From Chrysemys picta bellii (Eukaryota), in assembly GCF_011386835.1 (NCBI RefSeq), contig NC_088810.1, positions 23,250,001 to 23,314,000 on the forward strand: a DNA stretch of 64,000 nucleotides. The letters are read 5' to 3'. The position numbers were made by a program, and so were the translations under genes. Positions 1 to 64,000 of the stretch are shown piece after piece (positions within the stretch are counted from its first letter, which is position 1; each line of letters opens with the position of its first letter). The notes under the pieces are model-generated. The model made no database searches. It had not been told where the DNA came from and worked only from the letters and a program-made list of their open reading frames with translations.

Positions 1-406
1 ATGGACCTCTTCAAGGGACGGATTCACTCCATGGCTTTCAAAGTTGCAACTTGAGATGTGCCCGGTGCTGCCTGCTCCACAGAGATGAATTTTTAACCAA
101 GTAGGGAGAAACAAGGAGAACCATAAGACTGATATGATGATGCAACATAGTTTTTAATGTGAATGAAATTTGCAGTACAAAGTTACAGGAAGAAACAATA
201 CAGAGCAGAACCTTTTTAAGTTCCTTGTTTTACACCAGTTGGTAGGAAATAAAATACAGCATAATAGAGGCAGAGGACTAGGCAGGTTCTCCATTACATA
301 TCTGCCGTAGCATAATTCAAAGTGAGATGCTTACGATTCATATCGGTGGAAAGGATAGAACATGTAGGGCCTATTCTACTTTATTTCATGGATATTCCTG
401 TTGGGA

Positions 407-949
407 TTAACATGGCCCACAGTATCCACCGCGATACCTACGGCCATATCCCCCGTAACCGCATAATCCCCCATAACCACCTAATCCCCCATAACCGTAA
501 CCTCCCCCGTAACCACACAGTCCCCCATAACCTCCCCTGTAACCACACAATCCCCCATATCTACCCAATCCCCCATAACCACCTAATCCCCCATAACCGT
601 AACCTCCCCCGTAACCACCCAATCCCCCATAACCGTAAAGGCCCCCATAACCACCAAATCCCCCTAAACCATACAATCCTCCATAATGGCCTCCAGAACC
701 ATACAGTCCCCCCAAACCAAATGAGCCCCCGTAGCCAGCTCCGACCACAGGTGCTCCTACGGCTGCCACTTCACTCTGCTGCGGGAAAGTGCTGAGAATT
801 GGTCCTGGGAGGGTCACGACAACCGGTGATGGTCTGATGACCACTTCAGAGTCAGGGCACTGCCTGACGCACGGCTCATTGCAGCTGCCCGAAACTGGAC
901 TGGGACGGGCCACCCCGCATTCTGGATAGGACAGGCTGGAGCAAGACAT
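407..949 (-). CDS. Corneous beta-protein (beta-keratin) gene 1, 180 aa
   Basis: [11 protein letters not shown] start; CBP core [35 protein letters not shown]; Gly/Tyr tail ending GYCGPC. ATG at 949 is 21 nt after acceptor tttcag (intron 971-1612). Confidence 0.95.
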
Positions 950-1612
950 CTTTCTGTGATGGAGATAAACCTGAAACACACAACAGGGAACAGATTCAAG
1001 AGAAGTTACAAGTGTCAGTGGAAGAAAGACTTCAAAGGTCAGTTACTATTATGGTGAGGTCTACAAGGGCCCCGAGAGAGAGGAGGAGGAGTAGACGCAG
1101 TCCCTATGTTCATGGTTATTATTTGTTCCTATTTCCGCTTTCTTCGCCTCTTCTCCTCTCCAACTAAACTTCCCTCCCAACTGGCCCCTTTGAAGTCCTC
1201 TCCATGTCTGCAACAGTGATGAATAATAGCTTCTTCAGAATAAAGTAGAAGACCAATGTATTGCCCTGTTATGGAGTGAAGTGGGAACGTTTCTTCCTAA
1301 TCTACCGAAAAGAGAAATGACTAAAGGATTTTATAAGGTCACTTAAAAGATTTAAATACCCTAATTCAACTTCCAATTAATAGAAAATATATTTCCCAGT
1401 TTCATATGTTGCTTCTACAATCCCCCCGTTAGCTTAGTATCGTGAATCCACCAGCCCTTGCAACTGAATAAGTGCACAATGTAATTATAGAATAACACCC
1501 TCATCCCTGATAAAAGTTACTGAGAGTATGTGCAAGATTCAATCTTGAAAGGAAATGGAAGCTACTAGGATATCTCTATGGTAAGAAAGAGATGGAGTCG
1601 AAATGGACTTAC

Positions 1613-1680
1613 CGTGTTCACCGAAGAGATGAAGTGCAGAGAAGTGTTTAGAAGAGTCCTGAGATGTGAGCACTTTTATA
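1613..1680 (-). promoter_or_regulatory. Gene 1 TATA box and non-coding exon 1
   Basis: TATAAAAG 1680-1673; exon ends GTGAACACG|GTAAGT, 68 nt from TATA start; TSS inferred ~1649. Confidence 0.85.
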
Positions 1681-1999
1681 CAGTTTGTAGGACTGCCTGA
1701 AGGATCTGAGATGCCTTTTATGGAGGAGGTCCCAATTAGTTACCAAACAAACTTGACTACCTTGCTAAATCCTCCTTTGGATGGAGCTGTTTTCCTCAGG
1801 GTTTGGGATTGTTGGGCTAATCTCAGCCTGAAAGGGTGTGACATTGTTGCATTCTTCAGCTTTCTTTCATCTAAAAATTGTACAAGCCAACTGCAATCCT
1901 CGTGTCATTCCACTGACTGACTTGGTGCTGCCATGAGAATGCATGTCAAGGTGATTCAGAGCTGTGTCAGTAGTACAACTGTCTCTCATGAACAGGAAT

Positions 2000-4900
2000 C
2001 TGGTTTGGTCCTTTCCATTTATGTTGGTCATGGTTAGGGGCATTGGGCAGTGCATTTTGTACTCGGTAGGAAGGAGGGAGGCATTTTTGTACATTGGATC
2101 AGATCCAGTCCCCTTTGTAATCAATGGGATTCATACCATTGCCTTCAGTGTGTTTCTTCTCAGGACCTTATATCTGAAATTCCCCCTTTGGCAGGGGGAT
2201 AGCACGATGCCTATGGCCATTTTGAGTCCAACTTGAAACGTTGAAACTAGGACTCAGCAGGGACTGTAGTGGAGCATGGGCCTTTGTGATGGCCCTCTGC
2301 CAAGGGGAGAATTTCTCCTTACAGGGATTCAAAATTAACCTAAAATTGAACCTCCACTTTTGGCACCAATTGTAAACAATTATCAAAAGAAGATTAAAAA
2401 AAAATAGAATGAGCCTCTTTAGGAGTTACTTTCAGGGTTAGTGACAGATTTAGAAGCCATGATTGGTAAGTGTCCAGTAGGGTTCAAGAGATTGAGGTTA
2501 GTATTTGACATGAGTAGTCCTGATTATTGGGGGATATTTCTGACTCTGCCAATCTCTCCCTGTCTGACCTTGAACTTAACATGTCTCCGTTCACCTCTGA
2601 GTAAAACAGGTATAATTATAATTGGAAAGCTCTTCACAAACAATTTATACAGCCAAAGTTACGTACAGTATTATTATAGTAGTAATAATATTTATTGCAA
2701 TTAGACGTTCCAATATTCACTTTAGAAATGCATGTCAAGGTCATAGATGTCATTCCAGTACTCAGTTCATGATTCTGAGCTCCCTCCCGCTAAAATGGAG
2801 GCTCTTTGAGTTTTTTTGAATGTAGCATTTTACCCCTTTTAGATATATTTTAAAGTTAAAGGGCCTGAATGTGAGCTAGTGTTGACCAGCACAACTCCTT
2901 CAACTTCAATGTGAAGAAAGGCACTTTACCCAGCCCAGGTTAGAGAAAACCTTGTGTGGGGTGTATCTTGCTGTGTATACTGTGTACCTCCACCGCCAAC
3001 TGTGTAAGTCAAATGAGACTTACCAAGTTCACCAAGACGAATAATGCTAGATAAATGATCTGAAAAGGTCTACGTTGCAGGTGCTTTCATATGATTTAGA
3101 AAGTACGTGAGATACTGTTTACTTCTGGTGAGGACATTATTCGCTACAAAACCAATCTTGTTGCATGCATAACAACTTCAATGGATGTAAATGCTTTCCT
3201 CATTGTTTGTGATTAATAGTGTAAAGCTACACTAAATATACACTACACTAAAAAAATATAGAATGAGCCTCTCTAAGAGTTTCTTTCAGGGTTAGTGTCA
3301 GATTTGGAAGCCATGATTGGTAAGTGTCCAGTAGGGTTCAAGAGATTGAGGTTAGTGTTAGGCATGAGTAGTCCCAACTATTGGGCGCTTTTTCTGATTT
3401 TGTCAATCATGCCCTGTTTGACCTTGACCTTAACATACCTCCATTCACCTCTGTGTAAAACAGGTATAATTATAATTTGAAAGCACTTCACAAATATTTT
3501 ATACGGCCAAAGAGACGTACTGTATTATTATAGTAGTAATAACTGTTTTACTGCAATTAGATGGTCCAATATTCATTTTAAAAATGTATGTTAAGGTCTC
3601 AGATGTCATTCCAGTACTCCGTTTGCCATTCTGAGCTCCCTCCCCCTCAAAGGAAGGATCTTTGATTTTTTTGAATGTAGCTTTGTTTTCTCTTGTTTGA
3701 AGGAAGGCACTTTACCCAGCCCAGGTTAGAGAAAACCTTGTGTGGGGTGTATCTTGCTGTGTATACTGCGTACCTCCACCGCCAACTGTGTAAATCAAAT
3801 CAGACTTACCAAGTTCACCAAGACGAATAACGCTAGATAAATGATCTGAAAAGGTCTACGTTGCAGGTGCTTTCATATGATTTAGAAAGTACGTGAGATA
3901 CTGTTTACTTCTGGTGAGGACATTATTCGATACAAAACCAATCTTGTTGCATGCATAACAACTTCAATGGATGTAAATGCTTTCCTCATTGTTTGTGATT
4001 ATTAGTGTAAAGCTACAATTAATGAAATTTTAATATGAAAATTATGAGGCTGTATATCATGGGAATCTGAAGAAAGAATCCAGTTTGGGCCTTTCAATTT
4101 CTGCTGGTCATGGTTAGGGGCATTGGGCAGTGCATTTTGTACCCGGTAGGAAGGAGGGAGGCATTTTTGTACATTGGGTCAGATCCAGTCCCCTTTGTAA
4201 TCAATGGGATTCATACCATTGCCTTCAGTGTGTTTCTTCTCAGGACCTTATATCTGAAATTCCCCCTTTGGCAGGGGGATAGTACGATGCCTATGGCCAT
4301 TTTGAGTCCAACTTGAAACGTTGAAACTAGGACTCAGCAGGGACTGTAGTGGAGCATGGGCCTTTGTGATGGCCCTCTGCCAAGGGGAGAATTTCTTCTT
4401 ACAGGGATTCAAAATTAACCTAAAATTGGACCTCCACTTGTGGCACCAATTATAAACAATTATCAAAGGAAGATTAAAAAAAAATAGAATGAGTCTGTTT
4501 AAGAGTTACTTTCAGGGTTAGTGACAGATTTGGAAGGCATGATTGGTAAGTGTCCAGGAGGGTTCAAGAGATTGAGGTTAGTATTTGGCATGACTAGTCC
4601 CAACTATTGGGGGCTTTTTTTGACTTTGTCAATCATGCCCTGTCTGACCTTGAACTTAATATGTCTCCGTTCACCTCTGAGTAAAACAGGTATAATTATA
4701 ATTGGAAAGCTCTTCACAAACAATTTATACAGCCAAAGTTACGTACAGTATTATTATAGTAGTAATAACTTTTTATTGCAATTAGACGTTCCAATATTCA
4801 CTTTAGAAATGCATGTCAAGGTCATAGATGTCATTCCAGTACTCGGTGCATGATTCTGAGCTCCCTCCCGCTAAAATGGAGGCTCTTTAAGTTTTTTTGA

Positions 4901-5212
4901 ATGTAGCATTTTTTCCCCTTCTAGATATATTTTAAAGTTGAAGGGCCTTAATGTGAGCTAGTGTTGACCAGCACAACTCCTTCAACTTCAATTTGAAGGA
5001 AGGCAATTTACCCAGCCCAGGGTAGAGAAAACCTTGTGTGGGGTGTATCTTTCTGTGTATACTCCGTACCTCCACTCCCAACTGTGTAAGTCAAATCAGA
5101 CTTACCAAGTTCACCAAGACGAATAATGCGAGATAAATGATCTGAAAAGTTCTAAGTTGCAGGTGCTTTCATATCATTTAGAAAGTACGTGAGATACTCT
5201 TTACTTCTGGTA
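2000..5212. repeat. Tandem array of ~1.3-kb unit X (three units, one internally deleted)
   Basis: Recurrent blocks seen as repeated MTDLEAMIGK/MGLS/MIIVYNW shadow ORFs; deletion junction ~3240. Confidence 0.8.
3024..3091 (-). promoter_or_regulatory. Relic CBP TATA/exon-1/donor module, class R (representative of 15)
   Basis: Minus strand TATGAAAG ...TCTTGGTGAACTTG|GTAAGT, exactly 68 nt as in functional genes. Other copies: 3810-3877, 5106-5173, 7974-8041, 9262-9329, 14277-14344, 16873-16940, 18159-18226, 23274-23341, 24494-24561, 32700-32767, 33907-33974, 52335-52402, 62415-62482 (all -) and 48231-48298 (+). Confidence 0.65.
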
Positions 5213-5604
5213 CTTCTACCGAGTACAAAATGCACTGCCCAATGCCCCTAACCATGACCAGCATAAATGGAAAGGACCAAACCAGATTCCTGTTCATGAG
5301 AGACAGTTGTACTACTGACACAGCTCTGAATCACCTTGACATGCATTCTCATGCCAGCACCAAGTCAGTCAGTGGAATGACACGAGGATTGCACTTGGCT
5401 TGTACAATTTTTAGATGAAAGAAAGCTGAAGAATGCAACAATGTCACACCCTTTCAGGCTGAGATTAGCCCAACAATTCCAAACCCTGAGGAAAACAGCT
5501 CCATCCAAAGGAGGATTTAGCAAGGCAGTCAAGTTTGTTTGGTAACTAATTGGGACCGCCTCCATAAAAGGCATCTCAGATCCTTCAGGCAGTCCTACAA
5601 ACTG

Positions 5605-5672
5605 TATAAAAGTGCTCACATCTCAGGACTCTTCTAAACACTTCTCTGCACTTCATCTCTTCGGTGAACACG
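5605..5672 (+). promoter_or_regulatory. Gene 2 TATA box and exon 1
   Basis: TATAAAAG 5605-5612; donor GTAAGT at 5673. Confidence 0.85.
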
Positions 5673-6335
5673 GTAAGTCCATTTCGACTCCATCTCTTTC
5701 TTACCATAGAGATATCCTAGTAGCTTCCATTTCCTTTCAAGATTGAATCTTGCACTTACTCTCAGTGACTTTCATCAGGGATGAGGGTGTTATTCCATAA
5801 TTACATTGTGCACTTATTCAGTTGCAAGGGCTGGTGAATTCACGATGCTAAGCTAACGGGGGGATTGTAGAAGCAACATATGGAACTGGGAAATATATTT
5901 TCTATTAATTGGAAGTTGAATTAGGGTATTTAAATCTTTTAAGTGACCTTATAAAATCCTTTAGTCATTTCCCTTTTCGGTAGATTAGGAAGAAGCGTTC
6001 CCAGTTCACTCCATAACGGGGCAGTACATTGGTCTTCTACTTTATTCTGAAGAAGCTATTATTCATCACTGTTGCAGACATGGAGAGGACTTCAAAGGGG
6101 CCAGTTGGGAGGGAAGTTTAGTGGGAGAGGAGAAGAGGCGAAGAAAGCGGAAATAGGAACAAATAATAACCATGTACATAGGGACTGTGTCTACTCCTCC
6201 TCCTCTCTCTCGGGGCCCTTGTAGACCTCACCATAATAGTAACTGAGCTTTGAAGCCTTTCTTCCACTGACACTTATAACTTCTCTTGAATCTGTTCCCT
6301 GTTGTGTGTTTCAGGTTTATCTCCATCACAGAAAG

Positions 6336-6896
6336 ATGTCTTGCTCCAGCCTGTCCTATCCAGAATGCGGGGTGGCCCGTCCCAGTCCAGTTTCTGGCAG
6401 TTGCAATGAGCCGTGCATCAGGCAGTGCCCTGACTCTGAAGTGGTCATCAGACCATCACCGGTTGTCGTGACCCTCCCAGGACCAATTCTCAGCACTTTC
6501 CCGCAGCAGAGTGAAGTGGCAGCCGTAGGAGCACCTGTGGTCGGAGCTGGCTATGGGGGCTCATTCGGTTTGGGGGGATTGTATGGTTCTGGAGGCCGTT
6601 ATGGAGGATTGTATGGTTTAGGGGGATTTGGTGGTTATGGGGGCCTTTACGGTTATGGGGGATTGGGTGGTTATGGGGGATTGTGTGGTTACGGGGGAGG
6701 TTACGGTTATGGGGGATTAGGTGGTTATGGGGGATTGGGTAGATATGGGGGATTGTGTGGTTACGGGGGAGGTTATGGGGGATTGTGTGGTTACGGGGGA
6801 GGTTACGGTTATGGGGGATTAGGTGGTTATGGGGGATTATGCGGTTACGGGGGATATGGCCGTAGGTATCGCGGTGGATACTGTGGGCCATGTTAA
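6336..6896 (+). CDS. Corneous beta-protein gene 2, 186 aa
   Basis: Same core (CIRQ variant) and Gly/Tyr tail; intron 5673-6314, GT-AG. Confidence 0.95.
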
Positions 6897-6917
6897 TCCC
6901 AACAGGAATATCCATGA

Positions 6918-7138
6918 AATAAAGTAGAATAGGCCCTACATGTTCTATCCTTTCCACCGATATGTATCGTAAGCATCTCACTTTGAATTATGCTACGGCA
7001 GATATGTAATGGAGAACCTGCCTAGTCCTCTGCCTCTATTATGCTGTATTTTATTTCCTACCAACTGGTGTAAAACAAGGTTCTGCTCTGTATTGTTTCT
7101 TCCTGTAACTTTGTACTGCAAATTTCATTTACATTAAA
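6918..7138 (+). terminator. Candidate tandem polyadenylation signals (gene 2 shown; paralogous in the others)
   Basis: AATAAA 6918-6923 shortly after the stop; ATTAAA 7133-7138 followed by a GT/T-rich stretch. Confidence 0.55.
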
Positions 7139-7199
7139 AACAATGTTGCATCATCAGATCAGTCTTATGGTTCTCCTTGTTTCTCCCTATTCGGTTAAA

Positions 7200-9525
7200 A
7201 ATTCATCTGAAATTCCCCCTTTGGCAGAGGGATAGTATGATGCCTATGGACATTTTGAGTCCAACTTGAAAGATTCAAACTAGGATTCATCAGGGACTGT
7301 AGTTTAGGACGGGTCTTTGTGCTGACCCTCTGCAAAGGGGAGAATTTCTCCTTACAGGGATTCAAAATTAACCTAAAATTGGACCTCCACTTGTGGCACC
7401 AATTCTAAACAATTATCAAAGAAGATTAAAAAATAAAATGAGCCTCTCTAAGAGGGTTAGTGACAGATTTGGAAGCCATGATTGGTAAGTGTCCAGTAGG
7501 GTTCAAGAGATTGAAGTTAGTGTTAGGCATGAGTAGTCCCAACTATTGGGGGCTTTTTCTGATTTTGTCAATCATGCCCTGTCTGACCTTGACCTTAATA
7601 TGTCTCCATTCACCTCTGTGTAAAACAGGTATAATTATAATTTGAAAGCACTTCACAAACATTTTATAGGGCCAAAGAGACGTACTGTATTATTATAGTA
7701 GTAATAACTTTTTACTGCAATTAGATGGTCCAATATTCACTTTAAAAATTTATGTTAAGGTCTCTGATGTCATTCCAGTACTCCGTTTGCCATTCTGACC
7801 TCCCTCCCCATCAAAGGAAGGATCTTTGAATTTTTTGAATGTAGCTTTGTTTTCTCTTGTTTGAAGGAAGGCACTTTACCCAACCTAGGTTAGAGAAAAC
7901 CTTTTGTGGAGTGTATCTTTCTGTGCATACACTGCACCTCCACCCCCAACTGTGTGAGTGAAATAAGACTTACCAACTTCACCAAGACAAATAACGCTAG
8001 ATAAGTGATCTGAAAAGTTCTAAGTTGCAGGTGCTTTCATATGATTTAGAAAGGATGTGAGATGCACTTTACTTCAGGCGAAGACATTTTTCGCTACAAA
8101 ACCAATCTTGTTGAATGCATAACAACTTCAATGGATGTAAATGCTTTCCTCATTGTTTGTGATTGTTAGTGTAAAGCTACAATTATTGAAAATTTAATAT
8201 GAAAATTATGAGGCTGTATATTATGGGAATTTAAGAAGGAATCCAGTTTGGGCCTTTCAGTTTATGCTGGTCATGGTTGGGGCATTGGGCAGTGCATTTT
8301 GTACCCGGTAGAAAGGAGGGAGGCATTTTTGTGCACTGGGTCAGATCCAGTTCCCTTTGTAATCAATGGGAATCATTCTATTGCCTTCAGGACCTTATAT
8401 CTGAAATACCCCCTTTGGCAGGGGGATAGTAAGAAGCCTGTGGACAGTTTGAGTCCAACTTGAAACGTTCAAACTAGGACTCAGCAAGGACTGTAGTGGA
8501 GCATGGGCCTGTTTGATGGTCCTCTGCCCAGGGGACAATTTCTCCTTACAGGGATTCAAAATTGATCTAAAATTGGACCTTCACTTGTGGCACCAATTGT
8601 AAACAATTATCAAATGAAAATTAAAAAAAAATAGAATGAGACTCTCTAAGAGTTACTTTCAGGGTTAGTGACAGATTTGGAAGCCATGACTGCTAAGTGT
8701 CCGGTAGGGTTCAAGAGATTGAGGTTAGTGTTTGGCAGGAGTAGTCCCAACTATTGGGGGCTATTTCTGACTCTACCAATCTCTCCCTGTGTGACCTTGA
8801 CCTTGATCTTAACATGCCTCCGTTCACCTCTGTGTAAAACAGGTATAATTATAATTTTAAAGCACTTCACAAACACTTTATATGGCCAAAGAGACGTAGT
8901 GAATTATTATAGTACAGTAGTAATAACTTTTTACTGAAATTAGATGTTCCAAAATTCACTTTAAAAATGCATGTCAAGGTCTCAGAGGTCATTCAAGTAC
9001 TTCGTTCGCCATTCTGAGCTCCCTCCCCCTCAAATGGAGGCTCTTTGATTTTTTTGAATGTAGCTTTGTTTTCCCTTGTTTATATATTTTAAAGTTAAGG
9101 GATTGAATGTGAGCTAGTGTAGACCAACACAACTCCATCATCTTCAGTTTGAAGGAAGGCACTTTACCCAGCCCAGGTTAGAGAAAACCTTGTGTGGAGT
9201 GTATCTTTCCGTGTATACTCTGTACCTCCACTGCCAACTCTGTGAGTCAAATCAGACTTACCAAGTTCACCAAGATGAATAACGCTACATAATTGATCTG
9301 GTAAGTTCTAAGTTGCAGGTGCTTTCATATGATTTAGAAAGGATGTGAAATGCCCTTTTCTTCTGATGAGGACCTTATTAGCTACGAAACCAATCTTGTT
9401 GCATTCATAACAACTTCAATGGATGTAAATGTTTTCCTCATTGTTTGTGATTATTAGTGTAAAGCTATCACTGATGAAATTTTAATACCCAAATTATGAG
9501 GCTGTATATTATGGCCTGAGTAGGG
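7200..9525. repeat. Unit X tandem pair
   Basis: Two units; duplicated at 16097-18425 (offset ~8897). Confidence 0.8.
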
Positions 9526-11640
9526 AGGGACATGAGAGACCTTGCTGTGCCTTTTGTGTTATCCAATCAAAAATTTGATTATTGGAAAATATTCATCTTC
9601 TGGGAGCTGAAAGGCACAAAAATGTTGACGACGTGTGTAGATGAAAATGTAGTTTTTAATTTGCAGTTCCTGCAATATCATGCCATGATAGACCCTGGGG
9701 ATATGATATATATGGAGTGTAGTGAGCAACAGCAACCTCAAAAGCCATTAGACTCTTGTACTACATTAAGTTGTGGAGTTAAAGTTGAGAAGAGCTTTCT
9801 AGTGAACAGCCAAACCTTCAAAGCGCTCTAGAAGCAAAGGCTGCCTGTCTCCAAAGATACTCTGCCATTCCAGGGGTCGGGGCTAGACTTAATCATGCAT
9901 TAACCGAGCAATTTGCTGGCCAATTTTCTTTTCCTTCTGAAAACCTGTGTCCTTCTGCTTCAAACAGTCACACCGATGCTTACCCTGAACCACGTGATTG
10001 GTCTTCTTGAAACCAAAGGAAAAATGTACACAGGATTTTTTCAGACAAAGACAGTAACAAGGATTCAATAGAGCTGGTTAGGGTGGTGACTAAGGGTAAG
10101 TAGAGCAAGAAGACTAAAAGCAGAATACGGGACCAGAGTTGGAGACACGAAGAGAGGGGCTAGGTCTGTCTTTGTTACTCTCTTTCTCTCTCTCGCTCTC
10201 TCTCTCTCTTTAGGTCTATACATGACCTCAATTGTGTTTTGCCTTAGTTGAGACTGACCAAGGGGAAACAAGTAATTGAAAATGGTGGCACACCGGACTT
10301 GTTTGTCAAACTCTACAGCTGCAATAAAGAAGACAATTTGAGAAATACATTACTTTGGAGCTGGTGACAGGATATGGCCTTCGTGAAACCATGGATATAT
10401 AGCCTTTTCTTTTCTTTTGAAAATTTCTACTCCCCTTTATTTCAAATTCAAATATATAATACATTATACTATTGGTCTTCTGGTTTTAATTTCTCCTCAA
10501 TTCGTTATCTTTTCATATCATGAAAGGCTTCCATATCATTTGACCAAAGAGGAAGACTGGCAGTATTAGGGCATTTGTTCTCAATGAAGCTTATGAATTG
10601 CCAGGGAAAGGCTAACAGCTCATAGTAAAGGTTTCTTCCTCAGCCGTTCAGGACTTCAATGCTGCAGCTTTAAATTGCTATCATCCTCGAGTATCTCAAA
10701 GGGGAGGGATTAATCCTTAGCCCATAGAGTAGTGCTAGGGATGGAAACGGGGATTGGTTTGGCCAAATGCCTCCAGATAAAGCACCCATATCAAATGGCC
10801 ATGTCAATAAAGTTTTCCCAGTCTTTGTCTTTATCCATAATCTCTGCTGAAAAACCCAAATCCTGGGGAAAGGAAGCTCTATAGAAAAGTGAGGTTACTT
10901 GTGGACTTAAAGTTGAGAAGAGCTTTCTAGTGAACAGCCAAACCTTCAAAGAGCTCTAGAAGCAACGGCTGCCTGTCTCCAAAGATACTCTGAAATTCAA
11001 GGGGTCGGGGCTAGATTTAACGATGCATTAACCAAGCAATTTGCTGGCCAATTTTCTTTTCCTTCTGAAAACCTGGGCCCTTCTCCTGCAAACAGTCACA
11101 CCGATGCTTACCATGAAACCAAAAAAAAATGTACATTCTTTAAGTGACAATATGGATAAATCATTTCAGGAAAAGACACTTTGCTCAACCAGGTAAGGAA
11201 AGGAGGAACTCTTTGCAGAGGGCTTGTATAATCCTATGGACCTCTTCAAGGGCCGGATTCACTCCATGGCTTTCAAAGTTGCAACTTGAGATGTGCCCGG
11301 GCTGCCTGCTCCACAGACATGAATTTTTAACCAAGTAGGGAGAAACAAGGAGAACCATAAGACTGATATGATGATGCAACATAGTTTTTAATGTGAATGA
11401 AATTTGCAGTACAAAGTTACAGGAAGAAACAATACAGAGCAGAACCTTTTTAAGTTCCTTGTTTTACACCAGTTGGTAGGAAATAAAATACAGCATAATA
11501 GAGGCAGAGGACTAGGCAGGTTCTCCATTACATATCTGCCGTACCATAATTCAAAGTGAGATGCTTACGATATATATCGGTGGAAAGGATAGAACATGTA
11601 GGGCCCATTCTACTTTATTTCATGGATATTCCTGTTGGGA

Positions 11641-12201
11641 TTAACATGGCCCACAGTATCCACCGCGATACCTACGGCCATATCCCCCGTAACCGCATAA
11701 TCCCCCATAACCACCTAATCCCCCATAACCGTAACCTCCCCCGTAACCACACAGTCCCCCATAACCTCCCCCGTAACCACACAATCCCCCATATCTACCC
11801 AATCCCCCATAACCACCTAATCCCCCATAACCGTAACCTCCCCCGTAACCACACAGTCCCCCATAACCACCCAATCCCCCATAACCGTAAAGGCCCCCAT
11901 AACCACCAAATCCCCCTAAACCATACAATCCTCCATATTGGCCTCCAGAACCATACAGTCCCCCCAAACCGAATGAGCCCCCATAGCCAGCTCCGACCAC
12001 AGGTGTTCCTACGGCTGCCACTTCACTCTGCTGAGGGAAAGTGCTGAGAATTGGTCCTGGGAGGGTCACGGCAACCGGTGATGGTCTGATGACCACTTCA
12101 GAGTCAGGGCACTGCCTAACGCACGGCTCATTGCAGCTGCCAGAAACTGGACTGGGACGGGCCACCCCACATTCTGGATAGGACAGGCTGGAGCAAGACA
12201 T
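11641..12201 (-). CDS. Corneous beta-protein gene 3, 186 aa
   Basis: CBP core (PVAVT variant, VGTP); intron 12223-12864. Confidence 0.95.
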
Positions 12202-12864
12202 CTTTCTGTGATGGAGATAAACCTGAAACACACAACAGGGAACAGATTCAAGAGAAGTTACAAGTGTCAGTGGAAGAAAGGCTTCAAAGCTCAGTTACTA
12301 TTATGGTGAGATCTACAAGGGCCCCGAGAGAGAGGAGGAGGAGGAGACGCAGTCCTTATGTTCATGGTTATTATTTGTTCCTATTTCCGCTTTCTTCGCC
12401 TCTTCTCCTCTCCAACTAAACTTCCCTCCCAACTGGCCCCTTTGAAATCCTCTCCATGTCTGCAACAGTGATGAATAATAGCTTCTTCAGAATAAAGTAG
12501 AAGACCAATATATTGCCCTGTTATGGAGTGAACTGGTAATGTTTCTTACTAATCTACCAACAAGAGAAATGACTAAAGGATTTTATAAGGTCACTTAAAA
12601 GATTTAAATGCCCTAATTATACTTCCAATTAATAGACAATATATTTCCCATTTCCATATGTTGCTTCTTCAATCCCCCCGTAAGCTTAGCATTGTGAATC
12701 CACCAGCCCTTGCAATTGAATAAGTGCACAATGTAATTATGGAATAACACCCTCATCCCTGATAAAAGTCACTGAGAGTAAGTGCAAGATTCAATCTTGA
12801 ACGGAAATGGAAGCTACTAGGATATCTCTATGGTAAGAAAGAGATGGAGTCGAAATGGACTTAC

Positions 12865-12932
12865 CGTGTTCACCGAAGAGATGAAGTGCAGAGAAGTGTT
12901 TAGAAGAGTCCTGAGATGTGAGCACTTTTATA
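12865..12932 (-). promoter_or_regulatory. Gene 3 TATA box and exon 1
   Basis: Same 68-nt TATA-to-donor module. Confidence 0.85.
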
Positions 12933-14501
12933 CAGTTTGTAGGACTGCCTGAAGGATCTGAGATGCCTTTTATGGAGGCGGTCCCAATTAGTTACCAAAC
13001 AAACTTGACTGCCTTGCTAAATCCTCCTTTTGATGGAGCTGTTTTCCTCAGGGTTTGGGATTGTTGGGCTAATCTCAGCCTGAAAGTGTGTGACATTGTT
13101 GCATTCTTCAGCTTTCTTTCATCTAAAAATTGTACAAGCCAAGTGCAATCCTTGTGTCATTCCATTGACTGACTTGGTGCTGCCATGAGAATGCATGTCA
13201 AGCTGATTCAGAGCTGTGTCAGTAGTACAACTGTCTGTCATGAACAGGAATCTGGTTTGGTCCTTTCCATTTCTGCTGGTCATGGTTAGGGGCATTGGGC
13301 AGTGCATTTTGTACCCGGTAGGAAGGAGGGAGGCATTTTTGTACATTGGATCAGATCCAGTCCCCTTTGTAATCAATGGGATTCATACCATTGCCTTCAG
13401 TGTGTTTCTTCTCAGGACCTTATATCTGAAATTCCCCCTTTGGCAGGGGGATAGTACGATGCCTATGGCCATTTTGAGTCCAACTTGAAACGTTGAAACT
13501 AGGACTCAGCAGGGACTGTAGTGGAGCATGGGCCTTTGTGATGGCCCTCTGCCAAGGGGAGAATTTCTTCTTACAGGGATTCAAAATTAACCTAAAATTG
13601 GACCTCCACTTGTGGCACCAATTATAAACAATTATCAAAGGAAGATTAAAAAAAATAGAATGAGCCTGTTTAAGAGTTACTTTCAGGGTTAGTGACAGAT
13701 TTGGAAGGCATGATTGGTAAGTGTCCAGGAGGGTTCAAGAGATTGAGGTTAGTATTTGGCATGACTAGTCCCAACTATTGGGGGCTTTTTCTGACTTTGT
13801 CAATCATGCCCTGTCTGACCTTGAACTTAGTATGTCTCCGTTCACCTCTGAGTAAAACAGGTATAATTATAATTGGAAAGCTCTTCACAAACAATTTATA
13901 CAGCCAAAGTTACGTACAGTATTATTATAGTAGTAATAACTTTTTATTGCAATTAGACGTTCCAATATTCACTTTAGAAATGCATGTCAAGGTCATAGAT
14001 GTCATTCCAGTACTCGGTGCATGATTCTGAGCTCCCTCCCGCTAAAATGGAGGCTCTTTAAGTTTTTTTGAATGTAGCATTTTTTCCCCTTCTAGATATA
14101 TTTTAAAGTTGAAGGGCCTTAATGTGAGCTAGTGTTGACCAGCACAACTCCTTCAACTTCAATTTGAAGGAAGGCACTTTACCCAGCCCAGGGTAGAGAA
14201 AACCTTGTGTGGGGTGTATCTTTCTGTGTATACTCCGTACCTCCACTCCCAACTGTGTAAGTCAAATCAGACTTACCAAGTTCACCAAGACGAATAATGC
14301 TAGATAAATGATCTGAAAAGGTCTAAGTTGCAGGTGCTTTCATATGATTTAGAAAGTACGTGAGACTCAACAATCCCAAACCCTGAGGAAAACAGCTCCA
14401 TCCAAAGGAGGGTTTAGCAAGGCAGTCAAGTTTGTTTGGTAACTAATTGGGACCGCCTCCATAAAAGGCATCTCAGATCCTTCAGGCAGTCCTACAAACT
14501 G

Positions 14502-14569
14502 TATAAAAGTGCTCACATCTCAGGACTCTTCTAAACACTTCTCTGCACTTCATCTCTTCGGTGAACACG
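14502..14569 (+). promoter_or_regulatory. Gene 4 TATA box and exon 1
   Basis: Same 68-nt module. Confidence 0.85.
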
Positions 14570-15232
14570 GTAAGTCCATTTCGACTCCATCTCTTTCTTA
14601 CCATAGAGATATCCTAGTAGCTTCCATTTCCTTTCAAGATTGAATCTTGCACTTACTCTCAGTGACTTTCATCAGGGATGAGGGTGTTATTCCATAATTA
14701 CATTGTGCACTTATTCAGTTGCAAGGGCTGGTGAATTCACGGTGCTAAGCTAACGGGGGGATTGTAGAAGCAACATATGGAACTGGGAAATATATTTTCT
14801 ATTAATTGGAAGTTGAATTCGGGTATTTAAATCTTTTAAGTGACCTTATAAAATCCTTTAGTCATTTCCCTTTTCGGTAGATTAGGAAGAAGGGTTCCCA
14901 GTTCACTCCATAACGGGGCAATACATTGGTCTTCTACTTTATTCTGAAGAAGCTATTATTCATCACTGTTGCAGACATGGAGAGGACTTCAAAGGGGCCA
15001 GTTGGGAGGGAAGTTTAGTGGGAGAGGAGAAGAGGCGAAGAAAGCGGAAATAGGAACAAATAATAACCATGTACATAGGGACTGTGTCTACTCCTCCTCC
15101 TCTCTCTCGGGGCCCTTGTAGACCTCACCATAATAGTAACTGAGCTTTGAAGCCTTTCTTCCACTGACACTTATAACTTCTCTTGAATCTGTTCCCTGTT
15201 GTGTGTTTCAGGTTTATCTCCATCACAGAAAG

Positions 15233-15793
15233 ATGTCTTGCTCCAGCCTCTCCTATCCAGAATGCGGGGTGGCCCGTCCCAGTCCAGTTTCTGGCAGTTG
15301 CAATGAGCCGTGCATCAGGCAGTGCCCTGACTCTGAAGTGGTCATCAGACCATCACCGGTTGTCGTGACCCTCCCAGGACCAATTCTCAGCACTTTCCCG
15401 CAGCAGAGTGAAGTGGCAGCCGTAGGAGCACCTGTGGTCGGAGCTGGCTATGGGGGCTCATTCGGTTTGGGGGGACTGTATGGTTCTGGAGGCCGTTATG
15501 GAGGATTGTATGGTTTAGGGGGATTTGGTGGTTATGGGGGCCTTTACGGTTATGGGGGATTGGGTGGTTATGGGGGATTATGTGGTTACGGGGGAGGTTA
15601 CGGTTATGGGGGATTAGGTGGTTATGGGGGATTGGGTAGATATGGGGGATTGTGTGGTTACGGGGGAGGTTATGGGGGATTGTGTGGTTACGGGGGTGGT
15701 TACGGTTATGGGGGATTAGGTGGTTATGGGGGATTATGCGGTTACGGGGGATATGGCCGTAGGTATCGCGGTGGATACTGTGGGCCATGTTAA
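15233..15793 (+). CDS. Corneous beta-protein gene 4, 186 aa
   Basis: Protein identical to gene 2 in the ORF track; intron 14570-15211. Confidence 0.95.
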
Positions 15794-18700
15794 TCCCAAC
15801 AGGAATATCCATGAAATAAAGTAGAATAGGCCCTACATGTTCTATCCTTTCCACCGATATGTATCGTAAGCATCTCACTTTGAATTATGCTACGGCAGAT
15901 ATGTAATGGAGAACCTGCCTAGTCCTCTGCCTCTATTATGCTGTATTTTATTTCCTACCAACTGGTGTAAAACAAGGTTCTGCTCTGTATTGTTTCTTCC
16001 TGTAACTTTGTACTGCAAATTTCATTCACATTAAAAACTATGTTGCATCATCAGATCAGTCTTATGGTTCTCCTTGTTTCTCCCTATTCGGTTAAAAATT
16101 CATCTGAAATTCCCCCTTTGGCAGAGGGATAGTATGATGCCTATGGACATTTTGAGTCCAACTTGAAAGATTCAAACTAGGATTCATCAGGGACTGTAGT
16201 TTAGCACGGGTCTTTGTGCTGACCCTCTGCAAAGGGGAGAATTTCTCCTTACAGGGATTCAAAATTAACCTAAAATTGGACCTCCACTTGTGGCACCAAT
16301 TCTAAACAATTATCAAAAGAAGATTAAAAAATAAAATGAGCCTCTCTAAGAGGGTTAGTGACAGATTTGGAAGCCATGATTGGTAAGTGTCCAGTAGGGT
16401 TCAAGGGATTGAAGTTAGTGTTAGGCATGAGTAGTCCCAACTATTGGGGGCTTTTTCTGATTTTGTCAATCATGCCCTGTCTGACCTTGACCTTAACATA
16501 CCTCCGTTCACCTATGTGTAAAACAGGTATAATTATAATTTGAAAGCACTTCACAAACATTTTATAGGGCCAAAGAGACGTACTGTATTATTATAGTAGT
16601 AATAACTTTTTTACTGCAATTAGATGGTCCAATATTCACTTTAAAAATTTATGTTAAGGTCTCTGATGTCATTCCAGTACTCCGTTTGCCATTCTGACCT
16701 CCCTCCCCATCAAAGGAAGGATCTTTGAATTTTTTGAATGTAGCTTTGTTTTCTCTTGTTTGAAGGAAGGCACTTTACCCAACCTAGGTTAGAGAAAACC
16801 TTTTGTGGAGTGTATCTTTCTGTGTATACACTGCACCTCCACCCCCAACTGTGTGAGTGAAATAAGACTTACCAACTTCACCAAGACAAATAACGCTAGA
16901 TAAGTGATCTGAAAAGTTCTAAGTTGCAGGTGCTTTCATATGATTTAGAAAGGATGTGAGATGCACTTTACTTCAGGCGAAGACATTTCGCTACAAAACC
17001 AATCTTGTTGAATGCATAACAACTTCAATGGATGTAAATGCTTTCCTCATTGTTTGTGATTGTTAGTGTAAAGCTACAATTATTGAAAATTTAATATGAA
17101 AATTATGAGGCTGTATATTATGGGAATTTAAGAAGGAATCCAGTTTGGGCCTTTCAGTTTATGCTGGTCATGGTTGGGGCATTGGGCAGTGCATTTTGTA
17201 CCCGGTAGAAAGGAGGGAGGCATTTTTGTGCACTGGGTCAGATCCAGTTCCCTTTGTAATCAATGGGAATCATTCTATTGCCTTCAGGACCTTATATCTG
17301 AAATACCCCCTTTGGCAGGGGGATAGTAAGAAGCCTGTGGACAGTTTGAGTCCAACTTGAAACGTTCAAACTAGGACTCAGCAAGGACTGTAGTGGAGCA
17401 TGGGCCTGTTTGATGGTCCTCTGCCCAGGGGACAATTTCTCCTTACAGGGATTCAAAATTGATCTAAAATTGGACCTTCACTTGTGGCACCAATTGTAAA
17501 CAATTATCAAATGAAAATTAAAAAAAAATAGAATGAGACTCTCTAAGAGTTACTTTCAGGGTTAGTGACAGATTTGGAAGCCATGACTGCTAAGTGTCCG
17601 GTAGGGTTCAAGAGATTGAGGTTAGTGTTTGGCAGGAGTAGTCCCAACTATTGGGGGCTATTTCTGACTCTACCAATCTCTCCCTGTGTGACCTTGACCT
17701 TGATCTTAACATGCCTCCGTTCACCTCTGTGTAAAACAGGTATAATTATAATTTTAAAGCACTTCACAAACACTTTATATGGCCAAAGAGACGTAGTGAA
17801 TTATTATAGTACAGTAGTAATAACTTTTTACTGAAATTAGATGTTCCAAAATTCACTTTAAAAATGCATGTCAAGGTCTCAGAGGTCATTCAAGTACTTC
17901 GTTCGCCATTCTGAGCTCCCTCCCCCTCAAATAGAGGCTCTTTGATTTTTTTGAATGTAGCTTTGTTTTCCCTTGTTTATATATTTTAAAGTTAAGGGAT
18001 TGAATGTGAGCTAGTGTAGACCAACACAACTCCATCATCTTCAGTTTGAAGGAAGGCACTTTACCCAGCCCAGGTTAGAGAAAACCTTGTGTGGAGTGTA
18101 TCTTTCCGTGTATACTCTGTACCTCCACTGCCAACTCTGTGAGTCAAATCAGACTTACCAAGTTCACCAAGATGAATAACGCTACATAATTGATCTGGTA
18201 AGTTCTAAGTTGCAGGTGCTTTCATATGATTTAGAAAGGATGTGAAATGCCCTTTTCTTCTGATGAGGACCTTATTAGCTACGAAACCAATCTTGTTGCA
18301 TTCATAACAACTTCAATGGATGTAAATGTTTTCCTCATTGTTTGTGATTATTAGTGTAAAGCTATCACTGATGAAATTTTAATACCCAAATTATGAGGCT
18401 GTATATTATGGCCTGAGTAGGGAGGGACATGAGAGACCTTGCTGTGCCTTTTGTGTTATCCAATCAAAAATTTGATTATTGGAAAATATTCATCTTCTGG
18501 GAGCTGAAGGGCACAAAAATGTTGACGACATGTGTAGATGAAAATGTAGTTTTTAATTTGCAGTTCCTGCAATATCATGCCCTGATAGACCCTGGGGATA
18601 TGATATATATGGAGTGTAGTGAGCAACAGCAACCTCAAAAGCCTTTAGACTCTTGTACTACATTAAGTTGTGGAGTTAAAGTTGAGAAGAGCTTTCTAGT

Positions 18701-20536
18701 GAACAGCCAAACCTTCAAAGCGCTCTAGAAGCAAAGGCTGCGTGTCTCCAAAGATACACTGCCATTCAAGGGGTCGGGGCTAGACTTAACCATGCATTAA
18801 CCGAGCAATTTGCTAGCCCATTTTCTTTTCCTTCTGAAAACCTGTGTCCTTCTCCTGCAAACAGTCACACTGATGCTTACCCTGAACCACGTGATTGGTC
18901 TTCTTGAAACGAAAGGAAAAATGTACACAGGATTTTTTCAGACAAAGACAGTAACAAGGATTCAAGAGAGCTGGTTAGGGTGGTGACTAAGGGTAAGTAG
19001 AGCAAGAAGACTAAAAGCAGAATACGGGACCAGAGTTGGAGACACGAAGAGAGGGGCTAGGTCTGTCTTTGTTACTCTCTTTCTCTCTCTCGCTCTCTCT
19101 CTCTTTAGGTCTCTACATGACCTCAATTGTGTTTGCCTTAGTTGAGACTGACCAAGGGGAAACAAGTAATTGAAAATGGTGGCACACCGGACTTGTTTGT
19201 CAAACTCTATAGCTGCAATAAAGAAGACAATTTGAGAAATACATTACTTTGGAGCTGGTGACAGGATATGGCCTTCGTGAAACCATGGATATATAGCCTT
19301 TTCTTTTCTTTTGAAAATTTCTACTCCCCTTTATTTCAAATTCAAATATATAATACATTATACTATTGGTCTTCTGGTTTTAATTTCTCCTCAATTCGTT
19401 ATCTTTTCATATCATGAAAGGCTTCCATATCATTTGACCAAAGAGGAAGACTGGCAGTATTAGGGCATTTGTTCTCAATGAAGCTTATGAATTGCCAGGG
19501 AAAGGCTAACTGCTCATAGTAAAGGTTTCTTCCTCAGCCGTTCAGGACTTCAATGCTGCAGCTTTAAATTGCTATCATCCTCGAGTATCTCAAAGGGGAG
19601 GGATTCATCCTTAGCCCATAGAGTAGTACTAGGGATGGAAACGGGGATTGGTTTGGCCAAATGCCTCCAGATAAAGCACCCATATCAAATGGCCATGTCA
19701 ATAAAGTTTTCTCAGTCTTTGTCTTTATCCATAATCTCTGCTGAAAAACCCAAATCCTGGGGAAAGGAAGCTCTATAGAAAAGTGAGGTTACTTGTGGAC
19801 TTAAAGTTGAGAAGAGCTTTCTAGTGAACAGCCAAACTTTCAAAGAGCTCTAGAAGCAAAGGCTGCCTGTCCCTAAAGATACTCTGACATTCAAGGGGTC
19901 GGGTCTAGACTTAACCGTGCATTAACCGAGCAATTTGCTGGCTACTTTTTTTTTCCTTCTTAAAACCTGGGCCCTTCTCCTGCAAACAGTCACACCGATG
20001 CTTACCATGAAACCAAAGGAAAAATGTACATTCTTTAAGTTACCATATGGATAAATCATTTCAGGAAAAGACACTTTGCTCAACCAGGTAAGGAAAGGAG
20101 GAACTCTTTGCAGAGGGCTTGTATAATTCTATGGAACTCTTCAAGGGCCAGATTCACTCCATGGCTTTCAAAGTTGGAACTTGAGATGTGCCCGGTTCTG
20201 CCTGCTCAACAGAGATGAATTTTTAACCAAGTAGGGAGAAACAAGGAGAACCATAAGACTGATATGATGATGCAACATAGTTTTTAATGTGAATGAAATT
20301 TGCAGTACAAAGTTACAGGAAGAAACAATACAGAGCAGAACCTTTTCAAGTTCCTTGTTTTACACCAGTTGGTAGGAAATAAAATACAGCATAATAGAGG
20401 CAGAGGACTAGGCAGGTTCTCCATTACATATCTGCCGTAGCATAATTCAAAGTGAGATGCTTACGATACATATCGGTGGAAAGGATAGAACATGTAGGGC
20501 CTATTCTACTTTATTTCATGGATATTCCTGTTGGGA

Positions 20537-21199
20537 TTAACATGGCCCACAGTATCCACCGCGATACCTACGGCCATATCCCCCGTAACCGCATAATCCC
20601 CCATAACCACCTAATCCCCCATAACCGTAACCTCCCCCGTAACCACACAGTCCCCCATAACCTCCCCCGTAACCACACAATCCCCCATATCTACCCAATC
20701 CCCCATAACCACCTAATCCCCCATAACCGTAACCTCCCCCGTAACCACACAGTCCCCCATAACCTCCCCCGTAACCACACAATCCCCCATATCTACCCAA
20801 TCCCCCATAACCACCTAATCCCCCATAACCGTAACCTCCCCCGTAACCACACAATCCCCCATAACCACCCAATCCCCCATAACCGTAAAGGCCCCCATAA
20901 CCACCAAATCCCCCTAAACCATACAATCCTCCATAACGGCCTCCAGAACCATACAGTCCCCCCAAACCAAATGAGCCCCCGTAGCCAGCTCCGACCACAG
21001 GTGCTCCTACGGCTGCCACTTCACTCTGTTGCGGGAAAGTGCTGAGAATTGGTCCTGGGAGGGTCACGACAACCGGTGATGGTCTGATGACCACTTCAGA
21101 GTCAGGGCACTGCCTAACACATGGCTCATTGCAGCTGCCAGAAACTGGACTGGGACGGGCCACCCCGCATTCTGGATAGGACAGGCTGGAGCAAGACAT
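20537..21199 (-). CDS. Corneous beta-protein gene 5, 220 aa
   Basis: CBP core; tail carries an extra 102-nt (34-aa) tandem copy; intron 21221-21861. Confidence 0.95.
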
Positions 21200-21861
21200 C
21201 TTTCTGTGATGGAGATAAACCTGAAACACACAACAGGGAACAGATTCAAGAGAAGTTATAAGTGTCAGTGGAAGAAAGGCTTCAAAGCTCAGTTACTATT
21301 ATGGTGAGGTCTACAAGGGCCCCGAGAGAGAGGAGGAGGAGTAGACGCAGTCCCTATGTACATGGTTATTATTTGTTCCTATTTCCGCTTTCTTCGCTCT
21401 TCTCCTCTCCCACTAAACTTCCCTCCCAACTGGCCCCTTTGAAGTCCTCTCCATGTCAGCAACAGTGATGAATAATAGCTTCTTCAGAATAAAGTAGAAG
21501 ACCAATGTATTGCACCGTTATGGAGTGAACTGGGAACGCTTCTTCCTAATCTACCGAAAAGGGAAATGACTAAAGGATTTTATAAGGTCACTTAAAAGAT
21601 TTAAATACCCTAATTCAACTTCCAATTAATAGAAAATATATTTCCCAGTTTCATATGTTGCTTCTACAATCTCCCCGTTAGCTTAGCATCGTGAATTCAC
21701 CAGCCCTTGCAACTGAATAAGTGCACAATGTAATTATGGAATAACACCCTCATCCCTGATAAAAGTTACTGAGTGTATGTGCAAGATTCAATCTTGAATG
21801 GAAATGGAAGCTACTGGGATATCTTTATGGTAAGAAAGAGATGGAGTCGAAATGGACTTAC

Positions 21862-21929
21862 CGTGTTCACCGAAGAGATGAAGTGCAGAGAAGTGTTTAG
21901 AAGAGTCCTGAGATGTGAGCACTTTTATA
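21862..21929 (-). promoter_or_regulatory. Gene 5 TATA box and exon 1
   Basis: Same 68-nt module. Confidence 0.85.
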
Positions 21930-22249
21930 CAGTTTGTAGGACTGCCTGAAGGATCTGAGATGTCTTTTATGGAGGAGATCCCAATTAGTTACCAAACAAA
22001 CTTGACTGCCTTGCTAAATCCTCCTTTGGATGGAGCTGTTTTCCTCAGGGTTTGGGATTGTTGGGCTAATCTCAGCCTGAAAGGGTGTGACATTGTTGCA
22101 TTCTTCAGCTTTCTTTCATCTAAAAATTGTACAAGCCAACTGCAATCCTCGTGTCATTCCACTGACTGACTTGGTGCTGGCATGAGAATGCATGTCAAGG
22201 TGATTCAGAGCTGTGTCAGTAGTACAACTGTCTCTCATGAACAGGAATC

Positions 22250-24770
22250 TGGTTTGGTCCTTTCCATTTATGCTGGTCATGGTTAGGGGCATTGGGCAGT
22301 GCATTTTGTACTCGGTAGGAAGGAGGGAGGCATTTTTGTACATTGGATCAGATCCAGTCCCCTTTGTAATCAATGGGATTCATACCATTGCCTTCAGTGT
22401 GTTTCTTTTCAGGACCTTATATCTGAAATTCCCCCTTTGGCAAGGGGATAGCACGATGCCTATGGCCATTTTGAGTCCAACTTGAAACGTTGAAACTAGG
22501 ACTCAGCAGGGACTGTAGTGGAGCATGGGCCTTTGTGATGGCCCTCTGCCAAGGGGAGAATTTCTCCTTACAGGGATTCAAAATAAACCTAAAATTGGAC
22601 CTCCACTTTTGGCACCAATTGTAAACAATTATCAAAGGAAGATTAAAAAAACACAGAATGAGCCTCTTTAAGAGTTAAATTCAGGGTTAGTGACAGATTT
22701 GGAAGGCATGATTGTAAGTGTCCAGGAGGGTTCAAGAGATTGAGGTTAGTATTTGGCATGACTAGTCCCAACTATTGGGGGCTTTTTCTGACTTTGTCAA
22801 TCATGCCCTGTCTGACCTTGAACTTAACATGTCTCCGTTCACCTCTGTGTAAAACAGGTATAATTATAATTGGAAAGCTCTTCACAAACACTTTATACAG
22901 CCAAAGTTACGTACAGTATTATTATAGTAGTAATAATTTTTATTGCAATTAGACGTTCCAATATTCACTTTAGAAATGCATGTCAAGGTCATAGATGTCA
23001 TTCCAGTACTTGGTACATGATTCTGAGCTCCCTCCCGCTAAAATGGAGGCTCTGTGAGTTTTTTTTGAATGTAGCATTTTTTCCCCTTCTAGATATATTT
23101 TAAAGTTGAAGGGCCTGTATGTGAGCTAGTGTTGACCAGCACAACTCCTTCAACTTCAATGTGAAGGAAGGCACTTTACCCAGCCCAGGTTAAAGAAAAC
23201 CTTGTGTGGGTTGTATCTTGCTGTGTATACTCCATACCTCCACCGCCAACTGTGTAAGTCAAATCAGACTTACCAAGTTCACCAAGACGAATAATGCTGG
23301 ATAAATGATCTGAAAAGGTCTAAGTTGCAGGTGCTTTCATATGATTTAGAAAGTACGTGAGATACTGTTTACTTCTGGTGAGGACATTATTCGCTACAAA
23401 ACCAATCTTGTTGCATGCATAACAACTTCAATGGATGTAAATGCTTTCCTCATTGTTTGTGATTATTAGTGTAAAGCTACAATTAATGAAATTTTAATAT
23501 GAAAATTATGAGGCTGTATATCATGGGAATCTGAAGAAGGAATCCAGTTTGGGCCTTTCAATTTATGCTGGTCATGGTTGGGGCATTGGGCAGTTCATTT
23601 TGTACCCGGTAGGAAGGAGGGAGGCATTTTTGTGCACTGGGTCAGATCCAGTTCCCTTTGTAATCAATGGGAATCACTCTGCTGCCTTCAGGACCTTATA
23701 TCTGAACTTCCCCCTTTGGCAGGTGGATAGTACGATGCCTATGGACATTTTGAGTCCAACTTGAAAGATTCAAACTAGGATTCATCAGGGACTGTAGTTT
23801 AGCACGTGTCTTTGTGCTGACCCTCTGCAAAGGGGAGAATCTCTCCTAGCAGGGATTCAAAATTAACCTAAAATTGGACCTCCACTTGTGGCACCAATTC
23901 TAAACAATTATCAAAAGAAGATTAAAAAAAAATAGAATGAGCCTCTTTAAGAGTTTCTTTCAGGGTTAGTGACAGATTTGGAAGCCATGATTGGTAAGTG
24001 TCCAGTAGGGTTCAAGAGACTGAGGTTAGTGTTTGGCATGAGTAGTCCCAATTATTGGGGGATATTTCTGACTCTACCAATCTCTCCCTGCCTAACCTTG
24101 ACCTTGATCTTAACAAGTCTCCGTTCACCTCTGTGTAAAACAGGTATAATTATAATTTGAAAGCACTTCACAAACACTTTATACGGCCAAAGAGACGTAC
24201 TGAATTATTAAAGTACAGTAGTAATAACTTTTTCCTGAAATTAGATGTTCCAATATTCACTTTAAAAATGCATGTCAAGGTCTCAGATGTCATTCCAGTA
24301 CTCCGTTCATCATTCTGAGCTCCCTCCCTCTCAAAGGAAGGATCTTTGATTTTTTTGAATGTAGCTTTGTTTTCTCTTGTTTGAAGGAAGGCACTTTACC
24401 CAACCTAGGTTGGAGAAAACCTTGTGTGGAGTATATCTTTCTGTGCATACACTGCACCTCCACCCCCAACTGTGTGAGTGAAATCAGACTTACCAAGTTC
24501 ACCAAGACGAATATTGCTAGCTAAGTGATCTGAAAAATTCTAAGTTACAGGTGCTTTCATATGATTTAGAAAGGACGTGAGATGACCTTTTCTTCTGACT
24601 AGGACCTTATTAGCTACGAAACCAATCTTATTGCATTCATAACAACTTCAATGGATGTAAATGTTTTCCTCATTCTTTGTGATCATTAGTGTAAAGCTAC
24701 AATTAATGAAATTTTAATACAAAAATTATGAGGCTGTATATCATGGCCTGAGTAGGGAGGGACATGAGAT
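22250..24770. repeat. Unit X tandem pair
   Basis: Period ~1295 nt; duplicated at ~31675-34185 (offset ~9425). Further single or partial units near 13250, 44660, 48035 (inverted), 52190, 57770, 58500 (inverted), 62200. Confidence 0.8.
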
Positions 24771-25252
24771 AGCTTGCTGTGCCTTTTTTGAGGTGACTCA
24801 AGCACTCAGGACTGGGCGTCTAACACAAAGAGGACACCCTCAATATTACAATAATAAAACACTTTGCACTTATAAAAGAGTAATGAGTGTTTTTGCAATG
24901 CCTTGAAATTCATAGTCCCGAGGAAGCCTCACACGTAGCGTAACTGTTGTTATCCCTGTTTTACATGCAGAAACACAGAAGCACTTTGAGGTGAAGATTA
25001 TACACTGAATCCACTTAAAGAATTACACACAAAGTGCCCATTAATTCCAAGATATGCTATAAAATAAAGCCTAACTATAACCTCAGCAAATTGACTGATA
25101 CATGGAAAAATTCCATTATCCCGTTGATGGAAGAGATGGAAAAATACCTTTTGGAAAATATAGGCTTTGAAAGTTTACTTTCATTGGTCACTGTGCCTTT
25201 TCTGTCCTCTACTCATTGCTGTGTGTTGCAAGCTGACTTCCATTGAAGAAAG

Positions 25253-25435
25253 ATGTCTTGCTCTAGAAACCCATGATTGGTTGTACCATGTGGCATGACA
25301 GGCCCTCAGTCAGTTACTACGCACTGCAATGATCCATGGATTAGGCCGTACCAAGACCACAGAGTGTTTACCTACCCACCACTGGCTGCTGTGACTAACT
25401 TGGGACCAATTGTCAGCTCTTTTCATCAGGAGTGA
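25253..25435 (+). pseudogene. Diverged CBP pseudogene psi1
   Basis: Manual translation MSCSRNP*LVVPCGMTGPQSVTTHCNDPWIRPYQDHRVFTYPPLAAVTNLGPIVSSFHQE* aligns to the CBP N-terminus and core; acceptor-like ttgcaag about 20 nt before ATG. Confidence 0.85.
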
Positions 25436-25629
25436 GGAGTTTTAAGATGAAAGAGAGGTCCAGAGTGTATTGTGCATGTCCTACCATATGGAGTTAAGAA
25501 CAAACTAATCGTCAAAAACACGGAGGAAAAAATACATCAGTTGAAGGTGTTACACACAGTTTGTTTCAAACTAATTAGACTAACAGAAACAAAAGGCCTA
25601 TCTAGTCCTCTAGGCTGTCTACAAAACTG

Positions 25630-25696
25630 TATAAAAACACTCATGACTCAGACGTCTTCAAACCACGTGTTTAACTTATTCACTTCCATGAATTGA
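25630..25696 (+). promoter_or_regulatory. Orphan CBP-type promoter/exon 1, class P (P1)
   Basis: aaactgTATAAAA, TGACTCA, ...GAATTGA|GTAAGTCC. Flanks align to the functional promoter and intron; no CBP coding exon at the expected distance. Confidence 0.7.
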
Positions 25697-26891
25697 GTAA
25701 GTCCTATTCGACTCACTCTCTCTTTAATCTTTGAGATGATGTGTTAGCATGTCAGTGATAGTTTTAATTTAGGACTGAATTTTGCACATTCACTCCATGA
25801 TTCTTAACAGCATTAAAGGTTTTGTTTGATTCTTTTTCAATATCTTTTATTCCATTGTAAAGTTGCAGAAATTTTTTTCTTCAGTTTAGAAGCTAAGGCT
25901 TGAATTTTCAGAGCAAGACATGCATTTGTAACACTAGATCTTATTGCTTTCAGTTAGAACTTGGGCTTTCAAATCCCATAGGTAGCTCTGAAAATTCTCA
26001 CCCACAATTTTTAATTTAGAGTTTAAGAAGAAATTTCTACTCCCCCTTATTTCAATTTCAGATATATGTTACATTATACTATTGGTCTTATGTTCAAAAT
26101 TTCTCCTCCATTCCTTATCTTTTCATATCATGAAAGGCTTCCATATTGTTAGGCCAAAAGTTTCTGCCAGTTTTGGACATCTCCACTGTTCCTGCACAAT
26201 TCAGTAAAGCTTGTGGCCTGTTATCAAGAAATATTGAGCATAGAAAGCTTCTGTTAGCTTTAATAGGAGTTTTCAGTAGACAGTAATCCAGAAAAATGGC
26301 CTGGAGCATCTCCTGTAGGGCATCTAAAATTAATGGCTTGAGTTGACCATGAAACACTATCACTGGAATTCAAATGATCAGAGTTTACTAGGCCTTCCAA
26401 TTTAACAATAACAAAAGAAAAATTAAGTAGATATTTTAGTGAGGAAGACTGGCAATATTAGGGCATTTGTTCTCAATGAAGCTTATGAATTGCCAGTGAA
26501 AGGCTAACTGCTCATAGTAAAGGTTTCTTCCTCAGCCGTTCAGGACTTCAATGCTGCAGCTTTAAATTGCTATCATCCTCGAGTATCTCAAAGGGGAGGG
26601 ATTCATCCTTAGCCCGTAGAGTAGTGATAGGGATGGAAACGGGGATTGGTTTGGCCAAATGCCTCCAGATAAAGCACCCATATCAAATGGCCATGTCAAT
26701 AAAGTTTTCCCAGTCTCTGTCTTTATCCATAATCTCTGCTGAAAAACCCAAATCCTGGGGAAAGAAGCTCTATAGAAAAGTGAGGTTAATTGTGGACTTG
26801 AAGTTGAGAAGAGCTTTGTAGTGAACAGCCAAACCTTCAAAGCGCTCTAGAAGCAAAGGCTGCCTGTCTCCAAAGATACTCTGCCATTCAA

Positions 26892-26970
26892 AAACAACAA
26901 GGAGTCTGGTGGCACCTTAAAGACTAACAGATTTATTTGGGCATAAGCTTTCGTGAGTAAAAACCTCACT
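26892..26970 (-). mobile_element. Short Penelope-like terminal fragment (different subfamily)
   Basis: Reverse strand gtgagg..ctcacGAAAgcttatgc..gttagtctttaaggtgccac; flanking repeat TCTG(C/T)CATTCAA at 26880-26891 and 26971-26982. Confidence 0.8.
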
Positions 26971-27508
26971 TCTGTCATTCAAGGGGTAGGGGCTAGACTT
27001 AACAATGCATTAACCAAGAAATTTGCTGGCCAATTTTCTTTTCCTTCTGAAAACCTGTGTCCTTCTCCTGCAAACAGTCACACCGATGCTTACCCTGAAC
27101 CATGTGATTGGTCTTCTTGAAACCAAAGGAAAAATGTACACAGGATTTTTTCAGACAAAGACAGTAACAAGGATTCAATAGAGCTGGTTAGGTTGGTGAC
27201 TAGGGGTAAGTAGAGCAAGAAGACTAAAAGCAGAATACAGGACCAGAGTTGGAGACACGAAGAGAGGGGCTAGGTCTGTCTTTGTTACTCTCTTTCTCTC
27301 TCTCGCTCTCTCTTTAGGTCTCTACATGACCTCAATTGTGTTTTGCCTTAGTTGAGACTGACCAAGGGGAAACAAGTGATTTAAAATGGTGGCACACCAG
27401 ACTTGTTTGTCAAACTCTACAGCTGCAATAAAGAAGACAATTTGAGAAATACATTACTTTGGAGCTGGTGATAGGATATGGCCTTCGTGAAACCATGGAT
27501 ATATAGCC

Positions 27509-27557
27509 TTTTCTTTTCTTTTCTTTTCTTTTCTTTTCTTTTCTTTTCTTTTCTTTT
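27509..27557. repeat. (TTTTC)9 microsatellite
   Basis: Direct count; paralogue (TTTTC)9 at 36848-36896. Confidence 0.95.
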
Positions 27558-27823
27558 GAAAATTTCTACTCCCCTTTATTTCAAATTCAAATATATAATA
27601 CATTATACTATTGGTCTTTTGGTTTTAATTTCTCCTCAATTTGTTATCTTTTCATATCATGAAAGGCTTCCATATCATTTGACCAAAGAGGAAGACTGGC
27701 AATATTAGGGCATTTGTTCTCAATGAAGCTTATGAATTGCCAGTGAAAGGCTAACTTCAGTTAGCTAACAGTAAAGGTTTCTTCTTCAGCCGTTCAGGAC
27801 TTCAGTGCTGCAGCTTTAAATTG

Positions 27824-28606
27824 ACAACCCCCCAACTTAAAGCAAATACTCACCAGCAACCACACATCACTGAACATAACCACTGACCCAGGAACCTATC
27901 CTTGTAACAAAGCCCGATGCCAACTCTGTCCACATATCTATTCAAGTGACATCATCATAGGACCTAATCACATCAGCCATACCATCAGGGGCTCGTTCAC
28001 CTGCACATCTACCAATGTGATATATGCCATCATGTGCCAGCAATGCCCTTCTGCCAGGTACATTGGCCAAACCGGACAGTCTCTACGCAAAAGAATTAAT
28101 GGACACAAATCTGACATCAGGAATCATAATACTCAAAAACCAGTGGGAGAACACTTTAACCTGTCTGGTCATTCAGTGACAGACATGCGGGTGGCTATAT
28201 TACAACAGAAAAACTTCAAAAACGGACTCCAACGAGAGACTGCTGAGCTGGAATTGATATGCAAACTAGACAAAATCAACAAAGGATTGAATAACAACTG
28301 GGAATGGCTGAGCCATTACAAACATTGAATCTATCTCCCCTTGTAAGTATTCTCACACTTCTTATCAAACTGTCTGTACTGGGCTATCTTGATTATCACT
28401 TCAAAAGTTTTTTTTCTCTTACTTAATTGGCATCTCAGAGTTGGTAAGACAACTCCCACCTGTTTATGCTCTCTGTATGTGTGTATATATATCTCCTCAA
28501 TATTTATTCCACTTTGTATGCATCCGAAGAAGTGGGCAGTAGGCCACGAAAGCTTATGCTCTAATCAATTTGTTAGTCTCTAAGGTGCCACAAATATTCC
28601 TGTTCT
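27824..28606 (+). mobile_element. 5'-truncated Penelope-like retroelement, 783 bp
   Basis: Open frame 27825-28328 (QPPNLKQIL...CNKARCQLC...VIYAIMC...YIGQTGQ...H...E) is a Cys/His linker plus GIY-YIG endonuclease; TSD CTTTAAATTG at 27814-27823 and 28607-28616. Confidence 0.9.
28524..28561 (+). ncRNA. Hammerhead-ribozyme-like motif in the Penelope 3' terminal repeat
   Basis: CCGAAGA-A-GTGG..CCAC-GAAA-GC-TTAT-GC-TC. Variant core; stem I not evident. Confidence 0.45.
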
Positions 28607-30062
28607 CTTTAAATTGCTATCATCCTCGAGTATCTCAAAGGGGAGGGATTCATCCTTAGCCCATAGAGCAGTGCTAGGGATGGAAACGGAGATTGGTTTG
28701 GCCAAATGCCTCCAGATAAAGCACCCATATCAAATGGCCATGTCAATAAAGTTTTCCCAGTCTTTGTCTTTATCCATAATCTCTGCTGAAAAACCCAAAT
28801 CCTCGGGAAAGGAATCTCTATAGGAAATTTTCTTTTCCTTCTGAAAATTTGGGCCCTTCTCCTGCAAGCAGTCACACCGATGCTTACCATGAAACCAAAG
28901 GAAAAATGTACATTCTTTAAGTGACAATATATATAAATCATTTCAGGAAAAGACACTTTGCTCAACCAGGTAAGGAAAGGAGGAACTCTTTGCAGAGGGC
29001 TTGTATAATCCTATGGACCTCTTCAAGGGCCGGATTCACTCATAGTAAAGGTTTCTTCCTCAGCCGTTCAGGACTTCAATGCTGCAGCTTTAAATTGCTA
29101 TCATCCTCGAGTATCTCAAAGGGGAGGGATTCATCCTTAGCCCATAGAGTAGTGATAGGGATGGATACAGGGATTGGTTTGGCCAAATGCCTCCAGATAA
29201 AGCACCCATATCAAATGGCCATGTCAATAAAGTTTTCCCAGTCTCTGTCTTTATCCATAATCTCTGCTGAAAACCCCAAATCCTGGGGAAAGGAAGCTCT
29301 ATAGAAAAGTGAGGTTACTTGTGGACTTAAAGTTGAGAAGAGCTTTCTAGTGAACAGCCAAACTTTCAAAGAGCTCTAGAAGCAAAGGCTGCCTGTCTCC
29401 AAAGATACTCTGACATTCAAGGGGTCGGTTCTAGACTTAACCGTGCATTAACCGAGCAATTTGCTGGCCAATTTTTTTTTCCTTCTTAAAACCTAGGCCC
29501 TTCTCCTGCAAACAGTCACACCGATGCTTACCATGAAACCAAAGGAAAAATGTACATTCTTTAAGTGACAATATATATAAATCATTTCAGGAAAAGACAC
29601 TTTGCTCAACCAGGTAAGGAAAGGAGGAACTCTTTGCAGAGGGCTTGTATAATTCTATGGAACTCTTCAAGGGCCGGATTCACTCTATGGCTTTCAAAGT
29701 TGGAACTTGAGATGTGCCCGGTTCTGCCTGCTCCACAGAGATGAATTTTTAACCAAGTAGGGAAAAACAAGGAGAACCATAAGACTGATATGATGATGCA
29801 ACATAGTTTTTAATGTGAATGAAATTTGCAGTACAAAGTTACAGGAAGAAACAATACAGAGCAGAACCTTTTTAAGTTCCTTGTTTTACACCAGTTGGTA
29901 GGAAATAAAATACAGCATAATAGAGGCAGAGGACTAGGCAGGTGCTCCATTACATATCTGCCGTAGCATAATTCAAAGTGAGATGCTTACGATTCATATC
30001 GGTGGAAAGGATAGAACATGTAGGGCCTATTCTACTTTATTTCATGGATATTCCTGTTGGGA

Positions 30063-30623
30063 TTAACATGGCCCACAGTATCCACCGCGATACCTACGGC
30101 CATATCCCCCGTAACCGCATAATCCCCCATAACCACCTAATCCCCCATAACCGTAACCTCCCCCGTAACCACACAGTCCCCCATAACCTCCCCCGTAACC
30201 ACACAATCCCCCATATCTACCCAATCCCCCATAACCACCTAATCCCCCATAACCGTAACCTCCCCCGTAACCACACAGTCCCCCATAACCACCCAATCCC
30301 CCATAACCGTAAAGGCCCCCATAACCACCAAATCCCCCTAAACCATACAATCCTCCATAATGGCCTCCAGAACCATACAGTCCCCCCAAACCAAATGAGC
30401 CCCCGTAGCCAGCTCCGACCACAGGTGCTCCTACGGCTGCCACTTCACTCTGCTGAGGGAAAGTGCTGAGAATTGGTCCTGGGAGGGTCACGGCAACCGG
30501 TGATGGTCTGATGACCACTTCAGAGTCAGGGCACTGCCTAACGCACGGCTCATTGCAGCTGCCAGAAACTGGACTGGGACGGGCCACCCCACATTCTGGA
30601 TAGGACAGGCTGGAGCAAGACAT
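30063..30623 (-). CDS. Corneous beta-protein gene 6, 186 aa
   Basis: CBP core (PVAVT variant); intron 30645-31286. Confidence 0.95.
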
Positions 30624-31286
30624 CTTTCTGTGATGGAGATAAACCTGAAACACACAACAGGGAACAGATTCAAGAGAAGTTACAAGTGTCAGTGGAAGAA
30701 AGGCTTCAAAGGTCAGTTACTATTATGGTGATGTCTACAAGGGCCCCGAGAGAGAGGAGGAGGAGTAGACGCAGTCCCTATGTTCATGGTTATTATTTGT
30801 TCCTATTTCCGCTTTCTTCGCCTCTTCTCCTCTCCAACTAAACTTCTATCCCAACTGGCCCCTTTGAAGTCCTCTCCATGTCTGCAACAGTGATGAATAA
30901 TAGCTTCTTCAGAATAAAGTAGAAGACCAATGTATTGCCCTGTTATGGAGTGAACTGGTAATGTTTCTTACTAATCTACCGAAAAGAGAAATGACTAAAG
31001 GATTTTATAAAGTCACTTAAAAGATTTAAATGCCCTAATTATACTTCCAATTAATAGACAATATATTTCCCATTTCCATATGTTGCTTCTTCAGTCCCCC
31101 CGTAAGCTTAGCATTGTGAATCCAAGAGCCCTTGCAATTGAATAAGTGCACAATGTAATTATGGAATAACACCCTCATCCCTGATAAAAGTCACTGAGAG
31201 TATGTGCAAGATTCAATCTTGAACGGAAATGGAAGCTACTAGGATATCTCTATGGTAAGAAAGAGATGGAGTCGAAATGGACTTAC

Positions 31287-31354
31287 CGTGTTCACCGAAG
31301 AGATGAAGTGCAGAGAAGTGTTTAGAAGAGTCCTGAGATGTGAGCACTTTTATA
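31287..31354 (-). promoter_or_regulatory. Gene 6 TATA box and exon 1
   Basis: Same 68-nt module. Confidence 0.85.
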
Positions 31355-34300
31355 CAGTTTGTAGGACTGCCTGAAGGATCTGAGATTCCTTTTATGGAGG
31401 CGGTCCCAATTAGTTACCAAACAAACTTGACTGTCTTGCTAAATCCTCCTTTTGATGGAGCTGTTTTCCTCAGGGTTTGGGATTGTTGGGCTAATCTCAG
31501 CCTGAAAGGGTGTGACATTGTTGCATTCTTCAGCTTTCTTTCATCTAAAAATTGTACAAGCCAACTGCAATCCTCGTGTCATTCCATTGACTGACTTGGT
31601 GCTGCCATGAGAATGCATGTCAAGCTGATTCAGAGCTGTGTCAGTAGTGCAACTGAATGTCATGAACAGGAATCTGGTTTGGTCCTTTCCATTTATGCTG
31701 GTCATGGTTAGGGGCATTGGGCAGTGCATTTTGTACCCGGTAGGAAGGAGGGAGGCATTTTTGTACATTGGGTCAGATCCAGTCCCCTTTGTAATCAATG
31801 GGATTCATACCATTGCCTTCAGTGTGTTTCTTCTCAGGACCTTATATCTGAAATTCCCCCTTTGGCAGGGGGATAGTACGATGCCTATGGCCATTTTGAG
31901 TCCAACTTGAAACGTTGAAACTAGGACTCAGCAGGGACTGTAGTGGAGCATGGGCCTTTGTGATGGCCCTCTGCCAAGGGGAGAATTTCTTCTTACAGGG
32001 ATACAAAATTAACCTAAAATTGGACCTCCACTTGTGGCACCAATTATAAACAATTATCAAAGGAAGATTAAAAAAAAATAGAATGAGCCTCTTTAAGAGT
32101 TACTTTCAGGGTTAGTGACAGATTTGGAAGGCATGATTGGTAAGTGTCCAGGAGGGTTCAAGAGATTGAGGTTAGTATTTGGCATGACTAGTCCCAACTA
32201 TTGGGGGCTTTTTCTGACTTTGTCAATCATGCCCTGTCTGACCTTGAACTTAATATGTCTCCGTTCACCTCTCAGTAAAACAGGTATAATTATAATTGGA
32301 AAGCTCTTCACAAACAATTTATACAGCCAAAGTTACGTACAGTATTATTATAGTAGTAATAACTTTTTATTGCAATTAGACGTTCCAATATTCACTTTAG
32401 AAATGCATGTCAAGGTCATAGATGTCATTCCAGTACGCGGTTCATGATTCTGAGCTCCCTCCCGCTAAAATGGAGGCTCTTTAAGTTTTTTTGAATGTAG
32501 CATTTTTTCCCCTTCTAGATATATTTTAAAGTTGAAGGGCCTTAATGTGAGCTAGTGTTGACCAGCACAACTCCTTCAACTTCAATTTGAAGGAAGGCAC
32601 TTTACCCAGCCCAGGGTAGAGAAAACCTTGTGTGGGGTGTATCTTTCTGTGTATACTCCGTACCTCCACTCCCAACTGTGTAAGTCAAATCAGACTTACC
32701 AAGTTCACCAAGACGAATAATGCTGGATAAATGATCTGAAAAGGTCTAAGTTGCAGGTGCTTTCATATGATTTAGAAAGTACGTGAGATACTGTTTACTT
32801 CTGGTGAGGACATTATTCGCTACAAAACCAATCTTGTTGAATGCATAACAACTTCAATGGATGTAAATGCTTTCCTCATTGTTTGTGATTATTAGTGTAA
32901 AGCTACAATTAATGAAATTTTAATATGAAAATTATGAGGCTGTATATCATGGGAATCTGAAGAAGGAATCCAGTTTGGGCCTTTCAATTTATGCTGGTCA
33001 TGGTTGGGGCATTGGGCAGTTCATTTTGTACCCGGTAGGAAGGAGGGAGGCATTTTTGTGCACTGGGTCAGATCCAGTTCCCTTTGTAATCAATGGGAAT
33101 CACTCTGCTGCCTTCAGGACCTTATATCTGAAATTCCCCCTTTGGCAGGGGGATAGTACGATGCCTATGGACATTTTGAGTCCAACTTGAAAGATTCAAA
33201 CTAGGATTCATCAGGGACTGTAGTTTAGCACGTGTCTTTGTGCTGACCCTCTGCAAAGGGGAGAATTTCTCCTAGCAGGGATTCAAAATTAACCTAAAAT
33301 TGGACCTCCACTTGTGGCACCAATTCTAAACAATTATCAAAAGGAGATTAAAAAAAATAGAATGAGCCTCTCTAAGAGTTTCTTTCAGGGTTAGTGACAG
33401 ATTTGGAAGCCATGATTGGTAAGTGTCCAGTAGGGTTCAAGAGATTGAGGTTAGTGTTAGGCATGAGTAGTCCCAACTATTGGGGGCTTTTTCTGATTTT
33501 GTCAATCATGTCCTGTCTGACCTTGACCTTAACATACCTCCGTTCACCTCTGTGTAAAACAGGTATAATTATAATTTGAAAGCACTTCACAAACATTTTA
33601 TACGGCCAAAGAGACGTACTGTATTATTATAGTAGTAATAACTTTTTTACTGAAATTAGATGGTCCAATATTCATTTTAAAAATGCATGTCAAGGTCTCA
33701 GATGTCATTCCAGTACTCCGTTCACCATTCTGAGCTACCACCACCTCAAAGGAAGGATCTTTGAGTTTTTTGAATGTAGCTTTGTTTTCCCTTGTTTGAA
33801 GGAAGGCTTTTACCCAACCTAGGTTAGAGAAAATCTTGTTTGGAGTGTATCTTTCTGTGCATACACTGCACCTCCACCCCAACTGTGTGAGTGAAATCAG
33901 ACTTACCAAGTTCACCAAGACGAATATTGCTAGCTATGTGATCTGAAAAATTCTAAGTTACAGGTGCTTTCATATGATTTAGAAAGGATGTGAGATGACC
34001 TTTTCTTCTGATGAGGACCTTATTAGCTACGAAACCAATCTTATTGAATGCATAACAACTTCGATGGATGTAAATGCTTTCCTCATTGTTTGTGATTATT
34101 AGTGTAAAGCTACAATTAATGAAATTTTAATACAAAAATTATGAGGCTGTATATCATGGCCTGAGTAGGGAGGGTCATGAGATAGCTTGCTGTGCCTTTT
34201 TTGAGGTGACTCAAGCACTCAGGATTGGGCGTCTAACACAAAGAGGACACCCTCAATATTATAATAATAAAACACTTTGCACTTATAAAAGAGTAATGAG

Positions 34301-34652
34301 TGTTTTTGCAATGCCTTGAAATTCATAGTCCCGAGGAAGCCTCGTACGTAGCATAGCTGTTGTTATCCCTGTTTTACATGCAGATGCACAGAAGCACTTT
34401 GAGGTGAAGATTATACACTGAATCCACTTAAAGAATTACACACAAAGTGCCCATTAATTCCAAGATATGCTATAAAATAAAGCCTAACTATAACCTCAGC
34501 AAATTGACTGGTGCATGGAAAAGTTCCATTATCCCGTTGATGGAAGAGATGGAAAAATACCTTTTGGAAAATATAGGCTTTGAAAGTTTACTTTCATTGG
34601 TCACTGTGCCTTTTCTGTCCTCTACTCATTGCTGTGTGTTGCAAGCTGAAAG

Positions 34653-34834
34653 ATGTCTTGCTCTAGAAACCCATGATGGGTGGTACCATGTGGGGTGACA
34701 GAACCTCGGTCGGTTGCTACGCGCTGCAATGATCCATTGATTAGGCCGTAGCAAGACCGCAGAGTGTTTACCTACCCACCACTGGCTGCTGTGATTAACT
34801 TGGGACCAATTTTAGCTCTTTTCCTCAGGAGTGA
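34653..34834 (+). pseudogene. Diverged CBP pseudogene psi2
   Basis: Paralogue of psi1; stop at codon 8, 1-nt deletion near the core end, shortened 5' UTR. Confidence 0.85.
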
Positions 34835-35028
34835 GGAGTTTTAAGATGAAACAGAGGTCCAGAATGTATTGTGCATGTCCTACCATATGGAGCTAAGAAC
34901 AAACTAATCGTCAAAAACACGGAGGAAAAAATACATCAGTTGAAGGGGTTACACACAGTTTGTTTTAAACTAATTAGACTTACAGAAACAAAAGGCCTAT
35001 CTAGTCCTCTAGGCTGTCTACAAAACTG

Positions 35029-35095
35029 TATAAAAACACTCATGACTCAGACGTCTTCAAACCACGTGTTTAACTTATTCACTTCCATTAATTGG
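35029..35095 (+). promoter_or_regulatory. Orphan promoter/exon 1 P2
   Basis: Paralogue of P1; donor GG|GTAAGT. Confidence 0.7.
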
Positions 35096-37409
35096 GTAAG
35101 TCCTATTCGACTCACTCTCTCTTTAATCTTTGAGATGATGTGTTAGCATGTCAGTGATAGTTTTAATTTAGGACTGAATCTTGCACATTCACTCCATGAT
35201 TCTTAACAGCGTTAAAGGTTTTGTTTGGTTCTTTTTCAATATCTTTTAGTCCATTATAAAGTTGCAGGAATTTTTTTCTTCAGTTTAGAAGCTAAGACTT
35301 GAATTTTCAGAGTAAGACATGCATTTGTAACACTAGATCTTATTGATTTCAGTTAGAACTTGGGCTTTCAGATCCCGTAGGTAGCTCTGAAAATTTTCAC
35401 CCCCAATTTTTCATTTAGAGTTTAAGAAGAAATTTCTACTCCCTTTTATTTCAAATTCAAATATATGTTACATTATACTATTGGTCTTATGTTCAAAATT
35501 TCTCCTCCATTCCTTATCTTTTCATATCATGAAAGGCTTCCATATTGTTAGGCCAAAAGTTTCTGCCAGTTTTGCACATCTCCACTGTTCCTGCACAACT
35601 CAGTAAAGCTTGTGGCCTGTTATCAAGAAATATTGAGCATAGAAAGCTTCCGTTAGCTTTAATAGGAGTTTTCAGTAGTCAGTAATCGAGAAAAATGGGC
35701 CTGGAGCCTCTCCTGTCAGGCATCTAATATTAATGGCTCATTTGGAAAGACATTTTCTTAGATGTTTCCAGAACTAAGACCGTTGTTATATTTGCTGATT
35801 TAGCCCAGGTCCAATTGTGTTACAGCTTGAGTTGACCATAAAACACTATCACTGGAATTCAAATGATCAGAGTTTGCTAGGCCTACCAATTTAACAATAA
35901 CAAAAGAAAAATTAAGTAGATATTTTAGAGAGGAAGACTGGCAATATTAGGGCATTTGTTCTCAATGAAGCTTATGAATTGCCAGTGAAAGGCTAACTGC
36001 TCATAGTAAAGGTTTCTTTCTCAGCCGTTCAGGACTTCAATGCTGTGGCTTTAAATTGCTATCATCCTCGAGTATCTCAAAGGGGAGGGATTCATCCTTA
36101 GCCCATAGAGTAGTGCTAGGGATGGAAACGGGGATTGGTTTGGCCAAATGCCTCCAGATAAAGCACCCATATCAAATGGCCATGTCAATAAAGTTTTCCC
36201 AGTCTCTGTCTTTATCCATAATCTCTGCTGAAAAACCCAAATCCTGGGGAAAGGAAGCTCTATAGAAAAGTGAGGTTACTTGTGGACTTAAAGTTGAGAA
36301 GAGCTTTGTAGTGAACAGCCAAACCTTCAAAGCGCTCTAGAAGCAATGGCTGCCTGTCTCCAAAGATACTCTGCCATTCAAGGGGTCGGGGCTAGACTTA
36401 ACCATGCATTAACCAAGCAATTTGCTGGCCCATTTTCTTTTCCTTCTGAAAACCTGTGTCCTTCTCCTGCAAACAGTCACACCGATGCTTACCCTGAACC
36501 ATGTGATTGGTCTTCTTGAAACCAAAGGAAAAATGTATACAGGATTTTTTCAGACAAAGACAGTAACAAGGATTCAATAGAGCTGGTTAGGTTGGTGACT
36601 AAGGGTAAGTAGAGCAAGAAGACTAAAAGCAGAATACGGGGCCAGAGTTGGAGACACGAAGAGAGGGGCTATGTCTGTCTTTGTTACTCTCTTTCTCTCT
36701 CTCGCTCTCTCTTTAGGTCTCTACATGACCTCAATTGTGTTTTGCCTTAGTTGAAACTGACCAAGGGGAAACAAGTGATTTAAAATGGTGGCACACCGGA
36801 CTTGTTTGTCAAAATCTACAGCTTCGTGAAACCATGGATATATAGCCTTTTCTTTTCTTTTCTTTTCTTTTCTTTTCTTTTCTTTTCTTTTCTTTTGAAA
36901 ATTTCTACTCTCCTTTATTTCAAATTCAAATATATAATACATTATACTATTGGTCTTCTGGTTTTAATTTCTCCTCAATTCGTTATCTTTTCATATCATG
37001 AAAGGCTTCCATATCATTTGACCAAAGAGGAAGACTGGCAATATTAGGGCATTTGTTCTCAATGAAGCTTATGAATTGCCAGTGAAAGGCTAACTGCTCA
37101 TAGTAAAGGTTTCTTCCTCAGCCGTTCAGGACTTCAATGCTGCAGTTTTAAATTGCTATCACCCTCGAGTATCTCAAAGGGGAGGGATTCATCCTTAGCC
37201 CATAGAGTAGTGCTAGGGATAGAAACGGGGATTGGTTTGGCCAAATGCCTCCAGATAAAGCACCCATATCAAATGGCCATGTCAATAAAGTTTTCCCAGT
37301 CTTTGTCTTTATCCATAATCTCTGCTGAAAAACCCAAATCCTGGGGAAAGGAAGCTCTATAGAAAAGTGAGGTTACTTTTGGACCTAAAGTTGAGAAGAT
37401 CTTTCTAGT

Positions 37410-39961
37410 ATCATAGAATCATAGAATATCAGGGTTGGAAGGGACCTCAAGAGGTCATCTAGTCCAACCCCCTGCTCAAAGCAGGACCAATTCCCAATTA
37501 AATCATCCCAGCCAGGGCTTTATCAAGCCGGGCCTTAAAAACCTCCAAGGAAGGAGACTCCAGCGCCTCCCTAGGTAACGCATTCCACTGCTTCACCACC
37601 CTCCTAGTGAAATAGTGTTTCCTAATATCCAAACTGGACCTCCCCCACTGCAACTTGAGACCATTGCTCCTTGTTCTGTCATCTGCCACCACTGAGAACA
37701 GCTGAGCTCCATCCTCTTTGGAACCCCCCTTCAGGTAGTTGAAGGGTGCTTTCAAATCCCCCCTCATTCTTCTCTTCTGGAGAGTAAACAATCCCAGTTC
37801 CCTCAGCCTCGCCTCATAAGTCATGTGCTCCAGACCCCTGATCATTTTTGTTGCCCTCCGCTGGACTCTTTCCAATTTTTCCACATCCTTCTTGTAGTGT
37901 GGGGTCCAAAACTGGAGACAGTATTCCAGATGAGGCCTCACCAATGTCGAATAAAGGAGAACGATCACGTTCCTCGATCTGCTGGCAATGCCCCTACTTA
38001 TACAGCCCAAAATGCCGTTAGCCTTCTTGGCAACAAGAGCACACTGTTGACTCATATCCAGCTTCTTGTCCACTGTGACCCCTAGGTCCTTTTCTGCAGA
38101 ACTGCTACCTAGCCATTCGGTCCCTAGTCTGTAGCAGTGCATGGGATTCTTCCGTCCTAAGTGCAGGACTCTGCACTTATCCTTGTTGAACCTCATCATG
38201 TTTTTTTTGGCCCAATCCTTTAATTTGTGTAGGTCCCTCTGTATCCGATCCTTACCCTCTAGTTTATCTACCACGCCTCCTACTTTAGTGTCATCTGCAA
38301 ACTGGCTGAGAGTGCAGTCTACGCCATCCTCCAGATCATTAATAAAGATATTAAACAAAACCGGCCCCAGGACCGACCCTTGGGGCACTCCGCTTGAAAC
38401 CGGCTGCCAACTAGACATGGAGCCATTGATCACTACCCGTTGAGCCCGACGATCTAGTCAGCTTTCTATCCACCTTACAGTCCATTCATCCAGCCCATAC
38501 TTCTTTAACTTGGCGGCAAGAATACTGTGGGAGACCGTATCAAAAGCTTTGCTAAAGTCAAGGAATAACACATCCACTGCTTTCCCCTCATCCACAGAGC
38601 CAGTTATCTCATCATAGAAGGCAATTAGGTTAGTCAGGCACGACTTCCCCTTGGTGAATCCATGCTGACTGTTCCTGATCACTTTCCTCTCCTCTAAGTG
38701 TTTCATAATTGTTTCCTTGAGGGCCTGCTCCATGATTTTTCCAGGGACTGAGGTGAGGCTGACTGGCCTGTAGTTCCCCGGATCCTCCTTCTTCCCTTTT
38801 TTAAAGATGGGCACTACATTAGCCTTTTTCCAGTCATCTGGGACCTCCCCCGATCGCCATGAGTTTTCAAAAATAATGGCTAATGGCTCTGCAATCTCAT
38901 CCGCCAACTCCTTTAGCACCCTTGGATGCAGCGCATCCAGCCCCATGGACTTGTGCACGTCCAGTTTTTCTAAATAGTCCCGAACCACTTCTTTCTCCAC
39001 AGAGGGCTGGTAACCTTCTCCCCATATTGTGCTGCCCAGGGCAGCAGTCTGGGAGCTGACCTTGTTCGTGAAGACAGAGGCAAAAAAAGCATTGAGTACA
39101 TTAGCTTTTTTCCACATCCTCGGTCACTAGGTTGCCTCCCTCATTGAGTAAGGGGCCTACACTTTCCTTGACTTTCTTCTTGTTGCTAACATAACTGAAG
39201 AAACCCTTCTTGTTACTCTTAAAATCTCTTGCTAGCTGCAACTCCAAGTGTGATTTGGCCCTTCTGATTTCACACCTGCATGCCTGAGCAATATTTTTAT
39301 ACTCCTCCCTGGTCATTTGTTCAATCTTCCACTTCTTGTAAGCTTCTTTTTTGCATTTAAGGTCAGCAAGGATTTCACTGTTTAGCCAAGCTGGTTGCCT
39401 GCCATATTTACTATTCTTTCTACACATCGGGATGGTTTGTTCCTGCAACCGCAATAAGGATTCTTTGAAATACAGCCAGCTCTCCTGGATTCCTTTCCCC
39501 CTCATGTTATTCTCCCAGGGGATCCTGCCCATCTGTTCCCTGAGGGAGTCAAAGTCTGCTTTTCTGAAGTCCAGGGTCCTTATTCTGCTGCTCTCCTTTC
39601 TTCCTTGTGTCAGGATCCTGAACTCGACCATCTCATGGTCACTGCCTCCCAGGTTCCCATCCACTTTTGCTTCCCCTACTAATTCTTCCCTGTTTGTGAG
39701 CAGCAGGTCAAGAAAAGCTCTGCCCCTAGTTGGTTCCTCCAGCACTTGCACCAGGAAATTGTCCCCTACACTTTCCAAAAACTTCCTGGATTGTCTGTGC
39801 ACCGCTGTATTGCTCTCCCAGCAGATATCAGGGTGATTAAAGTCTCCCATGAGAACCAGGGCCGGCGATCTAGCAACTTCTGCTAGTTGCCAGAAGAAAG
39901 CCTCATCCACCTCATCCCCCTGGTCTGGTGGTCTATAGCAGACTCCAACCACGACATCATC
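37410..39961 (-). mobile_element. 5'-truncated CR1 LINE (PsCR1-like), 2.55 kb
   Basis: 3' tail (ATTCTATG)2; AP-endonuclease remnant and RT with FADD motif; TSD CTAGT at 37405-37409 and 39962-39966; empty site ctttctagtgaacagcc in paralogues. Confidence 0.95.
37498..39952 (-). pseudogene. Disrupted CR1 ORF2 (endonuclease part plus reverse transcriptase)
   Basis: Three track ORFs join through a +1 frameshift in an A run near 39110 and a TGA in place of Trp ([15 protein letters not shown]) at 38458. Confidence 0.9.
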
Positions 39962-40315
39962 CTAGTGAACAGCCAAAATTTCAAAGCGCTCTAGAAGCAA
40001 AGGCAGCCTGTCTCCAAAGAGACTCTGCCATTCAAGGGGTCGGGGCTAGACTTAACCATGCATTAACCAAGCAATTTGCTGGCCAATTTTCTTTTCCTTC
40101 TGAAAACCTGGTCCCTTCTCCTGCAAACAGTCACACCGATGCTTACCATGAAACCAAAGGAAAAATGTACATTCCTTAAGTGACAATATGTATAAATCAT
40201 TTCAGCAAAAGACACTTTGCTCAACCAGGTAAGGAAAGGAGGAACACTTTGCAGAGTGCCCATTAATTCCAAGATATGCTATAAAATAAAGCGTCACTAT
40301 AAACTCAGCAAATTG

Positions 40316-40507
40316 AAGAACAGGAGGACTTGTGGCACCTTAGAGACTAACAAATTTATTAGAGCATAAGCTTTCGTGGACTACAGCCCACGCTGTAGTC
40401 CACGAAAGCTTATGCTCTAATAAATTTGTTAGTCTCTAAGGTGCCACAAGTCCTCCTGTTCTTCTTTTTGCGGATACAGACTAACACGGCTGCTACTCTG
40501 AAACCTT
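40316..40507 (+). mobile_element. Penelope-like terminal fragment with inverted 5' portion
   Basis: 73-bp perfect inverted repeat 40315-40387/40392-40464; TSD TCAGCAAATTG at 40305-40315 and 40508-40518; empty site near 34497. Confidence 0.9.
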
Positions 40508-40677
40508 TCAGCAAATTGACTGGTGCATGGAAAAGTTCCATTATCCCATTGATGGAAGAGATGGAAAAATACCTTTTGGAAAATATAGGCTTTGAAAGTT
40601 TACTTTCATTGGTCACTGTGCCTTTTCTGTCCTCTACTCATTGCTGTGTGTTTCAAGCTGACTTCCGTTGCAGAAAG

Positions 40678-40860
40678 ATGTCTTGCTCTAGAAACCCGTG
40701 ACGGGTGGTACCATGTGGGGTGACAGGCCCTCAGTCAGCTGCTACTTGCTGCAATGAGCCATGGATTAGGCCATACTAAGACTGCAGAGTGTTTATCTAC
40801 CCACCACTGGCTGCTGTGACTAACTTGGGACCAATTGTCAGCTCTTTTCCTCAGGAGTGA
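40678..40860 (+). pseudogene. Diverged CBP pseudogene psi3
   Basis: MSCSRNP*RVVPCGVTGPQSAATCCNEPWIRPY*DCRVFIYPP...FPQE*; extra private TAA. Confidence 0.85.
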
Positions 40861-41055
40861 GGAGTTTTAAGATGAAAGAGAGGTCCAGAGTGTATTGTGC
40901 ATATCCTACCATGTGGAGTTAAGAACAAACTAATCGTCAAAAACACGGAGGAAAAAATACATCAGTTGAAGGGGTTACACACAGTTTGTTTCATAACTAA
41001 TTAGACTTACAGAAACAAAAGGACTCTCTAGTCCTCTAGGCTGTCTACAAAACTG

Positions 41056-41122
41056 TATAAAAACACTCATGACTCAGACGTCTTCAAACCACGTGTTTAA
41101 CTTATTCTCTTCCATGAATTGG
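41056..41122 (+). promoter_or_regulatory. Orphan promoter/exon 1 P3
   Basis: Paralogue of P1. Confidence 0.7.
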
Positions 41123-43050
41123 GTAAGTCTTATTCGAATCACTTTCTCTTTAATCTTTGAGATAATGTGTTAACGTGTCAGTGATAGTTTCAGTTTAAGA
41201 CTGAATCTTGCACATTCATTCCATGATTCTTAACAGCGTTAAATGTTTTGTTTGGTTCTTTTTCAATATCTTTTAGTCCATTATAAAGTTGCAGGAATTT
41301 TTTTCTTCGGTTTAGAAGCTAAGGCATGAATTTTCAGAGCAAGACATGCATTTGTAACACTAGATCTTATTGATTTCAGTTAGAACTTGGGCTTTCAAAT
41401 CCCATAGGTAGCTCTGAAAATTCTCACCCACAATTTTTAATTTAGAGTTTAAGAAGAAATTTCTACTCCCCTTTATTTCAAATTCAGATATATGTTACAT
41501 TATACTATTGGTCTTATGTTCAAAATTTCTCCTCCATTCCTTATCTTTTCATATCATGAAAGGCTTCCATATTGTTAGGCCAAAAGTTTCTGCCAGTTTT
41601 GCACATCTCCACTGTTCCTGCACAACTCAGTAAAGCTTGTGGCCTGTTATCAAGAAATATTGAGCATAGAAAGCTTCTGTTAGCTTTAATAGGAGTTTTC
41701 AGTAGTCAGTAATCCAGAAAAATGGGCCTGGAGCCTCTCCTGTCAGGCATCTAATATTAATGGCTCGTTTGGAAAGACATTTTCTTAGATGTTTCCAGAA
41801 CTAAGACCGTTGTTATATTTGCTGATTTAGCCCAGGTCCAATTGTGTTACAGCTTGAGTTGACCATGAAACCCTATCACTGGAATTCAAATGATCAGAGT
41901 TTGCTAGGCCTTCCAATTTAACAATAACAAAAGAAAAATTAAGTAGATATTTTAGAGAGGAAGACTGGCAATATTAGGGCATTTGTTCTCAATGAAGATT
42001 ATGAATTGCCAGTGAAAGGCTAACTGCTCATAGTAAAGGTTTCTTCCTCAGCCATTCAGGACTTCAATGCTGCAGCTTTAAATTGCTATCACCCTCGAGT
42101 ATCTCAAAGGGGAGGGATTCATCCTTAGCCCATTGAGCATTGCTAGGGATGGAAACGGGGATTGGTTTGGCCAAATGCCTCCAGATAAAGCACCCAAATC
42201 AAATGGCCATGTCAATAAAGTTTTCCCAGTCTTTGTCTTTATCCATAATCTCTGCTGAAAAACCCAAATCCTGGGGAAAGGAAGCTCTATAGAAAAGTGA
42301 GGTTACTTGTGGACTTGAAGTTGAGAAGAGCTTTGTAGTGAACAGCCAAACCTTCAAAGCACTCTAGAAGCAATGGCTGCCTGTCTCCAAAGATACTCTG
42401 CCATTCAATGGATTGGGGCTAGACTTAACCATGCATTAACCGAGCAATTTGCTGGCCAATTTTCTTTTCCTTCTGAAAACCTGGGCCCTTCTCCTGCAAA
42501 CAGTCACACTGATGCTTACCATGAAACCAAAGGAAAAATGTACATTCTTTAAGTGACCATATGGATAAATCATTTCAGGAAAAGACACTTTGCTCAACCA
42601 GGTAAGGAAAGGAGGAACTCTTTGCAGAGGGCTTGTATAATTCTATGGACCTCTTCAAGGGCCGGATTCACTCCATGGCTTTCAAAGTTGCAACTTGAGA
42701 TGTGCCCGGTGCTGCCTGCTCCACAGAGATGAATTTTTAACCAAGTAGGGAGAAATAAGGAGAACTATAAGACTGATATGATGATGCAGCATAGTTTTTA
42801 ATGCAAATGAAATTTGCAGTACAAAGTTACAGGAAAAAACAATACAGAGCAGAACCTTTTTAAGTTCCTTGTTTTACACCAGTTGGTAGGAAATAAAACA
42901 CAGCATAATAGAGGCAGAGGACTAGGAAGGTTCTCTATTACATATCTGCCGTAGCATAATTCAAAGTGAGATGCTTACGATAAATATCGGTGGAAAGGAT
43001 AGAACATGTAGGGCCTATTCTACTTTATTTCATGGATATTCCTGTTGGGA

Positions 43051-43611
43051 TTAACATGGCCCACAGTATCCACCGCGATACCTACGGCCATATCCCCCGT
43101 AACCGCATAATCCCCCATAACCACCTAATCCCCCATAACCGTAACCTCCCCCGTAACCACACAGTCCCCCATAACCTCCCTCGTAACCACACAATCCCCC
43201 ATATCTACCCAATCCCCCATAACCACCTAATCCCCCATAACCGTATCCTCCCCCGTAACCACACAATCCCCCATAACCACCCAATCCCCCATAACCGTAA
43301 TGGCTCCCATAACCACCCAATCCCCCTAAACCATACAATCCTCCATAATGGCCTCCAGAGCCATACAGTCCCCCCAAACCGAATGAGCCCCCATAGCCAG
43401 CTCCGACCACAGGTGCTCCTACGGCTGCCACTTCACTCTGCTGCGGGAAAGTGCTGAGAATTGGTCCTGGGAGGGTCACGGCAACCGGTGATGGTCTGAT
43501 GACCACTTCAGAGTCAGGGCACTGCCTGACGCACGGCTCATTGCAGCTGCCAGAAACTGGACTGGGACGGGCCACCCCGCATTCTGGATAGGACAGGCTG
43601 GAGCAAGACAT
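43051..43611 (-). CDS. Corneous beta-protein gene 7, 186 aa
   Basis: CBP core (PVAVT), GSHY and GYEGG variants; intron 43633-44271. Confidence 0.95.
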
Positions 43612-44271
43612 CTTTCTGTGATGGAGATAAACCTGAAACACACAACAGGGAACAGATTCTAGAGAAGGTACAAGTGTCAGTGGAAGAAAGGCTTCGAAGC
43701 TCAGTTACTATTGTGGTGAGATCTACAAGGGCCCCGAGAGAGAGGAGGAGGAGTAGACGCAGTCCCTATGTTCATGGTTATTATTTGTTCCTATTTCCGC
43801 TTTGTATGCCTCTTCTCCTCTCCCACTAAACTTCCCTCCCAACTGGCCCCTTTGAAGTCCTCTCCATGTCTGCCACAGTGATGAATAATAGCTTCTTCAG
43901 AATAAAGTAGAAGACCAATGTATTGCCCTGTTATGGAGTGAACTGGTAATGTTTCTTACTAATCTACCAAAAAGAGAAATGACTAAAGGATTTTATAAGG
44001 TCACTTAAAAGATTTAAATGCCCTAATTCAATTTCCAATTAATAGAAAATATATTTCCCCGTTCCATATGTTGCTTCTACAATCGCCCCGTTAGCTTAAC
44101 ATCATGAATCCACCAGCCTTTGCAAGTGAATAAGTGTACAATGTAATTATGGAATAACACCCTCATCCCTGATAAAAGTCACTGAGAGTAGGTGCAAGAT
44201 TCAATCTTGAATGGAAATGGAAGCTACTGGATATCTCTGTGGTAAGAAAGATGAAGTCAAAATGGACTTAC

Positions 44272-44339
44272 CGTGTTCACCAAGGAGATGAAGTGCAGAG
44301 AAGTGTTTAGAAGAGTCCTGAGATGTGAGCACTTTTATA
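44272..44339 (-). promoter_or_regulatory. Gene 7 TATA box and exon 1
   Basis: Same 68-nt module (CTCCTTGGTGAACACG end). Confidence 0.85.
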
Positions 44340-47112
44340 CAGTTTGTGGGACTGCCTGAAGGATCTGAGATGCCTTTTATGGAGGCGGTCCCAATTAGTT
44401 ACCAAATAAACTTGACTGCCTTGCTAAATCCTCCTTTTGATGGAGCTGTTTTCCTCAGGGTTTGGGATTGTTGTGCTAATGTCAGCCTTTAAGGGTGTGA
44501 CATTGTTGCATTCTTCAGCTTTCTTTCATCTAAAAATTGTACAAGCCAACTGCAATCCTCGTGTCATTCCACTGACTGACTTGGTGCTACCATGAGAATG
44601 CATGTCAAGCTGATTCAGAGCTGTGTCAGTAGTACAACTGTCTGTCATGAACAGGAATCTGGTTTGGTTGTTTCCAATTATGCTGGTCATGGTTAGGGGC
44701 ATTGGGCAGTGCATTTTCTACCCGGTAGGAAGGAGGGAGGCATTTTTGTACATTGGGTCAGATCCAGTCCCCTTTGTAATCAATGGGATTCATACCATTG
44801 CCTTCAGTGTGTTTCTTCTCAGGACCTTATATCTGAAAATCCCCCTTTGGCAGGGGGATAGTATGAAGCCTGTGAACATTTTGAGTCCAACTTGAAACGT
44901 TCAAACTAGGACTCAGCAGGGACTGTAGTGGGGCATGGGCCTTTGTGATGGTCCTCTGCACAGGGGAGAATTTCTCCTTACAGGGATTCAAAATTGACCT
45001 AAAATTGGACCTCCACTTGTGGCACCAATTGTAAACAATTATCAAATGAAAATTAAAAAAAAAATAGAATGAGCCTCTTTAGGAGTTACTTTCGGCTTAG
45101 TGACAGATTTGGAAGCCATGATTGGTAAGTGTCCAGGAGGGTTCAAGAGATTGAGGTTAGTATTTGGCATGAGTAGTCCTGATTATTGGGGGATATTTCT
45201 GACTCTGCCAATCTCTCCCTGTCTGACCTTGACCTTAACATACCTCCATTCACCTCTGTGTAAAACAAGTATAATTATCATTTGAAAGCACTTCACAAAC
45301 GTTTTATACGGCCAAAGAGACGTACTGTATTATTATAGTAGTAATAACTTTTTTACTGCAATTAGATGGTCCAATATTCACTTTAAAAATGCATGTCAAT
45401 GTGTCAGATGTCATTCCAGTACTCCGTTCATCATTCTGAGCTCCCTCCCCCTCAAATGGAGGCTCTTTGATTTTTTTGAATGTAGCTTTGTTTTCTATTG
45501 TTTATATATTTTAAAGTTAAGGGAATGAATGTGAGCTAGTGTAGACCAACACAACTCCATCATACATTCATCTACACATGTCATCAACATTTTTGTGCCC
45601 TTCAGCTCCCAGAAGATGAATATCTTCCAATAATCAAATTTATGATTGGGTAACACAAAAGGAAAAATTATGCAGACCAAGAACATTTCACAATATTTAG
45701 CTGGTGAGGGGAGATATATCCATCTGTCAACAGGTTTTATTTAAGGGCAATACAGCTCTACTCTTCAATATCACACCATACCTATGGACTCCTCTTTGGA
45801 ACGGAAGAACAGAAACATTTCTATAGATGATCAGGGCTCTCTCCATTAGCAGTAAGTACCAGAGCCTTTACTGGGAGTTTCAAGTAACCCAGGAGAACTG
45901 AGGAATAGGGTCACTTGTCCATGAAGGAAGTTTTTCACTATCCCTCATCAATCAGATCTAACCTTCATTATTGGATGATACCCTGAAGCACAAGAGTTAA
46001 TATCCTTGAAACCAGAACAAATGCTGTAAATCCATCTGAATCTCTATTTCCTCTTTTCCGCATTTCCTCTATTTTCTGCAAGCACCATTCTGTCCACATC
46101 ACCAAGAGACATGTCCCAACTCATGTCTCTCCTTTGAGATACTCGAGGATCAATACCAATTTAAAGCTGCAGCATTATAGTCCTGAACTGCTGAGGAAGA
46201 ACCTTTCCCATTAAGGAATGAGTCTTTCACTGGCAAATCACAAACTTCATTGAGAACAAATGCCCTAATATTGCCAGTCTTCCTCTCTAAAATATCTACT
46301 TAATTTTTCTTTATTTATTGTTAAATTGGAAGGCCTAGCAAACATTTGAATTCCAGTGATAGGGTTTCATGGTCAACTCAAGCTGTAACACAATTGGACC
46401 TGGGCTAAATCAGCAAATATAACAACGGTCTTAGTTCTGGAAACAGCTAAGAAAATGTCTTTCCAAACGAGCCATTAATTTTAGATGCCTGACAGGAGAG
46501 GCTCCAGGCCCATTTTTCTGGATTACTGACTATTGAAAACTCCTATTAAAGCTAACTGGAACTTTCTGTGCTCAGTATTTCTTGATAACAGGCCACAAGC
46601 CTTACTGAGTTGTGCAGGAACAGTGGAGATGTCCAAAACTGGCAGAAACTTTTGGCCTAACAATGTGGAAACCTTTCATGATATGAAAAGATAACGAATG
46701 GAGGAGAAATTTTAACCATAAGACCAAAAGTATAATATAACATATATCTGAATTTGAAATAAAGGGGAGTAGAAATTTCTTCTTAAACTCTAAATTAAAA
46801 ATTGTGGGTGAGAATTTTCAGAGCTACCTATGGGATTTGAAAGCCCAAGTTCTAACTGAAAGCAATAAGATCTAGTGTTACAAATGCATGTCTTGCTCTG
46901 AAAATTCAAGCCTTAGCTTCTAACCCAAAGAAAAAAATTCCTGCAACTTTATAATGGACTAAAAGATATTGAAAAAGAATCAAACAAAACCTTTAACGCT
47001 GTTAAGAATCACGGAGTGAATGTGCAAGATTCAGTCCTAAATTAAAACTATCACTGACATGTTAACACATCATCTCAAAGATTAAAGAGAGAGTGAGTCG
47101 AATAGGACTTAC

Positions 47113-47179
47113 CCAATTAATGGAAGAGAATAAGTTAAACACGTGGTTTGAAGACGTCTGAGTCATGAGTGTTTTTATA
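47113..47179 (-). promoter_or_regulatory. Orphan promoter/exon 1 P4
   Basis: Inverted paralogue of P1. Confidence 0.7.
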
Positions 47180-47371
47180 CAGTTTTGTAGACAGCCTAGA
47201 GGACTAGAGAGGCCTTTTGTCTCTGTTAGTCTAATTAGTTATGAAACAAACTGTGTGTAACCCCTTCAATTGATGTATTTTTTCCTCCGTGTTTTTGATT
47301 AGTTTGTTCTTAACTCCATATGGTAGGACATGCACAATACACTCTGGACCTCTCTTTCATCTTAAAACTCC

Positions 47372-47553
47372 TCACTCCTGAGGAAAAGAGCTACAATTGG
47401 TCCCAAGTTAGTCACAGCAGCCAGTGGTGGGTAGGTAAACACTCTGCGGTCTTGGTACGGCCTAATCCATGGCTCATTGCAGCGTGTAGCAACCGACCGA
47501 GGTTCTGTCACCCCACATGGTACCACCCATTATGGGTTTCTAGAGCAAAACAT
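47372..47553 (-). pseudogene. Diverged CBP pseudogene psi4
   Basis: Inverted copy; TAA at codon 8; shares the UTR deletion and 1-nt deletion with psi2. Confidence 0.85.
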
Positions 47554-49631
47554 CTTTCAGCTTGCAACACACAGCAATGAGTAGAGGACAGAAAAGGAAC
47601 AGTGACCAATGAAAGTAAACTTTCAAAGCCTATATTTTCCAAAAGGTATTTTTCCATCTCTTCCATCAACGGGATAATGGAAATTTCCATGCACCAGTCA
47701 ATTTGCTGAGGTTATAGTTAGGCTTTATTTTATAGCATATCTTGGAATTAATGGGCACTTTGTGTGTAATTCTTTAAGTGGATTCAGTGTATAATCTTCA
47801 CCTCAAAGTGCTTCTGTGCATCTGCATGCAAAACAGGGATAACAACAGTTACGCTACGTGCGAGGCTTCCTCGGGACTATGAATTTCAAGGCATTGCAAA
47901 AACACTCATTACTCTTTTATAAGTGCAAAGTGTTTTATTATTATAATATTGAGGGTGTCCTCTTTGTGTTAGACGCCCAGTCCTGAGTGCTTGAGTCACC
48001 CCAAAAAAGGCCCAGCAAGCTCTCTCATGTCCCTCCCTACTCAGGCCATGATATACAGCCTCATAATTTTCGTATTAATATTTCATTAATTGGAGCTTTA
48101 CACTAATGATCACAAACAATGAGGAAAACATTTACATCCATTGAAGTTGTTATGCATGCAACAAGATTGGTTTTGTAGCGAAAAATGTCTTCGCCAGAAG
48201 TAAAGAGCATCTCACATGCTTTCTAAATGATATGAGAGCACCTGCAACTTAGGACTTTTCAGATCACTTATCTAGCGTTATTCGTCTTGGTGAACTTGGT
48301 AAGTCTGATTTGACTCTCAGAGTTGGGGGTGGAGGAACGGAGTACACACAGAAAGACACACTCCACACAAGGTCTGGGCTGGGTAAAGTGCCTCCCTTCA
48401 AATTGAAGTTGAAGGAGTTGTGCTGGTTTACACTAGCTCACATTCAGGCCCTTTAACCTTAAAATATATAAACAAAGGGGGGAAAAAGCTACATTCAAAC
48501 AAAATCAAAGAGCCTCCATTTGAGGGGGAGGGAGCTCAGAATCATGAACCGAGTACTGGAATGACATCATGACCTTGACATGCATTTCTAAAGTGAATAT
48601 TGGAACGTCTAATTGCAATATAAAGTTATTAACTATAATAATACTGTACGTAACTTTGGCTGTATAAAGTGTTTGTGAAGAGCTTTCCAATTATAATTAT
48701 ACCTGTGTTACACAGAGGTGAACGGAGACATGTTAAGTTCAAGGTCAGACAGGGCATGACTGACAAAATCAGAAAAAGCTCGCAATAGTTGGGACTTCTC
48801 ATGCCAAACACTAACCTCAGTCTCTTGAATCCTACTGGACACTTACCAATCATGGCTTCCAAATCTGTCACTAACCCTGAAAGAAACTCTTAAAGAGGCT
48901 CATTCTATTTTTTTTAAATCTTCTTTTGATAATTGTTTACAATTGGTGCCACAAGTGAAGGTCCAATTTTAGGTTTATTTTGAATCCCTGTAAGGAGAAA
49001 TTCTCCCCTTGGCAGAGGGCCATCACAAACGCCCATGCTCCACTACAGTCCCTGCTGAGTCCTAGTTGGAACATTTCAAGTTGGACTCAAAATGTCCATA
49101 GGCATCGTACTATCCCCCTGCCAAAGGGGAAATTTCAGATATAAGGTCCTGAGAAGAAACACACTGAAGGCAATGGTATGAATCCCATTGATTACAAAGG
49201 GGACTGGATCTGACCCAATGTACAAAAATGCCTCCCTCTTACCTACCGGGTACAAAATGCACTGCCCAATGCCCCTAACAATGACCAGCATAAATGGAAA
49301 GGACCAAACCAGATTCCTGTTCATGACAGACAGTTGTACTACTGACACAGCTCGGAATCACCTTGACATGTATTCTCATTGCAGCACCAAGTCAGTCAGT
49401 GGAATGACACGAGGATTGCAGTTGGCTTGTACAATTTTTAGATGAAAGAAAGCTGAAGAATGCAACAATGTCACACCCTTTCAGGCTGAGATTAGCCCAA
49501 TAATCCCAAACCCTGAGGAAAAGAGCTCCATCAAAAGGAGGATTTAGCAAGGCAGTCAAGTTTATTTGGTAACTAATTAGGACCTCCTCCATAAAAGGCA
49601 TCTGAGATCCTTCAGGCAGTCCTACAAACTG

Positions 49632-49699
49632 TATAAAAGTGCTCACATCTCAGGGCTCTTCTAAACACTTCTCTGCACTTCATCTCCTCAGTGAACACG
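49632..49699 (+). promoter_or_regulatory. Gene 8 TATA box and exon 1
   Basis: Same 68-nt module (CTCCTCAGTGAACACG end). Confidence 0.85.
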
Positions 49700-50362
49700 G
49701 TAAGTCCATTTTGACTTCATCTCTTTCTTACCATAGAGATATCCTAATAGCTTCCATTTCCATTGAAGACTGAATCTTGCATATACTCTCAGTGACTTTT
49801 ATCAGGGATGAGGGTGATTTTCCATAACTATATTGTGCACTTATTCAGTTGCAAGGGCTGGTGGATTCACGATGTTAAGCTAAAGGGGGGATTGTAGAGG
49901 CAACATATGGAACTGCGAAATATATTTTCTATTCATTGGAAATTGAATTAGGGCATTTAAATCTTTTAAGTGTCCTTATAAAATCCTTTAGTCATTTCTC
50001 TTTTCGGTAGATTAGGAAGAAATGTTCCCAGTTTATTCCATAACAGGGCAATACATTGGTCTTCTACTTTATCCTGAAGAAGCTATTATTCATCACTGTT
50101 GCAGACATGGAGAGGACTTCAAAGGGGCCAGTTGGGAGGGAAGGTTAGTGGGAGAGGAGAAGAGGCATAGAAAGCGGAAATAGGAACAAATAATAACCAT
50201 GAACATAGGGACTGCGTCTCCTCCTCCTCCTCTCTCTCGGGGCCCTTGTAGATCCCACCACAATAGTAACTGAGTTTTGAAGCCTTTCTTCCACTGACAC
50301 TTGTACCTTCTCTTGAATCTGTTCCCTGTTGTGTGTTTCAGGTTTATCTCCATCACAGAACG

Positions 50363-50905
50363 ATGTCTTGCTCCAGCCTGTCCTATCCAGAATGCGGGGT
50401 GGCCCGTCCCAGTCCAGTTTCTGGCAGTTGCAATGAGCCATGCGTTAGGCAGTGCCCTGACTCTGAAGTGGTCATCAGACCATCACCGGTTGTCGTGACC
50501 CTCCCAGGACCAATTCTCAGCACTTTCCCGCAGCAGAGTGGCGTCGGAGCCATAGGAGCACCTGTGGTCGGAGCTGGCTATGGGGGCTCATTTGGTTTGG
50601 GGGGACTGTATGGCTCTGGAGGCCATTATGGAGGATTGTATGGTTTAGGGGGATTGGGTGGTTATGGGAGCCATTACGGTTTTGGGGGATTGGGTGGTTA
50701 TGGGGGATTGTGTGGTTACGGGGGAGGTTACGGTTATGGGGGATTAGGTAGATATGGGGGATTGTGTGGTTACGGGGGAGGTTATGGGGGACTGTGTGGT
50801 TACGGGGGAGGTTACGGTTATGGGGGATTAGGTGGTTATGGGGGATTATGCGGTTACGGGGGATATGGCCGTAGGTATCGCGGTGGATACTGTGGGCCAT
50901 GTTAA
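50363..50905 (+). CDS. Corneous beta-protein gene 8, 180 aa
   Basis: CBP core, QQSGVGAIG variant; intron 49700-50341. Confidence 0.95.
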
Positions 50906-52826
50906 TCCCAACAGGAATATCCATGAAATAAAGTAGAATAGGCCCTACATGTTCTATCCTTTCCACCGATATGTATCATAAGCATCTCACTTTGAATTAT
51001 GCTACGGCAGATATGTAATGGAGCACCTGCCTAGTCCTCTGCCTCTATTATGCTGTGTTTTATTTCCTACCAACTGGGGTAAAACAAGGAACTTAGAAAG
51101 GTTCTGCTCTGTATTGTTTCTTCCTGTAACTTTGTACTGCAAATTTCATTCGCATTAAAAACTATACTGCATCATCATATCAGTCTTATGGTTCTCCTTG
51201 TTTCTCCATATTGTCACTTAAAGAATGTACATTTTTCTTTGGTTTCATGGTAAGCATCGGTGTGACTGTTTGCAGGAGAAGGGCCCAGGTTTTCAGAAGG
51301 AAAAGAAAATTGGCCAGCAAATTGCTCGGTTAATGCATGGTTAAGTCTAGACCCGACCCCTTGAATGGCCGAGTATCTTTGGGGACAGGCTGCCTTTGCT
51401 TCTAGAGCTCTTTGAAGGTTTGGCTGTTCACTAGAAAGATCTTCTCAACTTTAAGTCCACAAGTAACCTCACTTTTCTATAGAGCTTCCTTTCCCCAGGA
51501 TTCGGGTTTTTCAGCAGAGATTATGGATAAAGACAAAGACTGGGAAAACTTTGTTGACATGTCCATTTGATATGGGTGCTTTATCTGGAGGCATTTGGCC
51601 AAACCAATCCCCATTTCCATGCCTAGCACTACTCTATGGGCTAAGGATGAATCCCTCCCCTTTGAGATACTCGAGGATGATAGCAATTTAAAGCTGCAGC
51701 ATTGAAGTCCTGAATGGCTGAGGAAGAAACCTTAACTCTGAGCAGTTAGCCTTTCACTGGCAATTCATAAGCTTCATTGAGAACAAATGCCCTAATATTG
51801 CCAGTCTTCCTCTTTGGTCAAATAATACGGAAGCCTTTCATGATATGCAAAGATAACGAATTGAGGAGAAATTAAAACCAGAAGACCAATAGTATAATGT
51901 ATTATATATTTGAATTTGAAATAAAGGAGAGTTGAAATTTTCAAAAGAAAGGAAAAGAAAAGAAAAGAAAACAAAAGAAAAGGCTATATATCCATGGTTT
52001 CACGAAGGCCATATCCTATCACCAGCTCCAAAGTAATGTATTTCTCAAATTGTCTTCTTTATTACAGCTGTAGAGTTTGACAAACAAGTCCGGTGTGCCA
52101 CCATTTTAAATTACTTGTTTCCCCTCGGTCAGTCTCAACTAAGGCAAAACACAATTGAGGTCATGTAGAGACCTAAAGAGAGAGCGAGAGTGTAGACCAA
52201 CATAACTCCATCATCTTCAATTTGAAGGAAGGCACTCTACCCAACCTAGGTTAGAGAAAACCTTGTGTGGAGTGTATCTTTCTGTGCATACACTGCACCT
52301 CCACCCCCAACTGTGTGAGTGAAATCAGACTTACCAAGTTCACCAAGACGAATAACGCTAGATAAGTGATCTGAAAAGTTCTAAGTTGCAGGTGCTTTCA
52401 TATGATTTAGAAAGGACGTGAGATGACCTTTTCTTCTGATGAGGACCTTATTAGCTACGAAACCAATCTTGTTGCATGCATAACAACTTCAATGGATGTA
52501 AATGTTTTCCTCATTGTTTGTGATTATTAGTGTAAAGCTATCATTAATGAAATTTTAATACAAAAATTATGAGGCTGTATATCATGGCCTGAGTAGGGAG
52601 GGACATGAGAGACCTTGCTGTGACTTTTTTGAGGTGACTCAAGCACTCAGCGTCTAACACAAAGAGAACACCCTCAATATTATCATAATAAAACACTTTG
52701 CACTTATAAAAGCGTAATGAGTGTTTTTGCAATGCCTTGAAATTCAAAGTTTACTTTCATTGGTCACTGTGCCTTTTCTGTCCTCTACTCATTGCTGTGT
52801 GTTGCAAGCTGTTCCGTTGCAGAAAG

Positions 52827-53009
52827 ATGTCTTGGTCTAGAAACCCGTGACGGGTGGTACCATATGGGGTGACAGGCCCTCAGTCAGCTGCTACACGCTG
52901 CAATGAGCCATGGATTAGGCCGTACCAAGACAGCAGAATGTTTATCTACCCACCACTGGCTGCTGTGACTAACTTGGGACCAATTGTCAGCTCTTTTCCT
53001 CAGGAGTGA
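52827..53009 (+). pseudogene. Diverged CBP pseudogene psi5
   Basis: MSWSRNP*RVVPYGVTGPQSAATRCNEPWIRPYQDSRMFIYPPLAAVTNLGPIVSSFPQE*. Confidence 0.85.
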
Positions 53010-53204
53010 GGAGTTTTAAGATGAAAGAGAGGTCCAGAGTGTATTGTGCATGTCCTACCATATGAATTTAAGAACAAACTAATCGTCATAAACACGGAGG
53101 AAAAAATACATCAATTGAAGGGGTTACACAAAGTTTGTTTCATAACTAATTAGACTTACAGAAACAAAGGGCCTGTGTAGTCCTCTAGGCTATCTCCGAA
53201 ACTG

Positions 53205-53269
53205 TATAAAACACTATGACTCAGAAGTCTTCAAACCACTTTTTTAACTTATTCTCTTCCATGAATTGG
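53205..53269 (+). promoter_or_regulatory. Orphan promoter/exon 1 P5
   Basis: Paralogue of P1, 2 nt shorter. Confidence 0.65.
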
Positions 53270-53920
53270 GTAAGTCCTATTCGACTCACTCTCTCTTTAA
53301 TCTTTGAGATGATGTGTTAGCATGTCAGTGATAGTTTTAATTTAGGATTGAATCTTGCACATTCACTCCATGATTCTTAACAGCGTTAAAGGTTTTGTTT
53401 GATTCTTTTTCAATATCTTTTACTCCATTATAAAGTTGCAGAAATTTTTTTCTTCGGTTTAGAAGCTAAGGCTTGAATTTTCAGAGTAAGACATGCATTT
53501 GTAACACTAGATCTTATTGATTTCAGTTAGAACTTGGGCTTTCAAATCCCATAGGTAGCTCTGAAAATTCTCACCCACAATTTTTAATTGAGGGTTTAGG
53601 AAGAAAATCCCTAAGTTTACACCATAAATGACAAATTAATTGTTCTTGTTCCTTGTGAAGCAGTTGGTAAGTGACACTCATTGCAACAGGATATTGGATT
53701 TGATGGGCCACACATCTGTTCCAGCATGCCAATTGCTACATTCTAAGGTGCAGAGGTGATTATAGGTGAAACTCCTCATCTCATCTAAATTAGTGTACCT
53801 CCAGTGAAGTCAGTGGGAAGCGCAGATTTGTATTAGGGGAGGAAGTGATGTTTAGTGTTTTGTTTTTATATTAAAAAAGCCAAACACTTTCCTTTATCCA
53901 TCAGCAAGTACTAATGACAT

Positions 53921-54474
53921 CAGGGCCGGTTCCAGGCACCAGCCCACCAAGCATGTGCTTGAGGCGGCGCCTGGAGGGGGGCGGTGCGGCGGGGCACTCG
54001 GGCCTGAGAGCGGGGCCGCGACTGGGCTCGCCCCCTCCCCGCGGCACTCCGGACTCTGGGGAGAGCGGAGCCGCAGCGGGCTCGCTGCCCTCCCCCTGGC
54101 ACTCAGGCCGGTCGGGGAGAGCGGAGAGCCGCGTTGGGCTCACCACCCGCCCCTCAGCACTCTAGCCGCCGGGGAGGGCGGAGAGGCCCGGCTGGGATCG
54201 CCGCGCTCCTCCCGGCGCTCTGGCCACTGGGAGTTCTCCGCCCTCCCCCTGGTGCTCTGGCTGCCGGGGAGAGCAGACAGCCCCGGCCGGGCTCTCCACC
54301 TTCCTCCTGGCACTCTGGCCACTGGGGAGAGTGGAGAGCCCCGGCCGGGCTCTCCGCCCTGCTCCCAGCGCTCCGGCTGGTCGGGGATTGCGGGCCCGAG
54401 CCAGGCTCGGCGCCCTCCCCTGCCGTGCTGCGGGGGGCCAGGCGGTGGGTGGCTTTTTTGCCTAGGGCGGCAAA
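53921..54474. mobile_element. GC-rich non-autonomous hAT-like element, right end truncated
   Basis: Begins CAGGGCCGG, a hAT-type terminus; ends GCCTAGGGCGGCAAA with no right TIR; internal ~57-bp tandem repeats ~54007-54388. A duplicate starts at the window end. Confidence 0.6.
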
Positions 54475-55765
54475 GTTTCAAGGATATAAACTCTTGTGCT
54501 TCAGGGTATCATCCAATAATGTAGGTTAGAGCTAATTGATGGGGGATAGTGACCCTGTACCTCTGTTCTCCTGGGTTACTTGAACTCCCAGTAAAGCCTC
54601 TGGTACTGACCGCTGATAGAGAGAGGTCTGATCATCTATAGAAATGTCTCTGTTCTTCCGTTCCAGAGAGGAGTCCATAGGTATGGTGTGACATTGAAGA
54701 GTAGAGCTGTATTGCCCTTAAATAAAACCTGTGCACAGATGGATATATCTCCCCTCACCAGTTAAATATTATGACATGTTCTTGGTCTGCATAATTTTTT
54801 CCTTTTGTGTCATCCAATCAAAAATTTGATTATTGGAAAATATTCATCTTCTGGGAGCTGAAGGGCACAAAAATGTTGACGACATGTGTAGATGAAAATG
54901 TAGTTTTTAATTTGAAGTTCCTGCAATATCATGCCATGATAGACCCTGGGGATGTTATATATATGGAGTGTAGTGAGCAACAGCAACCTCAAAAGCCATT
55001 AGATTCTTGTACTACATTAAGTTGTGGAGTTAAAGTTGAGAAGAGCTTTCTAGTGAACAGCCAAATCTTCAAAGCGCTCAAGAAGCAAAGGCTGCCTGTC
55101 TCCAAAGATACTCTGCCATTCAAGGGGTCGGGTCTAGACTTAACCATGCATTAACCAAGCAATTTGCTGGCCAATTTTCTTTTCCTTCTGAAAACCTGGT
55201 CCCTTCTCCTGCAAACAGTCACACTGATGCTTACCATGAAACCAAAGGAAAAATGTACATTCTTTAAGTGACAATATGTATAAATCATTTCAGAAAAAGA
55301 CACTTTGCTTAACCAGGTAATGAAAGGAGGACCTCTTTGCAGAGGGCTTGCATAATCCTATGGACCTCTACAAGGGCCAGATTCACTCCATGGCTTTCAA
55401 AGTTGCAACTTGAGATGTTCCCAGTACAGCAAGCTCCACTGAGATGAATTTTTGACCAAGTAGGGAGAAACAAGGAGAACCATAAGACTGATATGATGAT
55501 GCAGCACAGTTTTTAATGCGAATGAAATTTGCAGTACAAAATTACAGAAAGAAACAATACAGAGCAGAAGCTTTCTAAGGTCCTTGTTTTACACCAGTTG
55601 GTGGGAAATAAAACACAGCATAATAGAGGCAGAGGACTAGGCAGGTTCTCCATTACATATCTGCCGTAGCATAATTCAAAGTGAGATGCTTACGATACAT
55701 ATCGGTGGAAAGGATAGAACATGTAGGGCCTATTCTACTTTATTTCATGGATATTCCTGTTGGGA

Positions 55766-56308
55766 TTAACACGGCCCACAGTATCCACCGCGATACCTAC
55801 GGCCATATCCCCCGTAACCGCATAATCCCCCATAACCACCTAATCCCCCATAACCGTAACCTCCCCCGTAACCACACAGTCCCCCATAACCTCCTCCGTA
55901 ACCACACAATCCCCCATATCTACCTAATCCCCCATAACCATAACCTCCCCCGTAACCACACAGTCCCCCATAACCACCCAATCCGCCATAACCGTAAAGG
56001 CCCCCATAACCACCGAATCCCCCTAAACCATACAATCCTCCATAATGGCCTCCATAGCCGTTCAATCCCCCCAAACCGAATGAGCCCCCGTAGCCAGCTC
56101 CGACCACAGGTGCTCCAACGGCTCCCACTTCACTCTGCTGAGGGAAATTGCTGAGAATTGGTCCTGGGATGGTTACAACAACCGGTGATGGTCTGATAAC
56201 CACTTCAGAGTCAGGGCACTGCCTAACGCACGGCTCATTGCAGCTGCCAGAAACTGGACTGGGACGGGCCACCCCACATTCTGGATAGGACAGGCTGGAG
56301 CAAGACAT
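55766..56308 (-). CDS. Corneous beta-protein gene 9, 180 aa (most divergent core)
   Basis: [15 protein letters not shown] and GLNGYGGH variants; long intron 56330-57373 (1044 nt). Confidence 0.95.
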
Positions 56309-56905
56309 CTTTCTGTGATGGAGATAAACCTGAAACACACAACAGGGAACAGATTCAAGAGAAGGTACAAGTGTCAATGGAAGAAAGGCTTCAAAGCTCA
56401 GTTACTATTGTGGTGAGATCTACAAGGGCCCCGAGAGAGAGGAGAAGGAGTGGACTTAGTCCCTATCTTCATGGTTATTATTTGTTCCTATTTCCGCTTT
56501 CTACGCGTCTTCTTCTCTCCCACTAAACTTCCCTCCCAGCCAGCCCCTTTGAAGTCCTCTCCATGATTGTGTCTGAAAAGCACCAACCGGAATCAGTGTA
56601 ATTATGTCTATTATGGACAGCTGGGATTCTGTGTTCCATTTTAGACATTTCTCAATGAGAACATGGCTCGGATAATGGTAATCGAATTCTTCTCCTTTTG
56701 GATATTGGGAGTGGCTCTTTGGTTTTCCAAACCTAGTAAATCACCAATACTTGCTGAGAAATGAACAGAAACATTTCTTTTCTCCAAACAAATCACTAAA
56801 GGCAAGATCCTTGGCTGAGGTACATTGGCTCAGGTCCATTGACTACCATCGAGTAACACTAAATTTAACCATCTAAGGAGAAGAATCTTCAATGGGTATT
56901 TCTGC

Positions 56906-56980
56906 TCATAAGAATGTAGGAATTGCTACACTGGATTACACCAGTTGTCAGCTAAATCCATTCTTCTGTCTGCAACAGTG
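56906..56980 (-). mobile_element. Possible ancient CR1/L3 3'-tail remnant in the gene 9 intron
   Basis: cataagaatgtaggaattgctacactggattacacc...tcca resembles the reverse complement of (TTCTTATG)-tailed CR1 ends as recalled; degenerate. Confidence 0.35.
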
Positions 56981-57373
56981 ATGAATAATAGCTTCTTCAG
57001 AATAAAGTAAAGACCACTGAATTGGCCCGTTATGGAGTAAACTGGGAAAGTTTCTTCCTAATCTACCGAAAAGAGAAATGACTAAAGGATTTTATAAGGT
57101 CACTTAAAAGATTTAAATGCCCTAATTCAATTTCCAATTAATAGAAAATATATTTCCCAGTTCCATATTTTGCCTCTAAAATCCCCCCTTTAGCTTAACA
57201 TCGTGAATCCACCAGCCCTTGCAACAGAAATTGTGCACAATATAGCTATGGAAAATCACCCTCATCCCTGATAAAAGTCACTGAGAGTATGTGCAAGATT
57301 CAGTCTTCAATGGAAATGGAAGATACTAGGATATCTCTATGGTAAGAAAGAGAAGGAGTCAAAATGGACTTAC

Positions 57374-57441
57374 CGTGTTCACTGAGGAGATGAAGTGCAG
57401 AGAAGTGTTTAGAAGAGCCCTGAGATGTGAGCACTTTTATA
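57374..57441 (-). promoter_or_regulatory. Gene 9 TATA box and exon 1
   Basis: Same 68-nt module with gene 8/10-type variants. Confidence 0.85.
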
Positions 57442-59608
57442 CAGTTTGTAGGACTGCCTGAAGGATCTGAGATGCCTTTTATGGAGGAGGTCCTAATTAG
57501 TTACAGAACAAACTTGACTGCCTTGCTAAATCCTCCTTTTGATGGAGCTGTTTTCCTCAGGGTTTGGGATTGTTGGGCTAATCTCAGCCTGAAAGGGTGT
57601 GACATTGTTGCATTCTTCAGCTTTCTTTCATCTAAAAATTGTACAAGCCAACTGCAATCCTCGTGTCATTCCACTGACTGACATTGTGTTGCCATGAGAA
57701 TGCATGTCAAGGTGATTCAGAGCTGTGTCAGTAGTACAACTGTCTGTCATGAACAGGAATCTGGTTTGGTCCTTTCCATTTATGCTGGTCGTGGTTAGGG
57801 CAGTGCATTTTGTACCCGGTAGGAAGGAGGGAGGCATTTTTGTGTATTAGGTCAGATCCAGTCCCCTTTGTAATCAATGGGATTCATACCATTGCCTTCA
57901 GTGTGTTTCTTCTCAGGACCTTATATCTGAAATTCCCCCTTTGGCAGGGGGATAGCACGATGCCTTTGGACATTTTGAGTCCAACTTGAAACGTTCAAAC
58001 TAGCATTCAGCAGGGACTGTAATGGAGCATGGGCCTTTGTGATGGCCCTCTGCCAAGGGGAGAATTTCTCCTTACAGGGATTCAAAATAAACCTAAAATT
58101 GGACCTCCACTTGTGGCACCAATTCTAAACAATTATCAAAAGAAGATTAAAAAAAATAGAATGAGCCTCTTTAAGAGTTACTTTCAGGGTTAGTGACAGA
58201 TTTGGAAGCCATGATTGCTAAGTGTCCAGTAGGGTTCAAGAGATTGAGGTTAGTGTTAGCCATGAGTAGTCCCAACTATTGGGGGCTTTTTCTGATTTTG
58301 TCAATCATGTCCTGTTTGACCTTGACCTTAACATACCTCCGGTCACCTCTGTGTAAAACAGGTATAATTATAATTTGAAAGCACTTCACAAACATTTTAT
58401 ATGGCCAAAGAGACGTACTGTATTATTATAGTAGTAATAACTTTTTTACTGCAATTAGATGGTCCAATATTCACTTTAAAAATGCATGTCAATGTGTCAG
58501 AGGAGGAGGGAGCTCAGAATCATGAACCGAGTACTGGAATGACATCATGACCTTGACATGCATTTCTAAAGTGAATATTGGAACGTCTAATTGCAATAAA
58601 AAGTTATTAACTATAATAATACTGTGCGTAACTTTGGCTGTATAAAGTGTTTGTGAAGAGCTTTCCAATTATAATTATACCTGTTTTACACAGAGGTGAA
58701 GGGAGACATGTTAAGTTCAAGGTCAGACAGGGCATGACTGACAAAATCAGAAAAAGCTCGCAATAGTTGGGACTTCTCATGCCAAACACTAACCTCAGTC
58801 TCTTGAATCCTACTGGACACTTACCAATCATGGCTTCCAAATCTGTCACTAACCCTGAAAGAAACTCTTAAAGAGGCTCATTCTATTTTTTTAAATCTTC
58901 TTTTGATAATTGTTTAGAATTGGTGCCACAAGTGGAGGTCCAATTTTAGGTTTATTTTGAATCCCTGTAAGGAGAAATTCTCCCCTTGGCAGAGGGCCAT
59001 CACAAACGCCCATGCTCCACTACAGTCCCTGCTGAGTCCTAGTTTGAACATTTCAAGTTGGACTCAAAATGTCCATAGGCATGGTACTATCCCCCTGCCA
59101 AAGGGGAAATTTCAGATATAAGGTCCTGAGAAGAAACACACTGAAGGCAATGGTATGAATCCCATTGATTACAAAGGGGACTGGATCTGACCCAATGTAC
59201 AAAAATGCCTCCCTCTTACCTACCGGGTACAAAATGCACTGCCCAATGCCCCTAACAATGACCAGCATAAATGGAAAGGACCAAACCAGATTCCTGTTCA
59301 TGACAGACAGTTGTACTACTGACACAGCTCGGAATCACCTTGACATGCATTCGCATGGCAGCACCAAGTCAGTCAGTGGAATGACACGAGGATTGCAGTT
59401 GGCTTGTACAATTTTTAGATGAAAGAAAGCTGAAGAATGCAACAATGTCACACCCTTTCAGGCTGAGATTAGCCCAACAATCCCAAACCCTGAGGAAAAC
59501 AGCTCCATCAAAAGGAGGATTTAGCAAGGCAGTCAAGTTTATTTGGTAACTAATTAGGACCTCCTCCATAAAAGGCATCTCAGATCCTTCAGGCAGTCCT
59601 ACAAACTG

Positions 59609-59676
59609 TATAAAAGTGCTCACATCTCAGGGCTCTTCTAAACACTTCTCTGCACTTCATCTCCTCAGTGAACACG
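59609..59676 (+). promoter_or_regulatory. Gene 10 TATA box and exon 1
   Basis: Same 68-nt module. Confidence 0.85.
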
Positions 59677-60339
59677 GTAAGTCCATTTTGACTTCATCTC
59701 TTTCTTACCATAGAGATATCCTAATAGCTTCCATTTCCATTGAAGACTGAATCTTGCATATACTCTCAGTGACTTTTATCAGGGATGAGGGTGATTTTCC
59801 ATAAGTATATTGTGCAATTATTCAGTTGCAAGGGCTGGTGGATTCATGATGTTAAGCTAAAGGGGGGATTGTAGAGGCAACATATGGAACTGCGAAATAT
59901 ATTTTCTATTAATTGGAAATTGAATTAGGACATTTAAATCTTTTAAGTGTCCTTATAAAATCCTTTAGTCATTTCTCTTTTCGGTAGATTAGGAAGAAAT
60001 GTTCCCAGTTTATTACATAACAGGGCAATACATTGGTCTTCTACTTTATTCTGAGGAAGCTATTATTCATCACTGTTGCAGACATGGAGAGGACTTCAAA
60101 GGGGCCAGTTGGGAGGGAAGTTTAGTGGGAGAGGAGAAGAGGCATAGAAAGCGGAAATAGGAACAAATAATAACCATGAACATAGGGACTGCGTCTACTC
60201 CTCCTCCTCTCTCTCGGGGCCCTTGTAGATCTCACCACAATAGTAACTGAGCTTTGAAGCCTTTCTTCCACTGACACTTGTACCTTCTCTTGAATCTGTT
60301 CCCTCTTGTGTGTTTCAGGTTTATCTCCATCACAGAAAG

Positions 60340-60882
60340 ATGTCTTGCTCCAGCCTGTCCTATCCAGAATGCGGGGTGGCCCGTCCCAGTCCAGTTTCTG
60401 GCAGTTGCAATGAGCCATGCGTTAGGCAGTGCCCTGACTCTGAAGTGGTCATCAGACCATCACCGGTTGTCGTGACCCTCCCAGGACCAATTCTCAGCAC
60501 TTTCCCGCAGCAGAGTGGCGTGGGAGCCGTAGGAGCACCTGTGGTCGGAGCTGGCTATGGGGGCTCATTTGGTTTGGGGGGACTGTATGGCTCTGGAGGC
60601 CATTATGGAGGATTGTATGGTTTAGGGGGATTGGGTGGTTATGGGAGCCATTACGGTTTTGGGGGATTGGGTGGTTATGGGGGATTGTGTGGTTACGGGG
60701 GAGGTTACGGTTATGGGGGATTAGGTAGATATGGGGGATTGTGTGGTTACGGGGGAGGTTATGGGGGACTGTGTGGTTACGGGGGAGGTTACGGTTATGG
60801 GGGATTAGGTGGTTATGGGGGATTATGCGGTTACGGGGGATATGGCCGTAGGTATCGCGGTGGATACTGTGGGCCATGTTAA
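60340..60882 (+). CDS. Corneous beta-protein gene 10, 180 aa
   Basis: Near-identical to gene 8; intron 59677-60318. Confidence 0.95.
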
Positions 60883-61919
60883 TCCCAACAGGAATATCCA
60901 TGAAATGAAGTAGAATACGCCCTACATGTTCTATCCTTTCCACCGATCTGTATCATAAGCATCTCACTTTGAATTATGCTACGGCAGATATCTAATGGAG
61001 CACCTGCCTAGTCCTCTGACTCTATTATGCTGTGTTTTATTTCCTACCAACTGGGGTAAAACAAGGAACTTAAAAAGGTTCTGCTCTGAATTGTTTCTTC
61101 CTGTAACTTTGTACTGCAAATTTCATTCACATTAAAAACTATGCTGCATCATCATATCAATCTTATAGTTCTCCTTGTTTCTCCATATTGTCACTTAAAG
61201 AATGTACATTTTTCTTTGGTTTCATGGTAAGCATCGGTGTGACTGTTTGCAGGAGAAGGGCCCAGGTTTTCAGAAGGAAAAGAAAATTGGCCAGCAAATT
61301 GCTCGGTTAATGCATGGTTAAGTCTAGACCCGACCCCTTGAATGGCAGAGTATCTTTGGAGACAGGCTACCTTTGCATCTAGAGCTCTTTGAAGGTTTGG
61401 CTGTTCACTAGAAAGATCTTCTCAACTTTAAGTCCACAAGTAACCTCACTTTTCTATAGAGCTTCCTTTCCCCAGGATTCGGGTTTTTCAGCAGAGATTA
61501 TGGATAAAGACAAAGACTGGGAAAACTTTGTTGACATGGCCATTTGATATGGGTGCTTTATCTGGAGGCATTTGGCCAAACCAATCCCCATTTCCATCCC
61601 TAGCACTACTCTATGGGCTAAGGATGAATCCCTCCCCTTTGAGATACTCGAGGATGATAGCAATTTAAAGCTGCAGCATTGAAGTCCTGAACGGCTGAGG
61701 AAGAAACCTTTACTATAAGCAGTTAGCCTTTCACTGGCAATTCATAAGCTTCATTGAGAACAAATGCCCTAATATTGCCAGTCTTCCTCTTTGGTCAAAT
61801 AATACGGAAGCCTTTCATGATATGCAAAGATAACGAATTGAGGAGAAATTAAAACCAGAAGACCAATAGTATAATGTATTATATATTTGAATTTGAAATA
61901 AAGGAGAGTTGAAATTTTC

Positions 61920-61989
61920 AAAAGAAAAGAAAAGAAAAGAAAAGAAAAGAAAAGAAAAGAAAAGAAAAGAAAAGAAAAGAAAAGAAAAG
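61920..61989. repeat. (AAAAG)14 microsatellite
   Basis: Direct count; interrupted ~8-unit paralogue at 51943-51982. Confidence 0.95.
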
Positions 61990-62350
61990 GCTATATATCC
62001 ATGGTTTCACGAAGGCCATATCCTATCACCAGCTCCAAAGTAATGTATTTCTCAAATTGTCTTCTTTATTGCAGCTGTAGAGTTTGACAAACAAGTCCGG
62101 TGTGCCACCATTTTAAATTACTTGTTTCCCCTCGGTCAGTCTCAAATAAGGCAAAACACAATTGAGGTAATGTAGAGACCTAAAGAGGGAGTGAGAGAGA
62201 GTGTAGACCAACATAACTCCATCATCTTCAGTTTGAAGGAAGGCACTCTACCCAACATAGGTTAGAGAAAACCTTGTGTGGAGTGTATCTTTCTGTGCAT
62301 ACACTGCACCTCCACCCCCAACTGTGTGAGTGAAATCAGACTTACCAAGT

Positions 62351-62388
62351 ATCAGAGGGGTAGCCGTGTTAGTCTGAATCTGTAAAAA
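62351..62388 (-). mobile_element. 38-bp Penelope-like 3' tip
   Basis: Reverse strand cagattcagactaacacggctacccctctgat resembles the tail at 40470-40500; absent from the paralogue at 52335. Confidence 0.7.
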
Positions 62389-62908
62389 GACTTACCAAGA
62401 CTTACCAGACTTACCATGTTCACCAAGACGAATAACGCTAGATAAGTGATCTGAAAAGTTCTAAGTTGCAGGTGCTTTCATATGATTTAGAAAGGACGTG
62501 AGATGACCTTTTCTTCTGATGAGGACCTTATTAGCTACGAAACCAATCTTGTTGCATGCATAACAACTTCAATGGATGTAAATGTTTTCCTCATTGTTTG
62601 TGATTATTAGTGTAAAGCTATCATTAATGAAATTTTAATACAAAAATTATGAGGCTGTATATCATGGCCTGAGTAGGGAGGGACATGAGAGACCTTGCTG
62701 TGACTTTTTTGAGGTGACTCAAGCACTCAGCGTCTAACACAAAGAGAACACCCTCAATATTATCATAATAAAACACTTTGCGCTTATAAAAGCGTAATGA
62801 GTGTTTTTGCAATGCCTTGAAATTCAAAGTTTACTTTCATTGGTCACTGTGCCTTTTCCGTCCTCTACTATTTGCTGTGTGTTGCAAGCTGACTTCCGTT
62901 GCAGAAAG

Positions 62909-63091
62909 ATGTCTTGCTCTAGAAACCCATGATGGGTTGTACCATATGGGGTGACAGGCCCCCAGTCAGCTGCTACACGCTGCAATGAGCCATGGATTAG
63001 GCCGTACCAAGACTGCAGAATGTTTATCTACCCACCACTGGCTGCTGTGACTAACTTGGGACCAATTGTCAGCTCTTTTCCTCAGGAGTGA
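62909..63091 (+). pseudogene. Diverged CBP pseudogene psi6
   Basis: Duplicate of psi5 at ~10.08 kb offset; same two stops. Confidence 0.85.
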
Positions 63092-63286
63092 GGAGTTTTA
63101 AGATGAATGAGAGGTCCAGAGTGTAATGTGCATGTCCTACCATATGGAGTTAAGAACAAACTAATCGTCAAAAACACGGAGGAAAAAATACAGCAATTGA
63201 AGGGGTTACACAAAGTTTGTTTCATAACTAATTAGACTTACAGAAACAAAGGGCCTGTGTAGTCCTCTAGGCTATCTCCGAAACTG

Positions 63287-63352
63287 TATAAAACACTCAT
63301 GACTCAGAAGTCTTCAAACCACTTTTTTAACTTATTCTCTTCCATGAATTGG
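63287..63352 (+). promoter_or_regulatory. Orphan promoter/exon 1 P6
   Basis: Duplicate of P5. Confidence 0.65.
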
Positions 63353-64000
63353 GTAAGTCCTATTCGACTCACTCTCTCTTTAATCTTTGAGATGATGTGT
63401 TAGCATGTAAGTGATAGTTTTAATTTAGGACTGAATCTTGCACATTCACTCCGTGATTCTTAACAGCGTTAAAGGTTTTGTTTGATTCTTTTTCAATATC
63501 TTTTACTCCATTATAAAGTTGCAGAAATTTTTTTCTTCGGTTTAGAAGCTAAGGCTTGAATTTTCAGAGTAAGACATGCATTTGTAACACTAGATCTTAT
63601 TGATTTCAGTTAGAACTTGGGCTTTCAAATCCCATAGGTAGCTCTGAAAATTCTCACTCCCAATTTTTAATTGAGGGTTTAGGAAGAAATTCCCTAAGTT
63701 TACACCATAAACGACAAATTAATTGCTCTTTGTTCCTTGTAAAGCAGTTGGTAAGTGACATTCATTGCAACAGGATATTGGATTTGATGGGCCACACATC
63801 TGTTTCAGCATTCCAATTGCTACATTCTAAGGTGCAGAGGTGATTATAGGTGAAACTCCTCATCTCATCTAACTTGTGAAGTCAGTGGGAAGCGCAGATT
63901 TGTATTAGCGGAGGAAGTGATGTTTAGTGTTTTGTTTTTATATTAAAAGAGCCAAACACTTTCCTTTATCCATCAGCAAGTACTAATGACATCAGGGCCG

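What the first reader, a model, noticed from the sequence alone, without database searches (positions are those of the whole stretch)
2000..62482. Fifteen hidden beta-keratin TATA/exon-1/donor relics amplified inside a 1.3-kb tandem unit
Seen: each complete X unit has TATGAAAG followed by ...TCTTGGTGAACTTG|GTAAGT. The spacing is exactly the 68 nt of the ten functional TATAAAAG...TTCGGTGAACACG|GTAAGT modules; I checked it for all 15 copies. I found no CBP coding exon inside the unit. Inference: the apparent junk spacer is an amplified headless CBP gene front end. It sits between and next to the genes, so it could act as alternative first exons, eRNA/enhancer-like promoters or factor decoys. With the P modules, orphan front ends (21) outnumber intact genes (10).
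Basis: partly seen in the sequence, partly recalled or inferred. Interest (0 to 1): 0.72.

Follow-up and report, generated by a model that had tools for sequence, protein, structure and literature searches.

The report
Orphan beta-keratin gene front ends
A turtle scale-protein (beta-keratin) gene cluster carries fifteen copies of a diverged gene front end (promoter, first exon and splice donor) with no coding exon behind it; they change as fast as the DNA around them, so they are most likely dead leftovers of gene duplication and not hidden switches.

Summary
There are 15 X modules: 14 with TATGAAAG and one with TATGAGAG. Each has a GTAAGT donor exactly 68 nt after the first T of the TATA box, the same spacing as in the 10 intact corneous beta-protein (CBP) genes.

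The homology inference also holds. X aligns colinearly with the functional promoter and exon 1 over about 230 nt (-150 to +80), at 62% identity and far above shuffled controls. Homology stops about 10 nt past the donor. No CBP coding relic lies inside the unit.

The functional ideas (alternative first exons, eRNA promoters, decoys) have no support:
- In five colinear duplicons the X module varies as much as its spacer (0.105 vs 0.103 variable sites per position). The functional exon 1 and the coding sequence vary less than half as much.
- All copies share a G at TATA position 4.
- Six of the 15 point into the 3' end of an opposite-strand gene.
- In a related turtle's RNA contigs, which do show the normal exon 1-exon 2 splice, nothing lies on X.

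The RNA evidence is thin: contigs only, and no skin run of this species. Most likely these are neutral 5'-end pseudogene fragments carried along by tandem and segmental duplication.

The parts
3012..3238 (-). X module (TATA T at 3091, last exon base 3024), 1411 nt upstream of and co-oriented with the intact gene whose TATA is at 1680
3798..4026 (-). X module (TATA 3877, last exon base 3810), second in the array, partial unit
5094..5211 (-). X module (TATA 5173). Its upstream homology is cut at about -40 by an inverted-duplication junction
7962..8190 (-). X module (TATA 8041; donor context GAAGTTG). It points into the 3' end of the + strand gene at 6336-6896
9249..9478 (-). X module (TATA 9329), convergent with the neighbouring gene
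14265..14365 (-). X module (TATA 14344). Its upstream is cut at about -25 by a palindrome junction. It lies 1412 nt upstream of the gene with TATA at 12932
16861..17087 (-). X module (TATA 16940; GAAGTTG), convergent with the neighbouring gene
18146..18375 (-). X module (TATA 18226), convergent with the neighbouring gene
23261..23490 (-). X module (TATA 23341), 1412 nt upstream of the gene with TATA at 21929
24482..24710 (-). X module (TATA 24561), the last of its array, head-to-head with the CBP exon-2 relic at 25253
32688..32916 (-). X module (TATA 32767), 1413 nt upstream of the gene with TATA at 31354
33894..34123 (-). X module (TATA 33974), head-to-head with the exon-2 relic at 34689
48082..48311 (+). 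X module on the + strand (TATGAGAG at 48231). It is a single copy between the exon-2 relic at 47517 (-) and the intact gene with TATA at 49632 (+)
52322..52551 (-). X module (TATA 52402). Only unit positions 1-214 follow it. It is convergent with the neighbouring gene and head-to-head with the relic at 52866
62405..62631 (-). X module (TATA 62482; GAACATG). A 69-nt insertion (GGTAAGTCT repeats plus a retroelement-like tail) sits at the donor
3878..5173 (-). One complete 1296-nt X unit. Positions 1-74 are TATA, exon 1 and donor. Positions 75-1098 are the spacer S, which has no CBP homology. Positions 1112-1296 are the X proximal promoter of the next copy
407..1832 (-). Reference intact CBP gene. 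The promoter module is 1601-1832 with TATA at 1680. Exon 1 ends at 1613, the intron is 971-1612, exon 2 starts at 970, and the ORF runs to 407 (PF02422)
   Evidence: (joint 968/1611, cut +2)

Best explanation
The X modules are 5'-end pseudogene fragments. They carry the proximal promoter, the non-coding exon 1 and the splice donor of an old, diverged paralogue of the corneous beta-protein (beta-keratin) genes, and that paralogue has lost its coding exon. One such fragment, together with about 1.1 kb of unrelated spacer, lay about 1.4 kb upstream of an intact gene. It was duplicated in tandem once or twice (1.2-1.3 kb period). It was then carried passively to 15 copies by the 3-9 kb direct and inverted segmental duplications that built this cluster. 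The copies now drift neutrally. The intact-looking TATA-like box and GTAAGT donor reflect the youth of the copies and not selection. Shown: homology, extent, copy structure, absence of a coding exon, and equal variability of module and spacer. Inferred: neutrality or non-function, and the order of events.
For: Homology:
- Local alignment of X against the functional promoter scores 34, against 12.8 +/- 1.6 for shuffles, and spans about -135 to +75.
- The multiple alignments A1 and A2 are colinear over about 230 nt. Identity is 62% overall. It is 66% from TATA to donor, with no gaps there.
- A profile search finds exactly 10 F, 15 X and 6 P modules, with E-values from 1e-17 to 1e-76.

No tail:
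- tblastn with the CBP protein finds nothing inside the units.
- The 1 kb after the X donor shows no similarity to the functional intron, exon 2 or 3' flank (scores 14-15 against shuffles around 13).

No constraint:
- Across 13-15 copies the module is as variable as the rest of the unit (0.28 vs 0.25 variable sites per position). The exon body is above average. The well-kept donor 15-mer is matched by 13% of all 15-nt windows of the unit.
- In five colinear 3-kb duplicons with a shared history, the X module has 0.105 variable sites per position and the spacer 0.103 (odds ratio 1.02, p 0.86). The figures for functional sequence are 0.041 for TATA to donor, 0.048 for the coding sequence, 0.024 for the acceptor, and 0.126 for the intron.

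Damage that predates amplification:
- All 15 copies share G at TATA position 4, and they share a 10-nt deletion just upstream, where F and P both keep TATAAAA and the 10 nt.

Position:
- Six of the 15 point into the 3' end of an opposite-strand gene.
- Two copies have lost their proximal promoter at inversion junctions, and one has an insertion at the donor.

RNA:
- Run X3 shows the canonical exon 1 to exon 2 joint, and summed contig depth in the hundreds on the functional gene. No contig lies on 2926-3300 in any of the four runs.
Against: - All 15 donors are still perfect GTAAGT, and 14 of 15 TATA-like boxes are identical. The constraint tests have low power: only about 8% diversity among copies, and 95 module positions in the duplicon test.
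- Nine copies are placed exactly as alternative upstream first exons would be.
- The block around the donor is somewhat better kept between X and F than the exon body is (77% vs 57%, p 0.09). X was therefore probably functional for some time after it split from F.
- The RNA evidence is assembled contigs from putative RNA runs of other turtles. Contigs drop rare isoforms, and no skin or shell run of this species was available.
Confidence: 0.7

Rival explanations
1. Weak alternative upstream promoters and first exons. In the nine copies that lie 1.4-3.5 kb upstream of an intact gene and share its orientation, transcription starts downstream of TATGAAAG. The strong X donor then splices to the exon-2 acceptor of the gene, which gives mRNAs with a different 5'UTR.
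For: The geometry fits a first exon: same strand, donor TTG|GTAAGT as strong as the functional ACG|GTAAGT, and 68-nt spacing inside the 60-90 nt range used to define CBP exon 1 (PMC4760078). Only one AATAAA lies on the path from X3091 to the acceptor. Run X3 shows that transcripts of the functional gene can begin upstream of its TATA box (contigs 1611-1928 joined to exon 2), so upstream initiation does occur at this locus in a relative.
Against: No contig lies on X in any run. The upstream-extended transcripts in X3 end in 33 letters that match neither X nor anything else in the window at up to 5 mismatches. There is no excess conservation of the module. The TATA variant with G at position 4 is, from general knowledge of TBP binding, expected to be weak. 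Six of the 15 copies cannot serve this way.
Confidence: 0.15
2. Enhancer-like or decoy elements. The retained keratinocyte factor-binding sites in the X proximal promoter bind factors and modulate the neighbouring genes, or titrate factors, without giving stable spliced RNA.
For: Blocks shared by F, X and P upstream of the TATA box are still present in all X copies that keep their upstream region. An example is AAAC..GAGGAAA, which has an ETS-like GGAA core. X copies sit next to most genes.
Against: The region -146 to -31 is no less variable than the unit average (0.25 vs 0.26). Two copies lost this region without an obvious effect on the neighbouring intact gene. There are no chromatin data. 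The conservation can be explained by the youth of the copies.
Confidence: 0.1
3. Chance resemblance: X is unrelated spacer DNA that happens to carry a TATA-like word and a GTAAGT at the right distance.
For: Short motifs such as TATGAAAG occur about 4 times by chance in 64 kb.
Against: The alignment with the functional module is colinear over about 230 nt, about 13 sd above shuffles. The nhmmer E-values are 1e-29 to 1e-76 for X. The profile was built from F and X themselves, but it also finds the independent third type P at 1e-17 to 1e-21.
Confidence: 0.01

Closest known systems
[quoted passage not shown]
   Same: The layout and spacing are the same (68 nt). X is demonstrably homologous to the module of the ten intact genes in the window. 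The donor is a strong GTAAGT.
   Different: No exon 2 follows. The TATA box is TATGAAAG or TATGAGAG in every copy. A 10-nt deletion lies just upstream of the box. There is no evidence of transcription.
Partial (5'-end) duplicate pseudogenes and gene fragments left in tandem gene clusters by off-register or truncated segmental duplication
   Same: X is a fragment of a gene family member. It is multiplied together with its flanks, evolves at the flank rate, and is interspersed with intact paralogues. The same scan found the mirror case in this genome, a promoterless coding copy (note s1-337934).
   Different: Here the fragment is much older than its amplification: about 38% divergence from the functional module, against about 8% among copies. 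It has become part of its own short tandem unit.
Alternative first exons driven by tandemly duplicated promoters (for example the variable first exons of clustered protocadherins or UGT1A)
   Same: Several co-oriented promoter-plus-first-exon units, each with its own donor, lie upstream of one common acceptor. This holds for nine of the 15 copies.
   Different: The first exons are non-coding. No splicing to the common acceptor was seen, there is no sequence constraint, and six copies face the wrong way.

Membership tests
CBP/beta-keratin gene 5' module (homology) | Significant colinear sequence similarity to the promoter and exon 1 of bona fide CBP genes | tested here: met
   62% identity over 221 aligned positions, about 13 sd above shuffles, nhmmer E <= 1e-29
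CBP/beta-keratin gene 5' module (homology) | [quoted passage not shown] | tested here: inconclusive
   The donor GTAAGT is at +69 in 15 of 15 copies. The box is TATGAAAG or TATGAGAG and never TATAAA, so it is a degenerate TATA whose activity is unknown
Intact CBP/beta-keratin gene | Exon 2 with an acceptor 10-30 nt before the ATG and a PF02422 core-box ORF downstream on the same strand | tested here: not met
   no coding relic or intron homology within the unit. The ten intact genes hit PF02422
Alternative first exon of the neighbouring CBP gene | Located upstream of the gene and on the same strand | tested here: inconclusive
   9 copies are co-oriented at 1.4-3.5 kb, and 6 are convergent with the neighbouring gene
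Alternative first exon of the neighbouring CBP gene | RNA that joins the X donor to the exon-2 acceptor | tested here: inconclusive
   no contig on X and no such joint in four runs. The canonical joint was seen in one run. The data are contigs only, from other organisms, so absence is weak
Alternative first exon of the neighbouring CBP gene | Purifying selection on TATA and donor relative to the flanks | tested here: not met
   module 0.105 vs spacer 0.103 variable sites per position. TATA plus donor have 2 of 17 positions variable against 4.4 expected (Poisson p about 0.19, worked by hand from the counts, not by a script)
Enhancer / eRNA promoter | Open chromatin, active histone marks, bidirectional unstable transcripts | not testable with these tools
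   No chromatin or nascent-RNA data were available

The most novel reading that the evidence does not exclude
The nine co-oriented X modules are low-level or stage-specific alternative promoters. Their first exons splice onto the coding exon of the adjacent shell beta-keratin gene. Tandem amplification of a promoter and exon-1 cassette would then tune the expression of individual genes in the cluster. A related point is that the real transcription units of these genes reach further upstream than the textbook TATA box and short exon 1, as the run X3 contigs hint.
Probability: 0.15. Interest if true: 0.5.

Novelty: new member of a known kind. Interest (0 to 1): 0.27.

Why it matters
For annotation: gene finders that define CBP exon 1 as a TATA box plus a donor at 60-90 nt will meet 21 false front ends in this 64 kb alone, against 10 real ones.

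For evolution: the window holds three anciently diverged types of the same promoter and exon-1 module (F, X, P), together with six exon-2 relics. The cluster therefore grew by repeated off-register, inverted and truncated duplications that scatter heads and tails of genes. The blocks still shared by all three module types mark candidate core elements of the CBP promoter.

If the copies were used as first exons, they would be a simple example of promoter-cassette amplification. Nothing here shows that they are.

Tried and rejected
These show no similarity to F or X and lie in what would be the intron of the exon-2 relics. The profile search showed that the real P modules have their TATA at 25630, 35029, 41056, 47179, 53205 and 63287.
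- I searched the window for the loose ends of the run X3 and X17 contigs. The 30-mer upstream of 1928 has no match at up to 5 errors. That call's output was flooded by a 10-mer I should not have included.
- Pfam scan of three spacer ORFs, at 1964-2233, 4521-4850 and 9532-9828: no family.
- Rfam scan of 1-10000: nothing.
- Earlier-findings look-ups by words and by sequence: nothing relevant.
- Literature: it gives the exon-1 definition but no description of orphan exon-1 relics.
- An 'inverted head' origin, in which X is the head of the exon-2 relic that always lies head-to-head with it, split off by an inversion or a palindrome-centre deletion in the intron. It fits the adjacency in 5 of 6 cases and the similar divergence from F. 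It cannot be tested without an outgroup, so I leave it as a hypothesis.
The window has no N.
Full report
**What the window is.** It holds ten intact genes for Gly-Tyr-rich corneous beta-proteins (beta-keratins). The ORFs are 186-220 residues from the MSCSS start (190-230 aa as the ORF listing reports them, from an upstream GTG). The ORF I scanned (6336-6893) hits Pfam PF02422 at E 2.5e-28. Earlier notes of this scan name the genome as painted turtle. I did not verify that independently. Each intact gene has a TATAAAAG box, a short non-coding exon 1 that ends ...GTGAACACG|GTAAGT 68 nt after the first T of the box, an intron of about 640 nt, and a coding exon 2. A contig of run X3 joins 968 to 1611 with 'cut +2'. 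This confirms that the intron of the first gene is 971-1612 on the minus strand.

**The observation.**
- All fifteen X modules exist. Fourteen are on the minus strand with exact TATGAAAG. One is on the plus strand at 48231 with TATGAGAG.
- Every one spans 74 nt from the TATA T to the end of GTAAGT, as in the functional genes.
Two have C>G and one has T>A a few bases before the donor.
- The period is 1296, 1288, 1286, 1220 and 1207 nt, but arrays are only two or three units long.
- The number fifteen comes mostly from larger direct and inverted segmental duplications of 3-9 kb at 92-98% identity.
- A tree of the modules shows four subtypes. The fifteen are therefore a few events copied many times. 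The identical spacing among them is simply inheritance.

**Homology with the functional front end.**
- A local alignment of X against the functional gene region scores 34, against 12.8 +/- 1.6 for shuffles. It runs from about -135 to the GTAAGTC of the donor.
- In the multiple alignment (A1) X and F are colinear over about 230 columns. Identity is 62% overall. It is 60% upstream of the box, with three indels covering 13 gap columns. It is 7 of 8 in the box, and 66% with no gap between box and donor.
- Homology ends about 10 nt after the donor. The next 1 kb of the unit (spacer S) shows nothing against the functional intron, exon 2 or 3' flank on either strand.
- tblastn with the CBP protein finds no coding relic inside the unit.
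The refutation test it named (failure to align beyond the donor motif) is passed on the upstream side.

**A third module type and the tails.**
- A profile built from F and X finds 31 real matches: 10 F, 15 X and six more at E 1e-17 to 1e-21.
Their TATAAAA starts at 25630+, 35029+, 41056+, 47179-, 53205+ and 63287+, and the donor follows at 67 nt (read for P25630; in the other copies the spacing was not counted, and alignment A2 gives P53205 two further gap columns). None has a coding exon behind it.
- F, X and P align with each other over the whole module (A2). They share blocks such as AAAC..GAGGAAA, TAT.AAA and (G/A)TGAA...GTAAGTC.
- F and P both keep TATAAAA and a 10-nt segment just upstream of the box that X lacks. 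The G at box position 4 and the 10-nt deletion therefore arose in the X lineage. All 15 copies share them, so they arose before the amplification.
- The window also holds six CBP exon-2 relics with an early stop, at 25253+, 34689+, 40714+, 47517-, 52866+ and 62948+. The one I scanned, at 25277-25432, hits PF02422 at 6e-9.
- In the copy examined (25253), the relic keeps the last about 60 nt of the intron and the acceptor, but no exon 1.
- Five of the six relics lie head-to-head with the outermost X of an array, and each is followed about 200 nt later by a P module.
- The repeating block of the cluster is thus: intact gene <- S <- X (<- S <- X) | exon-2 relic -> P ->.

- Across 13-15 copies, the module from -146 to +74 has 0.28 variable sites per position, against 0.25 for the rest of the unit.
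- The exon body (positions 31-59) is above average, at 0.38.
- The 15-nt donor window has one variable site. However, 13% of all 15-nt windows in the unit are as invariant (parsimony counts agree).
- TATA plus donor (17 positions) have two variable sites against 4.4 expected (Poisson p about 0.19, worked by hand from the counts, not by a script).
- The cleanest comparison uses five colinear 3-kb duplicons that each contain an X module, the spacer and an intact gene, and so share one history:

| Region | Variable sites per position |
|---|---|
| X module | 0.105 |
| Spacer S | 0.103 |
| Functional TATA to donor | 0.041 |
| Acceptor | 0.024 |
| Coding sequence | 0.048 |
| Intron | 0.126 |

- X versus spacer gives an odds ratio of 1.02 (p 0.86). 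X behaves like spacer or intron, and the functional exon 1 behaves like coding sequence.
- Power is limited: 95 module positions and about 8% diversity. The direction is nonetheless clear.
- Between X and F the donor block is somewhat better kept than the exon body (17/22 vs 25/44, p 0.09). This fits X having been a working first exon for a time after it diverged from F, and not a chance match.

**Position.** Nine X modules lie 1.4-3.5 kb upstream of an intact gene on the same strand. Six (8041, 9329, 16940, 18226, 52402, 62482) point into the 3' end of a gene on the other strand. X5173 and X14344 lost everything upstream of about -40 and about -25 at inversion junctions. X62482 has a 69-nt insertion at the donor.

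**RNA.**
- The single run search returned no holder on record as RNA. It returned seven small putative RNA runs of other organisms with 5-7% of the words, and runs of the probable source species with next to none.
- I laid window 300-3300 (3001 letters, within the operators' limit) on X1, X3, X6 and X17 at 85% likeness. All are Logan contigs.
- Exon 2 is covered in X1, X3 and X6. X17 has only a few low-depth, mostly low-identity contigs there.
- Only X3 covers exon 1 and shows the canonical joint.
- No contig lies on 2926-3300, which holds the X module and its promoter, in any run.
- Contigs drop rare forms and the organisms differ, so this argues only against abundant use.

**An unexpected result in run X3.** Contigs run from the functional donor upstream across the TATA box to 1928. 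Summed depths there are comparable to exon 2. They stop at an acceptor-like cag (1929-1928), followed by 33 letters that match nothing in the window at up to 5 errors and do not resemble X or P exon 1. In that relative, many transcripts of these genes therefore start upstream of the textbook promoter, but not at X.

**Conclusion.** The observation and the homology claim are confirmed. The most likely reading (about 0.7) is that X is the front end of an old CBP paralogue that lost its coding exon. It was already damaged in its TATA box, and was multiplied passively with its spacer and with the adjacent intact gene. Use of the nine co-oriented copies as minor alternative first exons (about 0.15), or as enhancer-like or decoy elements (about 0.1), is not excluded, but no result here supports it. 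How head and tail were separated is open. One option fits the constant head-to-head X/relic pairing and the palindrome scars reported nearby (note s1-312501): an inversion or a palindrome-centre deletion within the intron of one ancestral gene. This is a hypothesis only.

**Literature and limits.** The literature I could search defines CBP exon 1 exactly as TATA plus a donor at 60-90 nt (PMC4760078).

Noticed in passing
window 1611-2016 (- strand), upstream of the functional TATA at 1680: In run X3 (a related organism), contigs spliced to exon 2 continue upstream through the TATA box to 1928. Summed depth there is comparable to exon 2. They end at an acceptor-like cag (1929-1928), followed by 33 letters not found in the window. 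One contig also skips 1846-1926. Many transcripts of these genes may therefore start well upstream of the assumed promoter, possibly from another first exon.
   Followed up: partly
window 25503-25708+, 34902-35107+, 40927-41134+, 47101-47303-, 53077-53281+, 63159-63364+: Six P modules form a third, anciently diverged paralogue of the CBP promoter, exon 1 and donor. They have TATAAAA, and the donor follows at 67 nt (read for P25630 only). No coding exon lies behind any of them. Each lies about 200 nt downstream of a truncated CBP exon-2 relic.
   Followed up: partly
window 25253-25435+, 34689-34838+, 40714-40857+, 47368-47517-, 52866-53006+, 62948-63088+: Six CBP exon-2 relics. The copy at 25253 has an in-frame stop at codon 8, ends after the core box and hits PF02422; the ORF running into the 40714 copy ends at the same point. 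In the copy examined (25253) the last about 60 nt of the intron and the acceptor are kept, but there is no exon 1. Five of the six lie head-to-head with the outermost X module of an array, which may mean that head and tail of one old gene were separated by an inversion or a deletion.
   Followed up: partly
window 62334-62424 (- strand): X62482 carries a 69-nt insertion exactly at its donor. It consists of two and a half extra GGTAAGTCT repeats and a short tail (…CAGACTAACACGGCTACCCCTCTGATACTT), which looks like the 3' end of a retroelement (my recollection, not tested). The result is four GTAAGT in a row. A similar tail with two mismatches lies at 40478-40494.
   Followed up: partly
window 37498-39952 (- strand): Three adjoining ORFs of 311, 219 and 283 aa whose sequences look like the reverse-transcriptase and endonuclease parts of a LINE, by eye only; no family scan was run. 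They lie between two copies of the relic/P block, so this is probably an insertion that split a duplicon.
   Followed up: no
window 20537-21229 (- strand): One intact CBP gene is 34 residues longer than its sisters (230 vs 196 aa) because a 102-nt Gly-Tyr repeat unit is present 2.7 times (98% matches).
   Followed up: no
window 54087-54377: A GC-rich tandem repeat with a 153-nt period (1.9 copies) with long overlapping Pro/Gly/Arg-rich ORFs on both strands. It is unlike the rest of the AT-rich window.
   Followed up: no
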